From Abditibacterium sp. (GTDB lineage: Bacteria; Armatimonadota; Abditibacteriia; Abditibacteriales; Abditibacteriaceae), in assembly GCA_965199495.1 (NCBI GenBank), contig CBDASK010000003.1, forward strand, positions 2,592,001 through 2,656,000: DNA of 64,000 bases. The letters are read 5' to 3'. Made by a program: the position numbers and the translations under genes. How positions within the stretch are numbered: the stretch's first letter is position 1; each line of letters opens with the position of its first letter. Positions 1-64,000 of the stretch are shown here, in pieces. The notes under the pieces are model-generated. The model was not told where the DNA came from and made no database searches. It saw only the letters and a list, made by a program, of their open reading frames with translations.

Positions 1-266
1 CTATCGAATCGGAAGCGACAATTAATCAACTGCGTAACAAAGCTCACAACGATGTGGATATGACGAGTGGCGTGGATTTGAAATCGGCGGCGGCTCCGAG
101 AGACTGTCCGTCGTGCGGCGAGAAAGTCGCGGCGGGCAAAAAATTCTGCGGCGAGTGCGGCGCCAATATGCAATCGTCGGCCAAACCGCACTGTTTCGCG
201 TGCGATAAATACGGCGAGCCGGGTCAGAAGTTTTGCAGCGACTGCGGCGCACCGATGGATCCGTGA
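1..266 (+). CDS. 3' end of a protein with a C-terminal double zinc-ribbon domain (5' truncated by window edge)
   Basis: Frame is open from nt 3 (IESEATINQLRNK...). Four CxxC pairs: CPSC, CGEC, CFAC, CSDC. Confidence 0.75.
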   Translation, partial: IESEATINQLRNKAHNDVDMTSGVDLKSAAAPRDCPSCGEKVAAGKKFCGECGANMQSSAKPHCFACDKYGEPGQKFCSDCGAPMDP

Positions 267-282
267 TGTCTTATGACGGATG

Positions 283-1683
283 CTAAACCACGAATTCCGC
301 GTTCAATTCCTTGAACTCTTCGGCAAATCGCGAGTTGCGAAAGCGCCAGATATGCACGCGGCCATTGAAAACGTAGGTCGCGGGCGCCGATAAATCCGAG
401 CAGAAATCAGAGAGCATTTCTTCGGCGCGCGAGTTTTTCAAGGCGCCGTAACTCATGGCGCCGAAGTTCATTACAAGCGCGACCAGACACAGCAGTATCG
501 GCAGGAACGAACGGTTGGCGACCGAGAGAGCCACGCCGCCCATCGCTAAAATCAGGCTGCTGCCCATGCCCCAAAACGTGACTTTATCGCCCATTTTGGC
601 CGCGCGTTGATGCGTCGCACACGCTTCACATAGCGGCATCTGCCATTTGCCCGATGGCGAATTGAGTTGCCACTGCACCCCAGGCGCTTTTGCATAGCAA
701 CAGACGCAGCGCGCGGGCATTTCGGGTTGCTTTTTCGTCATCACGATGCGATACGAGCCGCGCGCGTGCGCTGCCAGTTGGGGCCGGTCGTTGGCGGGCG
801 GCGCGTCTGCGACAATAACCGGCGCACGAAACAATTCCAACAGTTCGGGCACGCTTTGCGGACGTTGAAGCGCATCAAGTTGCAAAGCGCTTTCGATGGC
901 ACCGCGCAATTGTGCATCGAGCTCGGGCTGCGATTGCGCAAGTGGTGTTAAATGGACACCCGCCGCACGGTCAACCGCCGACAGAGGCGCGGCTCCCGTC
1001 ACCAGATGATACAAAGTCGCGCCGAGGGCATAAACATCGGTCGCGGGCGAGAGCTTGGCGTGTTGCGCATATTGTTCGAGCGGCGCGTAACCCGGCGTGC
1101 CGATTTGCGCCGCAAGCGAAAGCGGTTGCGTGTTGAAATCGAGTTTTTCGCGCGGCACCAACAAATCGAAATCTACTAAAACCGGCGAGCCATCCACCAA
1201 AATCACGTTTTCGGGTTTCACATCCAAATGCAAAAAGCCCGCGCCGTGAATCGCGTTTAATGCGTCGGCCAACTTCTCGAAGCATTCGATGGCTCGCCGT
1301 GGCTGCATCGGCCCGTGCGCCTCGATCTCTTCCAGTAACGTCGGGCCTTCGAGTAAGGCCATCACCAAATAAGTCGTTTCGTTTTCGTCAAAAACGTCCA
1401 ACAACGCGACGATGGACGGATGAATTAACTCTTTCAAACGGTCGGCCTGATGGTGGAAAATGCGCCGAAACGCTTGCAGACAACCGCGCGCCGCGAAATC
1501 GGACGGCACGACGTTGCGTTCTTCGCGTTCGCAACCGGCGGGAAAGCATTCTTTGATGGCGACATCGCGTTCGTTGTGGAGGTCACGCGCGCGATAAGTC
1601 AGGCCAAAGCCGCCGCGCGCCAGAGGGCTTTCGATGCGGTAAGCGCCGTCACGGAGCGTAGTTTCGGGCGGAAGCGCGGACAT
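283..1683 (-). CDS. Hanks-type Ser/Thr protein kinase with C-terminal Cys-rich and two-TM region
   Basis: LARGGFGLTY, VAIKE, HLDVKPEN, GTPGYAPLEQ and DVYALG motifs; hydrophobic helices near the C-terminus. Confidence 0.9.
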   Translation of the reverse strand: MSALPPETTLRDGAYRIESPLARGGFGLTYRARDLHNERDVAIKECFPAGCEREERNVVPSDFAARGCLQAFRRIFHHQADRLKELIHPSIVALLDVFDENETTYLVMALLEGPTLLEEIEAHGPMQPRRAIECFEKLADALNAIHGAGFLHLDVKPENVILVDGSPVLVDFDLLVPREKLDFNTQPLSLAAQIGTPGYAPLEQYAQHAKLSPATDVYALGATLYHLVTGAAPLSAVDRAAGVHLTPLAQSQPELDAQLRGAIESALQLDALQRPQSVPELLELFRAPVIVADAPPANDRPQLAAHARGSYRIVMTKKQPEMPARCVCCYAKAPGVQWQLNSPSGKWQMPLCEACATHQRAAKMGDKVTFWGMGSSLILAMGGVALSVANRSFLPILLCLVALVMNFGAMSYGALKNSRAEEMLSDFCSDLSAPATYVFNGRVHIWRFRNSRFAEEFKELNAEFVV

Positions 1684-1747
1684 AAAACGGTGATTAAACG
1701 AGCGAGTTGAGCGATTCGTTGCGTTTGTTTCATAGCTTGAAAGCTAT

Positions 1748-1841
1748 GGCAGATGGCTGCGCCGGACGTGCTTCGCACTGAAATGAACACCAAGTGCGAA
1801 GCACGTTCGGCGCAGCCATCTGCCGTGGGCTTTAGCCCACG
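1748..1841. repeat. Intergenic long inverted repeat plus adjacent REP-like palindrome
   Basis: Arms 1748-1779 and 1793-1824 with one mismatch, followed by CGTGGGCTTTAGCCCACG. Confidence 0.8.
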
Positions 1842-1847
1842 AAATGC

Positions 1848-2603
1848 TCAAAACTTCAGATTCCACTCGTCGCGCCCATAACGTTCCCCAACCAATTCAT
1901 CCAACGCGCCCGCCGCAATCGTCTCCGCCGCTTCGCCCGCGCTCCACGCCTGACACAAAACGGCTTTAATATCAGCGCGCGAAACCGGCAAATTGCGAAT
2001 GAAATCGCGATGAGAACGGCGCGCGCGATAATCCGGTTCTTTCGACGGCGCGCGCAATAATCGCTGCACCAAATCTAAATCGAAATCCAATAAAATTGTG
2101 CCGTGAAACAAAAAATGGCGCGCCTTGCGCCGTTGCGCGTTGCCGGAAAACTTGAGGTTCCCGGTCGCCAAATCGGTATATCCGGCCACAGCCACGGCGA
2201 CGCCCAACAATTGTTCAAAGGCGGCGCGCTGCGTTTCCATGACCAATTTATTGGTCGCCTCGACATTCAAAGTTTCGCCCGGCGCAATCGAATGAATGAG
2301 CGCATAATTCAAACAACCCGGCCCCTGCAAAACGGTTCCGCCGCCCGAAACGCGGCGCAAAACCGGGACGTTTGCCGCCGCGCACGCGGACAAATTCGCC
2401 TCGATTTCGGCGCGGTTGGTGTAACCCAGCGCCACGAAATAGCAGGGCGATTCCCAGAAACGCAACGTCGCCGGGCGCGCGCCGTTTTCGGCTTGAATCA
2501 ACAGCCATTCGTCGGCGGCCAGATTACGCGCGGGCGTCGGGAAAGATTGATCGAGAAATTGCAAGGACACAGAGTTTAGAACGCCGTGGCTTGAGCTTTG
2601 CAT
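1848..2603 (-). CDS. Lipoate--protein ligase A / octanoyltransferase family protein
   Basis: NLAADE, RRVSGGGTV, KFSGNAQ and HGTIL motifs. Confidence 0.88.
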   Translation of the reverse strand: MQSSSHGVLNSVSLQFLDQSFPTPARNLAADEWLLIQAENGARPATLRFWESPCYFVALGYTNRAEIEANLSACAAANVPVLRRVSGGGTVLQGPGCLNYALIHSIAPGETLNVEATNKLVMETQRAAFEQLLGVAVAVAGYTDLATGNLKFSGNAQRRKARHFLFHGTILLDFDLDLVQRLLRAPSKEPDYRARRSHRDFIRNLPVSRADIKAVLCQAWSAGEAAETIAAGALDELVGERYGRDEWNLKF

Positions 2604-2617
2604 TTTGATTTGTTCTC

Positions 2618-3178
2618 ATGGCAAAACTTGATGGAAAACGCGTCGCGATTTTGGCGACCGATGGTTACGAACAATCCGAACTTACAGAGCCGCTGCAAGC
2701 CCTCAAAAACGCGGGCGCCCAAGTGCATATCGTTTCGCTCAAACCGGGCATTATTAAAGGTTGGAAAGACGAAAACTGGGGCGACAGCGTCAACGTGGAC
2801 TTCACGGTTGACGAGGCCAACGCCGCGCAATACGACGCTCTCGTGCTGCCCGGCGGCGTGATGAATCCCGACAAACTGCGCGTCAACGAGATGGCGGTTT
2901 CGTTTGTCACCGGCTTTTTCGAGCGCGGTTTGCCCGTCGGCGCGATTTGCCACGGCCCTTGGACTTTGATCAACGCGCAAGTCGTGGATGGCCGCACGCT
3001 GACGAGTTGGCCTTCGCTGCAACAAGATTTGGAAAACGCGGGCGCGACCTGGGTGGACGAAGAAGTCGTGTGCGACCAAGGTTTGGTGACCAGCCGCAAA
3101 CCCGCCGATTTGCCCGCGTTTTGCGACAAGCTCGTCGAAGAAATCGCCGAAGGTTTCCACGAAGGCCAAACGGCTTAA
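2618..3178 (+). CDS. PfpI/DJ-1 family protein (type 1 glutamine amidotransferase-like)
   Basis: ILATDGYEQSE, LPGG, AICHGPW and LVTSRKPADL motifs. Confidence 0.93.
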   Translation: MAKLDGKRVAILATDGYEQSELTEPLQALKNAGAQVHIVSLKPGIIKGWKDENWGDSVNVDFTVDEANAAQYDALVLPGGVMNPDKLRVNEMAVSFVTGFFERGLPVGAICHGPWTLINAQVVDGRTLTSWPSLQQDLENAGATWVDEEVVCDQGLVTSRKPADLPAFCDKLVEEIAEGFHEGQTA

Positions 3179-3194
3179 CTGGCGAAAATCATCC

Positions 3195-3235
3195 AAGACC
3201 TCGCAACAACTTTCCCGTTGTCGCGAGGTCTTTTT
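3195..3235 (+). terminator. Probable intrinsic terminator
   Basis: AAGACCTCGC...GCGAGGTC stem followed by TTTTT, downstream of the PfpI gene. Confidence 0.6.
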
Positions 3236-3239
3236 GCGT

Positions 3240-3932
3240 ATGAAAACCGTTTATTTTCTGTTTGGCGCCCTTGCATTTGCGCCGTGTTATGCCGCCGTGG
3301 CTGATGTTGCGGCGCCAGTCTCCGCCGAAACCGCGCAACGCGAACGCGATGCAACGGCGGCGGCGTTGGTGCGGTTAATTTCGGCCCGTTTGGACAATGA
3401 TTTCTGGCGCGTGGATTATCAGCCACAATTTGATTTGATCGAGGTGCAAAGCCGCAAACCAGACTGGGTTATGCCCGGAGTTCTTATCAATAGTCCGCCG
3501 CTTGATAGAATAAAACCAGAATTGATTAATTTCGGTTTTTCGCTGCGAGTCAAACCTTTGGTCTCGCCCGCAGACTACGCGCGTTTTCAATCTGGAAATG
3601 CCGCAATTCACATGCAGTTGGCACAGATGCAAAAGCAAATGAAAGACATTGGCCACAAATGCGATTCGTATTTGCCCAAGGACGCGGCGGAAAAAAAACG
3701 CGTTGATGCGTATAACAATGCCAAAGACAACATCCATTCTTTGCCACTTTTTTACTTCCGCGACCTGAGTCTGTCTCTCGTTTATTACGACGGGCAGCCA
3801 GTGTTTGAAAGCGCCAGATTGTTCGATCCCAACGTCCAACCTTACGAGCCACCTCCGTGGCAACTAAAGCAAAAAGCGGCGGCGCTTGCGGTGGCAGAAA
3901 TTGTGAGGCGCTACGAGACCCCAATAAAATGA
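3240..3932 (+). CDS. Hypothetical exported protein
   Basis: ORF with an N-terminal signal peptide (MKTVYFLFGALAFAPCYA); no recognisable domain. Confidence 0.65.
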   Translation: MKTVYFLFGALAFAPCYAAVADVAAPVSAETAQRERDATAAALVRLISARLDNDFWRVDYQPQFDLIEVQSRKPDWVMPGVLINSPPLDRIKPELINFGFSLRVKPLVSPADYARFQSGNAAIHMQLAQMQKQMKDIGHKCDSYLPKDAAEKKRVDAYNNAKDNIHSLPLFYFRDLSLSLVYYDGQPVFESARLFDPNVQPYEPPPWQLKQKAAALAVAEIVRRYETPIK

Positions 3933-3951
3933 ATCGGGCAAACTCGCAGGG

Positions 3952-4530
3952 ATGCAAACGCAAACCAATTCCCCAATTCAATCCGAGCGTCAGAAAATGC
4001 TGGCGGGCGAACTTTATCTCGCCTCCGACCCCGAACTGACGAAAATGCGCGAGCGCGCCCGCCAAATCACGCGCGCATACAACTCGACCATCGAAACCGA
4101 ACGCGATTTGCGGCGCACCTTGCTCAATCGCTTGCTGGGCCAAATGCCGCCCAAACTCGAAATCGAGCCGCCGTTTCGCTGCGACTACGGCACCAACATT
4201 TATATCGGTCAGAATTTCTACGCCAACTTCGGCGTCGTTATGCTCGATTGCGCCGCCATTCACATCGGTGAAAACGTGATGCTCGCGCCCAACGTGCAGC
4301 TTTACACGGCTTATCATCCGCTCGACGTGGCTGTGCGCATTAGCGGCCTCGAAGCGGCGTCGCCCATCACCATCGGCGACAACGTGTGGATTGGCGGTGG
4401 CTCCATCGTGTTGCCGGGCGTGACGATTGGCGAGAATTCGGTTATCGGCGCGGGTAGCGTCGTGACCAAAGATATTCCGGCCAATGTGGTGGCTGTCGGC
4501 AATCCATGCCGCGTGATTCGCGAACTTTGA
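3952..4530 (+). CDS. maa: Maltose/galactoside O-acetyltransferase
   Basis: KMLAGELY, IEPPFRCDYG, hexapeptide repeats and GNPCRVIR. Confidence 0.9.
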   Translation: MQTQTNSPIQSERQKMLAGELYLASDPELTKMRERARQITRAYNSTIETERDLRRTLLNRLLGQMPPKLEIEPPFRCDYGTNIYIGQNFYANFGVVMLDCAAIHIGENVMLAPNVQLYTAYHPLDVAVRISGLEAASPITIGDNVWIGGGSIVLPGVTIGENSVIGAGSVVTKDIPANVVAVGNPCRVIREL

Positions 4531-4752
4531 AATTGCGATTTTATCGTGGGGACAAACGGACTGCCGTTTGTCCCACCAAATTCAAAGGGGAAACTAAGGC
4601 GAAAGTTCGCTGTGATTCTGGCTCTAAGTGGCTGATAAAACTCTCAGAGTTTTGCTTTTTGGGGCGTCATCGGCTATCCTACAACTGAAAAATCGAACTT
4701 AATCGGCGATTCTTCGTTTTGTTTTACCCCGCTTCGGCGAGGAATCCTTTTC

Positions 4753-6474
4753 ATGCAAATTAGTTTTAATCGCTCTAAAAGTTCGCTCGTTCTCGCTGCT
4801 GTGGGAGTTTTTTGCTGCGCCTCTCTGGCGAGCGCGGCGCCCGGTTCGCTGGGTGGCCCCGAAGCCAATCTGGCCGATGGCGGAATCAATCGCAAAATTG
4901 AGACCAAAACCACAACGCCCGCGCCGACTTACCAATCTAACGCGCAGACGCGGCCCTCGACCAACGTGCCGCCCTCCGGCCAACCGTTCGTGCCGGGCGT
5001 TGATTATTCCAGCGCGACAGACAAAGGTGGCACCCTCGCGCAGCCACCGGCAGCGCTTGGCCCGGCTCCGTTCGATCTGGGCAAAATCAAGCGCATGCAA
5101 ATCGGTAACTATTCGATTCGCGAACAACCGCTACGCGTCGGCAACCTCGATGTGTTGGCGCCCTTGGTCGAAGAGTTGCCGATGGTCGGCGCGACGGTGA
5201 CCAGCGCCGATCCGCGCAATATGCCCGGCAATCTCAACACGCCGACCAATGCGCAATATTTTCAGATCAACCTGCCGCGCGGCGAGCCAATCGTGATGTC
5301 GGCGGGCAGCGCCGTGGCTTATGTCGGCGGCAACGAAGTCACCCTGCGCGCCGCGCCTCTGGTGATTGACCGCCAAATCTGGCTGCCGGTTTTCTCGATT
5401 GCGCCTTTGATGGGCGCCGCCACGCGTTTGAATCCACAGGGCACGCTTTATCTTTCGCCCACGATTCAGAGTGTCGAATTGTTCCCGGTCAACGATACCA
5501 TCGCCGTCACCATCAAGGCTTCGATGCCGGTGCCGCGCAATGCCTATAAAATTACGCAGATAGACGGCGCCAACCCCAAAACTCTGATCGAGTTCGACGG
5601 TTTTTCAATGGGTTTTGACGCCGGAAATTCGACGATGGAACGTTTGGTCGCGCCCGGTCGCAATCAGGTCAAAGGCGTGCGCGCCGCGCAGGGCGAATTT
5701 TTCCCCGACAAAACGCGCGTGGTTATTGACTACAAATCGTCGCTCGATGCGACGGTGCAAAAGGTCAGCGACCCCACAATTTTCGCTCTCGTTCTGACGC
5801 CGCCCAGCAAAGCGCCGCTCGTATTGCCACCCGATCAATTCGATCCCGCTCCGCCCATTGCCAACCCGGCGGCGCCCTACGATCCCGTCACCACTATAAA
5901 CCCGATTGGCAAACCTTTGCAGGGTTTGACAATTGTGATTGACGCCGGACACGGCGGCCACGATACCGGCGCGCCCGGCCTTAAATCGCTCGAAAAACAA
6001 GATACGCTCGCCATCGCCAAAAATTTGCAACGCATTCTGGTCGAGCGCGGCGCCAACGCGTTGCTCTCGCGCAGCAATGATACTTACATTACGCTGCAAG
6101 GCCGCGTTGATTTCGCGCAAAGCCGCAACGCTGATTTGTTCATTTCGATTCACATGAACTCGTCGCCCAGTTCGGCTTCCAACGGCACCGAGACCTTCTT
6201 TTACACTTCGCAATCGCAGTTTTTGGCGCGCGAAATCCACAAAGAGTTCATCGGAGCCACGGGCCGCAAAAGTCGTGGCGTTTCGCAGGCGCGCTTCTAC
6301 GTGATTCGCAAAACCACGATGCCTTCGGTTTTGCTCGAATGCGCGTTTATTTCCAACCCGACCGAAGAAAACCTCGCGCTCACTACGGCGTGGCGCGAAC
6401 GCGTCGCGCAGGGCGTAACGCGCGGCGTGATAAATTACGTCGAACATTATGGCGCCACCGGACGCCGAGGCTAA
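4753..6474 (+). CDS. N-acetylmuramoyl-L-alanine amidase (Amidase_3) with N-terminal stalk/AMIN-like region
   Basis: Signal peptide; IDAGHGGHD, FISIHMN and SVLLECAFISN motifs. Confidence 0.92.
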   Translation: MQISFNRSKSSLVLAAVGVFCCASLASAAPGSLGGPEANLADGGINRKIETKTTTPAPTYQSNAQTRPSTNVPPSGQPFVPGVDYSSATDKGGTLAQPPAALGPAPFDLGKIKRMQIGNYSIREQPLRVGNLDVLAPLVEELPMVGATVTSADPRNMPGNLNTPTNAQYFQINLPRGEPIVMSAGSAVAYVGGNEVTLRAAPLVIDRQIWLPVFSIAPLMGAATRLNPQGTLYLSPTIQSVELFPVNDTIAVTIKASMPVPRNAYKITQIDGANPKTLIEFDGFSMGFDAGNSTMERLVAPGRNQVKGVRAAQGEFFPDKTRVVIDYKSSLDATVQKVSDPTIFALVLTPPSKAPLVLPPDQFDPAPPIANPAAPYDPVTTINPIGKPLQGLTIVIDAGHGGHDTGAPGLKSLEKQDTLAIAKNLQRILVERGANALLSRSNDTYITLQGRVDFAQSRNADLFISIHMNSSPSSASNGTETFFYTSQSQFLAREIHKEFIGATGRKSRGVSQARFYVIRKTTMPSVLLECAFISNPTEENLALTTAWRERVAQGVTRGVINYVEHYGATGRRG

Positions 6475-6561
6475 ACCCCGTAACCACGAACCAAAGGCTC
6501 AAGAAGAACGGCGCCCGCCTTTTTTCTTGAGCCTTTATCGTTTATCCTTCTCTTAATCCCC

Positions 6562-7206
6562 GTGAAAAATATTCCTCTTTCCCGCATTCCGCTCGCGCTG
6601 GGCGCTTTATGTTGCGCTCTGGCGCTCGCCTCGTGTTCGTCTAACACTTCGACCAGCACTTCCACCGAAAATCTCGTGGATGCCAATTCCATCACCGACA
6701 ATGCAGCCACCGACAATGCAGCCACCGCCAACGCGACCGACACCAACGCAGCGCCGACGGTGAAATTTTCGTCGCTCGAAACGATTTACGTGCCGGGCAA
6801 AGACGACCTGTTGCACGAAACCAAAGTCTCGCGCATGGCGATGGATTCGCAGCTCAAAAGCGGCGACCCCGCCGCACCCGGTTTGCAGGAAATTATCGAG
6901 AAATCGCCGCTTTATTTCCCCAAAGGCGCCAAGATTAACAGCACAACGCAAACCGACAAAGGCATGAACGTTGACCTCAACAAAGACTTCGCTGATGACG
7001 AATTTTGGCGCAGCAAGGGCGAAAAAACCACCGAATTGGCGGTTTATGCCCTCGTCAATAGCGCCGCCAAAACCACGGGCGCGCAGGGCACCAGCGAGCC
7101 GCAACCGGTCACTTTTACCATCGAGAAAAAGCCCGCCGAAACTTTGGGCGAGTTCGCCGTTGATGGCGCCATCGAGCCGCAAATGCGTTTGGTTGCCCCT
7201 AAATAA
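6562..7206 (+). CDS. GerMN-domain lipoprotein
   Basis: Lipobox LASC; VDLNKDF...ELAVYALVNS; lies between amidase and murI; 15-nt tandem repeats (TDNAA) near 6693-6740. Confidence 0.75.
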   Translation: MKNIPLSRIPLALGALCCALALASCSSNTSTSTSTENLVDANSITDNAATDNAATANATDTNAAPTVKFSSLETIYVPGKDDLLHETKVSRMAMDSQLKSGDPAAPGLQEIIEKSPLYFPKGAKINSTTQTDKGMNVDLNKDFADDEFWRSKGEKTTELAVYALVNSAAKTTGAQGTSEPQPVTFTIEKKPAETLGEFAVDGAIEPQMRLVAPK

Positions 7207-8004
7207 ATGGCGCCCGATTTCACTCCCTTGACAATTGGCATTCGCGATTCGGGCGTCGGCGGCCTGACCGTGGCGCGCCGCGTGTTGGAATGTTTGCCCG
7301 GTGCGAATTTAGTTTATTTCGCCGATACCGCGCACGTTCCCTACGGCGACAAAACGCCCGCGCAGGTGCGCCACTACGCGCTTTCAATCTCGCGTTTTTT
7401 GATTGCTCAGGGCGCGCAAATGCTGGTTTTTGCCTGTAACACGACATCGGCTTTGGCTTTGGATACGGCCCGTGGCTGCTTCGACGTGCCGATCTTTGGC
7501 GTGATTCGTCCCGGCGCGCGCGTCGCTGCAAATTTATCGCAAGGTAAAGTCGGCGTTTTGGCGACGGCGGCGACGGTGCAAACCCGCGTTTACACGCGCG
7601 TTTTGCAAGAATACCGCGCCGATTTGCAGGTCGAAGAGATCGGCTGCCCGGCGTTTGTGCCGCTCGTAGAAGCGCACCAAACCGAAAGTATCGAGGCTCT
7701 CGAAGCGTGCAAACATTATCTGGCGCCGCTAAAGCGTTGGGGAGCCGATACCGTCGTTTTGGGCTGCACGCATTATCCGCTTTTGTTGCCCGCGTTGCAA
7801 CGCGTCGCGCCCGAAATTCGCTTCGTTGACCCGGCGCAGGCCGTCGCGCAGGAAGTCGCCGCCAGCGTGAAAAATGGGCCGAACGGCGCGGGCACCCATC
7901 GCTTTTTCGTATCGGGCGAAAAAGCGGGCGTCGGGCCGTGGATCGAAAGTTTGTTGAAAATTGGAAATCCTCTTTTGGAAGACGGGCCGATTTTCGATTT
8001 GTAA
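7207..8004 (+). CDS. murI: Glutamate racemase
   Basis: DSGVGGLTV, PYG, ACNT and LGCTHYP motifs. Confidence 0.96.
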   Translation: MAPDFTPLTIGIRDSGVGGLTVARRVLECLPGANLVYFADTAHVPYGDKTPAQVRHYALSISRFLIAQGAQMLVFACNTTSALALDTARGCFDVPIFGVIRPGARVAANLSQGKVGVLATAATVQTRVYTRVLQEYRADLQVEEIGCPAFVPLVEAHQTESIEALEACKHYLAPLKRWGADTVVLGCTHYPLLLPALQRVAPEIRFVDPAQAVAQEVAASVKNGPNGAGTHRFFVSGEKAGVGPWIESLLKIGNPLLEDGPIFDL

Positions 8005-8008
8005 AACG

Positions 8009-8141
8009 TGCTTTGCGTCCCGTAGAGACACCGACCGGGTGTCCCTTGGGCGGACGTCTAAAAAGTAGAAATTGCTTTCACGAGAGAGCGAATTTTACGT
8101 TTTAGACGCGATAAATCGCCGTCTCTACGGGACGCAAAGCA
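8009..8141. repeat. GTAG-REP doublet (REPIN-like), family A, asymmetric copy
   Basis: GTAGAGAC...GTCTCTAC arms with outer TGCTTTGCGTCCC inverted flanks; left arm is the long form, right arm the short form. Confidence 0.85.
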
Positions 8142-8150
8142 AATACTCTA

Positions 8151-9149
8151 ATGCGATCTTCACAAATTCGCGGCGCGATGTTGGGTTTGCTCGTCGGCGA
8201 CGCATTGGGCGTGCCCTACGAATTTTCGCCGCCCGCCAAACTGCCGCCGCGCGCACAACTCGAAATGACGCCGCCCAACACTTGGCTGCCCGCGCATTTC
8301 GTCGCCAACGGCACATGGAGCGACGATGGAGCCACGGCGCTGGCCTTGACCGATTCGTTGCTCGATTGCGACGGTTTAAATTTAGAAGATTTGGCCCTCA
8401 AACTCGCCGATTGGCAGGATGACGGGCGCTATGCCGTAGACGCAAATGTCTTCGATATTGGCATCACGACATCCGAAGCCATCGGACGTTTTCGGTCGGG
8501 CGTCGCGGCGCGCGAGGCCGGGCCAGATAACGAAATGGCGAACGGCAACGGCAGTTTGATGCGCGTTTTGCCGCTCGCGCTATGGCATCGCGGCGACGAC
8601 GAAAATTTGGCGCGCGACGCGATGGCGCAATCGCTGGTGACGCACGGCCATGTGCGCGCGCAGTTGTGTTGCGCGCTGTTTTGCCTGTGGGCGCGTCGCA
8701 TCGGAAATGGCAACGCCAGTGAAATCGCGTGGGCTGATGCGACACAAACGTTGCGTGAATTATTACCCGTTTTGTGTCGCGCCGCCAATCCCCTTGACGA
8801 AAACGACGAGCCGTTGCAAAAGTTGATGAAGCAAGTCGCGCTGGAATCTTGGGAAAGCGAACTCGAATTTCACATTCGTCCCGCCGACGAAATTCCGGGA
8901 CGCGGTAGCGGCTACGTCGTGGATTGTCTGCGCAGCGTGCGCGATGCTTTGCGCGAACCGGATTACGAAGCCGTCGTGAAAACTGCGATTGGTCTGGGCC
9001 ACGATACCGACACAACCGCGTGCATCGCGGGCGGCGTGGCTGGTCTGCGTGATGGCGTGAAAGTGATTCCTGTGCGCTGGCGTAATGCGTTGCGCGGACG
9101 CGAAATTTGTAATCCGATTATCGAGAGATTGGTGGAATCGCGGTTATAA
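8151..9149 (+). CDS. ADP-ribosylglycohydrolase family protein
   Basis: GDALGVPYE, WSDD, GNGSLMR and DTDTTACIAG motifs. Confidence 0.93.
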   Translation: MRSSQIRGAMLGLLVGDALGVPYEFSPPAKLPPRAQLEMTPPNTWLPAHFVANGTWSDDGATALALTDSLLDCDGLNLEDLALKLADWQDDGRYAVDANVFDIGITTSEAIGRFRSGVAAREAGPDNEMANGNGSLMRVLPLALWHRGDDENLARDAMAQSLVTHGHVRAQLCCALFCLWARRIGNGNASEIAWADATQTLRELLPVLCRAANPLDENDEPLQKLMKQVALESWESELEFHIRPADEIPGRGSGYVVDCLRSVRDALREPDYEAVVKTAIGLGHDTDTTACIAGGVAGLRDGVKVIPVRWRNALRGREICNPIIERLVESRL

Positions 9150-9154
9150 ATTTA

Positions 9155-9349
9155 GGAGTTACGCATTTGGCCCACGTTTGTCATTTCGAGCGGAGCCGAG
9201 AAATCTTGCGCCCGCGCGGCAGCGCCGTTCAAGCGGTTTTCGCTTTCAAAGCTATCTATGACTTCCGCTGGCGCAGGGCCGAAAGATTTCTGCCGCTCAG
9301 GGGGCACCCGGCGCTCGAAATGACAAATTGGAGCCAACTGCGTAACTCC
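9155..9349. mobile_element. MITE-like element with GGAGTTACGCA termini enclosing a GTCATTTCGAGC palindrome
   Basis: Terminal IRs at 9155-9165 and 9339-9349; inner IR TTTGTCATTTCGAGCG...CGCTCGAAATGACAAA. Confidence 0.65.
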
Positions 9350-9379
9350 CAAAATTGTTTGCTCTAAATCACGCTTTAT

Positions 9380-11065
9380 TTATTTCGCTGCCGTCGAAAT
9401 GCCGACATCCACATATTGACCGCCCGTCGTTTGATGACAATGCGCCGCGATGACATTGCGGCCCGGCTTGAGCAACGCCAACGTTTCGGCGTTCATCGCT
9501 AAGCGCGTGTAGGCCGAAGTCCAACGGACTAAACCAATGGCTTTTTGGCCGTTAATGTAAATCTCGACATCTTCGTCGTGATGCACCCACAAATTGGCCT
9601 GTTTGGGCACCGATTCGAGCGTGAACTCGCGGCGTATCCAGATGTCGGGGTTATCCCACAATGTGTTGGGATAACCGCCGGGCACCGCCGTTCCAAAACC
9701 CCCCGCGCCTTTTTTCCATGTCGCATCGTAGAAATCAATCGCCATCCAATTGTCGGCTGGCTCAATCGTGGTATAGCGCCAAATATCCTTCGCGTCGAAT
9801 TGCGCGGCAGTCGGCAGCAGCCACTGGCGCTTGATCGCCGCCGGGCGCAGGCCAGCTTTGACTTGTTGAATCGTGTCGCTAAACAGTTTCAATTCGGCGG
9901 GTTTATAAGGCGCAATCGTCGAGGCTTTGGGATCGTGGGCGGCGGGAAAACTGTAACCGCCTTCGGGGATCGATTCGACTGTGTATTGCGAACGATAGAG
10001 ATCGTGTTGCCACAAATCGGGCGATTTCATGCCGGGCTGGGCGCCCCAGCGCAGGTTGGTTTGCGTGCGCCCGTTGACCAAACCCCAGTGAATCGCGCCG
10101 ACGTTGTTGCGCGCCAAAACCGGCAACACATCTTCGACGGTCGAACCCGCCGAGCGGTTGAGCCACTCGCTGCAAATCATCGGGCGCCCGGCAAAGCTGA
10201 GCGTATCAATTGTATTTTGCATCGAAGCGCCGTTATCGTAATTATGAAACGTTATAATGTCGCTCCGTTCGTAGGCGAGCTGCGCCATTTTGGGCGTGCC
10301 AAAAACGTCGCAGGTGAGCGGTTGAACCGGGTCAATGGCGCGCGCCCAGTTGAAAACTTCGTTGACCAGAGGCGTTGTCACATCGCCCAAGCCGCCGTTG
10401 GTCGGCTCGTTATACAAATCCCACAGCCACACGCGTTTGTCGTTTTTGTAGCTCGAAATCATGTCGGTGACATACTTTTGCAAACGCGGCCACTGCGCCA
10501 TATCGCGCACGATGGGATGGCCGGGCGAAGGCGTCCAACCGTTGGCATACCAGCCCGGCACGACGACCGGTTGCAGCCCATAAACCGGCTGTTCGATTGG
10601 CCCGAAAACGCAATCGTCGAACAGCGCGGGCATCACGCGAATGCCGCGTTTCGACGCGACTTCGAGGAAGCGGCTGAAGTTGGCCTTGAACGCTTTGGGA
10701 TCGTGTTCCCACACCACGAACGGCAAAACCATACGCGCGCAGTTGAACCCGTCGCCCTGCGCCAGCGCCAACTCGCGGTCAATTTTGGCGGCGTCGAAGT
10801 TGTAGGGCATCCACATTTCGGTATAAGAAATCGAATGCGCCGGAATGTAATTGAAGCCGCACGGCCAATCCCCGCCCTGATACCACTGCCATGCGCGCTC
10901 GGTCGTCCAACGTTTGGCGTCGGTCGGCACGCGCTCGAATTGAGCAGCCACGTCGGGTGTGAGCGCGGTTGGAAGGTCTTGCGCCTGTGCAGTTTGGGTC
11001 GCCAACACGGCGCCGACCAACAGAGCGGCACCAGCCGCAATAAGAAATGGAGAGGTCATAGCCAA
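9380..11065 (-). CDS. Secreted clan GH-A glycoside hydrolase (GH5-like) with C-terminal sugar-binding-like domain
   Basis: Signal peptide; WDLYNEP acid/base and ICSEW nucleophile motifs; C-terminal IWIRREF...HDEDVEIYINGQ...LKPGRNVIA beta-sandwich. Confidence 0.82.
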   Translation of the reverse strand: MAMTSPFLIAAGAALLVGAVLATQTAQAQDLPTALTPDVAAQFERVPTDAKRWTTERAWQWYQGGDWPCGFNYIPAHSISYTEMWMPYNFDAAKIDRELALAQGDGFNCARMVLPFVVWEHDPKAFKANFSRFLEVASKRGIRVMPALFDDCVFGPIEQPVYGLQPVVVPGWYANGWTPSPGHPIVRDMAQWPRLQKYVTDMISSYKNDKRVWLWDLYNEPTNGGLGDVTTPLVNEVFNWARAIDPVQPLTCDVFGTPKMAQLAYERSDIITFHNYDNGASMQNTIDTLSFAGRPMICSEWLNRSAGSTVEDVLPVLARNNVGAIHWGLVNGRTQTNLRWGAQPGMKSPDLWQHDLYRSQYTVESIPEGGYSFPAAHDPKASTIAPYKPAELKLFSDTIQQVKAGLRPAAIKRQWLLPTAAQFDAKDIWRYTTIEPADNWMAIDFYDATWKKGAGGFGTAVPGGYPNTLWDNPDIWIRREFTLESVPKQANLWVHHDEDVEIYINGQKAIGLVRWTSAYTRLAMNAETLALLKPGRNVIAAHCHQTTGGQYVDVGISTAAK

Positions 11066-11188
11066 ATTAAATGATGGAGAGAATCAGTCTATTCGGACAT
11101 TGGATTTTTAACGAAATCTCGAATCCCGAAATATCAACGGCGCGACCAAATTTTCGTTGGGCCGCGCCGCTTTCGTTTGTTTTCAATT

Positions 11189-13363
11189 TTACTTTCGATT
11201 CGCCAAAAACCGCTCCGCCGTGCGCAGACTTAGCGCCATAATCGTCAAAGCCGGATTCACATCGAGCGCCGTCGGGAACGTCGAGTTGTCCGAGATATAT
11301 AAGTTCGGCACGTCGTGGCTGCGACCGTCGGGATTGACCACGCTTTTTGAAGCGTCGGTGCCCATCATCGCCGTGCCGATGACGTGGGCGTGACGCTGGA
11401 AATGCCACATATTTTGGGCGCCCGCCGCCTCGAAAATTTGCGTCATCGTTTTTAGCGCGTGCGCGTCCATCGCGTTTTCGTTGTCGCCAACAGTAAACGT
11501 CAGCTTCGGTTTGCGCACGCCGCGCGCGTCCAACTCGTCCGAAAGTTCGAGATGGTTGTGTTCGTAGGGCAAACACTCGCCCAGAATGTTGATACCCGCG
11601 ACGTGATTGTATTGGCTCAGATGATTGCGCATTTCGGCACCGAATTTTTGCTGGCCGCGCGCGTATTGGCTGGCATAGGTCACCGGCATCACGCCGATGG
11701 ATTGAATTAAGTAGCCACCGGCGAAGTCCACGCCTTTCATGCGGTGCGTGTCCTGCGAAATCAGCGCGCCCGGAATGCCTTTGAAAGGCCGCACTTCGTC
11801 CTCGAAAGTCGCCCACAGCTGCATACCGGGATGCGCCATGAAGTTCTTGCCGACCTGCCCGCTACCGTTCGCCAAATCATTGAGCAACAGCAAACGCGGC
11901 GTCTCGATGGAGCCAGCGCACAAAAACAGGTTTTTACATTTCTGGCGTTTTTCTTCGCCATTTTCTTGATAAACGACGCCGGTGATGATGCCGTCTTTTT
12001 TCTCGATAGCTGCGACGTAACAGTTGGGTCGAATTTCGGCGCCGTGCTGCAAGGCGAGCGGAATATAAGTCACATCAACCGACGATTTGGCGCCGGTCGA
12101 ACAACCGGCCTGACAGAAACCGCGATTGGAACAGGCCGCGCGCCAACCTACGCCCTCGACATAATAAGGCGCCGACAGCGCGGCGTTAGGCGCCGGGCTG
12201 CTTTTGAGACCGATGGCGTCGCAGCCTTTTTTCATGATTTGCCCGGCGGCGTTGACCGGCAATGGCGACAGGGGATAACCTTTAGCGCGCGGCGGCCCCC
12301 ACGGATAAGGCGATGGGCCGGAAACGCCGATAAACCATTCGACTTCGCTGAGATAGGGTTCGAGTTCGCTGTATTTTATCGGCCAATCGTTGCCAACGCC
12401 GAAATCGGTGCGGAGCGTAAAATCGTCGGGAAACGGGCGCGGCGTGTAGGCCGTGTAATGCAAAGTCGAGCCGCCAACGCCGATGCCGGAGTTATTGGCC
12501 CCAAACGCGACGGCGTTTTTGCCCCCCGACAAGCGTTCGTCGAGCCAGAACAGAAAGTTCTGCGCGCGCTCGTCGGTCGCGAAATCGCGCGGATCGTGCC
12601 ACTGCCCCGCTTCCAGAGCCACGCATTTCAAACCGGCTTTGGCCAAACGCGCGAGCAATGGCCCACCGCCCGCGCCCAACCCGATGATCAAAGCATCCAC
12701 TTCTTCTTCGTTATCAAATCGCTGCATCGGCGCCTTAACCACGCCGCCGGGCGCGAAGTTTTTCCAATCGGTTTCGCCGAAATCGAGCGATTCCGATGGT
12801 TCTGGTTCGAGGAAAATCACGCCGTTTGAATCCGGTTCGCGCGCCTGTTTTTCATTGAGTTTGATTTGCGACCAACCCGGCTTATCGGCGAAACCAGCAT
12901 ATTTCGCGTCGGCTTGTGTGGCGGGCTGCCCCATGTAAATCTCGGCGACTTCAGCCATCAAATCGCCGAAAAACCGTTTGGCGGCCCAACCTTCGGGCAA
13001 CGTTTCCAGTTCGCCCACGCGCGCTTTTTTCAAAAGTTCATCGCGCGCATCATCGTCGGCGTTTTCCCAACCGGCGTCGCGTAACGCGCCGATAAAGAGA
13101 CGAATCGCCGCGCCATCTTCGGGTAATTCGGCGAAGCGCCAGCCGTTGCCTTTGCCATTGGCCAAACGTGTGTCAATCTCGGACGCGATGAGCGCGCCGA
13201 ATTTCGGGTCGCCCAGACGTTCGCAAATTTGCTGGAATAACGGAAAATCTGGGCCAAAAAATTGCGCGGGTTGCGGCGTCTGCGCCTCGCGTTTTTCGAT
13301 GGCCACGCGCGTCGGCGCCGCCGTGGCTGTTGATCGGAGCAGTTCGTCGAAATAGTTGGACAT
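11189..13363 (-). CDS. GMC-family flavoprotein oxidoreductase with N-terminal gluconate-2-dehydrogenase-subunit-3-like region
   Basis: IIGLGAGG, VGGSTLHY, HVIGTAMMG and NPALTIMAL. Start taken at ATG 13363 because the upstream ORF extension lies in a repeat. Confidence 0.88.
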   Translation of the reverse strand: MSNYFDELLRSTATAAPTRVAIEKREAQTPQPAQFFGPDFPLFQQICERLGDPKFGALIASEIDTRLANGKGNGWRFAELPEDGAAIRLFIGALRDAGWENADDDARDELLKKARVGELETLPEGWAAKRFFGDLMAEVAEIYMGQPATQADAKYAGFADKPGWSQIKLNEKQAREPDSNGVIFLEPEPSESLDFGETDWKNFAPGGVVKAPMQRFDNEEEVDALIIGLGAGGGPLLARLAKAGLKCVALEAGQWHDPRDFATDERAQNFLFWLDERLSGGKNAVAFGANNSGIGVGGSTLHYTAYTPRPFPDDFTLRTDFGVGNDWPIKYSELEPYLSEVEWFIGVSGPSPYPWGPPRAKGYPLSPLPVNAAGQIMKKGCDAIGLKSSPAPNAALSAPYYVEGVGWRAACSNRGFCQAGCSTGAKSSVDVTYIPLALQHGAEIRPNCYVAAIEKKDGIITGVVYQENGEEKRQKCKNLFLCAGSIETPRLLLLNDLANGSGQVGKNFMAHPGMQLWATFEDEVRPFKGIPGALISQDTHRMKGVDFAGGYLIQSIGVMPVTYASQYARGQQKFGAEMRNHLSQYNHVAGINILGECLPYEHNHLELSDELDARGVRKPKLTFTVGDNENAMDAHALKTMTQIFEAAGAQNMWHFQRHAHVIGTAMMGTDASKSVVNPDGRSHDVPNLYISDNSTFPTALDVNPALTIMALSLRTAERFLANRK

Positions 13364-13388
13364 TGGAGAAAAGTTTAGCCAGACAAAC

Positions 13389-13510
13389 GTAGAGACACCG
13401 ACCGGGTGCCCCCTGGGCGGATGTCTAAAATGTCCAAGCTCTCGCAAAATTAGCGAGTTTCATTTACGTTTTAGACATCCGCCCAGGGGGCACCCGGTCG
13501 GTGTCTCTAC
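13389..13510. repeat. GTAG-REP doublet (REPIN-like), family A, long-arm copy
   Basis: GTAGAGACACCGACCGGGTGCCCCCTGGGCGGATGTCTAAAA and its exact reverse complement. Confidence 0.9.
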
Positions 13511-13530
13511 ATTAAGAACACATCGGAGAT

Positions 13531-14397
13531 TTAGCCGTCGCTCGACATTTTGCCGCCGGTCACATCCACCAGCGCGCCCGTCATGAAACTGCCGTCGCTC
13601 GATGCTAATAAAACGAAAGCGGGCGCCAACTCTTCGGGTTGACCGGGCCGAGCGAGCGCGACTTCGTGACCGAAGTTTTTCACTTCGTCTTTGGGCATCG
13701 TGCCGGGAATGTTGGGCGTCCAGACCGGGCCGGGCACAACGGCGTTGACGCGGATGTTCTTTGGGCCGAGTTGCAAAGCCAGCGCGCGCGTGAAAGCGTG
13801 GATGCCGCCCTTCGTGGTGCAGTAATCCACCAAAATTTCGTTGCCGGTTTTTCCGACAATCGAACCGGTATTAACAATGCAATCGCCGTCTTTTAAATGT
13901 TTGAGCGCGGCTTGCGTCATCCAGAACATGCCGAAAATGTTGGTTTCGACCGTGCGGCGCAAATCTGCTTCGGGCGCATCGGCGAAGTTTTCGTGCGTCG
14001 CCTGAAACGCCGCGTTATTCACCAAAATATTTAAGCTGCCAAACGCTTCAACCGTATGCTCGACGGCGTTTTGGCAATCGCGCGGCACGCGAATATCGGT
14101 TTTAATCACCAGACACTCGCCACCTTTATCTTCGCACATTTGCTTGGTTTTTTCGGCGTCTTCCGTGTTTTCGTTGTAAACGATGGCGACGCGCGCGCCT
14201 TCCATCGAGAACGCAACAGCCACGGCGCGCCCGATGCCCGAATCGGCGCCCGTAATCAAAGCGACTTTGCCTTCGAGTTTGCCCGCCGCCTTATAATTCG
14301 ATAAATCGGAATCGGGTTGCAATTTCATATCGGCCTGCGAGGCCGGGTAGGGCAACTGCTCGCCCGGAATTTCTTTGGATGTCGGATAATCGCTCAT
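13531..14397 (-). CDS. SDR oxidoreductase (YghA/YdaD general-stress type)
   Basis: TGADSGIGRA, NNAA, YCTTK and PGPVWTP motifs. Confidence 0.92.
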   Translation of the reverse strand: MSDYPTSKEIPGEQLPYPASQADMKLQPDSDLSNYKAAGKLEGKVALITGADSGIGRAVAVAFSMEGARVAIVYNENTEDAEKTKQMCEDKGGECLVIKTDIRVPRDCQNAVEHTVEAFGSLNILVNNAAFQATHENFADAPEADLRRTVETNIFGMFWMTQAALKHLKDGDCIVNTGSIVGKTGNEILVDYCTTKGGIHAFTRALALQLGPKNIRVNAVVPGPVWTPNIPGTMPKDEVKNFGHEVALARPGQPEELAPAFVLLASSDGSFMTGALVDVTGGKMSSDG

Positions 14398-14433
14398 AGC
14401 GCGCACCAAACAGGCAACGCGCGTGCCCAAAAG

Positions 14434-14470
14434 CACAAAAGTATCCCGCAGAGAGCGGGATACTTTTGTG
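14434..14470. terminator. Probable intrinsic terminator
   Basis: CACAAAAGTATCCCGC-AGAGA-GCGGGATACTTTTGTG. Confidence 0.7.
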
Positions 14471-14491
14471 ATTTATGGAGTGTTCAACGAA

Positions 14492-15274
14492 CTATGATTT
14501 GTTGACCTTCTCCGTCCAGGCATTCAAATTCGCCATAAGAGCAGCGTAATTGCCGCGATTAGACGCGAGGCCGGGCACGTCATTGACCTCTTCAATATTC
14601 CACATATTGACAGGTGTGCCCGTTGCAGAAGGTTTTAGCGCCTTGACGTGGCCATCGGAAAAAAGAAAGTTACACGTCTGCAAATGGCCTGGGAAGGCAA
14701 AAAACTGAGTGAAGGTGGCGGGGTCATAGTTAAGGCCCATCTCGGAGAATCTGTAAATGCTTTCGCAGACCAATACCGTTTGAGCCGTATCGCCGATGGC
14801 AGCCAACGAGGAACTTCTTCCATACTCCGTGGGCGCACTGCCCCCGATATTGTAATCGGTGCCGTTGATGGCGTAAGAGCTTTTAAATCGCGGCGAGCCT
14901 GTGGGCAGAACGGCCATTTTCGCGTTGCTGCTGTCATCGGCATATCCATCCTGTTCGTAGGGAGTTGTGTTCGAGGGACAACTATAAAGTTGCGAACTCT
15001 TAACGTAGGGGTAAGTCGTGCGGCGCCACGTCATAGCGGCCCCAATATCGTCAGCGGTGTTATAGCGACGCAAAGGCATTTTCTCGTCGTAATCCTGCGT
15101 GTATTGCATTACTCCTAAACCAATCTGCTTGAGATTGCTCTGGCACGACGAACGACGGGCGTTTTCGCGGGCACGCGCAAAAACGGGAAACAGAATCGCT
15201 GCAAGAATGGCGATGATGGCAATCACAACGAGAAGCTCGATTAACGTGAAGGCTTGAAACTTATGATTTTTCAT
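14492..15274 (-). CDS. DUF1559 prepilin-type N-terminal cleavage/methylation protein (H-X9-DG)
   Basis: [25 protein letters not shown]...[28 protein letters not shown]. Confidence 0.93.
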
Positions 15275-15467
15275 GATGAATCCGAATTCGGCGGGAGACA
15301 TATATTAAATAGAGGTACCCGCGAACTCCTAATTCATTATAAAGTCTCTGGCCCAAGGATGTGTTACCTCTATATTACGTGGAAGTAAAGGTTTTTATTT
15401 TGAAGAAAATAAAAGAAATAAAATAGTTTGTGTCAATTTAAACTCAGAAAAATAAGAGTTGGATAAT

Positions 15468-16244
15468 TCAGTCTGCTATATCCGTGCGACACCACAATTC
15501 CAGATGTGCGCTCGCGTCGCCGCGAAACGAGCCGACGTGCGGCGCTAAATCGTAGAAATCGCGACCTACACCGATGGCGACGCAACCGGGCGAAGGCGCG
15601 CGGCCATGCGTTGGGTCGAAGGCGTGCCATTGTCTGTCAGCCAGAACTTCGGCCCACGCGTGCAGTTGGCCCTCGGCGGGATTGTAACCGGCGACGTAGC
15701 GCGCGGCCAAACCGCTTGAGCGACAGAGCGAAAGGAAGATATGCGCGAAATCGGCGCACGAACCGACGCGACGCAGCCACGCCGTGGCTGCATTGGGCGG
15801 ACGAGCGTCGGCGCGCGCGCGATAAATCAATTCGTCGTGGCAAAACGCGCAAAAATAAGCCGCGCGTTCGAGCGGCGCCAGAGTGCGTTGCGCGCGCCCC
15901 AGCGTTTGCAGTTCGGCGCCAAAACCCACGGCGCGCGAGGGCAATTTGAATTGGCCCAACCGTTCGTCTTCGCGCCACGCAAGCGGAAGTTGCGCGGTTT
16001 GCGTTTCCAGATTTAGCTCGAATTCAAACGCGCGCTCGATACTTTGATGGCGCAATATCAAACGGCGATTGCCCCATTCGTCGAAATTTTCGACGGCGCT
16101 TTCGGCGCGCGGCGAGACTTGCCAGTTTTCGCTGACTACGGATTGTCCGGCGCGCGCCAGCGGCAAGACGCGCAGCATCCGCCGCGCCTCGCGAACGGGC
16201 GCGTCGTAAGTCACGCGAAGGCGGAGTTGGGTGCGCGAAAGCAT
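15468..16244 (-). CDS. Transglutaminase-like family protein
   Basis: GSCADFAH, ARYVAGY, HAWAEV, FDPT and GRDFYD motifs. Confidence 0.9.
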   Translation of the reverse strand: MLSRTQLRLRVTYDAPVREARRMLRVLPLARAGQSVVSENWQVSPRAESAVENFDEWGNRRLILRHQSIERAFEFELNLETQTAQLPLAWREDERLGQFKLPSRAVGFGAELQTLGRAQRTLAPLERAAYFCAFCHDELIYRARADARPPNAATAWLRRVGSCADFAHIFLSLCRSSGLAARYVAGYNPAEGQLHAWAEVLADRQWHAFDPTHGRAPSPGCVAIGVGRDFYDLAPHVGSFRGDASAHLELWCRTDIAD

Positions 16245-16260
16245 GGGGCCAGCGGTCTTT

Positions 16261-16381
16261 GTAGAGACACCGACCGGGTGCCCCCTGGGCGGATGTCTAA
16301 AACGTCGAAGCTCTCGCGAACTCAGCAAGTTCATTTACGTTTTAGACATCCGCCCAGGGGGCACCCGGTCGGTGTCTCTAC
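16261..16381. repeat. GTAG-REP doublet (REPIN-like), family A, long-arm copy
   Basis: Arms identical to 13389-13510; the spacer is related but diverged. Confidence 0.9.
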
Positions 16382-17823
16382 AAACGGCTCACTCCCATCC
16401 GTCGCAACACCCGGTCGCGGCCCAAAAATTCGAGCAATTCCCACAACGACGGCCCAACTGTTTGGCCCGAAACCAACATGCGCGTCGGATGAACCAACTG
16501 CGCGACTTTGACTTCTTCTTCGTCGGCCAATTCGCGGATGGCGCCCTCAAGAGCAGCCACGTCCCAGTTCTCCAACCTTTCAAAGCGCGCGCGCAAGCGG
16601 GTTTCGCGCTCCAAATTTTCTGGCGTCAGATGTTTGGCGCCTTTCTCGTCTTGGGCAAACTCGTCGGAGAAAAAATAAGTTGCGTTGCGCGCGATGTCGC
16701 CAATCGCGTGAATGCGTTGGCGCGCCATGTCGAGCGCGCCCAAGGCATAATCTTCGTTTTCGCTCAGCGCGCTTTCCAATTGCGGCAAATACGGTTTTGC
16801 GAGGTTCGCGAACTCTGCGATTGGCAGCGACTTGAGATAAGCCACGTTGATCCAGTCGAGTTTGTCGCGGTCGAAAATCGCGCCCGCCTTATTCACGCCT
16901 TCCAAAGTAAACGCGCTGATAAGTTCGGAGCGGCTGAAAAACTCCTGCGTTTCGCCGCCGCCGGGATTCCAGCCCAAAAGCGCCAACGCGTTAAACATCG
17001 CGTCGGGATAGATGCCCAAATCCTCGAAATCCAAAAGAGAAACCGTGTCAGCGTTGCGCTTGCTGAGTTTTTTGCGATCTTTGCCCAGCAAAAACGGCAG
17101 ATGCGCAAACGTCGGCGGCGCCCAGCCAAACGCCTGATAAATCAACAATTGGCGCGGCGTATTCGACAAACCGTCTTCGCCGCGAATGACGTGCGAAATT
17201 TCCATCAGATGATCGTCGCACGCGCAGGCAAAATTGTAGGTTGGGCCGCCGTCGCTTTTGCAAATCACGAAATCGTCAATGTTCTCGTTCTTCCACGTAA
17301 TCGAGCCGTAAACTGCATCGTCGAACGTGGTTTCGCCATCGGGAATTTTTAATCGCAAAACGCCTTTGCGACCTTCGCGCTTGAACGCTTCGATTTGCTC
17401 TGGCGTTAAATCGCGATGCGCGCCATTATAACGCGGCGCCTGCTTGTTTTGCTGCTGCTGCTCGCGCGTGGCTGCCAATTCTTCGGGCGTCTCGAAGGCG
17501 TAATAAGCGGCGCCTTTCTCGACTAATTCCTGCGCCAAAATCGCGTAAGTCTCGAAGCGCTCCGACTGGCGATATGGCCCAAACGGCCCGCCCTGTTGCG
17601 GGCCTTCGTCGGCATACAATCCGAGCCATTCGAGCGCGTCGTAAATGACTTTTTCAAATTCGGACGTGCCGCGCGCTTGGTCGGTATCTTCGATGCGCAG
17701 CACGAAAGTGCCGCGATGGTGGCGGGCAAACAGAAAATTAAATAAAGCGGTGCGCGCCGAGCCGACGTGGAACAAACCGGTCGGCGAAGGCGCCATGCGC
17801 ACGCGAATGGGAGCAGGTTTCAT
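16378..17823 (-). CDS. gltX: Glutamate--tRNA ligase
   Basis: APSPTGLFHVG (HIGH), LRIEDTD and KLSKR (KMSKS) motifs. Confidence 0.97.
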   Translation of the reverse strand: MKPAPIRVRMAPSPTGLFHVGSARTALFNFLFARHHRGTFVLRIEDTDQARGTSEFEKVIYDALEWLGLYADEGPQQGGPFGPYRQSERFETYAILAQELVEKGAAYYAFETPEELAATREQQQQNKQAPRYNGAHRDLTPEQIEAFKREGRKGVLRLKIPDGETTFDDAVYGSITWKNENIDDFVICKSDGGPTYNFACACDDHLMEISHVIRGEDGLSNTPRQLLIYQAFGWAPPTFAHLPFLLGKDRKKLSKRNADTVSLLDFEDLGIYPDAMFNALALLGWNPGGGETQEFFSRSELISAFTLEGVNKAGAIFDRDKLDWINVAYLKSLPIAEFANLAKPYLPQLESALSENEDYALGALDMARQRIHAIGDIARNATYFFSDEFAQDEKGAKHLTPENLERETRLRARFERLENWDVAALEGAIRELADEEEVKVAQLVHPTRMLVSGQTVGPSLWELLEFLGRDRVLRRMGVSRL

Positions 17824-17987
17824 CGCGTGCCAGTTTACGCGGGATAGGCCAAACGCCAACGTTTTTACGGTCGGTTGAAGTTATAGAAGCCCGGACAACA
17901 GCCACGGCGACCGTGTTCCAACGCGACCAAAACGGCGGCGCTAATTTTCGCCTCGAAACCCAGTTGGCGACGACTTACGTCGGTTGA

Positions 17988-18058
17988 GCGGAGCTTGCGC
18001 TCTCTTCCAAACGGGAATTTTCCCCCGCTCCCGTGTTGGAAGAGAGCGCAAGCTCCGC
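17988..18058. repeat. Intergenic inverted repeat (TTGGAAGAG type)
   Basis: GCGGAGCTTGCGCTCTCTTCCAA...TTGGAAGAGAGCGCAAGCTCCGC, perfect 23-nt arms. Confidence 0.8.
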
Positions 18059-18133
18059 CAATTCCGCCACCTAATTGGATAGGTTTTCAAGCGCTAATTT
18101 GGGCGCGAATCCCAAGTTTTAGCCTGTGACATA

Positions 18134-18174
18134 AAAAACCGCGATTCGCCATGACAGGCGAATCGCGGTTTTAT
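18134..18174 (-). terminator. Probable intrinsic terminator
   Basis: AAAACCGCGATTCGCC-ATGACA-GGCGAATCGCGGTTTT, downstream of the 18205 gene. Confidence 0.75.
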
Positions 18175-18204
18175 TTACGCGTCACCGCGCAGACGGCGCA
18201 TTTT

Positions 18205-19410
18205 CTAAGCGCCCGCCGCGACTTGTTCAAAGAACGCGGGAAACGGATTGGCGGCTTTGCCTTCGAGGTAGGCCAAAAACTGATTGGAGCGCACCACGCT
18301 GTCGTCTTTGGCTTTGAAGACGCGCGAGATTTGTTGCGGCCCATCGAGCGCGGTGACATCGCTCATCAACAACTGCTGCGCGCGCTTCATCGCTGGCTCC
18401 CATTCCTGCGTCGCGATTTCCAGCGTAATCAGAGTGGGCACGCGGCCTCGCCACGGCCCGGCCTGTTCGACTTTGCGAATTTCAGTTAAATCGCTGCGAA
18501 CCGGCGAATCGGCGGCAAAGGTCGGGAACTTGACCGCGCTCAGCAAGTTATCGGGCGCGGCCTCGCCCTCTTTGGGCGCGAGCTGGGCGCGCGTGAACGC
18601 CATAACTTTGGGGAATTCGCCCTGCGCGAGCCAGATGCTGTTCAGGCTGGCGGTCGCGCGTCCGATGGCTTCCTTATCATAGGGCGTTTCGGCCCAGAAC
18701 AGTTTGCCCCATTGCAGCGCGCGGTCGAACTGCTTGGCTTCGACGAGTTTGGCGACCAACCGTTCATACATCCAGCCCTGATGCCAGTCGAGCGCGCGCT
18801 GATTTTGCGGATCAAGAAACACCGGCATATCGTTCATCGTGTTTTCCAACAATGAGATGGTCTCTTGTGGCGTGGCTTTGTTGGCATCGAGCGCGTTGGC
18901 CCAATCGTTGAGCGTGCGCGAGGCGAACATTTGCAGGTGAGTATCATCACTGCGCGCGCCATCCACGATCATGGGACGGTTGGCCTTCAAAAGCGCGATG
19001 GCTTCGTCAATTTTGCTTTGACGCACCAGAAACGCGACTTTGCCGTCGAGATACATCACTTCGACCGGCCTTTTCGGGTCGTGAGCGGCGCGCACGCCAT
19101 CCATAGCCGCGTCCAACATTTTGAGCGCTTCGTCCGGTTTTTTGAGTTGAACGTCGGTGATCTGCGCGACCTGAAGCACGACTTCGGCGGCGACGTTGGG
19201 TTCGAGCTTGCGGCTGGTATAAAACGTCTGCAATTGCTCGATGGCCTGCGCGGGTTGATTGCGAAAAGTCTCGTCGCCGATCTGTTTGCGCACCTCAGTC
19301 AAATCATCCCAATCATTGGCCGCCCGCGCGGGCAAAGTGCCACCAACTAACAAAGCCACCGCTAACATCGCGGGCCACAGGCCACGCTTTTTGTGTTGAA
19401 TAATTTTCAT
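18205..19410 (-). CDS. Hypothetical exported all-helical (TPR-like) protein
   Basis: Signal peptide after MKIIQHKK; helical-repeat pattern (KPDEALKML, KIDEAIALL, QFDRALQW). The ORF extension to 19608 lies within a repeat. Confidence 0.7.
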   Translation of the reverse strand: MKIIQHKKRGLWPAMLAVALLVGGTLPARAANDWDDLTEVRKQIGDETFRNQPAQAIEQLQTFYTSRKLEPNVAAEVVLQVAQITDVQLKKPDEALKMLDAAMDGVRAAHDPKRPVEVMYLDGKVAFLVRQSKIDEAIALLKANRPMIVDGARSDDTHLQMFASRTLNDWANALDANKATPQETISLLENTMNDMPVFLDPQNQRALDWHQGWMYERLVAKLVEAKQFDRALQWGKLFWAETPYDKEAIGRATASLNSIWLAQGEFPKVMAFTRAQLAPKEGEAAPDNLLSAVKFPTFAADSPVRSDLTEIRKVEQAGPWRGRVPTLITLEIATQEWEPAMKRAQQLLMSDVTALDGPQQISRVFKAKDDSVVRSNQFLAYLEGKAANPFPAFFEQVAAGA

Positions 19411-19426
19411 TTTTTTGTCTTTCCTA

Positions 19427-19620
19427 AGAGTCACGCATTCGCGCCTCCCCCAGTTGCGCCTCTCATTGTCATGGGTGCGCAGTGAGGCACGAACGAAGTC
19501 GAAGCATCCACGATTCTGGACGAAACCAAAGCGAAGGCAACCCGCGACCTTTGGATTCTTCGACTTCGTTCGTGCCTCACTGCGCACCCATGACAAGTAG
19601 AGGCGCAACTCGTAACTCCT
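19427..19620. mobile_element. MITE-like element with (G/A)GAGT(T/C)ACG termini enclosing a long GTCATG...CATGAC palindrome
   Basis: Termini resemble those of 9155-9349; near-perfect inner arms of about 45 nt. Confidence 0.6.
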
Positions 19621-19953
19621 ATTTCCGATGGATTTTTCGCAGCAAATTCACTTTTGCGCACATACCAAAAAATTCTGGTTGACATCAAGGGCATCTCGGC
19701 ACTCAAAACTCATTGCTGCGGATAACAGCCAGTTTAGCCCTTCACTCAAATTATCAAACTACTCATTTATCGCTCTGATTTTACGATAAAATCGCCTAAT
19801 TACGCGTGAATTGACAGAATATCACTTATTGATAAGTAGAGAGAGAGAGAGTTGAATAAATGACAGTAAATCGCGTTTTATTTTCTGCTAACATATCAAG
19901 TGCTGGTGCAAAAACGTGAATTTTTGTGGCGACGCCCATCTCTCATTTCTCCG

Positions 19954-21462
19954 ATGCGACTTTCCGTCTTACGGCTCACACGCCAAAGTTTGTTAGCGAC
20001 TTTCCTCGTCGCGACTTGCGGTGTGAGTAGCCACGGCGGCGCGGCATGGGCGGGCGAGAAGGCATCGGACGAACCCGAAACGGTGGCGCCAGTCACCTTT
20101 GGCGCGGCGACAACGCCAGCGAAATCCTCCGGCGTGGCTGTGGGAGAACCTGAAGTGTTGGCACCCATCGGATTTGGCGCGGCGTCCGCGAAAACGCAGG
20201 TCGCGCCCTTGAATGTGAGCGGGACAAAACCAGCATCGGCGGCGCCCATCGGATTCGACTTGAGCAACACGGCGCGCGACGTGGCATTGACTCAGGTCAA
20301 AGCGGGCACGCTGACGCTGGAACAGGCGTGGCAAAGCGGCGCGTTGACTTACGATAATATCGCCGATTTGTTCGACCATCCCGCTGATCCGTGGGTTATC
20401 AACGAAAACAAAACTGATGGCGGTTTGCATCGCCAGCTTATCACTTTGCTATTGCAACACGAGGGCGCGCGGATGCAAAGCCCGGATAAAGTTTCGTTGC
20501 GAATGCGCTTGTGGCTGGCCGATTACTATTGGTCGCAAAGAGACGCCAAAGCCGTCGCGGTGGGCCAGAAATTGTTGAACGAGTTTCCGCCGCCCGCCCT
20601 TGGGCCGCAGATGATCGCCTATCAAGCCAACGAGCGCATCGCGTGGTTTTATCGTGACCAAAGGCAACCGCAGAAGAGCGCCGAGACGTGGCTCCATTGG
20701 AAAGCGTATCAGGGCGGCCCAGATTGGGCGCTCATCAACGCCAAACTGGAAGCGGCGCGCGAACTGGAAAAGGTGGGGCCAGAGAACGCCGGGCAGGTGA
20801 GCCAATTACGCCAAGAAATCGTCGCAGAAAAAGACGGTTGGATAACCGCTCTGGTTTATCACGACGAATATGACGCTCTGCTGGCGGCGGGCCAAACCGA
20901 AGCGGCGCGGCGCGCCTTGAGCCAACCGATAGAAGCGATAACTAACATCTCGCAAGGGCATATTGCTCAAAACGCGTGGCTGGCGAACATCGCTTACCAA
21001 TCGGGCGACTTGAACGAGACGTTACGCCTTACCAAAGAAGCGCTGGCGCAAAACATGGAAGGTGTGGGACAATCGTCGGTCAAAGGTTTGTTGGAACAAG
21101 CGCGCGAACTCTACAATCGCGCCGGAGGATGGAGAACTCAGCCCATCCAGACCGACACCAAAGAAGTCGTATTTCAAGCCAACCTCTCGCAACCCGACCA
21201 ACCGCTCTACGCGCGATTCCACATCAAAACGTATGGCGATACCTCGATCACTGCGAGTGTTGATAATCCCAATATTCAAGCGCGCGTGCTGCCAGTCAAT
21301 AACTGGCAGCACGCAGGTTTAAACGTGCACGAAGAAGAGATGGAGGTGATAGTTCAAAGCAATTCATTGAACAAATTCAAGGACGTGCCGCTCACGCTTT
21401 CGAGCGCGACGCGCGGCAAAACGACAACAATCCGACTTTCTCTGGTAGAAAAGTCGGCCTGA
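19954..21462 (+). CDS. Hypothetical exported TPR-like protein with C-terminal Ig-like domain
   Basis: Signal peptide ending AWA; three AP(V/I)xF repeats; helical middle region; beta-rich C-terminus. Start codon uncertain (19900 or 19954). Confidence 0.7.
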   Translation: MRLSVLRLTRQSLLATFLVATCGVSSHGGAAWAGEKASDEPETVAPVTFGAATTPAKSSGVAVGEPEVLAPIGFGAASAKTQVAPLNVSGTKPASAAPIGFDLSNTARDVALTQVKAGTLTLEQAWQSGALTYDNIADLFDHPADPWVINENKTDGGLHRQLITLLLQHEGARMQSPDKVSLRMRLWLADYYWSQRDAKAVAVGQKLLNEFPPPALGPQMIAYQANERIAWFYRDQRQPQKSAETWLHWKAYQGGPDWALINAKLEAARELEKVGPENAGQVSQLRQEIVAEKDGWITALVYHDEYDALLAAGQTEAARRALSQPIEAITNISQGHIAQNAWLANIAYQSGDLNETLRLTKEALAQNMEGVGQSSVKGLLEQARELYNRAGGWRTQPIQTDTKEVVFQANLSQPDQPLYARFHIKTYGDTSITASVDNPNIQARVLPVNNWQHAGLNVHEEEMEVIVQSNSLNKFKDVPLTLSSATRGKTTTIRLSLVEKSA

Positions 21463-21521
21463 CTTCCCTCACAACCGGCGTTCGAGAACGCCAAAATTCA
21501 ACGAGTTTTAAAACTCAAATC

Positions 21522-21881
21522 ATGAAACATCAAATTTCAAAAGTCGCGCTCATCGCGGCACTTGCCTTCATTGGCATCGGCTTCGCCGGAACTCAAAAAG
21601 CGAATGCGACCAATTGCGATCCCCAAGAGCCTGCTGATCATATCGATTGTGGTAGCACAACTATCTACAACGATGGAAGTTACTCTGGCTATTTAGTTTG
21701 TGAAGGCCAAGTGACTACCTTCGTAGGGGATGGAGGTTGCTGGGATACGGACGGCAATTGCCATGGTGATTCACAATATAGGGCATTCGTTGGAACAAAA
21801 CAATGCACGGATGCGCAAACGGGTGTAACGCAATCATGTGATTCGACATTCTACAATCGCTCAGGAGATTGTTACAGCTAA
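21522..21881 (+). CDS. Small secreted cysteine-rich protein (8 Cys in about 90-aa mature chain)
   Basis: Sec signal ending ANA; Cys in TNC, IDC, LVC, GGC, GNC, KQC, QSC and GDC. Confidence 0.8.
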   Translation: MKHQISKVALIAALAFIGIGFAGTQKANATNCDPQEPADHIDCGSTTIYNDGSYSGYLVCEGQVTTFVGDGGCWDTDGNCHGDSQYRAFVGTKQCTDAQTGVTQSCDSTFYNRSGDCYS

Positions 21882-21898
21882 GGATCAGAAGATTCCGA

Positions 21899-21947
21899 CA
21901 ATTATAGTGGGGAAAATTAACTCAAATATTTCCACCCGCTATAATTG
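21899..21947 (+). terminator. Stem-loop after the Cys-rich peptide gene (terminator or mRNA stabiliser)
   Basis: CAATTATAGTGGG...CCCGCTATAATTG. Confidence 0.55.
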
Positions 21948-21973
21948 TTGAGATTGTTTATCTTGATACAAAA

Positions 21974-23461
21974 ATGATCAATACAAAAAACACCAGAAAC
22001 GTAATTCTCAAATGGCATGTAGTAGTTCAGCTCTCTGCGCTCAGCCTTTTTCCCGTTTGTGCTACAGCCCAAGTTAAACAATCGTCGCCCATTTATACAG
22101 GTAGTGAGATTCCTGGAGATCCTGAAAATGGCACTAAAGATCTGAAAAACTTATTCAAATATTTGAAAGTTTTTCAAATAGCCAATGGCATTTATCCTTC
22201 CCGATCTAAGCCGATTACGGTTGATATTATCCGGAATCCGAAGACTTATGGATTTGAAACATCCAAAGAGGCTGTCGAATCTTTGGTGAATATGGATGAT
22301 AAATTCAATGATAATCCCTTCGTCAGATCTAATCCCAGGAGCGGACTTCCAGCTGTATTTTATAAGCGCCCCAATGGACAGGATATAGGCGAAATAAAGA
22401 AGAAAGGAGAAGTGGATGCTGTCGCTTTCTCTGATACTTATGTTCACTACAATGGAGGTGATGTATCGAAAAACATTCATCGGCCCAATCCTATTGGTTT
22501 TTACTTAGTCTTATATGAAGATGGAGCGATTGAAAGAGTTCCTTACGACAAGCAGTATTACGTCTATGGATCGGGGGGAAGCCCCGCAGGGCTTACGGGA
22601 CTAACATATACAGCGGCTTTTCCTCATCAAGCTGGAGTGCCTTACAACACCTTATCCTATGAGGAATATTGGGATGTGATTTTCGGGAGAAAAGCTTTCC
22701 CCTTTCCGCCACTTGGATATAGAACATTAAAGGGGAATCCACTGCCGGTTCCCGATAATGGAGAGGCTGAGGGAGTGTTGAACCTGCTAAGACAATGGCA
22801 ACCCAATATCGAAAGAAGTCAGGTTTGGGGCGCCCTCGACAAATTTGGCGCGAATAATCCTTCGCTTTCTGATTTGACTTCTGTTACAGATAAACTCGGC
22901 GTGAGCACTCAATTGCAAAAGTTGAGTTTGAAGGAGCTTCAACAGAAAGGTGTGCCTGCGCTAATGCTTTTACCTGATGATGGGCGCATAGTAGCCATGC
23001 TTGCCGTTGATTCTGATTTTGCAGTTATCATTGATAGAGGACGAACCTTCATTATTGAACTCGCAAAATTGCAAGAGCGTCTTGGAAATCAACAGTTTGA
23101 AGCCCTCGTGCCGACCAAAGCTCTGACACAAAACGCCGCGATTGTTGCCGACAACGCGGTGCGCGAAGTGAAGTTGCCCTCGCTCGATGCCGAAGTGCCG
23201 CAACAATTTACGTTGCGCAACACGGGAGCCACGCCGATTACGTTGCAACTGGAATATCCGTTGTTGGGCGTGACCGAATCGAAGTTGAGTAAAGACGTTA
23301 TCGCGCCGGGCGAGACGGCGACGCTCGACCTCAAAGTCAAGTGGCGCTCGATTCTCAAGGCGCCTTACCAGAACGTGTTAGTTTCGATTCAAACCAACGA
23401 TCCCATCGTACCGCGTTTGCAACTCGCGGTTTTGCTCACGCCGCCCAAAGCGGCTCAGTAA
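21974..23461 (+). CDS. Exported multidomain protein: DUF1559-like N-region, degenerate peptidase-C39-like domain, DUF1573-like Ig domain
   Basis: PSLSDLTSVTDKLGVSTQLQKLSLKELQQKGVPALM matches the C39 pattern; FTLRNTGATPI...IAPGETATL...IQTNDP matches DUF1573. Confidence 0.65.
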   Translation: MINTKNTRNVILKWHVVVQLSALSLFPVCATAQVKQSSPIYTGSEIPGDPENGTKDLKNLFKYLKVFQIANGIYPSRSKPITVDIIRNPKTYGFETSKEAVESLVNMDDKFNDNPFVRSNPRSGLPAVFYKRPNGQDIGEIKKKGEVDAVAFSDTYVHYNGGDVSKNIHRPNPIGFYLVLYEDGAIERVPYDKQYYVYGSGGSPAGLTGLTYTAAFPHQAGVPYNTLSYEEYWDVIFGRKAFPFPPLGYRTLKGNPLPVPDNGEAEGVLNLLRQWQPNIERSQVWGALDKFGANNPSLSDLTSVTDKLGVSTQLQKLSLKELQQKGVPALMLLPDDGRIVAMLAVDSDFAVIIDRGRTFIIELAKLQERLGNQQFEALVPTKALTQNAAIVADNAVREVKLPSLDAEVPQQFTLRNTGATPITLQLEYPLLGVTESKLSKDVIAPGETATLDLKVKWRSILKAPYQNVLVSIQTNDPIVPRLQLAVLLTPPKAAQ

Positions 23462-23463
23462 TT

Positions 23464-23494
23464 AAAAAGGGACGAGCGATGCTCGTCCCTTTTT
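23464..23494 (+). terminator. Probable intrinsic terminator
   Basis: AAAAGGGACGAGC-GAT-GCTCGTCCCTTTTT. Confidence 0.7.
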
Positions 23495-23528
23495 GTTTTC
23501 ACTTCCTCTCTTCCCTCCCCTCTATCTC

Positions 23529-25253
23529 ATGAACTCGAAACCGTTTCTTCTCGGCCTGTGCTTGCTCTCGTCCGGCACCGTCGTTTTCGCTCAACCCCTC
23601 GCCGACCCGTTCGCTGCTTTTGTCGCAGCGCCCGTTGTTTCGCAGCGCCAAACCGTGTCGCTGGCGCAACTCGCCAAAATCGGCAAACCAGCTTTGCTGA
23701 ACTTGCGCGAACCGCTTAACGGTTCCAAGAGCGCTATGGTCATCGCGTGGGGCAAAGACGGCGTTTTGCTTTCGATGGATGGCGCGTTCGTCTTTCAGAC
23801 GATAGCACAAGCCGAGGCGCTTTATGACGGCAACGCGCTCGTGCCGACTTTGCCCGCGTCGGCGTTGCAGATTGAAAACGCGATGCAAGTCGTGCCGATC
23901 ACGTCGCTGGGCGACGATGCGCAGGTCATCGCGCATTACGCCGTGCGCAATACTGGCGCAACGCCGATTGATGTTTCGGTCGCCTCGACCTCGTGCGGTT
24001 GCACCGGCGCGACATTGGATAAAAGCACCATCGAAGCGGGCGGCAGCGCGATACTTACGGCGACGATGCACGCGTCGGACGAACGTCTGGTGCGCGTCAC
24101 GCTCAACAGCAACGACGCGGCCAATCCGCATCCGATTGTCGGCATTCAGTCCAAACGCACCTTCGCGCCGTTTCAAGTGCCGTCGCCGGTTTCGCTGTTT
24201 GGCGAGAAGGGCCAAATCATCAGCGCCAATACCGAGTTCGAGTTGCCCGTCGGCTGGAAGGTCGCGCGCGTCGTCGCATCGCCCGATTGGTTGCAAACCA
24301 AACTCGAACCGCAAGCCGCCGTCGCGAACGCGAACGCGACAGCGTTGCCGCGTTATCGTCTGGCGGTGACGGCGCCCGTTTCGGCGCCCGAAGGCACGCT
24401 GAGCGGGCAAATCAAACTCGAATTGACTGGTGCGCCCGTCAATTCGTTGTCGGTGCCGATTAGCGGTTTTGTCTCCAACGATATTTCGGCCTCGCCGCGC
24501 TTGATTAGCCTGAAAGATTCGCCGCAGGGTTTGGCGCGCCGCGTCGTGGTGATTCATGGCCCGCGTCCATTCTCGATTCGCGCGATTAAGTCGCCCTTAA
24601 AAGGTTTCGAGGCGCATTTCGAGCCGACGATTGAAGCCCGCGCGCACGCCGTCGAATTAGTCGTGCCCGTGGCTGGTCAAGTCGGCGCTGCGTTTTTCGA
24701 GCGCGCCGCCGTCACGCTTTCCGATGGCCGCGAATTGCCGCTCGACATCATGGGCAGCGTCGGCGAAGGCACGCTTCCGTCTTTGGCCGCTCCGGTCGTG
24801 TTGAACGCGCTCGCGCCCAAATTCAGCGGTTTGGACGCCGATGGCAAAACTGTCGCTTCGACGGATTACCTCGGCAAATCGAATTTGCTGTTGACGTTCT
24901 TTCCGCACTGTTTCACTGGAGGCTGCGAATCGCATTTATCGAGTCTGCGCGATGCTTATCCAGCGCTTGCAGCCACCGGCACGCGCGTCGTGGCTGTCTC
25001 GACCGACGATGCGGCGCAAGTCAAAGCGTTTGCCACTCAATTGAATTTGCCGTTTCCCGTCGTCAGCGATACCTCGCGCCAAATCGCGCTGGCGTTTGGC
25101 GCCGCACAAAACAAAAGCGAGGCGCCCTCGCGCATCTCGATTTTGATTGACAAGCGTGGCATCGTGCGTTGGATTGACACCGACGTTCACGTCAAATCGC
25201 ATGGCGCCGATATGCTAAGCAAAATCAACGAATTAAGTTTGAATGCGCGCTGA
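23529..25253 (+). CDS. Exported DUF1573 / AhpC-TSA (peroxiredoxin-like) fusion protein
   Basis: Signal peptide; VRNTGATPI...TSCGCT (DUF1573); C-terminal FFPHCFTGGC PxxxTxxC motif, VSTDD and SRISILIDKRG. Confidence 0.8.
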   Translation: MNSKPFLLGLCLLSSGTVVFAQPLADPFAAFVAAPVVSQRQTVSLAQLAKIGKPALLNLREPLNGSKSAMVIAWGKDGVLLSMDGAFVFQTIAQAEALYDGNALVPTLPASALQIENAMQVVPITSLGDDAQVIAHYAVRNTGATPIDVSVASTSCGCTGATLDKSTIEAGGSAILTATMHASDERLVRVTLNSNDAANPHPIVGIQSKRTFAPFQVPSPVSLFGEKGQIISANTEFELPVGWKVARVVASPDWLQTKLEPQAAVANANATALPRYRLAVTAPVSAPEGTLSGQIKLELTGAPVNSLSVPISGFVSNDISASPRLISLKDSPQGLARRVVVIHGPRPFSIRAIKSPLKGFEAHFEPTIEARAHAVELVVPVAGQVGAAFFERAAVTLSDGRELPLDIMGSVGEGTLPSLAAPVVLNALAPKFSGLDADGKTVASTDYLGKSNLLLTFFPHCFTGGCESHLSSLRDAYPALAATGTRVVAVSTDDAAQVKAFATQLNLPFPVVSDTSRQIALAFGAAQNKSEAPSRISILIDKRGIVRWIDTDVHVKSHGADMLSKINELSLNAR

Positions 25254-25274
25254 ATATTTGCGGCGCTAAAACCG

Positions 25275-25312
25275 AAAAAGCGGTTCCTTTTTGAATAAAG
25301 GAGCCGCTTTTT
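25275..25312. terminator. Bidirectional intrinsic terminator
   Basis: AAAAAGCGGTTCCTTT...AAAGGAGCCGCTTTTT between convergent genes. Confidence 0.7.
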
Positions 25313-25327
25313 CGTCACGCCAAAAAT

Positions 25328-27613
25328 TTACCGACCTTTGACGGTCAGCGTGATCGGGTCGCTGGTGGCGTTGGCGCCGTCGGTTTGCGTGGCCGAAATC
25401 ACGTAGCGCAAATTCGAGACGTTTTTGCGTTGGGGCAATTGGATTTGATTGGTCTGCCAGTTGCCGTTCTGGTCAACGCGCACCTGCTGCGTGCCCAAAT
25501 CTTCGTTGTATTCGAGGATGAACAATTGCGTTCCGGTCGCCACAATGGAGACGTTCACGGTCGCGCCGGGCGCGCCTTTGCCGCTCACGACGAGTGGGCT
25601 GTTCACGCTGGCGCCGTTGGTTGGCGAATTCACGGTTAAATTAACGGGCGCAGCCAAAATCTGCACGGGCGCCGTGGCTGGTGTCGTGGTTGAAGTGCCA
25701 TCGCCGGGCGAGAAACGACCGACAAAACGCAGGTTGCCCGACGCGTTATCCGGCACGCTGTAATTGGCGCGATAAGTTCCGGGCGTATTGCGATCTTCGG
25801 TCATCGGCAAATTGGTCGAAATCGCGCGGTTGTTGTCGTCAATTACATCGAAGCTGGCCTGTCCCGCCGGGTTGGCTTGCAAAATCAGCGGCACGGTTTC
25901 GCCGGTATTCATCGCGCGCGTCGCGCCCTGCTCGAACGATTGAATGCCGCCAGCCACGCCGTTCGCCACGTTGAACCCAAAGTTCGCCGTCGTCGAGTTG
26001 CCCGCTTTGTCCGAAATCACCGCGCGCACGCTGACTTGGCCTGATAAATCCTGCGGCACGACAGCATTAATCGAAGTCGGCGGCGCCACGGTCGCCTGAA
26101 CCGGCAAGCGCAGGTTACCGTTGACGATTTCCATCGTCGCGCCACCCAAGCCCGAACCGTTCAAATCGTCGGCGAAAACCACGATGTTGGGCTTGCTCAC
26201 GCTGACGGTCGAATTGTTGGCCGGGAAGGTGCCAAAAATGCGCGGCGCCACGGTGTCAATTGTCACCGGCTCGCCGCTAAGCGCGGTCGCTTCAATGCCG
26301 TTGGCCGCCGTCAGGCGCGCCAGAATGCGCGCTTCCAAAACGTCGTCGCCGTTTTTTACCGTATAAGAACCATTATAAACGCCCGGTTGCGTGGTGGATT
26401 CGTAGAGCGGCACGTTCTGGATTTTTGCGCCCAGCGAAAACGCCAGACGCTGGCCGGTTGTCGCGCGCACCGTTACGTCGAGGCGACTGCCCGCCTTGAG
26501 CGGGCCGTTGGCGTTGTGCTGCACCAACTGAATTTGCGGCGCGTTATTGTTGGGAATTCCGCCGCCCGGAATTGGATCGGGATTGCCCGTGTTGCCGCCG
26601 CCATTGATTGTGTAATCGGGCGCATAGGCCGAAACGCGATAGACCTGACGATTCTCGCGCGACAAAAACAGCGCGACGCTATCGCCCTGCTTCAGGTTGG
26701 CGGTCGAGGCGGTTTTGCCCTGCGGATCAACGTAGCTCAAGTTGTTGCCCAGAGTTAAAGTTGTGTCGTTGTTATCGTCCAAAACGATGGTATTGCCCGC
26801 CGCGAACTGCACTTTGGCCACCACAACCGTCGCGGCGGTGATGACCTGCGTGACGCGTCCGGTCGCGTCCAAGTTCAGGCGCACATCGTCGCCGTTGTCG
26901 AGGCTGCTCAGAGCCACGCCGCGCGCCGGTTGGCGTAGCGGCGTCGCGCCCGGCGTGCTGGCGATGGACAATTGCGACAATCCGACCGCGCCCGGCGCGA
27001 GCGGGAAAATCCGCGTTTGCCCATCGGCGTTAATGGTGATGGTGTTGCCCGCCGTGTTGATGTTGGTCAACGTGCCGCTAAGGCTGGTGCCGCCCGGCAC
27101 CACATACGTTGGGCCAGTCGGCGTGGTTTGGCCGCCGCCTGTGCCGCCCGCCGTGGCTGGTGAGGTGATGGCGACGCTTTGGGTCGTCGCGTTGAAAACC
27201 ACGTTGGCGCCGAATGCCTCGCCGACGAAACGAAGCGGCACGAGCGTGCGCCCGAAAACGGCTTGCGCTGGCACATCCAAGGTGCTGCGCTGACCATTGA
27301 TAATCGCTTGATCGGAGCCGATATTCAGTTCGAGATTAGTCGTACCGCGCACGGCTTTGATGGTGCCGTTGGAATAGCTCACCGTCGCGCCCAACGCCTC
27401 GAAAATGGCGCGCAACGGCACCAGCAAGCGACCGCCCGCGTTGACGGGCGGTTGGTCGGGGAAAACGAGCGGGCGATTGTCAACTGTCACGCTCACCGAT
27501 GAAGGCGTGAGCGCCTGCGCGCGCGCGGGCGTCGTGGCTATAAAAGGCGCGGCGGCGAGCGGAACGAGGGCTAAAGTGGCGGCGAGTCGCGCGATATTAG
27601 TGGATTTTTTCAT
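25328..27613 (-). CDS. Copper amine oxidase N-terminal (stalk) domain surface protein with Ig-like repeats
   Basis: Signal peptide; GRLLVPLRAIFEALGATV and GRTLVPLRFVGEAFGA; PGVYNGSY and PGTYRANY Ig-like motifs. Confidence 0.85.
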   Translation of the reverse strand: MKKSTNIARLAATLALVPLAAAPFIATTPARAQALTPSSVSVTVDNRPLVFPDQPPVNAGGRLLVPLRAIFEALGATVSYSNGTIKAVRGTTNLELNIGSDQAIINGQRSTLDVPAQAVFGRTLVPLRFVGEAFGANVVFNATTQSVAITSPATAGGTGGGQTTPTGPTYVVPGGTSLSGTLTNINTAGNTITINADGQTRIFPLAPGAVGLSQLSIASTPGATPLRQPARGVALSSLDNGDDVRLNLDATGRVTQVITAATVVVAKVQFAAGNTIVLDDNNDTTLTLGNNLSYVDPQGKTASTANLKQGDSVALFLSRENRQVYRVSAYAPDYTINGGGNTGNPDPIPGGGIPNNNAPQIQLVQHNANGPLKAGSRLDVTVRATTGQRLAFSLGAKIQNVPLYESTTQPGVYNGSYTVKNGDDVLEARILARLTAANGIEATALSGEPVTIDTVAPRIFGTFPANNSTVSVSKPNIVVFADDLNGSGLGGATMEIVNGNLRLPVQATVAPPTSINAVVPQDLSGQVSVRAVISDKAGNSTTANFGFNVANGVAGGIQSFEQGATRAMNTGETVPLILQANPAGQASFDVIDDNNRAISTNLPMTEDRNTPGTYRANYSVPDNASGNLRFVGRFSPGDGTSTTTPATAPVQILAAPVNLTVNSPTNGASVNSPLVVSGKGAPGATVNVSIVATGTQLFILEYNEDLGTQQVRVDQNGNWQTNQIQLPQRKNVSNLRYVISATQTDGANATSDPITLTVKGR

Positions 27614-27722
27614 GATTTTTAAAGAGTCAAAGAGTTCTTCTCAGAAGTCAAGGGCGCTTAAATCTGCAAAACGAGCGCCACGAATTTGTAATGTTTATGC
27701 GAATGAGCAGAATATTGATGAG

Positions 27723-27840
27723 GGCTTGCGCGGCAAGCCCCTACGAAATCCGCGAAATTCGTCTGAGACGGTTGGGCCGCTTCTGCAACAGGCGGCAAGC
27801 TACAACCCCGCGAAAATCGTAGGGGCTTGCCGCGCAAGCC
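27723..27840. repeat. GTAG-REP doublet, family B (GTAG ends facing inward)
   Basis: GGCTTGCGCGGCAAGCCCCTACGA ... TCGTAGGGGCTTGCCGCGCAAGCC. Confidence 0.8.
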
Positions 27841-27900
27841 ATTGGACACGCCACAAGGCCACGAAACAATCGCGCGCCAGAACTGGCAAACTAAAAGGGT

Positions 27901-29109
27901 ATGCAACGAGTTCGGGTGGGCATCATCGGGGCGAGCGCGGCGGTCGAGTGGGCGATTTTGCCCGTTTTGAGCGGGCCGGATGCGCTCTCGCCGCCCGATA
28001 GCGGCGCGTGGTGGCAACGGCGCCCGTCTCCGGCGGGCGATATTCGCTATCAGGCGCCCGCGACGCCCGAAGTCGTCGCGCTGTGTGATGCGCCGCCCGA
28101 ATCCGAGTGGGGCAAATCCAGCAAAGTTTCGCCGCGCTTGCAACAGATGGCGCGCGCTGCCCGCGTCGGCGCGGTTTATGCCGATCCGTTGGCTTTGCTG
28201 CGCGAAGTTCCGCTCGACGCGCTTTTATTATGCGAGGAAGATGCCTTCTCGCCCGCCGCCGTGGCTGCTCTGGCCGCGAGTGCGCCCGGAGTCAAAAACG
28301 GCGTGAGCGCGCCGCGCTGGTTATGGATCGAAGGCCCGCCCGCGCGTTCCAGTTTGGAATTAAATGCGTGGGCGCGCGCCGTCGCCGGGCGCAAACCGGC
28401 GTTGTGGATGGCCGCGCCCCTGCGCCGCGCCGCCGCCCATCGCGCCGCGCGTCGCCTCATCGAACGCGACGGCATCGGCGAAGTCACCGCGATTGGAGCG
28501 CGCTTGCCGTTCGCGCTCGATGGCGCGCGCTTTGGCGCCGCCTACGCCGCGTTCGAGATGCTGCTTTCGCTGCTGATTCCCACGCAAATGCCGCTCGACG
28601 TGACGGCGATTCGCCATCCCGATGGCGCCGCTAATGCCTTAGTTCGGTTCGCGGGCGGGGCCTCGATAAGCGCGCTGTTTGGCGCCGCCGACGCGTGGAA
28701 TGCGCCCCTGCCGCGCGTCGAAGTTTGCGGCACGCAGGGCCGCAGTCTGGTCTGCGAAAGCGGGCGCCGCTTGCTGCATTACGTGCCGCGCGAGGGCGCG
28801 CGCGTCTGGGAGCCGCCCGGTTTGGCCGCGCACGTTTCGGCGCCCGGCATCGCCGGATACGCCGAAGATTTGAAAGCGTTTTTGAGCGTCTGCACCGACA
28901 ACCCCGCGCCGTGGAGCGCCGAGCGCGCCCTCGATGACGCCGCGCGCGCTCTCAGCGTTTTGGAAGCGACGCTCCATTCGCTCGAAAGCGGCGCCACAAT
29001 TCCTATCGAAGCGCGCGGCATCACTTTGAATGTCGCGCCGCCCGATGCAGCCACGCCGGACGAATCGAGCGAAGCACCGCGCAATTTGACGCTCGATTTG
29101 GGCGAGTGA
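27901..29109 (+). CDS. Degenerate Gfo/Idh/MocA-like oxidoreductase
   Basis: VRVGIIGA, EVVALCD, VYADPLALL, WIEGP (EKP-like), LIERDGIGEV and VEVCGTQG. Confidence 0.6.
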   Translation: MQRVRVGIIGASAAVEWAILPVLSGPDALSPPDSGAWWQRRPSPAGDIRYQAPATPEVVALCDAPPESEWGKSSKVSPRLQQMARAARVGAVYADPLALLREVPLDALLLCEEDAFSPAAVAALAASAPGVKNGVSAPRWLWIEGPPARSSLELNAWARAVAGRKPALWMAAPLRRAAAHRAARRLIERDGIGEVTAIGARLPFALDGARFGAAYAAFEMLLSLLIPTQMPLDVTAIRHPDGAANALVRFAGGASISALFGAADAWNAPLPRVEVCGTQGRSLVCESGRRLLHYVPREGARVWEPPGLAAHVSAPGIAGYAEDLKAFLSVCTDNPAPWSAERALDDAARALSVLEATLHSLESGATIPIEARGITLNVAPPDAATPDESSEAPRNLTLDLGE

Positions 29110-29115
29110 AGTTCG

Positions 29116-31173
29116 CTAAATCTCTTCGATTTCCCACTCGTCATCGTCAACGCCGTGAAATTTGAGCAGTTTGCGGCAGTGACCTAATTTTGTTTCTGTA
29201 TCAGAATGGGTGTCCAAAAACCAGCCATTAGATAAATTTTTTGGGGACTGTGAATTCGGCTGATTGGAAACGAGATGCGGAAATTGTTGGCTCAAAACGT
29301 TGAAATCGGCGCCGTCTCCAACTAAAAATTCGCCGACGGCGCGCATGACATCCGACCAGTATTTCGTCGGCGTGCGAACGCCCTGAATCGTCACAGCGAG
29401 CGGCGAAGTTTTCTTGTTGGTTGGCGTTGGGTTGGGCATCACATCGCCAAAACTCGGCCACACTTCGATGATTTTTTCGATGAGCCAATTCGCGCGGCCT
29501 TGAATGGCGCGCGCGTTCCACTGTTCGATGTTGGGAGCGAAATACTCGCTATTAAGTTTGAGACCATGCGCGCGCAGTTTGACACGTTTTTCGGGGAACG
29601 AATCGTTTGATAAGCTGGAATTGTAACTCGAAGTGACCAGCGTCAAATTGCCCAGCGTATGTAACCATTCGTCGCTAACGCGCTGGGCTTCGGCACCCAG
29701 ATGCCCGCGCCACCAATCTGACAACGTTTGCGGCAAAATATGCTCGATGGTCGGCGCACTCCCCAGCATCGGGATGACATCGGTGCCTTCGTAGAGCGCG
29801 GTGTTGATGCGCTCGAAAATCATGATCGTCTTTTCTTTGACGCCAGCTTTGCCGTAAAAATCGTGGCGCGGCGCGACTTGATGAATTTTATCATCGCTGG
29901 GATAGTTCTTGCGGCCCAAAACCGCTGGAAGTGAAGCGGATAAATTAGCGAAATCAACGCTTTGACCGAGCGCGGCAAACATTTTGTTGAGATAAGAAGT
30001 CGGCTCGCCGCAGACAAAACGGCGCACCAAGTAATTCTCAACCGTTTTCAAGGCGCCCACATACTCACCAAGCGAAATTTCCTTGCGCGCATGGTAATCG
30101 GCCAGCATCAACAAAAACGGGTAAGAAACCGTGATGTCAAGCGCGTTGAGCCGCTCTAACCCCGCGCGCAAAGCGGCATCAGTGCCTTTGTCGGGGCGCA
30201 TAAGCCCCTCGTAAAGCGCCGCGAATCGCTTGAGTTCGCGTAGTTTTTCGATAAATTCGTCGCTCGAACACGTCTTCATCTCGTCGCGAAACCGCGCGTA
30301 AATTTTATTGTGCGGCGGTAGCGCGCCGAATTGCATGGCGTCGTAATGACGCAAAAACGAAGTCAACTCGCCCATACCAGAGCGGCCCAGAGTGCGCTCG
30401 TCATCCAAAAGGTCTTCGATGGGCGCCCAAATCTCCGAGAAAACTCTTTCCTGTGCCGCACTTGGCAAACGCATCGCGATATAGTTGCGCACCAGATCAA
30501 CTTCGCTCAATCGCTGACCTTTGGTGTTGAGCGATTCAAAAATTTGATGCGCGTCTTCGTCTTTGTCGAGTTCGACCCACACGATTTGGAACGCCGCCGT
30601 CAAAACCTCGAAAAACGGCTCGGCCTCAATGCGTTTCGACGATAGAGCATTTTGCAACTGGCCTTGGAAAAACTCGAAGGCGGGTAGGGCGTGGCTCTTG
30701 CCGATGGGAACTGGCTTACCTTCGGTAATCGCGCAATAAATCGCGCGGTCGTTATTCTTAGTGGTCGGTAAAATTTTCCACTTCAGATCACCTTTTGCGT
30801 AAGAGTTGGTAATCAAAGCGCGCGCCTGATTTTTCAAATCTTCGTCGTCATTGGTCGCTTCGGCAAACGCGCACAGCAGCAGCGAAAGCGTTGTCAATCT
30901 TTGTTGGCCATCAACCAAACGGTGAACTGGAATCGTGCCGTTGCTCACGCCCTGTGGCACAATAACAAGCGCGCCCAAAAAGTGTTCGGGCGAACTCTTT
31001 CGTTCGCCATTTCGGCTGGCAATCAGAGCATCATAAGTCGTGATGGCATCGTCCCACAAAGTTTGCCAGTGATGTTTTTCCCATCGGTATTCGCGTTGAA
31101 AATGGGGCAACACAAAGTGCATATGCCCTATATTTCCAAACGCCTCCGCGATAGTTTTTGAAGAGGCTTGCAT
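29116..31173 (-). CDS. DUF262-DUF1524 (GmrSD-like) modification-dependent nuclease with extra C-terminal domain
   Basis: VLPHFQREYRW, VDGQQRLTT and IFESLNTKG; HNH-like IEHILPQ...LGNLTL...YNSSLSN. Start taken at ATG 31173. Confidence 0.9.
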   Translation of the reverse strand: MQASSKTIAEAFGNIGHMHFVLPHFQREYRWEKHHWQTLWDDAITTYDALIASRNGERKSSPEHFLGALVIVPQGVSNGTIPVHRLVDGQQRLTTLSLLLCAFAEATNDDEDLKNQARALITNSYAKGDLKWKILPTTKNNDRAIYCAITEGKPVPIGKSHALPAFEFFQGQLQNALSSKRIEAEPFFEVLTAAFQIVWVELDKDEDAHQIFESLNTKGQRLSEVDLVRNYIAMRLPSAAQERVFSEIWAPIEDLLDDERTLGRSGMGELTSFLRHYDAMQFGALPPHNKIYARFRDEMKTCSSDEFIEKLRELKRFAALYEGLMRPDKGTDAALRAGLERLNALDITVSYPFLLMLADYHARKEISLGEYVGALKTVENYLVRRFVCGEPTSYLNKMFAALGQSVDFANLSASLPAVLGRKNYPSDDKIHQVAPRHDFYGKAGVKEKTIMIFERINTALYEGTDVIPMLGSAPTIEHILPQTLSDWWRGHLGAEAQRVSDEWLHTLGNLTLVTSSYNSSLSNDSFPEKRVKLRAHGLKLNSEYFAPNIEQWNARAIQGRANWLIEKIIEVWPSFGDVMPNPTPTNKKTSPLAVTIQGVRTPTKYWSDVMRAVGEFLVGDGADFNVLSQQFPHLVSNQPNSQSPKNLSNGWFLDTHSDTETKLGHCRKLLKFHGVDDDEWEIEEI

Positions 31174-31276
31174 AAGATTAACAAAACTAATTTTAGTTGA
31201 ACGACGATTTACCAACAACGAGATTTTATACTCTTTCAAAATAAAGTCGCTGAATTCTCCCCCACATAATCCGTTT

Positions 31277-32479
31277 ATGCTCACTTCTCCATCCGAATCT
31301 GTGCCCAATTTTACGCTCGACCCGCAGGGAATGCGCGGGACAGCAACCGCGCGACATTTGCGAAAGTTGCGACAGCGCAAGCAATGGCAAAGCGCCCTCG
31401 TCGTCGCGCTACTCATCATCGGCGTGGCTGCTCTGGGTTGGTGGGCGTTGCAGCCGCGCGCGGGCGGGTTCGATGTGCAAAACGCGCAAACTTTACCGCT
31501 CGATTTGAGCGCGCCCGCGTCGCTCGACGATAAGGGCAATTTGTGGCTGGGGAGTCGGAGCGGAGCGTTGTGGGAAATAGATGCTAATGGCCAAAGCCAA
31601 CGTGTGGGCGCGACTTCGCTGGCGGGCGCGCCGCCCCTCGTCAGCGCGGGCGGCAGCGTTTATGTCCCCGGTTTGGATGGCACTTTGACGGCGCTCGGCG
31701 CCGCGAACAAAACGTTATGGACGCGCGGCTTGGGCGCCGCGCTTTCGACAACTCCGGCACTGTTTCACGACAAAAACTCGGCGATTTTGGCCGTTGGCGA
31801 TGGCGACGGCAACGTCGCGGGATTGGATGCGAGCAACGGCAAAACGCGATGGAATACGAAATTGGATGGCTCCATCGGTGACGCAATTGTGGTGGCGCGC
31901 GAAGATTTTATCGTGCCGACGTTGGCGAGCGGCGTCTGGCGCGGCGGTCTGGTGGGCTTGGACGCGCGCACCGGGCGCATCCGGTGGCATTTTACTGGTG
32001 ATAATCAACGCGCGGGGGGCGTGGCTGCTCCGGCGTTCGATAGTGCGAGCGGGCGCCTTTACTGGAATAATGACGAAGGCGAAATCGCCTGTTTAGATGC
32101 TATTACCGGACGCGTTGTCTGGCAAAGTGCTTTGATGTCCAACGCGACGATGAGCGTGATGCTGCGCGCGCGCCCGGTTATTTTTGGCGAAAGCGTGATC
32201 GTCGGCGGCAACGACGGCGCCCTGCGCTCGCTCAGCACGAGCGACGGCAAACGCCGTTGGACGACGCTTCTGGACGCGCCGATTCGCGCGCTGGACGCGG
32301 CCAAAGTCGGCGGGCAACCCGCGATTTTGGCGACGACCGCACGCGAAATCGTGCTGGTTGATGCAGCCACCGGCACCATTATCGGGCGCGACAAAGGTCA
32401 AATGGCGTGGCCGATGCCCAATGGGCAAGGTGGCGTTATCGTCGGCAAAAATGGTAAATGGCGTCGCGTGATTTGGTGA
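31277..32479 (+). CDS. PQQ-binding-like beta-propeller membrane-anchored protein
   Basis: N-terminal TM helix; repeated LDAxxG..W motifs. Confidence 0.85.
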   Translation: MLTSPSESVPNFTLDPQGMRGTATARHLRKLRQRKQWQSALVVALLIIGVAALGWWALQPRAGGFDVQNAQTLPLDLSAPASLDDKGNLWLGSRSGALWEIDANGQSQRVGATSLAGAPPLVSAGGSVYVPGLDGTLTALGAANKTLWTRGLGAALSTTPALFHDKNSAILAVGDGDGNVAGLDASNGKTRWNTKLDGSIGDAIVVAREDFIVPTLASGVWRGGLVGLDARTGRIRWHFTGDNQRAGGVAAPAFDSASGRLYWNNDEGEIACLDAITGRVVWQSALMSNATMSVMLRARPVIFGESVIVGGNDGALRSLSTSDGKRRWTTLLDAPIRALDAAKVGGQPAILATTAREIVLVDAATGTIIGRDKGQMAWPMPNGQGGVIVGKNGKWRRVIW

Positions 32480-32500
32480 AAATAAATCGGGTCGAAATAA

Positions 32501-32532
32501 AAAAGAATAGAACCGATACCGGTTCTATTCTT
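32501..32532. terminator. Bidirectional terminator
   Basis: AAAGAATAGAACCG-ATAC-CGGTTCTATTCTTT between convergent genes. Confidence 0.7.
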
Positions 32533-32542
32533 TCGCTTTGGA

Positions 32543-32878
32543 TTACGCGTTTTTACTCTCTAATTCGGCGCGCATTTTTTCGATTTCCAATAGTAATTTG
32601 AAAACTACCTCGACGCCCGCCAGATTAACACCCAAATCCTGCGTTAAATGTTGAATTTTGCGCACACGTTCGATGTCGGCTTCGGTGAATAAGCGCACGT
32701 TGTTATCGGTGCGTTGCGGCGCGATTAACCCCATTTTTTCGTAGGTTCGCAGCGTCTGCGGATGGGTTTCGACCATCTCGGCCACGACCGAAATATAATA
32801 AAAAGCGCTTTCTTCCTGCGCGTTTGCTTTTGCTTGCGCTGTGCCCTTTTCGTCGGAGTTTGTGTTGGCTTCGCGCAT
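32543..32878 (-). CDS. hspR: MerR-family heat-shock repressor HspR
   Basis: YISVVAEMVETHPQTLRTYE...LTQDLGVNLAGV; last gene of the dnaK-dnaJ operon. Confidence 0.88.
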   Translation of the reverse strand: MREANTNSDEKGTAQAKANAQEESAFYYISVVAEMVETHPQTLRTYEKMGLIAPQRTDNNVRLFTEADIERVRKIQHLTQDLGVNLAGVEVVFKLLLEIEKMRAELESKNA

Positions 32879-32905
32879 AATTTATCACCTCTGGGGAATT
32901 AAAAA

Positions 32906-33979
32906 TTAGTTCAGACTTTTCGGCAAATGCGAGCGCACATCGTCGGGGCGGAGCGCCGTTAATTCTTCGATTAACTCGGTTTCACGCTCGGTCAAATCTT
33001 TGGGCACGGCGATTTTAATTGTCACCATTTCGTCGCCCGCGTTGCCGCTTTTGGGTTGAATTCCGCGTCCGCTCAACCGAAAGGTTTGGCCGCTTTGCGT
33101 GCCCGCCGGGATTTTCAAAGTGACAGTTCCATCCATCGTCGGCACGGGAATTTGCGCTCCCAGCGCGGCTTCGGCAAACGAAACCGGCACCTCGATTTTG
33201 AGGTTGTTGCCGTCGCGCTTCCAAAACGGATCGGAGCGCACGTTGACGGCCAAATACATATCGCCGTTTGGCCCGCCGCTCGAAGACGACGCGCCCTTGC
33301 CGCTGACTTTTACGCGCGTGCCGCTCGAAACTCCGGCGGGAATTTTTACCGTGACATCACGTTTTTCTTCGCGCCCGTCGTCGCTGCGGATAATCAAGTT
33401 CAAACGTCTTTGCGTGCCCTTGACCGATTCAGCGAACGAAATATCCACCGGTTGCTCGACATCGCCGCCTTTTTGTGGGCCGCGCCGCGCGTTGTTGCCG
33501 CCGCCACGAAAATTGCCGAACAATTCGTTGAACAAATTGCCGCCTTCGCCCTGACTTTGCTGTCCGCGCGCCCCACCGAAACCGCCCGGCATGCCGCCGC
33601 CACGCCCGCCGCTCTGCGCCTGTTGCGCCTGGCGTAGCAATTCTTCGATATCAATGCCGCCCGCGAAACCGCCAGCGCCGGGTTGTCCGCCGGGGTAGCC
33701 ACCGCCATAACCGCCGCCCGATGATGGGCCGGGGCCGCCGGTGTAGCCGGGCGGAATTTTGTCGAAATCTTCGCCCCACTGGTCGTAGAGTTTGCGTTTG
33801 TCGGGGTCGGATAAGACCTGAAACGCTGCGCTAATCTCTTTGAATTTGGCCTCGGCGTTGGGATTATTGGGGTTCACGTCCGGGTGAAACTCGCGCGCCA
33901 ATTTCCGATAAGCGCTTTTAATCGCCTTTTCGTCCACGTCGCGCGCCACTCCGAGCGTCTTGTAAAAATCTTTGGCCAT
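32906..33979 (-). CDS. dnaJ: DnaJ class B co-chaperone (CbpA-like, no zinc finger)
   Basis: J domain with HPD, G/F-rich linker and C-terminal domain; no CxxCxGxG repeats. Confidence 0.9.
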   Translation of the reverse strand: MAKDFYKTLGVARDVDEKAIKSAYRKLAREFHPDVNPNNPNAEAKFKEISAAFQVLSDPDKRKLYDQWGEDFDKIPPGYTGGPGPSSGGGYGGGYPGGQPGAGGFAGGIDIEELLRQAQQAQSGGRGGGMPGGFGGARGQQSQGEGGNLFNELFGNFRGGGNNARRGPQKGGDVEQPVDISFAESVKGTQRRLNLIIRSDDGREEKRDVTVKIPAGVSSGTRVKVSGKGASSSSGGPNGDMYLAVNVRSDPFWKRDGNNLKIEVPVSFAEAALGAQIPVPTMDGTVTLKIPAGTQSGQTFRLSGRGIQPKSGNAGDEMVTIKIAVPKDLTERETELIEELTALRPDDVRSHLPKSLN

Positions 33980-33985
33980 TTTAGT

Positions 33986-34089
33986 AAGTAGCAAGGGACA
34001 AGGAGCAGGGGACAAGGTGGGGCGAATGAAGCGAACTCATAAAGTTGCGATTTCCATTCCTGTTCCCTGCTCCTTGTCCCTTGCTACTT
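33986..34089. repeat. Inverted pair of short heptamer-like tandem repeats between dnaK and dnaJ
   Basis: AAGTAGCAAGGGACAAGGAGCAGGG...CCCTGCTCCTTGTCCCTTGCTACTT. Confidence 0.75.
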
Positions 34090-34094
34090 GCGCC

Positions 34095-35966
<1,872 letters not shown>

Positions 35967-36100
35967 TTATTTTTCATTTCTCCCGTTGATTTTGAGTCTG
36001 AGTGACACGCCTGTTCAACCAGCCACGCGCACCTCAAACCAGCAGCTTTCGCCTTGTCGCAAGAGCAGTGCCGATTTATTTTTATAAAGGTGTGGTCGAG

Positions 36101-36121
36101 GTTGAGTGTAATGCACTTAAC
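36101..36121. promoter_or_regulatory. HAIR-like HspR operator upstream of dnaK
   Basis: GTTGAGT-N7-ACTTAAC versus the HAIR consensus CTTGAGT-N7-ACTCAAG; a half-site TTTGAGT lies at 35991-35997. Confidence 0.75.
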
Positions 36122-36157
36122 TAAACGACTGGTTTGTGTGAGCGGTTCCAACGTTTA

Positions 36158-36308
36158 TTAGCCACCAAGAGCACCAAGAAGACACCAAGGGCCACTAAAG
36201 AAGAGAAATGAAATTTAGAACGGAATCGCTTGAAATATGCTTTGTGGTTTGAGTTGCTTCGTTCTTCTTTGTGCCCCTTGGTGTCTTCTTGGTGTTCTTC
36301 TTGGCCAA
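36158..36308. repeat. Inverted arrays of CACCAAG-type short repeats
   Basis: CACCAAG x3 then CACTAAAG on the left; CTTTGTG then CTTGGTG x2 on the right. Confidence 0.75.
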
Positions 36309-36314
36309 AAACAA

Positions 36315-36348
36315 AAACCGCGCTTTTCAGTGAAGAAAAGCGCGGTTT
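36315..36348. terminator. Probable intrinsic terminator
   Basis: AAACCGCGCTTTTC-AGTGAA-GAAAAGCGCGGTTT. Confidence 0.65.
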
Positions 36349-36372
36349 GAGGTCAAACTCGTAAATTTAAAT

Positions 36373-36558
36373 TTACGAATCGCTGGACGCGGAATCGGGC
36401 AAACCGACGTTTTGCGACCAGACGGGCACGACATTATAGGTGGTCTCGCCGAAGCAACGGCGGCATACCAGGGGGGCTTTACGCATGGCGATGGCGCCGA
36501 ACGCGGTTTTCACCGGCTGGCCGCACATCGAGCAGTTTTGTTGGGTTTTTGTTGACAT
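36373..36558 (-). CDS. Small putative zinc-binding protein (61 aa)
   Basis: GAGGTG Shine-Dalgarno before ATG; CSMC and CRRC pairs; terminator downstream. Confidence 0.6.
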   Translation of the reverse strand: MSTKTQQNCSMCGQPVKTAFGAIAMRKAPLVCRRCFGETTYNVVPVWSQNVGLPDSASSDS

Positions 36559-36787
36559 CTCACACCTCGCTTGCATTGGGTTGGGGTTGCACAGCAGGAC
36601 GGAAAGGCTAACGCGACGTTCCGGGCGCGGCAAGGTTTAGCAGGGTCAAATTTTGTGGTTAGAGTTCTCATATTGGCTCGAAAACTCGGTTTTTTTGCCA
36701 ATGCGCCGCGTAATTACGGTAATATCAGGGGTGTTTCGCGCTTTGCTTTGGCCGTTTTCGGCGAGCTTTTCGCCCGAAATTTTTCTT

Positions 36788-38095
36788 ATGAGAATCGTCT
36801 CAATCACTCGCTATTTGTTTTGCGTTGCGCTTTTGATGTGTTTGTGTTTTGCGCCCGCAACTCTGGCCCAAACTGCCGCACCGGCGACAAATGCAGCCAC
36901 GCCGCCTTCAACATCCGCTTCGGCGTCGGTTCAGATTGGCGGACGCGAACTCTTCAGCGTGACGGGCGCCGATCAGACCGAAGCCTTGCAGCGCGCCGAT
37001 TTGATCAATGGGCGTTTGCAGCGTTTGATCGAGCGCGCCGATAAAGTGCCGCGTTGGAACGCCACGGACTTGCAAACGCGCAATGGCGCGCCGACGATTA
37101 TTCTGGGCGGCGAAGAGATTCTCTCGATTTCGCCCTCGGACGCCGCCGCCAACGACATGACCGTCCCGCAACTCGCGCAGGAGTGGGGCTACTCGCTTTC
37201 GAGCGCGGTGCGCGCCACGCGCGTCACGCACGGCAGCCCATTTTCGGGCATCGCCGTGACGGTGGCTGGTTCGATTACACAGCTCATTTTAAATATTGTC
37301 GCGTGGTTTCCCCGCTTGTTGGGCGCGCTGTTGCTGGCGATTCTGTTCTGGTTTTTCGCGCGCGGCGTGCGCGCTTTGGCCCGGCGCGCGACACGCAATT
37401 CGCACTTCGATCCCAACTTGCAACAGCTCGTTCTGGCGCTGTCGTTTTATGGCGTGTGGGCGCTGGGTTTCTTGGCGATTTTGTCGGCGCTGGGCGTGGA
37501 TAGTTCCAGCATCGCGGCGACCGTCGGCGTTTCGGGTTTCGTGCTGGGTTTCGCCTTTAAAGACGTGTTGTCCCACTTTTTCGCCGGTTTGATGCTATTG
37601 TCCAGTCGCCAACTGACGATTGGCGGGCAAATCGTGATTAAAGATTTCGAGGGCACCGTCGAGGCGATAGACCTGCGCGCGACGCGTTTGCGCCTGTTCG
37701 ACGGGCGCATGGTCACGATTCCCAACGGCGACGTTTTCAATTCGGCGGTCATTTCCAACACGGCCAGCCCGATGCGGCGCCGCGAATTTCACGTCTCGAT
37801 TGGCCTCGAAGACGACGCGCGCGAGGCGATTGAACTCGCCACCAAAACCGTCGAAGGCGTCGAGGGCGTGCTGAGCGAACCCGCCGTCAAAGTCGTCGCC
37901 AGCGATTTGAACGCGCCCGTCGGCATGGGCGTTTCGTCGGTCGAATTGCAAATCATGTTTCACGTCGCCAGCGACAATCCGCGCTACTTCGATATTTTGA
38001 GCGAGTGCATTCTGCGCGTCAAAAGCGAATTCGAGAAAGCGGGCATTACCATGCCCAGCAACGCCGCCGCGCCGAGTAGCGCGGCGAAAGATTGA
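36788..38095 (+). CDS. Mechanosensitive ion channel MscS family with N-terminal periplasmic extension
   Basis: LGFAFKDVLSHFFAG, EGTVEAIDLRAT and DGRMVTIPN motifs. Confidence 0.9.
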   Translation: MRIVSITRYLFCVALLMCLCFAPATLAQTAAPATNAATPPSTSASASVQIGGRELFSVTGADQTEALQRADLINGRLQRLIERADKVPRWNATDLQTRNGAPTIILGGEEILSISPSDAAANDMTVPQLAQEWGYSLSSAVRATRVTHGSPFSGIAVTVAGSITQLILNIVAWFPRLLGALLLAILFWFFARGVRALARRATRNSHFDPNLQQLVLALSFYGVWALGFLAILSALGVDSSSIAATVGVSGFVLGFAFKDVLSHFFAGLMLLSSRQLTIGGQIVIKDFEGTVEAIDLRATRLRLFDGRMVTIPNGDVFNSAVISNTASPMRRREFHVSIGLEDDAREAIELATKTVEGVEGVLSEPAVKVVASDLNAPVGMGVSSVELQIMFHVASDNPRYFDILSECILRVKSEFEKAGITMPSNAAAPSSAAKD

Positions 38096-38120
38096 AATTC
38101 CGTTCTCAAGCGGGCACTTC

Positions 38121-38451
38121 GCTTCGAGCGGGGCTGGCGCCCAATGGCATTGCATTAAAGTGGAGGGCACTATGACTCACACCCGTGAAGGTTTGGCCGG
38201 AATGAGTCAGTTGGTGGCCATTAAAGTGGAGGGCAGTATGACTCACACCCCCACTGCCTTCGGCATCTCCCCCTCCGAGAGGGGAAGAATGCCTCATAAA
38301 GTAAAAGAGCTTGCTTAGTCAATGCGAAGTGGCGAAATAACTGAGGCATTCTTCCCCTCTCGGAGGGGGAGATGCCGAAGGCAGTGGGGGTGTGAGTCAT
38401 ACTGCCCTCCACTTTAATGCAATGCCATTGGGCGCCAGCCCCGCTCGAAGC
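38121..38451. repeat. Compound long palindrome (family C) with internal direct duplication
   Basis: Perfect 78-nt arms at 38219-38296 and 38342-38419; outer arm 38121-38184 pairs with 38388-38451. Confidence 0.85.
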
Positions 38452-38454
38452 AAT

Positions 38455-39459
38455 TTACACCGCGCTCAACCAAGCGCGATAAACCACGCCGTCTTCGCGT
38501 AATTTGAGCGTCGCTCCCAACGCGTGCAAACCCGCATCGAGCGCGATTTGCGCTTCGGGCGTGCCGATAATTTCCGGTTCCAACAAACGCTGCAAATTGA
38601 ATTCGAGCCAGATAATCCATTTGCCCAGAACGCCGTCAACCGCCGTTTCCAATGCAGCTACGTCGAGCGCATTGGCGCTGCGATAGCCGTCGAAAAACGC
38701 CGCGAAGCTGGCTTTGTCGGGCGCGCCCGCCGATTGTCCGGCCCAACTCAAACCTGCGCCCATCGCTTCCAATGCCGGATGAATCGGTTTGGCGTTTTCC
38801 CAATCCAAAATCGTCGGGTTTTCGTTCTGCCACAACACGTTTTTCTGGTCGAAATCCAAATGGCCCGTCACCCAATTTTCGCGCAGTTGACACTGCGCGC
38901 GCATCGCCAAATCGTTGGCCTCTTCGATTTCGTTCAACGCGTTTGCGAGCGGTTCGGCAAACGGCGCGTTTTGTTCTTTGGCGCGCGTTAAAATCGCGCG
39001 GAAATGCCCGCGCTCGAACGCTTCGGGCGTCGGCTCGTTTTGGCCCGCAAAACGGATTTTGAGCGCGTGCAACGCGCCCAAATGCGCCCCCATTTGTTTG
39101 CAACGCGGCGGCGTGGCTGGAGTGGGCGGCAAAGTTTGACCGTCAATCCACGGATACAGCGAAATCCACTGCGCGCCGACGTTTTGCAAAAATTGGCCGT
39201 TCATGCCGCGCATCGCCGCTAACGCCGGAATGCCGTGTTGCGCGGCCATGCTCGCCAGCGTTTCGGCTTGCTCCAGGCGCGCGCGCGCGTCCGCCGTGGC
39301 TGTTGCGCGCGGCGACCACAATTTCAACGCGTAAATTGAATCGGCGGTTTGCACGCGCAGCAAACGGTGCGTCAAACCGCCCGCGACAAATTCGGCGTTT
39401 TGGGGCGCTTCGATGTCGAAGAGCGGCAGGGCAGAGCGGGCAATTTCAAGGGTTGTCAT
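38455..39459 (-). CDS. Aminoglycoside-phosphotransferase/choline-kinase-like protein
   Basis: GGLTH, YALK, LGALH, HLDFDQKNVL and ILDWE motifs. Confidence 0.82.
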   Translation of the reverse strand: MTTLEIARSALPLFDIEAPQNAEFVAGGLTHRLLRVQTADSIYALKLWSPRATATADARARLEQAETLASMAAQHGIPALAAMRGMNGQFLQNVGAQWISLYPWIDGQTLPPTPATPPRCKQMGAHLGALHALKIRFAGQNEPTPEAFERGHFRAILTRAKEQNAPFAEPLANALNEIEEANDLAMRAQCQLRENWVTGHLDFDQKNVLWQNENPTILDWENAKPIHPALEAMGAGLSWAGQSAGAPDKASFAAFFDGYRSANALDVAALETAVDGVLGKWIIWLEFNLQRLLEPEIIGTPEAQIALDAGLHALGATLKLREDGVVYRAWLSAV

Positions 39460-39549
39460 GGGTAGAAAAGCGCCGAGTTTTAAGGCAAACTGAAACGCGA
39501 AAAGCCCGCCCTTATACGCAGATTAGAAACCGCGAGCGCCGTAAACCCA

Positions 39550-40653
39550 GTGAATTCCCCTTTATTTTATTCGACTCCGGCGCGCGCCCTCAAAGCCAGC
39601 GTAATTATCCCCGCGCGCGATGAAGCCACCGGCCTCTGCGCCACGCTCGACGCCCTCGCCGCGCAACGCGATTTGAACGACGAACCGCTCGCGCCCGATA
39701 GCTTTGAAATTTTATTGTTGGCCAACAATTGCCGCGACAACACGGCACATTTGGCGCGCGCGTGGGCGGCGCGCCATCCGCAAATTCGAGTTGAAATCGC
39801 CGAAATCGAATGGGATGCCGAGCGCGCTTGCGTCGGCCACGCGCGCCGTACTTTGATGGACGCGGCGTGTGCGCGCTTCCAATCTTTGCCCGCCACCGAA
39901 GCGCCGCGCGCGATTTGTTCGACCGACGCCGACACGCGCGTTTCGCCGTTTTGGATCGCGCACACGCTCGAAGAACTGCGCATCGGCGCCGATGCCGTGG
40001 GCGGTCGCATTTTGCTCCGTCGCGAACCGCGCGATGCAACGCGCCAAACGTATCTGTTCGATACCGCTTATCGTCTGTTGCGCGCGCGTTTGGAAAGCGC
40101 CATTGACCCGCAAATCGGCGATTTATGGCCGCGTCACTTTCAGTTTTTCGGCGCCTCGCTGGCGATTCGCCCCGAAATTTACGCGCACATCGGCGGCTTG
40201 CCCGCCGTGCGCTGTCTCGAAGATATGGCGCTCGAAACCGAGTTGATTAAGCGCGATTTGGTCGTGCGCCATTCGCCCAACGTCGTGGCGCTGACCTCGG
40301 CGCGGCGCAGTGGCCGCGTCGAAACCGGGCTTTCGACGCAACTGCAAGAATGGGAACAGTCCAACGGGTTTTGGCTGGTGCCATCGGGCGGCGAAATCGC
40401 CGCGCGCGCCCGACTCAAACGCTCGCTGCGCGCGCCGTTCGCTGCCAAACGTAATGTTTCGATTCAGCTCGCCGATGATTTGAACTTGACGGTTTTCGAT
40501 TTGAATGCGCGCATCGAAGCGGCCCCAACTTTCGGAGTTCTCTGGCTTTCTATCGAGGAACATTTAAATCACAGCGTGTCGCAATTGCCCGTCGAAGTCG
40601 CTGTTGCGTTGGCGCAACTGCGCGCGATGTTGGGCGGGCGCGCGGAAAAATAG
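39550..40653 (+). CDS. Glycosyltransferase family 2
   Basis: SVIIPARDE, NNCRDNT, STDAD, GASLA, EDMAL and TSARR motifs. Confidence 0.9.
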   Translation: MNSPLFYSTPARALKASVIIPARDEATGLCATLDALAAQRDLNDEPLAPDSFEILLLANNCRDNTAHLARAWAARHPQIRVEIAEIEWDAERACVGHARRTLMDAACARFQSLPATEAPRAICSTDADTRVSPFWIAHTLEELRIGADAVGGRILLRREPRDATRQTYLFDTAYRLLRARLESAIDPQIGDLWPRHFQFFGASLAIRPEIYAHIGGLPAVRCLEDMALETELIKRDLVVRHSPNVVALTSARRSGRVETGLSTQLQEWEQSNGFWLVPSGGEIAARARLKRSLRAPFAAKRNVSIQLADDLNLTVFDLNARIEAAPTFGVLWLSIEEHLNHSVSQLPVEVAVALAQLRAMLGGRAEK

Positions 40654-40657
40654 AGTT

Positions 40658-41230
40658 TTAAACGCGCCGAAAACAATCCAAACGATAACGCTCCGCGCGC
40701 AAACCGCGCAAATGTTCTAATTCCGGCAATTGCAAAAAGAACTCGTGAACCTCGTCGCCCGTAAGCGGATAATCGGGCACATTGGGCAGATAATGCACGA
40801 GCATCAAATCGCCGCCGCTTTCGAGCGCATCCAACACGCGCTCGCTTAACCGTTTCAAATCGGGCAAAGCGAAATAATAGCCGACTTCGCTCATCAAAAT
40901 CAAATCGAATTTTCTACCGGGAAATTCGTCCGGCAAAGTCGCGCGCTCGATTTCAACGTTCGCCAAATCGGCGCACCTCGCGCGCGCGGCGTCTACGGCG
41001 ATTTGCGCGGCGTCCACGCTCAGCAATTGGTCGGCGCGCGCCGCTAACAATCGCGTCAATACACCAATCGAGCCGCCCAGTTCGAGCGCGTTTCGATAAC
41101 GCTCGCGCGGCAAATTTTCGAGCGTGACGGCGTATTTTTGGTGTTCGTAGTCTTTGGTCGCGAAGTGCCACGGATCGGCATCGCGCTGGTAAAGTTCGTC
41201 GAAATAAGCGCGCGGTAAAGTCGGTTTCAT
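40658..41230 (-). CDS. NodS-like SAM-dependent methyltransferase
   Basis: YFDELY..DADPW, LELGGSIGVLT and FDLILMSEVGYY. Confidence 0.9.
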   Translation of the reverse strand: MKPTLPRAYFDELYQRDADPWHFATKDYEHQKYAVTLENLPRERYRNALELGGSIGVLTRLLAARADQLLSVDAAQIAVDAARARCADLANVEIERATLPDEFPGRKFDLILMSEVGYYFALPDLKRLSERVLDALESGGDLMLVHYLPNVPDYPLTGDEVHEFFLQLPELEHLRGLRAERYRLDCFRRV

Positions 41231-41233
41231 CGA

Positions 41234-41998
41234 TTAATCCTCGAACTCTGGTTTGTCCGCTAATCCCTGTTCGGGCGCGTTATCGAATGGACGAATCCAG
41301 TTCTCGAATGGGCCAGCGAAGTGACTCAAAACTTCGGACGACAATCGAAACGCCGTCGGATCGTCGTCAATTAAATCCGAAATCTGCGATTGATGCGCTT
41401 CAATCGCCGCGCGCTTGCGAGCAGCCACGGCCCCGATGTCCACGCGAAACGCGGTGGCTTCGTCGGCGCGCGGCCACTCGTTTTGCGTGGCGCGCTCGAA
41501 CGCCCACACCAAATATTCGTAGCGCTGCAACGTGTGATTACGCGCGGCAGTTGACCAAAGGAGCCAACTCGCGCGATGGTCGCGATGCGGGTCGCGGCGC
41601 CACGGCAGCAACAGCGTTTGCGGCGCGAACTCGACCAAAATATCATGCGCCGACTTCACGGCTTCATCGAACCCGTCGTCGCCGGGAAACGGCAACGCGC
41701 CATCGGGCAATCGTTGAAAAAATGTTTGTTTCGCGCCCAAAACCTGCGCCGAATTGCGCGCCTCTGTTTCGCGCAACTCCGCCAACTTCGCGCGCGGGTG
41801 CGACGGCGAATTGGGATGCGACAACCCGCCATCTGAAACCCACGCGATGCCAACGCGCGCGCCATTTCGTGACAATTGCGCCAACGTGCCGCCGCAACCC
41901 AACGCCTCGTCGTCGGGATGGGGCGCGACGCATAAAGTCGCGCCCCAATTGTCAATGGTTTCGAGGGGCGCGTTGAAAATTTCGAGCGGTTTCATCAT
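41234..41998 (-). CDS. PIG-L/LmbE family deacetylase
   Basis: APHPDDEALGCGG, DPHRDH and AHQSQ motifs. Confidence 0.92.
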   Translation of the reverse strand: MMKPLEIFNAPLETIDNWGATLCVAPHPDDEALGCGGTLAQLSRNGARVGIAWVSDGGLSHPNSPSHPRAKLAELRETEARNSAQVLGAKQTFFQRLPDGALPFPGDDGFDEAVKSAHDILVEFAPQTLLLPWRRDPHRDHRASWLLWSTAARNHTLQRYEYLVWAFERATQNEWPRADEATAFRVDIGAVAARKRAAIEAHQSQISDLIDDDPTAFRLSSEVLSHFAGPFENWIRPFDNAPEQGLADKPEFED

Positions 41999-42007
41999 TT
42001 GATGCGG

Positions 42008-42101
42008 CTTTCAGCGTTTGCGGGGCTGACGCCCTCTTCCAATCTTTATCCAGTAAAATCCTGAGATTGGAAGAGGGCGTCAGCCCCGCAAACGCTGAAA
42101 G
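42008..42101. repeat. Intergenic perfect inverted repeat (TTGGAAGAG type)
   Basis: CTTTCAGCGTTTGCGGGGCTGACGCCCTCTTCCAATC and its reverse complement. Confidence 0.85.
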
Positions 42102-42111
42102 TACCAAAAAT

Positions 42112-43254
42112 CTACACCACTGTCTCCTTCCACAATTCATCCGCGCGCGCGTCCGATTCAAGCGCGAAACGTCCGACACGACCGGGGATTTCGTCGAGAT
42201 GCGGTTGTTTCAAATACATCGTTAGATCGCGCGTCATCCGCTCGAACGATTCGGTTTTCATCAATCCGCGCGCGCCCACGCTTTGTTCGCACAACTGCAT
42301 TGTTTCGAGGCAAATTTCTTCGGTCGCCAGCCGCATCATCGCCGCGAACGCCACCATTTGGCTCGCCGTGGCTGCATCGCACGCCCAAAGGTTTTCGCCC
42401 AAATCGTCCCACATCTGCGCCGCGCTACGGAGCCATTGCCAGCCGCTTTGCACTTTCATCGTCATACGCCCGACGCGCGCTTGCTGCCATACATCATCGG
42501 CCCGCCCAGCATCGCGCAGAAAACGCCGCGTTTGTTCGGCAATCGCCGCCGCGCCGCCCAACTGCACCGCGCAAAACCGGATCGCGCCGCCCGAAAACGC
42601 CGGTTGGCGATAATAATCGTCCGCCGCGCCCAGCAAATCATCGGCTTGTAAAGTCGTGCCGCCGAAATCAACGGCAAACGAAGCCGAGGCGCGCATTCCC
42701 ATCGGTTGCCACCAACTGCGATCAATTTCCATGTGCGCGTTTTCCGTCGGCACGACCGCCATTTGCCAGCCGCCATCGGCTAATTCGCCCGTCACAATCG
42801 GACGCGTGACGTTGCCCGCGCCCGAACAGAACGTTTTGGCGCCGCGCATTTCGATGCTGTTTTCCTTCGCGTCGAAATGGATACCGTCATTCGCCTGCGT
42901 ATTCCAGACGGCGAAAATTCGCCCGGCATCCGCTTCGGCGAAATAGCGCGATTTTTGTTGCGGCGTGCCGAACCACTGAACCAACTGCAGCGCGTTGATG
43001 TGGCCTTCATACAAACGTCCGACGGCCAGATTGCCGCGTCCGACGTGCCACAAAGTTTGAAGCAAATCGAGCGTTGGTAATTGGATAACTTCGGCTTTCA
43101 ATAATCCGGCTTCGGTCAAATAACGGAATTCTTGGGTGGGAAAAGCGCCTTCGTGGTCAATAGCGGCGGCGTTTTCGAGCAGACACGGCGCGAGAGCGGC
43201 GGCGCGCGCGGGCAAATCAAACATCGCGGCGCGTGTTGGCAATTGGCGCGCCAC
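42112..43254 (-). CDS. Acyl-CoA dehydrogenase-like flavoprotein
   Basis: GRLYEGHINA, GAKTFCSGA, GMRASAS and RDLTMYLKQ motifs. Confidence 0.85.
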   Translation of the reverse strand: MARQLPTRAAMFDLPARAAALAPCLLENAAAIDHEGAFPTQEFRYLTEAGLLKAEVIQLPTLDLLQTLWHVGRGNLAVGRLYEGHINALQLVQWFGTPQQKSRYFAEADAGRIFAVWNTQANDGIHFDAKENSIEMRGAKTFCSGAGNVTRPIVTGELADGGWQMAVVPTENAHMEIDRSWWQPMGMRASASFAVDFGGTTLQADDLLGAADDYYRQPAFSGGAIRFCAVQLGGAAAIAEQTRRFLRDAGRADDVWQQARVGRMTMKVQSGWQWLRSAAQMWDDLGENLWACDAATASQMVAFAAMMRLATEEICLETMQLCEQSVGARGLMKTESFERMTRDLTMYLKQPHLDEIPGRVGRFALESDARADELWKETVV

Positions 43255-43331
43255 AATGCGCGCGGGGAAAACCCGCCAAATGCGGTTTCTGCGCCGCCGT
43301 GGCTTGGGTCTTGCCCGTTGACCCGGCTCCT

Positions 43332-44303
43332 ATGGAAACACCCCAAATGCAATTTCGATACACCGGCCACAGCGGGCTGCAACTGCCGCTGATTTCGCTG
43401 GGTTTGTGGAACAACTTCGGCCACAAAGATGATTACGGCAAAGCGCGCGAAATCGTCAAAACCGCGTTCGACGCGGGCATCACGCACTTCGATTTGGCCA
43501 ACAATTACGGCCCGCCCGCCGGAAGCGCCGAAACCAATTTCGGTAAAATGCTCAAGAGCGATTTGGCCGGACATCGCGACGAATTAGTCATTTCGAGCAA
43601 AGCCGGTTACCGCATGTGGGACGGCGTTTACGGCGATGGCGGCTCGCGCAAATATCTCATCGCCAGTTGCGACCAAAGCCTGAAACGCATGGGTTTGGAA
43701 TACGTGGACATTTTTTATTCTCACCGCTACGACGACAAAACGCCGCTCGAAGAGACGATGGGCGCGCTCGACACTCTGGTGCGTAGCGGCAAGGCGCTTT
43801 ACGTCGGAATTTCGAGTTACAATCCTGAAAAGACGCAACAGGCCGCCGATATTTTGAAAGAGTTGGGCACGCCCTGTCTGATTCATCAGCCGAGTTATAG
43901 TTTGCTCAATCGTGGCATCGAAGACGGATTGTTGCAAACGCTCGAAAAAAACGGCATCGGTTGCATCGCGTTTTGCCCGCTTCATCAGGGCTTGCTGACC
44001 GATAAATATCTGAACGGCATTCCCGCCGATTCGCGCGCCGCCAACCCGCACGGCAGCCTGAGCGAAAGCAGCGTCAAGCCCGCCGAAATCGAGAAAGTCC
44101 GCCAACTCAACGAAATGGCGAAAGAGCGCGGACAGTCAATGGCACAAATGGCACTCGCGTGGGTTTTGCGCCATCCGGCCATGACGAGCGCCCTCATCGG
44201 CGCGTCGAAACCAAGTCAAATCACCGATAGCGTCGGTGCCATCAGCAATCTCGAATTTTCCGACGACGAATTGAAGCGAATTGACGCGATAACGAAGGGT
44301 TAG
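43332..44303 (+). CDS. mgrA: Aldo/keto reductase, L-glyceraldehyde-3-phosphate reductase (MgrA/YghZ) type
   Basis: SLGLWNNFG, FDLANNYGPPAGSAE, DIFYSHR and IHQPSYS motifs. Confidence 0.9.
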   Translation: METPQMQFRYTGHSGLQLPLISLGLWNNFGHKDDYGKAREIVKTAFDAGITHFDLANNYGPPAGSAETNFGKMLKSDLAGHRDELVISSKAGYRMWDGVYGDGGSRKYLIASCDQSLKRMGLEYVDIFYSHRYDDKTPLEETMGALDTLVRSGKALYVGISSYNPEKTQQAADILKELGTPCLIHQPSYSLLNRGIEDGLLQTLEKNGIGCIAFCPLHQGLLTDKYLNGIPADSRAANPHGSLSESSVKPAEIEKVRQLNEMAKERGQSMAQMALAWVLRHPAMTSALIGASKPSQITDSVGAISNLEFSDDELKRIDAITKG

Positions 44304-44317
44304 ATTTTCGGTTTTAC

Positions 44318-44446
44318 ACCAACGCGAAACGCCCCGTAGAGACACCGATTTATCGTGTCTAAAACGTAAGAACGTTTTTTCAATGAAGCGATTCCAATGT
44401 TTTAGACACGATAAATCGGTGTCTCTACAGGGCGTTTCGCGTTGGT
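44318..44446. repeat. GTAG-REP doublet (REPIN-like), family A, short-arm copy
   Basis: GTAGAGACACCGATTTATCGTGTCTAAAAC and its reverse complement; outer ACCAACGCGAAACGCCC inverted flanks. Confidence 0.88.
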
Positions 44447-44447
44447 A

Positions 44448-45452
44448 TTATTTCTTGCGTAACAAAAGCGCCAACGCGCCCAACGCCGCGCCCCAGCCCA
44501 ATGCGGTGCGAACCGACGGATGCGTTTCCAGCCACGTCCCGACGCTGCTGCCGCGCGCGCCCTCGAAATCGCCCTGCACGCGCGTATCGCCGGTATCCGA
44601 CGAGAACAGATTATCGGGCGCATTTTCCGATTTTGGTTCTTCGGTTTTCTGCATTTGGAACGACGTTTTACGCAACGCCAAATCCACCAAATGCGGCGCG
44701 ATGCGATTCATCAGCGCCAGCATCACGCCGCCGCCACCAACGATAATTTCGGGAATCGGTTTTTGTGCCGCCGCCGCAATTGCATGGGCCACGATTTCGG
44801 GCTGATACATCGGCGGCACCGCGACCGGCTTCACGCCGATTTTGGTGCGCGCGTTGCTAAAAAACGGCGTGTTAATGCCGCTTGGCATAATGTTGGTCAC
44901 GCTCACGGGGATGTCGTCGTGATCGAGTTCGATGCGCAATACATCGAGATAGGCTTTCATGCCGTGCTTGGCCGAACCATACGCCGCCTGAAACGGAATG
45001 CCGACCAGAGCTTCGACCGACGAGACCTGAATCAGGGCGCCGTGGCTGCTCTTGAGGTGCGGCAGCGCCACCATCGCGCCCCACGCGGCGCCGATTTGCG
45101 TCACTTGAATCACGCGCTGGTATTCTTCGGGCGTCGTATCGTCAAAACGCGCATACATCGCGGCGGCGGCGGTGTGAATCCATGTGTCAATGCGGCCCCA
45201 CTTCTCGACAGCGACGCGCGCCACGTTTTCGATTTGGTCGTAATGCGTCACATCCGCAGCCACGGCGAGCGCCTGTCCACCCGCGCGCTCGATTTCTTCG
45301 ACGAGTTCGTCCAATGCCTCTTGGCGGCGTGCGGCGACAACAACGCGCGCGCCCTGTTTTGCCATCAATAAAGCCGTCGCGCGCCCGATGCCCGAAGTCG
45401 CGCCCATCACGACGGCGACCTGTTCTTCGATTGGTTTGAGTTGGAGTTTCAT
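44448..45452 (-). CDS. SDR oxidoreductase with C-terminal membrane helix
   Basis: GATSGIGRA, YGSAK and PSGINTPFF motifs. Confidence 0.9.
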   Translation of the reverse strand: MKLQLKPIEEQVAVVMGATSGIGRATALLMAKQGARVVVAARRQEALDELVEEIERAGGQALAVAADVTHYDQIENVARVAVEKWGRIDTWIHTAAAAMYARFDDTTPEEYQRVIQVTQIGAAWGAMVALPHLKSSHGALIQVSSVEALVGIPFQAAYGSAKHGMKAYLDVLRIELDHDDIPVSVTNIMPSGINTPFFSNARTKIGVKPVAVPPMYQPEIVAHAIAAAAQKPIPEIIVGGGGVMLALMNRIAPHLVDLALRKTSFQMQKTEEPKSENAPDNLFSSDTGDTRVQGDFEGARGSSVGTWLETHPSVRTALGWGAALGALALLLRKK

Positions 45453-45497
45453 CTGCGCGCGGTCAAGGCAAAGGCGAGGCCGAACCCGCGCCACTTT

Positions 45498-48400
45498 CTA
45501 CCACTCTTCGTCGCCCGGCGACCAAGTGTCGGTCGCGCCCCAACGATCAAAGGGCCAATCGCGGCGTTCTGCTTTATCGGCGATCAGATATTGTCCGATT
45601 TTGCGGCGCACTTCGAGCGACCAGAAATTGTCTTCGCCGCGCGGAATCTGGCGCGCCATTTCGAGCGCGCGCGAACCGTCGGCGGCGCTCATGGCGCGCG
45701 CGATGGGCGCCAGACTTTGGCCATCGTTGCTGGCCAAACGCGAACTCCATTCGCGTTCGAGTTCGAGGCGCGCCGCGCTCGCATCGGCGCGCGCCAGATA
45801 AAACGCGTAGGGCGGCCAAAAACCGCTGCGATTATAATTATCCGAGTTGGCGCCCCGCACTCGCGCGAGTTCAAACAGTTCGCGGCCCAATTTTGGGTCG
45901 CTCTCGAACGCCTGCGCTGCGAAACGCGGCGTGGCGTTGACATCGCCAATCGTGACGGCTTCGCGCCACAAATCAGCAGCCACGGCGGGCGTTTGGAACG
46001 GCGCCACGAGCGCCAAAGCGCGTGCGCGGTCACTGTTAGCCGAAATGCGCCGCACTAATTCCAGCGCACTCGCCGGGTCTTTGGCCGCCAACAACGGCGC
46101 GATGCGGCGCGCGCTCACGTCAAAAGCGTATTGCGGCACGTTTTGCATCGAGTGATCGTTATCATTGCCGAAATCGGGTGTGGGTTTTTGGGCCAACTGT
46201 TCCAATAGCGCCAGCGCCGCCTCGACGCCGCGTTTGCGCGCGACAACGGGAATCGCTTTGCCCAAAGCCGCCACGTCGTCGCCCACTTCGGGCGAGATGT
46301 TGACCAGCAAATGCTGCAACAACGCCAGGTTACCCTGCGCCACGATTTCCGCCGCGCTCGCCAGACTTCCATCGCGGCCCGTGGTGTAATAACCGTCTTT
46401 GGTGTAATTTTTGGGGCCGTGACTTTTGAGCGTCAGCGCAATCGCTTTGTCCAGCGCCGCCGCGCCCGCCGCTTCGCCGCGCGCTTGTTCGGTTGCGACC
46501 GCCACGCGATACAAATTCCATTCGCGCGATTGAATATCGGTCGCCGTGCGCGCCATGATTTCGTCGGCGACGCTCAAAGCGCGCTCGCTGACCGCTTTAT
46601 CGTCGCCAACCGCGATGGCGGCGTCGAGCCACGCGCTCAGACGCACTTCGGGGTCTTGAATGCCGCGCGCGACCGATTCGATTTGCCCACTGCGGTTGTC
46701 GGCGCCAAGTTTGGGCGCCCATTTCATCAACTGTGTGTAAAGCGAATAATCGTGATTGGGCGTCGGTGGCTCCTGCGCCGCGCCTTGCAATTGGGCGAAA
46801 GTCTCGCCTTCGGCTGCGTTGAGTTGTCCCAAAACCCAACTGCGCGCGTAAAACTTGTCGTCGTTACCCGTTTCGTTGATAATCTCGCGCCACGCGTCGC
46901 GCCCCAGTTCGACATCCGTCGTCTGCGCCTTCATCGGCGCCAATTCGATTTTGATCGGCGCGTCATCCGCCGCAATCGCGCTGCCAAAATTTCCGTCGCG
47001 GGCCGCGTAAACCGTCACTGCGCCCGCAGGCAAATTTTTGAAACTGAACTGGCCCGTCGCATCAGCCACGGCGTCGCGGCCCGCCGCGACTACGCGCGCG
47101 CCGGGCGAAGTCGTGCCTTCGATTTTGCGGTCGAGCGCCGTCAAGACGATGTCGCTGGCCTTCCAATTGGCGCCGTCCGCCGCAATCTCGCCGCCTTCGA
47201 CGAACGAGTAACCAGCGGCCTTGATCGTGATTTTCAAGCCGCGCGCCATTTCGCTCGGTTTTTCGCCCGCGCGAATGCGGTCGAACTGGTAATTTCCGTT
47301 TGTATCGGTCGTGGCCGTCAGCGAACTGTCGAGCAAGCCGTTATCGCCCGCCTTGAAATAAAAATCGGCCTTGACTTCGACGCCCGCGCGCGGCGTGCCA
47401 TCGGGCGCCACGACGCGCCCCCGAAGCGTGTGCCACGGGCGCAGTTCCACTTGAACGACATACAGTTCTTTCGATGGCACTTCCAAATTGGCGCCCGACG
47501 TAATCTCGTAATAGCCCGCGTCGCTGTCGCCGCCCGCCAGATTAACCGTGCGTAACGATTCGGGTTCATAGCTCCATTTGCCCTGCGCGTCGCTCTGGAT
47601 ATTTTCCTGAAAGCCGCCCCAAACGCGCAGTTGCGCTTGCACCGGCTGATTTTTCTCATTCACGATAACGCCGGTCAACACCGGTTTGGCGGGCAAATCG
47701 AAGATAACATCGGGCGTTTTTTCGTCAACGTTCAGCGTTTGTTGAATGCCGCTCGAAACGTAAGCATCGGGCGTTGTCCAAAACTGAAACGTGTTCTGCC
47801 CCGGCAAAACGCGCACGGAAAAACGGCCATCGGCGCCAGTCAATTCGCTCTGACTACGCGTGTCGCCGCCGCCGTCCGGCCCGAAAATTCCGCCGATTTG
47901 CGCGCCCTGAAGCGGCTTTTGCGTCGCGGCGTCGCGCACCAGACCTTTGACGACCAATGTTTCGACGGCCTGCAAAGTTGGCACGGGATTGGTCTGACCG
48001 ACCTGCGCCAAAACGTTCTTTTGCGCGGGCACCAAATAATCGGCGTCATCGGGAATGCTGGCGCCCACGTTGTAAGTGCCCGCGCTCAGGTTATCAATGG
48101 TGAATTTGCCTTCGTCGTCGGTTTCTCCGTCGCCGCCGCCCACGCTCATGCGGTCGGAACTGCGCGCATAAACGCGCGTTTTGGGAATTGGTTTGCCATT
48201 CAATCCCAGCAATTGTCCGCTCAAAAGCGCGCCCGGCTTCAAAACGAGCGTCGCGGGCGTTTCGGCGTTCAGGTCTTGACCGCTAATTGCCGCGAACCGT
48301 GGCGCCGTGGCTGAGTAAGAGAACGTGCCGCCAACGGGCAAACCCGCGATTTCAAAACCGCCATCGGCGCCCGCTGTGGCGCTATAAATCTCGCTCAATT

Positions 48401-48836
48401 TTTTGCCAGACGGATAAATATAATCTTCTCGCGATGCCCCTTTCGCGCGCATCACGCCGACTTGAATTTTCGCGCCAGCCACCGGTTTTTCGGCCTCGTC
48501 CACGACTTTGCCGCGCCATGTCATGCCCGGCGGCAACGCGAAATCGAGTGTCGCCGCGTCTATCGCGTGCGATTGCAAGCTAAAACCGGGCGCATAAGCC
48601 GTCACGTTGCCGACCGGTTTTTTCGGATCGAGCGATTGCTGTAACTCGAACTTGAGCGCGCCATCGTCGCCAGTTTGGAGCGTTTCTTCGCGATAAGACT
48701 TTTCGCCCCAAATGCGCAATGCCACAGTTGCGTTCGCGATAGGCGCCTTTTTCGTATCGGTCACGCGAACCGTAATGGTGTTTTGCGCCCACGCCGGAAC
48801 GCAGAGCAAAGCGAGCAATAATGCCGAAAATTTCAC
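45498..48836 (-). CDS. Large exported protein with carboxypeptidase-regulatory-like (Cna-B-like) repeats and helical C-terminal region
   Basis: Signal peptide; repeated G.V.D...KP..GA and TD..G.F motifs. Confidence 0.8.
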   Translation of the reverse strand: MKFSALLLALLCVPAWAQNTITVRVTDTKKAPIANATVALRIWGEKSYREETLQTGDDGALKFELQQSLDPKKPVGNVTAYAPGFSLQSHAIDAATLDFALPPGMTWRGKVVDEAEKPVAGAKIQVGVMRAKGASREDYIYPSGKKLSEIYSATAGADGGFEIAGLPVGGTFSYSATAPRFAAISGQDLNAETPATLVLKPGALLSGQLLGLNGKPIPKTRVYARSSDRMSVGGGDGETDDEGKFTIDNLSAGTYNVGASIPDDADYLVPAQKNVLAQVGQTNPVPTLQAVETLVVKGLVRDAATQKPLQGAQIGGIFGPDGGGDTRSQSELTGADGRFSVRVLPGQNTFQFWTTPDAYVSSGIQQTLNVDEKTPDVIFDLPAKPVLTGVIVNEKNQPVQAQLRVWGGFQENIQSDAQGKWSYEPESLRTVNLAGGDSDAGYYEITSGANLEVPSKELYVVQVELRPWHTLRGRVVAPDGTPRAGVEVKADFYFKAGDNGLLDSSLTATTDTNGNYQFDRIRAGEKPSEMARGLKITIKAAGYSFVEGGEIAADGANWKASDIVLTALDRKIEGTTSPGARVVAAGRDAVADATGQFSFKNLPAGAVTVYAARDGNFGSAIAADDAPIKIELAPMKAQTTDVELGRDAWREIINETGNDDKFYARSWVLGQLNAAEGETFAQLQGAAQEPPTPNHDYSLYTQLMKWAPKLGADNRSGQIESVARGIQDPEVRLSAWLDAAIAVGDDKAVSERALSVADEIMARTATDIQSREWNLYRVAVATEQARGEAAGAAALDKAIALTLKSHGPKNYTKDGYYTTGRDGSLASAAEIVAQGNLALLQHLLVNISPEVGDDVAALGKAIPVVARKRGVEAALALLEQLAQKPTPDFGNDNDHSMQNVPQYAFDVSARRIAPLLAAKDPASALELVRRISANSDRARALALVAPFQTPAVAADLWREAVTIGDVNATPRFAAQAFESDPKLGRELFELARVRGANSDNYNRSGFWPPYAFYLARADASAARLELEREWSSRLASNDGQSLAPIARAMSAADGSRALEMARQIPRGEDNFWSLEVRRKIGQYLIADKAERRDWPFDRWGATDTWSPGDEEW

Positions 48837-48986
48837 GGGCGCAGTTTAACAGTTTGCAGTGATAAATTGGCAATAATGTGGTTCTGGGAGCGCGCGGAGC
48901 GCGCAACTATCCGCCTGCGTGGACACGGAAAAATTTAATTCGACGGAAATTGCGCTCGCTTTCATGCGTCAGAGAAACTCTCACCG

Positions 48987-50240
48987 ATGTCCGCTTCACC
49001 GCTTCGCGCGTTTGGTTCGCGCCAACGCAAAAATCCTTACGAAGGTCGCGGCGATACGCGCAAGCGCCGCAAATTCAAAGAGCAAACGCGCGAATTGCCG
49101 CACTTGCCCGGCGTCTACTTCTTCTACGGTCACGACGACCGTTTGCTTTACATCGGCAAAGCCAAGCGCTTGCGCGAACGCGTGCGCAGTTACTTCTCCG
49201 ACACATCGTTGCCGCGCCCGCCGAAAATTCGGCGTTTGTTGGCCGAAATCACGCGCTTCGAGACGCATCGCGTCGGCTCCGATTTGGAAGCGCTCTTACT
49301 CGAACGCCGCTTGATCGCCGAGCGCCAACCGCTTTTGAATCGGCAACACAAACGGTTCGAGGTTTATCCGTATTTGTTGTTATCGGACGAAGAATTCCCG
49401 CGATTGACCATCACGCGCGCGCAACCGATTGAAGGTGAAACCGATAAAGAAACCAACTTGATTTTGCGCGAAATCAGCGAAGGAATGCGCGAAACGCGCC
49501 CGCTCGAAACGCCGCGCGCGGGCGACGTGGCTGGCTTGTATCTCGGCCCATTCACCACGCCGCGCCACGCGTATTGGGCGTTGGATGCCGTCGTCAAACT
49601 GTTTCCTCTCCGTTCGTGCGCCGAGTTTTCGGTGAGCGAGAAAAACGTCGGCTGTTTCTATCGCGAAATTGGGCGTTGTTGCGGCCCGTGTATCGGCCAG
49701 ACTTCGCGCGAACAATACGGCGCGTTGTGCGACGATTTGGTCAAGTTGCTCGAAACCGGCGAAGCGCCGCAGTTGGACGCATTGAAACTGCGCATGGCGA
49801 AGTTGGCCGAAGACTGGAAGTTTGAGGAAGCTGCTGTCGTCAAAGAACAGATTGGGGCATTGGAACAAGTCGCCACGCGTTTGCGCCGACTGGCGCGGAT
49901 GCGGCGCGAGAACAACGCGGTCATCGCGCAACCGGGATTAATCGAGAACACGACGGCGCTGTTTTTGGTGCGCGGCGGCGCGGTGCGGCGCCATTTGGTT
50001 GTTGGCGCCGATGATGCAGCCACGGCGCGGCGGGCGATTCGCGAAACCTTTGAAGGCGCGTGGGAAGCGCGCCAATTCACCGCCAAAACCGAGTTGGACG
50101 AAATGATGATCATTGACCGGTGGCTGCGTTCGCACGGCGATGAAATGGGCGTCGCGTGGATGAACGATTTGAGTTCGCGCAACTGGGTCAGCAACGCGAT
50201 GCGGCGCGTTTTGACGGCGAATTTCGAGGATGGGAAATGA
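48987..50240 (+). CDS. UvrC-N-terminal-like (Cho-like) GIY-YIG nuclease with UVR domain
   Basis: PGVYFF..LLYIGKAKRLRERVRSYF, EALLLE, Cys cluster and FEEAA..KEQI; no RNase H or HhH C-terminal half. Confidence 0.85.
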   Translation: MSASPLRAFGSRQRKNPYEGRGDTRKRRKFKEQTRELPHLPGVYFFYGHDDRLLYIGKAKRLRERVRSYFSDTSLPRPPKIRRLLAEITRFETHRVGSDLEALLLERRLIAERQPLLNRQHKRFEVYPYLLLSDEEFPRLTITRAQPIEGETDKETNLILREISEGMRETRPLETPRAGDVAGLYLGPFTTPRHAYWALDAVVKLFPLRSCAEFSVSEKNVGCFYREIGRCCGPCIGQTSREQYGALCDDLVKLLETGEAPQLDALKLRMAKLAEDWKFEEAAVVKEQIGALEQVATRLRRLARMRRENNAVIAQPGLIENTTALFLVRGGAVRRHLVVGADDAATARRAIRETFEGAWEARQFTAKTELDEMMIIDRWLRSHGDEMGVAWMNDLSSRNWVSNAMRRVLTANFEDGK

Positions 50241-50449
50241 AACGATATGAATTGTGGCGCAGTAGAGCCGATGGCTTACGCGAATCTTTCTTCCCCGCAG
50301 ATAATGATTCCGCGCGCAATTCGCTCGAACCCGATGCGCGCTTAATTTGGACTTGCGAAGCGAGTTCGTGGAACGAAGCGCAGCAAAAACGCACCGATTT
50401 CATGGATTGGGGACGTTACCGCACCATCGAAGAAGAGGTTGCTGAATAA
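50237..50449 (+). CDS. Small hypothetical protein (70 aa)
   Basis: ATGA overlap with the stop of the upstream nuclease gene; GAGG upstream. Confidence 0.6.
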   Translation: MKRYELWRSRADGLRESFFPADNDSARNSLEPDARLIWTCEASSWNEAQQKRTDFMDWGRYRTIEEEVAE

Positions 50450-50576
50450 ATCGGTCTTCACACCAGCGAAAGTTGGCCGATGTGGAAATCAACCGTGAGC
50501 AGATGGCCTCACATGACACTGGCGCCAGCACTGTGGACGGAGAACGTCAGCTTGTTTTCATCGCAACTTGGGTTAG

Positions 50577-50831
50577 TTACGATTCTCGGCAACCAGATAA
50601 CCAAAATTTTATGCCCTCGGCTATTTCGTCAACGTAGAACGATGCCCAACTCTGAATTGACCCATCTCGTTGGGCCAAAGCGTAAGCGTCCATTTCGTCG
50701 CGGTCGAAGCTGTGAAAAACAACGGTGCCTTGAGTCACCCGGTCGTATTGGTCGGTTTCGGGGTCGGCGATTAAAACCCATTGACCGTCGAATTGCGCCT
50801 CAATCTCTTCAATCGTCATTTCTTGTGGCAT
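50577..50831 (-). CDS. Small hypothetical protein (DUF5678-like)
   Basis: EIEAQFDGQWVLI...GTVVFHSFDRDE pattern. Confidence 0.55.
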   Translation of the reverse strand: MPQEMTIEEIEAQFDGQWVLIADPETDQYDRVTQGTVVFHSFDRDEMDAYALAQRDGSIQSWASFYVDEIAEGIKFWLSGCRES

Positions 50832-50887
50832 GATGTTTTGAGTTTACCCCGCGCGCGCTAATTATTCTAAACTGGCGTTTTCCCATT

Positions 50888-52801
50888 ATGTCCGATCAAA
50901 ATCTCGATTCTCTGCAAAAAGATAGCGAAATCTTTTATCCGTCGCAAAAGGCGTTGGATGCCGCCATCGTCACCGATTTCGACGCGTTACGCGAAGAGGC
51001 CAACGCCGATCCCGCCGCGTTTTGGGACAAGCAGGCGCGCGAACTCAAATGGTTTCGGCAGTGGAAAAAGACCGTCGAATGGCAAACCGATCCGCCCAAA
51101 GTCGAATGGTTTGTTGGCGCCGAATGTAATATCACGCTGAACGCTTTGGATCGCCACGTCGAAGGCGGCAAGCGCAACAAAGTCGCGTTTATCTGGGCCG
51201 CCGAAGAGGGCGATGCCAAAGTTAAAGAGCGCAAAATGACCTACGGCGAACTATTGCGCCGCGTCAATCAATGCGCCAACGCTTTGAAAAATATGGGCGT
51301 CCAAAAGGGTGACCGCGTTACGCTTTACATGGCGCTGACGCCCGAACTGCCGATCGCGATGCTCGCGTGCGCGCGCATCGGCGCGATTCACTGCGTGGTT
51401 TACGCCGGGTTTTCGGCGCCCGCGCTGCGACAGCGCATCGAAGATTCGGGTTCTAAAGTCGTGATTTGCACCGATTTGAGTTATCGGCGCGGCAAACGCG
51501 TGGATTTGAAGGGCATCGTGGACGAAGCCACGCGCGGTTTGAACATGGTCGAGGATATTTTAGTTTTCCGCCGTGGCCATACTCCGCTCGAACTCGTCGA
51601 GCCGCGCGAGAAAGATTGGGACGAGACGTTAGATGCGCAATCGGACAAGTGCGCCCCGGAAGTTTTGGATTCGGAAGCGCCCCTGTTTTATCTTTATACG
51701 TCGGGCACGACCGGCAAGCCCAAAGGCATCGTTCACGTTCACGGCGGCTACATGGTCGGCACCAGCTACACCCAGCGCATCGCGTTCGATATGAACGACG
51801 ATGATATATTTTTCTGCACCGCCGATCCGGGCTGGATTACCGGGCATTCTTATGTCGTTTACGGCCCGCTCATTAACGGCGGCACGGTTTTATTGGCCGA
51901 AGGCGCATTGGATTATCCCGACGCCGGGCGTTGGTGGAGTTTGATTCAAAAATACGGCGTGACGATTTTCTATTCGACGCCAACCGCGATTCGCGCCTTG
52001 ATGCGTTTCGGCGAAGAGTTTCCGGCCAAATACGATTTAAGTTCGTTGCGCGTTTTGGGCACCGTCGGCGAGCCGATTAACCCCGAAGCGTGGCTGTGGT
52101 TTCATAAAAATATCGGCAACGGTGAATGTCCAATTATTGATACGTGGTGGCAAACCGAAACCGGCCAGTTCATGCTGGGCACGGTGCCTTCTTATCCGGC
52201 CAAACCGGGCAGTCCGGGCAAACCGTTTCCCGGCATCGTCGCCGATGTCGTGGACAAACAGGGCAACTCGGTCGAAGACGGCAAAGGCGGATTTCTGGTC
52301 ATCAAAAGCGTGTGGCCCGCGATGATGCGCACGATTTCGGGCGACGTAGATCGCTATAACAACTATTGGGAATTGATTCCCGGTATGTATGCGGCGGGCG
52401 ACGTGGCCACGCGCGATGCCGATGGCTATTTCCGCGTCATGGGCCGCGCCGACGACGTGTTGAACGTGTCGGGCTACCGCATCGGCACCGCCGATGTCGA
52501 AAGCGCTTTGGTTTCGCATCCCGCCGTGGCCGAAGCCGCCGTCGTGGGCAAACCCGACGAGTTGAAGGGCGAAAGCATCAAAGCGTTCATCATTTTGCGC
52601 GAAGGACAAAGCGGCGACGATAAATTGGTCGCGGCCCTGCGCGCGCACGTTCGCGCCGAACTGTCGCCAATTGCGATGCCGTCGGAAATCGAGTTCGTCG
52701 AGAGTTTGCCCAAAACGCGTTCGGGCAAAATCATGCGCCGCGTTTTGAAAGCGAAAGAGTTGGGCGTCGAACCGGGCGATGTTTCGACGCTGGAGGATTA
52801 G
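50888..52801 (+). CDS. acs: Acetyl-CoA synthetase
   Basis: YTSGTTGKPKG, DTWWQTETG and PKTRSGKIMRR motifs. Confidence 0.96.
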   Translation: MSDQNLDSLQKDSEIFYPSQKALDAAIVTDFDALREEANADPAAFWDKQARELKWFRQWKKTVEWQTDPPKVEWFVGAECNITLNALDRHVEGGKRNKVAFIWAAEEGDAKVKERKMTYGELLRRVNQCANALKNMGVQKGDRVTLYMALTPELPIAMLACARIGAIHCVVYAGFSAPALRQRIEDSGSKVVICTDLSYRRGKRVDLKGIVDEATRGLNMVEDILVFRRGHTPLELVEPREKDWDETLDAQSDKCAPEVLDSEAPLFYLYTSGTTGKPKGIVHVHGGYMVGTSYTQRIAFDMNDDDIFFCTADPGWITGHSYVVYGPLINGGTVLLAEGALDYPDAGRWWSLIQKYGVTIFYSTPTAIRALMRFGEEFPAKYDLSSLRVLGTVGEPINPEAWLWFHKNIGNGECPIIDTWWQTETGQFMLGTVPSYPAKPGSPGKPFPGIVADVVDKQGNSVEDGKGGFLVIKSVWPAMMRTISGDVDRYNNYWELIPGMYAAGDVATRDADGYFRVMGRADDVLNVSGYRIGTADVESALVSHPAVAEAAVVGKPDELKGESIKAFIILREGQSGDDKLVAALRAHVRAELSPIAMPSEIEFVESLPKTRSGKIMRRVLKAKELGVEPGDVSTLED

Positions 52802-52812
52802 CGAGTAAGTGC

Positions 52813-52858
52813 GACAAAATTTTTGTTCTTGATTCAAAACAGGAACGAAAATTTTGTC
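52813..52858. terminator. Stem-loop after acs
   Basis: GACAAAATTTTTGTTCTTG...CAGGAACGAAAATTTTGTC. Confidence 0.55.
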
Positions 52859-52869
52859 TCTCATTAATA

Positions 52870-53385
52870 ATGAAAAATACTGCGCTCACGAAGACAACCC
52901 ATCTTTTCGAGGCTAAATATTTCTTGGTGTTGCTGACTTTTTTACTGGTTGTTGTGATGGCGGCGAATTATGAGGAATGGCGCGGTAGTTTCTTTCCGCC
53001 CGCTTATGCAACTGTTCGGGGAGAAATCGTCAAACGGGGAGTGAGACACGGCCACAAATCGGTTTATGTGCCTCACCTCAAATATCGATATGAAGTCGGT
53101 GGCAAATCTTACGAGAACGACCGAATCAGTTTTGCTCCCCAAGGTGGTAAACGAAAAGACGCGCGTTTGGCTTTGGCACATTATGCCGAACAAAGCTCTG
53201 TTCAGGTCTATTACGATCCAGATAATCCTCAATTTGCGGTTTTAAAACCCGAATCGAGATTGGCCGGTTGGCAGATTATTTCGCTCGGTGGTTTGATAGG
53301 CGCTGATATTTTTCTCCTCCTCTATATTATAGTAATGAGTTGTAAAGCATATCTCCGAAGAGAAGTGGGGCAAGGGCGCGTTTGA
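52870..53385 (+). CDS. DUF3592 membrane protein
   Basis: TM...YRYEVGGKSY...VQVYYDPDNPQFAVL...TM. Confidence 0.8.
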   Translation: MKNTALTKTTHLFEAKYFLVLLTFLLVVVMAANYEEWRGSFFPPAYATVRGEIVKRGVRHGHKSVYVPHLKYRYEVGGKSYENDRISFAPQGGKRKDARLALAHYAEQSSVQVYYDPDNPQFAVLKPESRLAGWQIISLGGLIGADIFLLLYIIVMSCKAYLRREVGQGRV

Positions 53386-53474
53386 CGAGCATCTCGAAGA
53401 TATTAATGAGTTGTAAAGCGTATCTCCGAAACCGACCAAAACATAAAAGTCGTCCTTGATCGTCTATTCAATAA

Positions 53475-54389
53475 TCACGACACCATAACGGGCGTCGCGC
53501 TTGTGCGCTGCGAATTCATCGCGTAAATCGTCGCGCCCAGAATAATCGCGCCACCGAATAAAGTGCGCGGGCCGGGAATTTCGTGGAGAATAATCGCGGC
53601 CAAAATCAGGCCGTAAATCACTTCCATGCCCGAATTGATGAGGCTCGCCAAGCGCGCCGAAACTCCGCGCATGCCGCGCAAGAACAGCAGTTGCGCGCCG
53701 CCGGTGAAAACGATGCCCAACCACGCCAACAACGTTAAATCGTGCGGCGTGACTTTGGGGCGCATTATCCAGACGGCGGGCAACAACAAGAGCGCGACGA
53801 TGCCCATCTGGTAAAACGTGATGATAAGCGGCGAATAGTGCGCGACTTGCTGGCGATTGAGTAAGGTCAAAAACGCCAGCGCCAGACCCGACGCCAAGCC
53901 CCACAAAATGCCCTGCGTTGCCGAATTATCCAAATTCCATGACGGCGTGGCTACAGCCACGCCGACCGTGACGATGATGGCGACGAGGACATTGCGCGCT
54001 TTGAGCGATTCGGCGGGGAAGAAAAGCGGCTCCAATAACGCGATGAGAACGGGCGCGGTTGAGAACGAAATCAAGCAAATCGCGACGTTCGAGACCTGAA
54101 TCGAAGTGAAAAACGCGATCCAGTGCGCGGCCAACAAAATTCCCAGTAATAAAAGCGGCCCGAAATCGCGGTGACGTTTTAATTTGACGTTGCGGCGCGA
54201 GAAAAACATCAGCAACGCGACGCCGACGAAAGCGAACGAGACGCGCCCAAACACGATGACGAGCGGCGAAAGCGAGAGCCATTTTCCAAACAATCCGGTG
54301 AAGCCGAACAGCAAAACCGCCAGATTGAGTTGCAGCAAACTTTGTTTATATGCGCCCGAAACGTGAATTTTCACGCTTCGTAGTCTCAC
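53475..54389 (-). CDS. EamA/DMT family transporter
   Basis: About 10 TM helices, LFGFTGLFGK, two EamA repeats; start uncertain. Confidence 0.88.
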   Translation of the reverse strand: MRLRSVKIHVSGAYKQSLLQLNLAVLLFGFTGLFGKWLSLSPLVIVFGRVSFAFVGVALLMFFSRRNVKLKRHRDFGPLLLLGILLAAHWIAFFTSIQVSNVAICLISFSTAPVLIALLEPLFFPAESLKARNVLVAIIVTVGVAVATPSWNLDNSATQGILWGLASGLALAFLTLLNRQQVAHYSPLIITFYQMGIVALLLLPAVWIMRPKVTPHDLTLLAWLGIVFTGGAQLLFLRGMRGVSARLASLINSGMEVIYGLILAAIILHEIPGPRTLFGGAIILGATIYAMNSQRTSATPVMVS

Positions 54390-54468
54390 CTATCCGCGCT
54401 TTTTTGCCGCTTCCTGTCAAACTGAGGCGCGCCCGCACGCGTCTCGCGTTGTCAACCCTTTTTCTCTT

Positions 54469-55515
54469 ATGCGCCATTTATCAAAACCTCTTGTCGCCTC
54501 CGCCTTACTTTTGGCGCTGTCCACGCCAATTTGGGCGCAGACGGTGCCCGGTAAAACGACGCTCACTTACTCCAAACTGGAATATCGCAATAACATGGTG
54601 CATATTGAGGGTGAGCCGGGCAAACCGGCGCGCGTCAAATCGCCGGACATCGAAGTTTCGGCCAACACCATTGACATCGATAGAAAAGGCGATTCATTTA
54701 GCGAGATACGTGCGATCAAAAACGTGGTTTTGAAAGCCGATATCAAATCCGAAAAAGCGGGCGGTGAGACCGTTCACATCGAATCGAAGTCGGACAACGC
54801 GACTTTAATCAAAGCCAGTCGCACACTAATTTTGTCCGGCAATTTGTCGGGTTTTTATCGCGTCGGTTCTGGCCCGCAAACCATGCTTTCGGGCAATAAA
54901 GCGACATTCAATTACAGCGGCGACACTCTCGACGCTTTAATCGAAAGCGGCGCGGGTTCGCAGGTCGAATTGCTCTTGCCCGCCGAATCTGGCAAGGCCG
55001 ACGCGCTCGGCCCGGTGACGCTGCGCGCCGATTCGCTGCGCATTGACCAGAAAAATAACGCGGCCTATTTCGTTGGAAACGCGCGCGCGTTTTCGACGGG
55101 CGGCGCCAACAAAATTGATGTAACGGCGCCATCGTTCACCGTGCAACGCGCCGCCGACGGCACCATCGGTTTGCTCACGACCAAAGGAAAAACCGTTACC
55201 AAACTCGACGTGCCGCCCGACGTGGCTGCTGCGGGCGCCGATGCCAAAGGCGTGGGCAAACCGACGCATTTGGAAGTGACGGCAGATCAAGCTACCATCA
55301 ATCGCGCGACTTCGACCGGCGTTTTCGATGGCCATGTCATCGGATTTTACACGCTGCAAAGTGGCAATGCGCCGGGCCAGAAGTTCAACTTCAACGGCGA
55401 AATTGCAACTGTGACTTACGATGCGCAAGCCGCCAAAACCGGCGATGGCTTGAGTGTTGTTGTTACGGGCGCGCCCGTCGAAGTCGAAGTACCAAACTTT
55501 AATTTGAGTTTTTAG
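54469..55515 (+). CDS. LptA/OstA-like beta-jellyroll LPS transport protein
   Basis: Signal peptide; beta-rich ADxxx and GN repeats; directly upstream of lptB. Confidence 0.7.
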   Translation: MRHLSKPLVASALLLALSTPIWAQTVPGKTTLTYSKLEYRNNMVHIEGEPGKPARVKSPDIEVSANTIDIDRKGDSFSEIRAIKNVVLKADIKSEKAGGETVHIESKSDNATLIKASRTLILSGNLSGFYRVGSGPQTMLSGNKATFNYSGDTLDALIESGAGSQVELLLPAESGKADALGPVTLRADSLRIDQKNNAAYFVGNARAFSTGGANKIDVTAPSFTVQRAADGTIGLLTTKGKTVTKLDVPPDVAAAGADAKGVGKPTHLEVTADQATINRATSTGVFDGHVIGFYTLQSGNAPGQKFNFNGEIATVTYDAQAAKTGDGLSVVVTGAPVEVEVPNFNLSF

Positions 55516-55519
55516 CTTC

Positions 55520-55615
55520 GTAGAGACACCGACTTGTCGTGTCTAAAAACGTCGGAGTTGTTTTATGCTCAAGCAATTTCTACCTTCATTAGACACGACA
55601 AGTCGGTGTCTCTAC
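55520..55615. repeat. GTAG-REP doublet (REPIN-like), family A, short-arm copy
   Basis: GTAGAGACACCGACTTGTCGTGTCTAA and its reverse complement. Confidence 0.88.
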
Positions 55616-55625
55616 ATATTTCCCT

Positions 55626-56381
55626 ATGACACTTCAAGGCCCACAAAACATTGTCGCCACCGATTTATTCAAGAAATACGGCGAGCGCACCGTTGTCGAA
55701 AAATTCTCGACGACCGTGGCGCGCGGCGAAATCGTCGGTTTGCTGGGGCCAAATGGCGCGGGCAAAACCACGTCGTTCTATATGATTATGGGTTTGGTCA
55801 AGCCCGATAGCGGGAGGGTGAAACTGGACGAAACCGACATCACGCGCTGGCCGATGCACCAACGCGCGCGCGCGGGCGTCGGCTATCTGGCGCAAGATGC
55901 GTCGGTATTTCGCAAACTCACCGTCGAAGAAAATCTGCTGGCGATTTTGCAACTAATGCCGCTTTCCAAAGCCGAACGTCGCGAACGCTGCGAAAAATTG
56001 TTGGAAGAATTTGAACTGACGGCGCGCCGTCACGCGGTCGGCGCGGCTCTGTCGGGCGGCGAACGGCGGCGGACGGAAATCGCGCGCGCGTTGGCGGCTG
56101 ACCCGCATTTTATTTTGTTGGACGAACCGTTTTCCGGCATTGACCCGCGTCAGGTTCAGGAAATTCAGAGCATCGTGAAGAGTTTGAAAGAGCGCGGCAT
56201 CGGCATTTTGATTACCGATCACGATGTCGAAGATACTTTGGCCGTGATTGATCGGGGCATGATTTTGCATAACGGGCGCATCGAATTTGAGGGCACGCCC
56301 GCCGAACTGCTCGCCAACCCGCGCGCGCGCGATATCTACTTTGGAGACCGCATTGGCCGTCGCGACCAAAACCAAAACTAA
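55626..56381 (+). CDS. lptB: LPS export ABC transporter ATP-binding protein
   Basis: GPNGAGKTTSFYM, LSGGERRR, LLDEPFSGIDP and ITDH motifs. Confidence 0.93.
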   Translation: MTLQGPQNIVATDLFKKYGERTVVEKFSTTVARGEIVGLLGPNGAGKTTSFYMIMGLVKPDSGRVKLDETDITRWPMHQRARAGVGYLAQDASVFRKLTVEENLLAILQLMPLSKAERRERCEKLLEEFELTARRHAVGAALSGGERRRTEIARALAADPHFILLDEPFSGIDPRQVQEIQSIVKSLKERGIGILITDHDVEDTLAVIDRGMILHNGRIEFEGTPAELLANPRARDIYFGDRIGRRDQNQN

Positions 56382-56382
56382 G

Positions 56383-57606
56383 TTGTCCCAACCAACAGCC
56401 ACGCCGCCCGAACAGAAATTTCGGCGTTCGCGCGCCAAGTTGTTGCCGCTCGCCGATGGCTTCGTCGTCGGCTCGATTGCGGGCGCGACTTTGCGTTCCA
56501 TCGGCTGGTTCGCCGGACTGTTTCTGGCGTTCGCGTTCGTGCAGGCCGCGCGCACCGTCGCAGTTTCGGACGTGCCGATGATCATCGCGCTGCAAAGTCT
56601 GGCGCTGCAACTGCCGCGCATCGTTTTGTTCACCATTCCAGCGTCGCTACTTTATGGCACCGTCGCGACGTTTAGCGAAATGTCGAGCCGGGGCGAAGTG
56701 ACCGCTTTAATGTGCGGAGGCATGAGTTTGCGCCGTATGTTGCGCTGGCCGCTCGTTTTCGCGGTCGGGCTGACGTTTTTGGCGTTCTGGCTGCAAGAAG
56801 TCGTCGTGCCCGCCTTTGAACTGCGCAAGAGCAATTTGACCGCGCAGGTCGCCGTGGCTGTTTTGCAAAACCAGAAGTTCAAGCCGTTAGTGGATTATCG
56901 CGACGACGGTTCGCTCGAACGCATCGTGCAGGCCGAAAAATTCGATATTAAAAATAAAACCGTCATCAATCCGGTGATTCAATTGTTTCGGCCCGATGGC
57001 ACCATCGAAACCGAAATTAAAGCGCAGAGCGGCGCGTGGGATCCGGTCGCAAAAGCGTGGAGCTTCACCGATGGCAGCATGCGCACTCCGCGCGAGAAAG
57101 GTTCGACGGCGACGGTGCTGAACGAATATGGCAAGTTCACCGTGCCGACCGATCAGATGCCCGCGCCCGATGGGTTTGACCAAGGCGAAAAATCGGCGCG
57201 CGACCAACTGGCCAAACAAAACTACGAAATGGTTTCGTGGCGCCAATTGTCGGCGTTTCGCGCCGAAGAGGTCGCGCGTCTGCCCGCCGTGGCTGGTAGC
57301 GAACAGAAGCAATTGAAGAAAGAGATTCGCCGCGAAACCTACGGCATCCACGATAAATTCGCGACGCCTCTGGTTGTCATCGCGATGTTGATTATCGGCG
57401 CGCCTTTGGGCGTGCGTCCGCAACGCACGGCGTCGGCGGGTTTGGCGATGGGCATTTCGCTCGTCGTGATTTTGGGTTATTACTTGTTGTGGACGTTTTG
57501 CACGCAGTGGGGCAAAGGCGGCGGTCAATGGCCAATTTTCGCGGCGTATTTGCCCGTCGGCGTGTTCGCGATGATCGGCGTAATTTTATTGGTTCGCAAA
57601 CGTTAA
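56383..57606 (+). CDS. LptF/LptG family permease
   Basis: Six-TM layout; GEVTALMCGGMS and IGAPLG; probable TTG start after the lptB stop. Confidence 0.85.
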   Translation: MSQPTATPPEQKFRRSRAKLLPLADGFVVGSIAGATLRSIGWFAGLFLAFAFVQAARTVAVSDVPMIIALQSLALQLPRIVLFTIPASLLYGTVATFSEMSSRGEVTALMCGGMSLRRMLRWPLVFAVGLTFLAFWLQEVVVPAFELRKSNLTAQVAVAVLQNQKFKPLVDYRDDGSLERIVQAEKFDIKNKTVINPVIQLFRPDGTIETEIKAQSGAWDPVAKAWSFTDGSMRTPREKGSTATVLNEYGKFTVPTDQMPAPDGFDQGEKSARDQLAKQNYEMVSWRQLSAFRAEEVARLPAVAGSEQKQLKKEIRRETYGIHDKFATPLVVIAMLIIGAPLGVRPQRTASAGLAMGISLVVILGYYLLWTFCTQWGKGGGQWPIFAAYLPVGVFAMIGVILLVRKR

Positions 57607-57683
57607 TTATCCCTGCGCGCCCGACTTATTGGCAAACGTCGCGCGTTTTGGCGCGTCTTTAATCTGGCTTTTACGCCCCTCTC

Positions 57684-59378
57684 ATGCTCACAATTTTTGT
57701 GCTTTTCGTCGGCTTAACTTTGGCCACGGCGGTCATCGCCTACTGGTCGGATAATCTGGGCAAAAAACTGGGCAAAAAACGCGTTTCGCTGTGGGGCATG
57801 AGGCCGCGCACGACGGCGACGTTTCTCACTATCGCGTCGAGCTGGCTGATTATGCTGTTCACATTGGGCGTGATGTTAGGTATTTTCCCGCCGCTACGTC
57901 ACGCGCTGTTGCGCTTCGATGAAGTCAAAGCGCAGGAACAGGGATTGCGCAAATCAACGACGAAGCTGAGCAGACAACTGATCGAATTGCAATCGCAATC
58001 ACAATTGCTCCGAGATCAGGTTTCTTCGGTAGCGGGCACGTTGGCGAATGTGCGAGGTCAGTTATCGCAATCGCGCGCGGCGGCAACACAGGCGCGCCAA
58101 GCCCGCGACGAAGCGCAGAAAGCCGCCGACGAAGCGCGCAAAAACGCGACTGCGGCGCAAAACCGTCAGCGAAAAGCGGTTGAGCGTGAACAAGCGGCGC
58201 GCGATAATTTGGGTAAAGTCATCGGTCAACTCAGTGCCACCAAACAGCAACGCGAAACGGCGCAGCAGCAACTACGCGCGGCGCAAACCGAATTAGAGAA
58301 AGCCAACGCCGACGTTCAAAGTGCCAATGCCCGCGTGAAAATCGCAACTGGCAAAGTGGCGAAAGCCCAGAATGATTTAGCGACGGCTCAGCGAAGTGAG
58401 AAAATCTCTAAATCCAATGCAGAGCGAGCCGATGCGCGTGCAATTGATGCAAATCAGAAGCGAATCGAGGCCGATGCAGGCGCTCTTGTATCTTTCGGAG
58501 AGAGAATTAAAGCCCAAGCCGAAGTCATTCAGGCAAAGAAAAAAGTAGACGAATTGGAAGAGCAAAGCAAAAAACTCATAGAAGACAATAAAACGCTGTT
58601 GACGGAAAATGACAACTTGATCGATGCTCTGCTTTTAAGCGATGTGCGCGTGCCCGTTGGAACCGTTTTGGCCGCCCAGAATTTTGCGCAGGGCACTTCG
58701 TTTTATCAGGCGAAAGACGATTTGAATGCGCTTTTTGCGCGCGCCGACGAAATCGTGAGCGGCTACAAAGACAATGATAAAAATGTTCCGCCGTTGTTGC
58801 CGGGCGCGAAATTAACGCTATCGCCTCGTTTGGTGCCCGCGCCCGACCTTGATGAGAGCGAGACGCAACAGTTCGTTTCCGTCGAGGGCGAAGAAATTTA
58901 TAACGGTCTGGCAGAAGCGATTTCGCGCAGCCAAAACCCGCTTTCGGTGCGGCTCGTCTCCGAGCGCAATCATTTGCTGGGCGACAGCACATTGTCGGTT
59001 CGCTTTGTTGTCGTGCCCATTCGCTCGGCGTTGCCCGCCAATGAATTGTTGGTGAGCGCGCGCATTGACGGCGCGGCGAACGACGCCAGAATATTCAAAA
59101 ATTTGACGGATTTGGCCGATGCCGCGCGCGATATCGCGACACAACAAGGCGTGGCGCCGCCTTTGTGGCGCGACTCGCGCAACTTCTACGCGCCCGGCTC
59201 TAATGAACAAGTCTTCGATACTTTGCGCGAAATCAAAGCGGTTAACGGCCCGGCGCGCGTGCGCATCATCACCGCGCGCCCCATCTCGACTGCCGATTTA
59301 TTGAGTGTTCGTTTTGAAGTCGAACCGTTGAGTTCGGTGACAACACAAGCCACGGCGCGCATGGCGCCTCGCAAATGA
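57684..59378 (+). CDS. DUF3084 coiled-coil membrane protein
   Basis: DNLGKKLGKKRVSLWGMRPRTTA signature and a long coiled coil. Confidence 0.85.
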   Translation: MLTIFVLFVGLTLATAVIAYWSDNLGKKLGKKRVSLWGMRPRTTATFLTIASSWLIMLFTLGVMLGIFPPLRHALLRFDEVKAQEQGLRKSTTKLSRQLIELQSQSQLLRDQVSSVAGTLANVRGQLSQSRAAATQARQARDEAQKAADEARKNATAAQNRQRKAVEREQAARDNLGKVIGQLSATKQQRETAQQQLRAAQTELEKANADVQSANARVKIATGKVAKAQNDLATAQRSEKISKSNAERADARAIDANQKRIEADAGALVSFGERIKAQAEVIQAKKKVDELEEQSKKLIEDNKTLLTENDNLIDALLLSDVRVPVGTVLAAQNFAQGTSFYQAKDDLNALFARADEIVSGYKDNDKNVPPLLPGAKLTLSPRLVPAPDLDESETQQFVSVEGEEIYNGLAEAISRSQNPLSVRLVSERNHLLGDSTLSVRFVVVPIRSALPANELLVSARIDGAANDARIFKNLTDLADAARDIATQQGVAPPLWRDSRNFYAPGSNEQVFDTLREIKAVNGPARVRIITARPISTADLLSVRFEVEPLSSVTTQATARMAPRK

Positions 59379-59767
59379 ACGTTTTAGGCATCGATCCGGG
59401 ACGCCGCAAGACCGGCGTGGCTGCACTCAACGCGCGGGGCGAAATTCTGTGGCGCGAAATCATCGCGCCCAATACGCTCCAAGCGCGTTTGCCCGATTTA
59501 ATCAATCAATGGCAAATCGAACGCATCGCACTGGGCGATTCGACGGCTTCGGACGACGCGCGCGCCCAAATCGAACGCGCGATTGTTGATTTGATAATTG
59601 AACTTCGGGTTGTAGACGAAACCGGTTCGACATTGGAAGCGCGCGCGCTTTACTGGGCCGATAATCCGCGCGCGGGTTGGCGCAAGTGGGTGCCGCTTTC
59701 GTTGCAAGAGCCGCCAACACCGATTGACGATTATGCCGCCGCCATCGTCGCGCGGCGCGGATTATGA
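59375..59767 (+). CDS. YqgF/RNase-H-like resolvase family protein
   Basis: LGIDPGRRKTG, VDETGSTLEAR and IDDYAA; ATGA overlap with the DUF3084 gene. Confidence 0.85.
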   Translation: MNVLGIDPGRRKTGVAALNARGEILWREIIAPNTLQARLPDLINQWQIERIALGDSTASDDARAQIERAIVDLIIELRVVDETGSTLEARALYWADNPRAGWRKWVPLSLQEPPTPIDDYAAAIVARRGL

Positions 59768-59858
59768 AACAGCAAAACCAGAATTGGGCCGTTTCGTAAT
59801 TTTCCCGAAACACACTGCGCCCACTCAGTCAATTAAAATAATAGAGGCTCGATTTTCT

Positions 59859-61322
59859 ATGAACATTCTCGCTTCTACTTCTTCCGCGCTCGATTTTTCG
59901 ACGCCCTGTCTGCTCGTTCCGATTTGGAGCGATGCGCCGCTTTCCGGTTTCGCCGCCGACCTCAACGAATTGCTCGACGGTCTGATTTCCGACATCGTCG
60001 AAAACGATGGTTTCAAAGCCAAAGTCGGCGACACGCGCACGCTTTATACATCCGGCAAATCCGCCGCGCGCGTGGTTTTGTTTGGTTTGGGCAAACAAGA
60101 CAAGTTCAGCGACGAGCATTTGCGTAAAGCTCTCAGCAAAGCCGCGCGAGTGGCGCGCGGCCTCAAGAAAACGCAAATCGCCGTCGCTTTGGGCGACTTG
60201 AATGCGCAAGCCGCGACCGAGGCGCTGGTTTTGGGATTGGCGCGTTTTTCCGAGTTTAAAGAAGACAAAGACGCCACCGAAATCGAGACCGTGACTTTGC
60301 TGACCGATGATGCAGCCACGGCGGGCGCGGCCATCGAGCGCGGGCAGATTATCGCCGCCGCGACGCTGAAATGTCGGCATTTGGTGAATTTGCCGTCGAA
60401 TAAAAAATCGCCCGAATTTTTGGCGCAAACCGCGCGCGAAATCGGCGAATCGGGCGCCGTCAAAGTCACCGTTTGGGACGAAGATAAAATTCAAGAAGAA
60501 AAGATGGGCGCGCTTTACGCCGTCGGCATGGGCAGCGATAATCCGTCGCGTTTCATCGTGATGGAATACGCGCCAGAGGGAACCGAAAACGAGGCGCCGA
60601 TTTGTCTGGTGGGCAAGGGCATCACTTTCGATTCGGGCGGTTATTCGATTAAATCGGCAGCCGGAATGGAAGATATGAAAGGCGATATGGGCGGCGCGGG
60701 CATCGTTATCGCCTCGATGTCGGCCCTCGAAAAATTGGGCGTCAAAAAGCGCGTTTTTGGTATTGTCGCGTCGGCGGAAAATATGGTTTCGGGCGGCGCA
60801 CAACGCCCCGGCGACATCATCACCGCGCGCGACGGCACGACTATCGAAGTTTTGAACACCGATGCCGAAGGTCGTTTGGTTTTGGCCGATGCCTTGGTGT
60901 GGGCGAGCGAACAGAAGCCCGCCGCGATTGTGGATTTTGCCACGCTGACCGGCGCAATCGTCGTTGCGCTGGGCCAAGAAGGCGCCGGTTTGTTTTCCAA
61001 CGATGACGATTTGAGCGCGCAATTGACGCAAAGCGGCCTCACTTCGGGCGAACTGATCTGGCGTTTGCCGCTGTGGGAAGGTTTGGACGATTCGATGAAA
61101 GGTAAAATCTCCGATTTGAGAAACATCAGCGGCGACCGTTACGCGGGCAGCATCACGGCGGCGATTTTCCTGCGCCATTTCGTGGGCGAAGATATTCCGT
61201 GGGCGCACCTCGATGTGGCTGCTGTTGACCAGGTGAAATCGGAGAAACATCTGACGACCTTCGGCGCCACCGGTTTTGGCGTGCGTTTGGTGTTGGATTA
61301 TTTGTCGAAAGCTAATGCTTAA
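59859..61322 (+). CDS. pepA: Leucyl aminopeptidase (M17)
   Basis: VGKGITFDSGG, MKGDMGG, NTDAEGRL and ATLTG motifs. Confidence 0.95.
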   Translation: MNILASTSSALDFSTPCLLVPIWSDAPLSGFAADLNELLDGLISDIVENDGFKAKVGDTRTLYTSGKSAARVVLFGLGKQDKFSDEHLRKALSKAARVARGLKKTQIAVALGDLNAQAATEALVLGLARFSEFKEDKDATEIETVTLLTDDAATAGAAIERGQIIAAATLKCRHLVNLPSNKKSPEFLAQTAREIGESGAVKVTVWDEDKIQEEKMGALYAVGMGSDNPSRFIVMEYAPEGTENEAPICLVGKGITFDSGGYSIKSAAGMEDMKGDMGGAGIVIASMSALEKLGVKKRVFGIVASAENMVSGGAQRPGDIITARDGTTIEVLNTDAEGRLVLADALVWASEQKPAAIVDFATLTGAIVVALGQEGAGLFSNDDDLSAQLTQSGLTSGELIWRLPLWEGLDDSMKGKISDLRNISGDRYAGSITAAIFLRHFVGEDIPWAHLDVAAVDQVKSEKHLTTFGATGFGVRLVLDYLSKANA

Positions 61323-61330
61323 ATTGGTGG

Positions 61331-61504
61331 GATTATAACTCACACCCCCTCTGTCCTTCGGACATCTCCCCCTCCGAAAGGGGGAGAATGCGCTTTTACT
61401 GTTCATTACTCGCGTAAGTTCTGGCGATGTCAAGGGTAAAGCCGCATTCTCCCCCTTTCGGAGGGGGAGATGTCCGAAGGACAGAGGGGGTGTGAGTTAT
61501 AATC
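61331..61504. repeat. Long palindrome, family C
   Basis: Perfect 62-nt arms at 61331-61392 and 61443-61504; homologous to 38219-38419. Confidence 0.88.
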
Positions 61505-61535
61505 GCGACAATCTCCTTCTAAAACCCCAAAAATT

Positions 61536-62405
61536 ATGCGCTCTTACTGGGATGAAGACCTCGCGATTCTATCCGCCGAAAACGTTTCGTTTTCGTTGGA
61601 AACCGCCGGACTCGGCTCGCGTCTGGCGGCGCTGTCCATTGATACCGCCATTCAACTTTTAGTCGCGTTTTTGGGCACGATAACGGTTCTCGGTCTGGAA
61701 AGTTATCTGAGTCTGTCGAGCTATGTGCCGCCCTTTTTGGAATCGGTCGGCGATGCGGTTTTGATCATATTGGGATTTTTGCTGTTTTTCGGCTACTACT
61801 TTTTCTTCGAGTGGTTGTGGGAAGGCCAGACTCCCGGCAAACGTTGGTTCGGTCTGCGCGTGACGATGACCGATGGTTTGCCGCTTTCGCTGTGGCCCGC
61901 GATGATTCGTAATATCGTGCGATTAGTAGATTTCCTGCCGGTGGGCTACGGTTTTGGCGCCGTCGTTTGTCTGGCCAGCGAACTCAACCAGCGCGGCGGC
62001 GACTTGGCGGCGGGCACGGTTGTTGTCGTCGAGGGCAAGCGCGAGAAAGCACGCAAAAAAGTCACCATGCGCGAAGCCGTTGACAGCTTTTTGCAAGCCG
62101 CCACAACCGTGCCGGGGATGGAGCAGGCCACGCCGTATCAGGACGAAGAGTTGCAAATCGAAGCCGCGCGCACCGTTGACCCCGAAGCGATTGCCCTCGC
62201 GCAAACGCTCAACCGCGAAGATTACGAACTGGCCCGCGACTTTTTGGTGCGCCGCGAAAATTTACCGGTCGTCGCGCGCCAACGTCTGGCGAAATCGCTG
62301 GCCGCGCGTTTGGCGACCAAGATGAAAGTCGAAACGCCGACAATTGAAGTCGAAACGTTCATTGCCGATGTCGTCGCCACGCTGACGCGGGCGTATGCGG
62401 GCTGA
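61536..62405 (+). CDS. RDD family membrane protein
   Basis: AGLGSRLAALSID, GQTPGKR and QRGGDLAAGTVV motifs. Confidence 0.88.
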   Translation: MRSYWDEDLAILSAENVSFSLETAGLGSRLAALSIDTAIQLLVAFLGTITVLGLESYLSLSSYVPPFLESVGDAVLIILGFLLFFGYYFFFEWLWEGQTPGKRWFGLRVTMTDGLPLSLWPAMIRNIVRLVDFLPVGYGFGAVVCLASELNQRGGDLAAGTVVVVEGKREKARKKVTMREAVDSFLQAATTVPGMEQATPYQDEELQIEAARTVDPEAIALAQTLNREDYELARDFLVRRENLPVVARQRLAKSLAARLATKMKVETPTIEVETFIADVVATLTRAYAG

Positions 62406-62460
62406 GTTTTGATTTTCAGAGCGGGCGAATTGCCGCCACATTTAATTCCCCAAACCGTTC

Positions 62461-64000
62461 ATGAACCCGCTTTTTGCCCGCGAACTCCGCGCGCGCTGGC
62501 GCGACCGCCGCGCGTGGTGGCTGTCGCTCGCGCTCGCCATTGGGCTGGCGCTTTTGGCGAACACGATGTTTGGGAGCGGCGTTTCGCAGCAAGACCCGCA
62601 AATCATGGTGCGCACGCGCAACGGTTCGTATGTGATGCGCACCGAGCAGATCACGCCGACGGCCAAAGCCGCGCGCGCCGGGCGCGAACTTTTCATGGCG
62701 CTGGCGCTGGGCAACGCGGTCGCCGGGCTTTTCGTCGCGCCGATATTGGCCGCGACGCCCATCGCGCGCGAACGCGAACGCGGATTGCTCGAAAGTCTGC
62801 AACTCTCGCACATGAGGCCGCTTTCGCAAATCGCGGCGCGCACCGGGGCGGCGTTGGTGTTTTTGCTGGTTTTGCAACTCGCCATCACGCCGATTTACGC
62901 GATTATTCTGTGGCTGGGCGGCGTCTCGCCGGGCGAATTTGGTCTGGCCGCGCTCATTCTGGTGTGCATTGCGATTGGCGGCGTGGCCGTGGGAACTTTC
63001 ATTTCGGCGCGCTCGCACCGGCCCTCGACCGCGCTGTTTTCGGCGTTGGGCTTCGTCGTTTTGTGGACGCTTTCGCTGTGGCCCGCCGCCTATGGCGCGT
63101 TCGGCACCACATGGGGTTGGTGGTCTTATCCGGCATCCGCGTTGATGTGGTCGCATCCGTTGCCGCTTATTTGGAGTGTGACCGATGCTTCGGGCCAAAT
63201 TTCCACATATTTGCCCACGCCTTTCGGCTGGGAAGACGGGACATTCGTCGCCGCGCTATGCGGGTGTTGGCTGCTGGCGAGTTTAATTTTGCTGGCGCTT
63301 GCGACGCGATTGATTCATAAGCCACTGGCTCCGGCTTCGTGGGAAAGCACGGCGAGCGCACCAGTGCAGTGGTGGCGCCGCTCGATTGAACGGCGCGACG
63401 CGGCGGCGCGGCAACGCGAACTTCAACGCAAAAACAAAAGCGCGCGGCGCGTCGAAAACGCGTTGGTGGCCGATGTGCCGATTGACAAGTGGATTCGGTT
63501 CGCCAACCCGTTATTGGAGCGCGAGGTGCGCTCGCGTTTTCGGTTGCGCCGCGCCGGTTGGGCGTTGATGCTGGGGCGTTTTCTATTGTTTGGCGCGGGC
63601 GTTTTCAGTTGGATGGCCTCGGTTTACCAGCTCACCGATCCGACGGGGCGCAAAGACGTGGATTCGTGGTTGATTTACGTTCTGTGGGGTTTGGGCGCGC
63701 TCGCCGTGGCTGCGTTGTCGTCGGCGAGTCTGGCGCGCGAACGCGAAAGCGGAACATGGGAATCGCTCAAGTTATCCTTGCTGCGTCCGCCGGAAATCGT
63801 GCGCGCCAAATGGATGGCGCCCCTGTGGGCCTTCGCGATTTACTCGGCGCCTTTGTGGTTGCTGCTGCCGTTTGGTATGAAATGGGGCGGGCGAGCGGGC
63901 ATGGAGCCGCTCACCTTGTTGCTCAGTGTCGCCATCGTCTGGCTGTCGTATGGCACAATTTCGATGATCGGTTTGCTGATTTCGTGGCGCGCGCGTCAGC
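62461..64000 (+). CDS. ABC-2-type transporter permease with duplicated permease domain (3' truncated)
   Basis: Read directly from sequence: MNPLFARELRARWR..., IARERERGLLE, then FANPLLEREVRSR and LARERESGTWE. Frame appears open to the window end. Confidence 0.8.
   Translation, partial: MNPLFARELRARWRDRRAWWLSLALAIGLALLANTMFGSGVSQQDPQIMVRTRNGSYVMRTEQITPTAKAARAGRELFMALALGNAVAGLFVAPILAATPIARERERGLLESLQLSHMRPLSQIAARTGAALVFLLVLQLAITPIYAIILWLGGVSPGEFGLAALILVCIAIGGVAVGTFISARSHRPSTALFSALGFVVLWTLSLWPAAYGAFGTTWGWWSYPASALMWSHPLPLIWSVTDASGQISTYLPTPFGWEDGTFVAALCGCWLLASLILLALATRLIHKPLAPASWESTASAPVQWWRRSIERRDAAARQRELQRKNKSARRVENALVADVPIDKWIRFANPLLEREVRSRFRLRRAGWALMLGRFLLFGAGVFSWMASVYQLTDPTGRKDVDSWLIYVLWGLGALAVAALSSASLARERESGTWESLKLSLLRPPEIVRAKWMAPLWAFAIYSAPLWLLLPFGMKWGGRAGMEPLTLLLSVAIVWLSYGTISMIGLLISWRARQ

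What the first reader, a model, noticed from the sequence alone, without database searches (positions are those of the whole stretch)
1298..63712. Octamer CGTGGCTG/CAGCCACG is heavily over-represented inside genes: candidate uptake-, HIP- or Chi-like genome signature
Hand count: about 49 exact copies (about 30 as CGTGGCTG and 19 as CAGCCACG on the + strand). Examples start at 1298, 2189, 3296, 4326, 7471, 9035, 13322, 20133, 25673, 31423, 42367, 45041, 55221, 56853 and 63705. There are many one-mismatch variants sharing GTGGCT. Base composition alone (assuming about 58% GC) predicts only 3-4. The motif occurs in both orientations relative to genes, often read as GTG-GCT or GCA-GCC-ACG, where GCT and GCA appear otherwise less used. 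Established analogues are Neisseria DUS, Pasteurellaceae USS, cyanobacterial HIP1 and Chi. This motif matches none of them, and I know of no report for this lineage.
Basis: partly seen in the sequence, partly recalled or inferred. Interest (0 to 1): 0.78.

Follow-up and report, generated by a model that had tools for sequence, protein, structure and literature searches.

The report
Strand-by-strand self word in Abditibacterium
This bacterium and two relatives have written one eight-letter DNA word about 3,000 times through ordinary genes, spaced so that each DNA strand carries its own evenly spread set and turned to a fixed face of the helix, much like the self tags some bacteria use when they take up and recombine DNA; what reads it is unknown.

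Summary
Confirmed: 49 copies in the window (2.4 expected) and 3,083 on the chromosome. The excess survives four kinds of codon shuffle (4- to 11-fold), shows no replichore skew (51.4% leading), and is conserved at silent sites (109 of 116 against 73%). Only 3 of 401 genomes of the phylum carry it, one Abditibacterium clade.

Two new properties point to a mechanism. Copies on the same strand avoid each other up to about 1.5 kb, graded by word strength, while opposite-strand copies are independent. The word is also phase-locked to an 11.1-bp A/T rhythm, more strongly on its 5' side.

A Pasteurellaceae USS control shows the same same-strand avoidance over a shorter range; E. coli Chi does not. 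Seven other family genomes carry their own AGTAC-core words, mostly palindromic. AddAB was not found in these 10 word carriers, but one AddAB carrier has a REP-like word of its own.

Best reading: a polar self tag of uptake-sequence type acting on one strand during recombination (0.45). Rival: a Chi substitute (0.25). No reader was found. The scan has noted this kind of word in other phyla, but not this word.

The parts
1298..63712 (+). 30 copies of CGTGGCTG on the + strand, starting at 1298, 3296, 4326, 7471, 9035, 11314, 13322, 15783, 17467, 20133, 20975, 24668, 24989, 25673, 27152, 28260, 31423, 32020, 39112, 39295, 42367, 45041, 48306, 49526, 52089, 55221, 56853, 57288, 59416, 63705
   Evidence: strand split
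2189..60320 (-). 19 copies on the - strand (CAGCCACG on +), starting at 2189, 10945, 14217, 15774, 16554, 17899, 25951, 29048, 36020, 36894, 41422, 44529, 45257, 45977, 47063, 50017, 53954, 56396, 60313; the smallest gap between two of them is 720 bp
15774..15790 (.). Inverted pair 9 bp apart sharing the CGNCG head (CAGCCACG-C-CGTGGCTG), inside a gene; one site serves both strands, like the palindromic words of other family members
1218..1390 (+). Example span of the phased flank around one copy (1298). Averaged over all copies, A/T-rich patches fall near -19, -31, -42, -53, -64, -75 and +26, +37, +48, +59 from the word's first base. This is a statistical property; it was not shown for this single copy.
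17899..36901 (-). The three copies outside called genes (17899, 36020, 36894); two lie inside longer open frames (16378-17859 ends just before 17899; 36653-38095 contains 36894), so 36894 may be coding

Best explanation
A polar self tag of the uptake-sequence (DUS/USS) kind that acts on one DNA strand at a time during homologous recombination of incoming own-species DNA. SHOWN: the word is selected at DNA level. Each strand needs its own copy within roughly 1-2 kb, and a copy on the other strand does not substitute. The word sits at a fixed rotational phase of an 11.1-bp A/T rhythm, more tightly on its 5' side. It is rare in recently acquired DNA. INFERRED: a protein reads the GTGGCT core in bent double-stranded DNA and commits the strand bearing the word (for entry, protection or RecA loading) over a tract of about 1.2 kb. 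Donor strands with a word recombine more often, so words spread by biased conversion until each strand is covered, and mutation removes copies that have a same-strand neighbour.
For: Same-strand pairs at 40-750 bp: 265 against 680 expected; opposite-strand 666 against 715. The effect is graded: full-full 0.21, full-bare 0.49, bare-bare 1.16; core mismatches are not excluded. It is replicated in G011 (4 vs 15.9 same strand, 17 vs 16.7 opposite). It follows the DNA strand, not gene direction (19 vs 47 across opposed genes, p=4e-4). A toy model with strand-specific benefit and 1.2-kb tracts reproduces the curve, and a strand-blind model does not. True USS show the same signature at 40-200 bp (3 vs 28.5 same strand, 22 vs 29.3 opposite) and have phased A/T tracts (PMC3458573 passages). 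Other USS-like traits: no replichore skew; VAA, AVA and AAT rank 2-4 of 7,994 tripeptides, and words sit at poorly conserved residues (52% vs 71%; compare the PMC2817400 abstract); scarce on C1, C2 and an island (2 vs 16, 6 vs 42, 34 vs 92); lineage-specific words across the family. ComEC, ComM and a type IV pilus operon are present; ComEA and DprA were found by motif only.
Against: Competence genes are family-wide, so they do not mark word carriers. No extra pilin tracks the word. ComP was not found, though that search had no positive control. There is no excess in DNA-maintenance genes (35 vs 33 expected). In G000 the word is rarer between genes than in them and not enriched between convergent genes, unlike DUS/USS terminators (bioRxiv 2025.10.24.684340 passages). 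The exclusion range is about four times that of USS. USS uptake is reported to be orientation-blind (PMC1939737 passages), so the strand-specific step is inferred, not known. An 11.06-11.10 bp period suits supercoiled DNA inside the cell better than relaxed DNA outside (inference; PMC4132750 passages). comM is split in the word carriers G017 and G020.
Confidence: 0.45

Rival explanations
1. A Chi substitute for two-ended break repair in a lineage that lost AddAB. An end-processing motor, possibly the Dna2/Bad-like helicase-nuclease, needs a correctly oriented word within about one processive run from either side of a random break, so both strands are covered equally in both replichores.
For: The AddA-like gene is in 10 of 10 congeners without this word and in 0 of 3 carriers; AddB has no hit in G000. 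The carriers are nested among AddAB carriers on a quick RpoB tree. RecC was not found in 5 of 5 word carriers searched. Within the genus the Dna2-like protein is in exactly the three carriers; it has an iron-staple cysteine pattern, and its best solved match is DNA2. Geobacillus Bad unwinds 900-1,181 bp per run (PMC7430649 passages), near the fitted 1.2 kb. HIP1-poor marine picocyanobacteria are the ones with RecC (PMC5101192 and PMC13756078 passages).
Against: E. coli Chi shows no such exclusion (10 vs 13.3 pairs at 40-750 bp, 6 vs 3.0 at 40-200 bp, first 100 + strand sites only). The Dna2-like gene was not found in 6 of the 7 AGTAC-word genomes and is present in G016, where no word was seen. 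Six genomes have neither a detected AddAB nor a detected word. G001 has AddAB and 2,398 copies of its own word, though mostly REP-like. The correlation rests on two or three independent events. Helical phasing is not expected for a signal read in single-stranded DNA (inference). Deleting addAB did not remove the HIP1 effect in PCC 7002 (bioRxiv 2024.09.10.611283 passages).
Confidence: 0.25
2. A directional docking site on the supercoiled chromosome for a nucleoid protein, topoisomerase loader or translocase that must be re-engaged every 1-2 kb in each direction of travel.
For: Phase-locking at 11.06-11.10 bp, stronger upstream, and the same in sense, antisense, leading, lagging and all six frames. 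Density is even from origin to terminus. HIP1 was proposed to have a structural role (PMC5861425 passages).
Against: The A/T rhythm is just as strong far from words, so words may only sit in register with it. No detected word is needed in 16 of 27 family genomes. The words turn over quickly between relatives (57 of 220 kept in G004). Neighbouring words are not in helical phase with each other.
Confidence: 0.13
3. A strand-discrimination mark for mismatch repair: a one-strand methylation or nick at an asymmetric site marks the new strand, so each strand needs its own sites within an excision tract, and palindromic words serve both strands.
For: It predicts per-strand cover, a 1-2 kb range and no replichore skew. 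MutS and MutL motifs are present. A methylase link is known for HIP1 (PMC4390886, search listing only; its repair hypothesis is recalled).
Against: No methylase tracks the word. The one beside mutS is paired with an MjaI-family nuclease. The DpnA-like one is in 10 of 13 genus genomes, with or without the word. The C5 enzymes of G000 have no strong match among those of G004 or G011. A graded 13-bp word with phased flanks is unlike a methylase site (inference). Type I and IIG enzymes were listed but not compared.
Confidence: 0.1
4. A selfish repeat (REP-like), or a codon or mutational by-product.
For: G004 holds 638 copies of a GTAG-headed repeat that contains the word, mostly outside aligned genes and in inverted pairs. 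G001 shows a similar burst of an unrelated repeat.
Against: In G000, 2,830 of 3,083 copies are in genes and only 2 carry the GTAG head. Silent positions are conserved. Control words cluster rather than repel. The intact REP-flanked Y1 transposases carry other repeats. Codon shuffles leave a 4- to 11-fold excess.
Confidence: 0.05

Closest known systems
Uptake signal sequence (USS) of Pasteurellaceae
   Same: Asymmetric word at about 1 per 1.5 kb, no replichore skew, mostly in genes, raises the encoded tripeptides, sits at poorly conserved residues, has helically phased A/T flanks, and (measured here) same-strand copies avoid each other (PMC3458573, PMC2817400).
   Different: Unrelated sequence and phylum. 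Exclusion reaches about 1.5 kb rather than 0.2-0.5 kb. The flank has six or more weak A/T patches rather than two strong tracts. No terminator pairs in G000. No receptor found, and uptake untested.
DUS of Neisseriaceae and its dialects (ComP receptor)
   Same: Lineage-specific words across one family; G004 shows intergenic inverted pairs (PMC3630211 passages).
   Different: The family's words fall into unrelated groups (CGTGGCTG and AGTAC core) rather than one shared core. ComP was not found (no positive control).
HIP1 and alternative highly iterated palindromes of cyanobacteria
   Same: Hyper-abundant, evenly spread, in genes, selected, reader unknown. Six family genomes have 2,695-4,371 RAGTACTY palindromes. 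HIP1 raises transformation at a step that needs homology (bioRxiv 2024.09.10.611283).
   Different: The G000 word is not a palindrome and no methylase tracks it; its polarity can be measured, which a palindrome hides.
Chi (RecBCD/AddAB)
   Same: Polar, non-palindromic octamer; a polar signal read per strand would give this spacing.
   Different: No replichore skew; no RecC or AddAB found; strong same-strand exclusion that E. coli Chi lacks; helical phasing.
REP/REPIN elements with RAYT transposases
   Same: G004 carries the word inside a GTAG-headed intergenic inverted repeat.
   Different: G000 and G011 copies are embedded in codons and lack the GTAG head; no transposase was tied to the word.

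Membership tests
DUS/USS (DNA uptake enhancing sequences) | Short non-palindromic word far above codon-aware expectation, about 1 per kb | tested here: met
   3,083 copies, 0.65 per kb; 4- to 11-fold over four shuffles
DUS/USS (DNA uptake enhancing sequences) | [quoted passage not shown] | tested here: met
   51.4% leading, p=0.13
DUS/USS (DNA uptake enhancing sequences) | Competence machinery present | tested here: met
   ComEC, ComM, pilus operon, ComEA and DprA motifs; also present in relatives without the word
DUS/USS (DNA uptake enhancing sequences) | Inverted pairs used as terminators | tested here: not met
   In G000, convergent, tandem and divergent gaps hold 0.40, 0.37 and 0.35 per kb against 0.71 in genes; G004 does have intergenic pairs
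DUS/USS (DNA uptake enhancing sequences) | Enrichment in genome-maintenance genes | tested here: not met
   35 observed vs 33 expected in 21 genes that I picked by motif
DUS/USS (DNA uptake enhancing sequences) | Cognate minor-pilin receptor (ComP or ComN) | tested here: inconclusive
   PF16732: 0 of 5 genomes, but no control genome matched; four minor pilins of no known family are in all operons examined
DUS/USS (DNA uptake enhancing sequences) | The word raises DNA binding, uptake or transformation | not testable with these tools
   needs a cultured strain
Chi | Leading-strand bias | tested here: not met
   1,584 of 3,083, with the origin at dnaA
Chi | RecBCD or AddAB in the genome | tested here: not met
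   RecC in 0 of 5; the AddA query finds only the PcrA-size helicase in G000, G004 and G011; AddB has no hit in G000
Chi | Polar action on one strand | tested here: met
   same-strand-only exclusion; inferred from spacing, not from an assay
HIP1-type palindromes | Perfect palindrome | tested here: not met
   CGTGGCTG is asymmetric; six relatives do have palindromes
HIP1-type palindromes | Orphan methylase acting inside the word | tested here: inconclusive
   no beta-class or C5 enzyme tracks the word; Type I and IIG enzymes not compared; no methylome
REP/REPIN | Extragenic, GTAG-headed hairpins beside a RAYT gene | tested here: not met
   92% in genes and 2 GTAG-headed copies in G000; RAYT-like loci are flanked by other repeats
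KOPS/AIMS | Polarised towards the terminus | tested here: not met
   KOPS 294 of 380 leading; the word 51.4%

The most novel reading that the evidence does not exclude
A third class of genome self word: a polar, rotationally positioned landing site that each strand needs every 1-2 kb, read inside the cell by an unknown recombination factor in lineages without RecBCD/AddAB. On this reading the palindromic words of the same family, and perhaps cyanobacterial HIP1, are two such polar sites overlapped. G017 would be the intermediate: its asymmetric word occurs about as often alone as in inverted pairs 14 bp apart. The asymmetric Abditibacterium word would then expose the working logic that HIP1's symmetry hides.
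Probability: 0.25. Interest if true: 0.9.

Novelty: new variant of a known kind. Interest (0 to 1): 0.74.

Why it matters
In the papers read here, uptake words are established in two families only, and HIP1's function is still open after about 30 years. The asymmetric word gives three measurable handles: one strand at a time, a reach of 1-2 kb, and a fixed helical face. The same-strand exclusion also appeared in the USS control, which suggests that classical uptake sequences may have a strand-specific step; my searches did not look for that claim in print. The pair-orientation test is cheap and can be run on every other hyper-abundant word this scan has noted.

Tried and rejected
Codon or peptide artefact: rejected. 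Replichore-linked signals such as KOPS, primase or restart sites: rejected; PriA and DnaA are normal. Transcription-linked element: rejected, because exclusion and phasing ignore gene direction. Terminator pairs in G000: rejected. Methylase beside mutS: it looked promising (present in G000, G004, G011, G020, not G009) but sits with an MjaI-family nuclease and, by recalled specificity, would explain CTAG avoidance instead. DpnA-like methylase: genus-wide. Alpha-class methylase by aspS: also in G009. Pilus operon: no word-specific gene; the 618-aa pilin is only 48% identical between G000 and G011, which share the word. Y1 transposases: not tied to the word. Long-range base-composition footprint: none beyond about 100 bp. 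Divergence gradient around words in G011: none. Candidate words in G013, G016 and G228: tandem or clustered, not dispersed. My first idea that same-strand exclusion argues against an uptake sequence: overturned by the USS control. A clean anti-correlation with AddAB (0 of 10 vs 11 of 17, p=0.001): weakened afterwards by G001; I did not recompute it, and kin are not independent. Laying contigs of three public runs on the window showed only 40 of about 2,190 differences and could not test word conservation; the shares were small, so no habitat is claimed. The plasmid search with DnaK and the viral search with GltX gave nothing useful. The careful RpoB tree did not finish; the quick tree was used, G005 was left out, and the root is a midpoint.
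Full report
OBSERVATION. The count is exact: 49 copies against 2.4 expected, 30 on + and 19 on -, 46 inside called genes. The window lies on a 4.72-Mb contig with 3,083 copies (1,525 and 1,558 per strand); two small contigs hold 2 and 6, against 16 and 42 at chromosomal density. The octamer is the top word over order-3 and order-4 Markov models (237 and 436 expected). Genes were called with my own hexamer model, 3,973 genes. The 2,830 coding copies compare with about 254, 290, 720 and 670 under within-gene, dipeptide, tripeptide and codon-pair shuffles. The tripeptides VAA, AVA and AAT rank 2, 3 and 4 of 7,994, so the word has also bent the proteome.

ORGANISM AND SPREAD. The closest titled records returned for a pilin of this genome are Abditibacterium sp. 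and other Abditibacteriaceae, so I infer that genus. In 41 genomes the octamer is enriched only in G000, G004 (3,503) and G011 (2,676). In 401 genomes of the phylum the 11-mer reaches 2,113, 1,776 and 720 in these three and at most 134 elsewhere. The three form one clade (support 100) inside the genus on a quick RpoB tree. Selection is direct. In 72 genes aligned to G011, 41 of 60 sites are kept, and four-fold sites inside the word are identical in 109 of 116 against 72.6% overall (p=1e-8); GCT codons are kept in 21 of 22 inside and 111 of 232 outside. None of 121 aligned sites is present in seven congeners without the word, and the encoded residues are less conserved than average (52% vs 71%).

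WHAT IT IS NOT. With the origin at dnaA, 51.4% of copies lie on the leading strand (p=0.13), while KOPS gives 294 of 380. Density is flat from origin to terminus, lower between genes than in them, equal in convergent and divergent gaps, and not raised in 21 repair genes (35 vs 33).

EACH STRAND IS SERVED ALONE. Same-strand pairs fall to 0.1-0.5 of expectation from 40 to 750 bp and recover at about 1.5 kb. Opposite-strand pairs stay near 1, with an excess at 12-15 bp (44 vs 4). Four control words cluster instead. The chance of the next same-strand copy rises from 0.08 per kb to a plateau of 0.46 per kb at 2 kb. Strong words exclude strong words most (0.21), weak words less (0.49), and weak words do not exclude each other (1.16). 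Of 13 one-mismatch variants with enough copies, GGTGGCTG, CGTGGCT[A/C/T] and, weakly, CGTGGCCG are excluded near a same-strand word, and the other eight are not. Across oppositely oriented genes the avoided class is still the same DNA strand (19 vs 47; baseline 787 vs 738; p=4e-4). G011 repeats the pattern (4 vs 15.9; 17 vs 16.7). Of 220 G000 sites aligned to G004, 57 are kept. A same-strand copy lies within 1 kb of 13 of 57 kept and 92 of 163 lost sites (p=1e-5); for the opposite strand the figures are 25 of 57 and 87 of 163 (p=0.22). This partly restates exclusion in G004 and does not fix the order of events. A toy birth-death model with strand-specific benefit and 1.2-kb tracts gives 0.17, 0.42, 0.78 and 0.95 for same-strand bins and about 1 for opposite-strand bins; a strand-blind model repels both.

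HELICAL PHASE. At synonymous positions A/T content around the word oscillates with amplitude 0.079 upstream (z 28) and 0.045 downstream, fading by about 250 bp. The 80 control words of the same strong/weak pattern have a median of 0.015, and core mismatches lose the signal. The period is 11.06 (11.01-11.12) upstream and 11.10 (11.03-11.17) downstream. Phase and amplitude are alike for sense, antisense, leading, lagging and all six frames. G011 and the non-repeat copies of G004 share the phase (z 3.8 and 4.4). Caution: the whole chromosome has this rhythm, also far from words, and an AA-bearing control word picks up about a third of the amplitude (0.019 vs 0.052). The word is locked to the rhythm; it need not create it. 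I infer a reader that engages bent double-stranded DNA from one face, more on the 5' side.

CONTROLS. From 80 metagenome loci I kept 40 non-redundant USS-rich loci (605 kb, 465 USS). Eleven were dropped as duplicates and the rest as short or USS-poor. All were chosen for one strong USS. Same-strand pairs at 40-200 bp were 3 vs 28.5 and opposite-strand 22 vs 29.3; at 40-750 bp they were 89 vs 121 and 105 vs 124. USS has two strong A/T tracts 11 bp apart and weak further ones, as described in PMC3458573. The first 100 + strand Chi sites of E. coli K-12 gave 10 vs 13.3 pairs, a small sample. So the word resembles USS more than Chi, at longer range.

THE FAMILY. Samples of 4.5-166 kb from relatives show other words. 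RAGTACTY palindromes number 2,695-4,371 in 6 of 31 genomes and 0-396 in the other 25, evenly spaced in samples (CV 0.56-0.78). G017 has AGTACGGTCGA-NN-TCGA, with 21 inverted pairs 14 bp apart in 60 kb and the rest single. G004 carries the G000 core inside a REP-like repeat: 638 GTAG-headed copies genome-wide, and 239 of 400 sampled sites, only 46 of them in aligned genes. G001 has 2,398 copies of an unrelated 11-mer, mostly at gene edges and in inverted pairs. No dispersed word was seen in 16 genomes, but only in samples, one as small as 18 kb.

CANDIDATE READERS. Competence genes are present but family-wide. An AddAB-like pair (below curated cut-offs) is in all 10 congeners without this word and probably in G015, and was not found in the 10 carriers of CGTGGCTG or AGTAC words, several of which are incomplete. 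RecC was not found in 5 of 5. A 1,421-aa Dna2-like helicase-nuclease is in G000, G004, G011, G016 and G017 only. No methylase tracks the word.

MECHANISM. Shown: selection, polarity, per-strand cover with a 1-2 kb reach, phase-locking, scarcity in foreign DNA. Inferred: a protein reads the core in bent DNA and favours the strand that bears it in homologous recombination, so words spread by biased conversion until each strand is covered. I put uptake or transformation at 0.45, break repair without AddAB at 0.25, a directional chromosome-docking site at 0.13, a mismatch-repair mark at 0.10 and selfish or neutral origins at 0.05.

LITERATURE SEEN. Searches for the word, the genus and over-represented motifs in this lineage listed nothing relevant; the library lacks most subscription papers. 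Passages only: PMC1939737, PMC5101192, PMC13756078, PMC5861425, bioRxiv 2025.10.24.684340, PMC4132750, PMC3458573, PMC3630211, PMC7430649. Passages and one section: PMC7811141. First quarter and passages: bioRxiv 2024.09.10.611283. Abstract and Discussion: PMC7537859. Abstract: PMC2817400. Listing only: PMC4390886, PMC12616744. No supplements were read; gene tables in the supplements of PMC5101192 and PMC13756078 bear on the RecC/HIP1 parallel. The KOPS consensus, enzyme motifs, MjaI specificity and REP hallmarks are recalled.

VERDICT. A real, selected, lineage-specific genome word that works like an uptake sequence but is not shown to be one. It is a new variant of a known kind, with strand-specific spacing and helical phasing as new handles on an open question. 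Interest 0.74.

Noticed in passing
window 8022-8128, 13389-13510, 16261-16381, 44336-44428, 55520-55615 and 27737-27826: REP-like inverted pairs headed by GTAGAGAC (five pairs) and GTAGGGGC (one pair) in intergenic gaps; the same heads flank RAYT-like Y1 transposase genes in G000 and G004.
   Followed up: partly
G001, e.g. L126 and L031: 2,398 copies of CCACAAAAAAT in a 3.2-Mb assembly against 34 in its close relative G008: a very recent burst, mostly at gene edges and in inverted pairs.
   Followed up: partly
G020 (L050-L053), G022, G024, G250, G014 (L054-L057), G018: HIP1-like palindromes outside cyanobacteria: TCGAGTACTCGA, GAGTACTC and GCAAGTACTTGC at about 1 per kb, evenly spaced; the G014 word has five phased A/T patches on each side.
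   Followed up: partly
G000 chromosome and many family genomes: GTAC (463 copies, 0.11 of expectation) and CTAG (94 copies, 0.04) are almost absent in G000; GTAC is also near zero in many relatives, yet it is the core of the words in two other genera.
   Followed up: partly
G000:C3 whole chromosome: Very weak GC skew and no gene-strand bias (49.9% of gene length leading) despite a clear dnaA/KOPS replichore structure; a strong 11.1-bp A/T periodicity.
   Followed up: no
G000:C3:1119000-1256000: Word-poor island next to an intact comM, with three further comM 3' fragments, suggesting tandem integrations at comM; comM is split in G017 and G020.
   Followed up: no
L256:5120-18463 (G000 pilus operon): Four large minor pilins and two 1,300-aa pilin-like proteins of no Pfam family beyond the N-terminal motif; the large protein is doubled in G000, G004, G022 and G228, and the 618-aa pilin diverges very fast.
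   Followed up: partly
L025:7365-11630 (-): 1,421-aa iron-staple nuclease plus SF1B helicase (Dna2/Bad-like) with a large middle part of no clear family, in 5 of 27 family genomes; apparently split in the G011 assembly.
   Followed up: partly
L140-L219 (USS-rich metagenome loci): Pasteurellaceae-type USS in the same orientation almost never lie within 200 bp of each other (3 vs 28.5), while opposite ones do.
   Followed up: partly
L080:11458-11960 (G010): Tandem array of a 19-bp unit, 27 copies, containing GTACGTAC.
   Followed up: no
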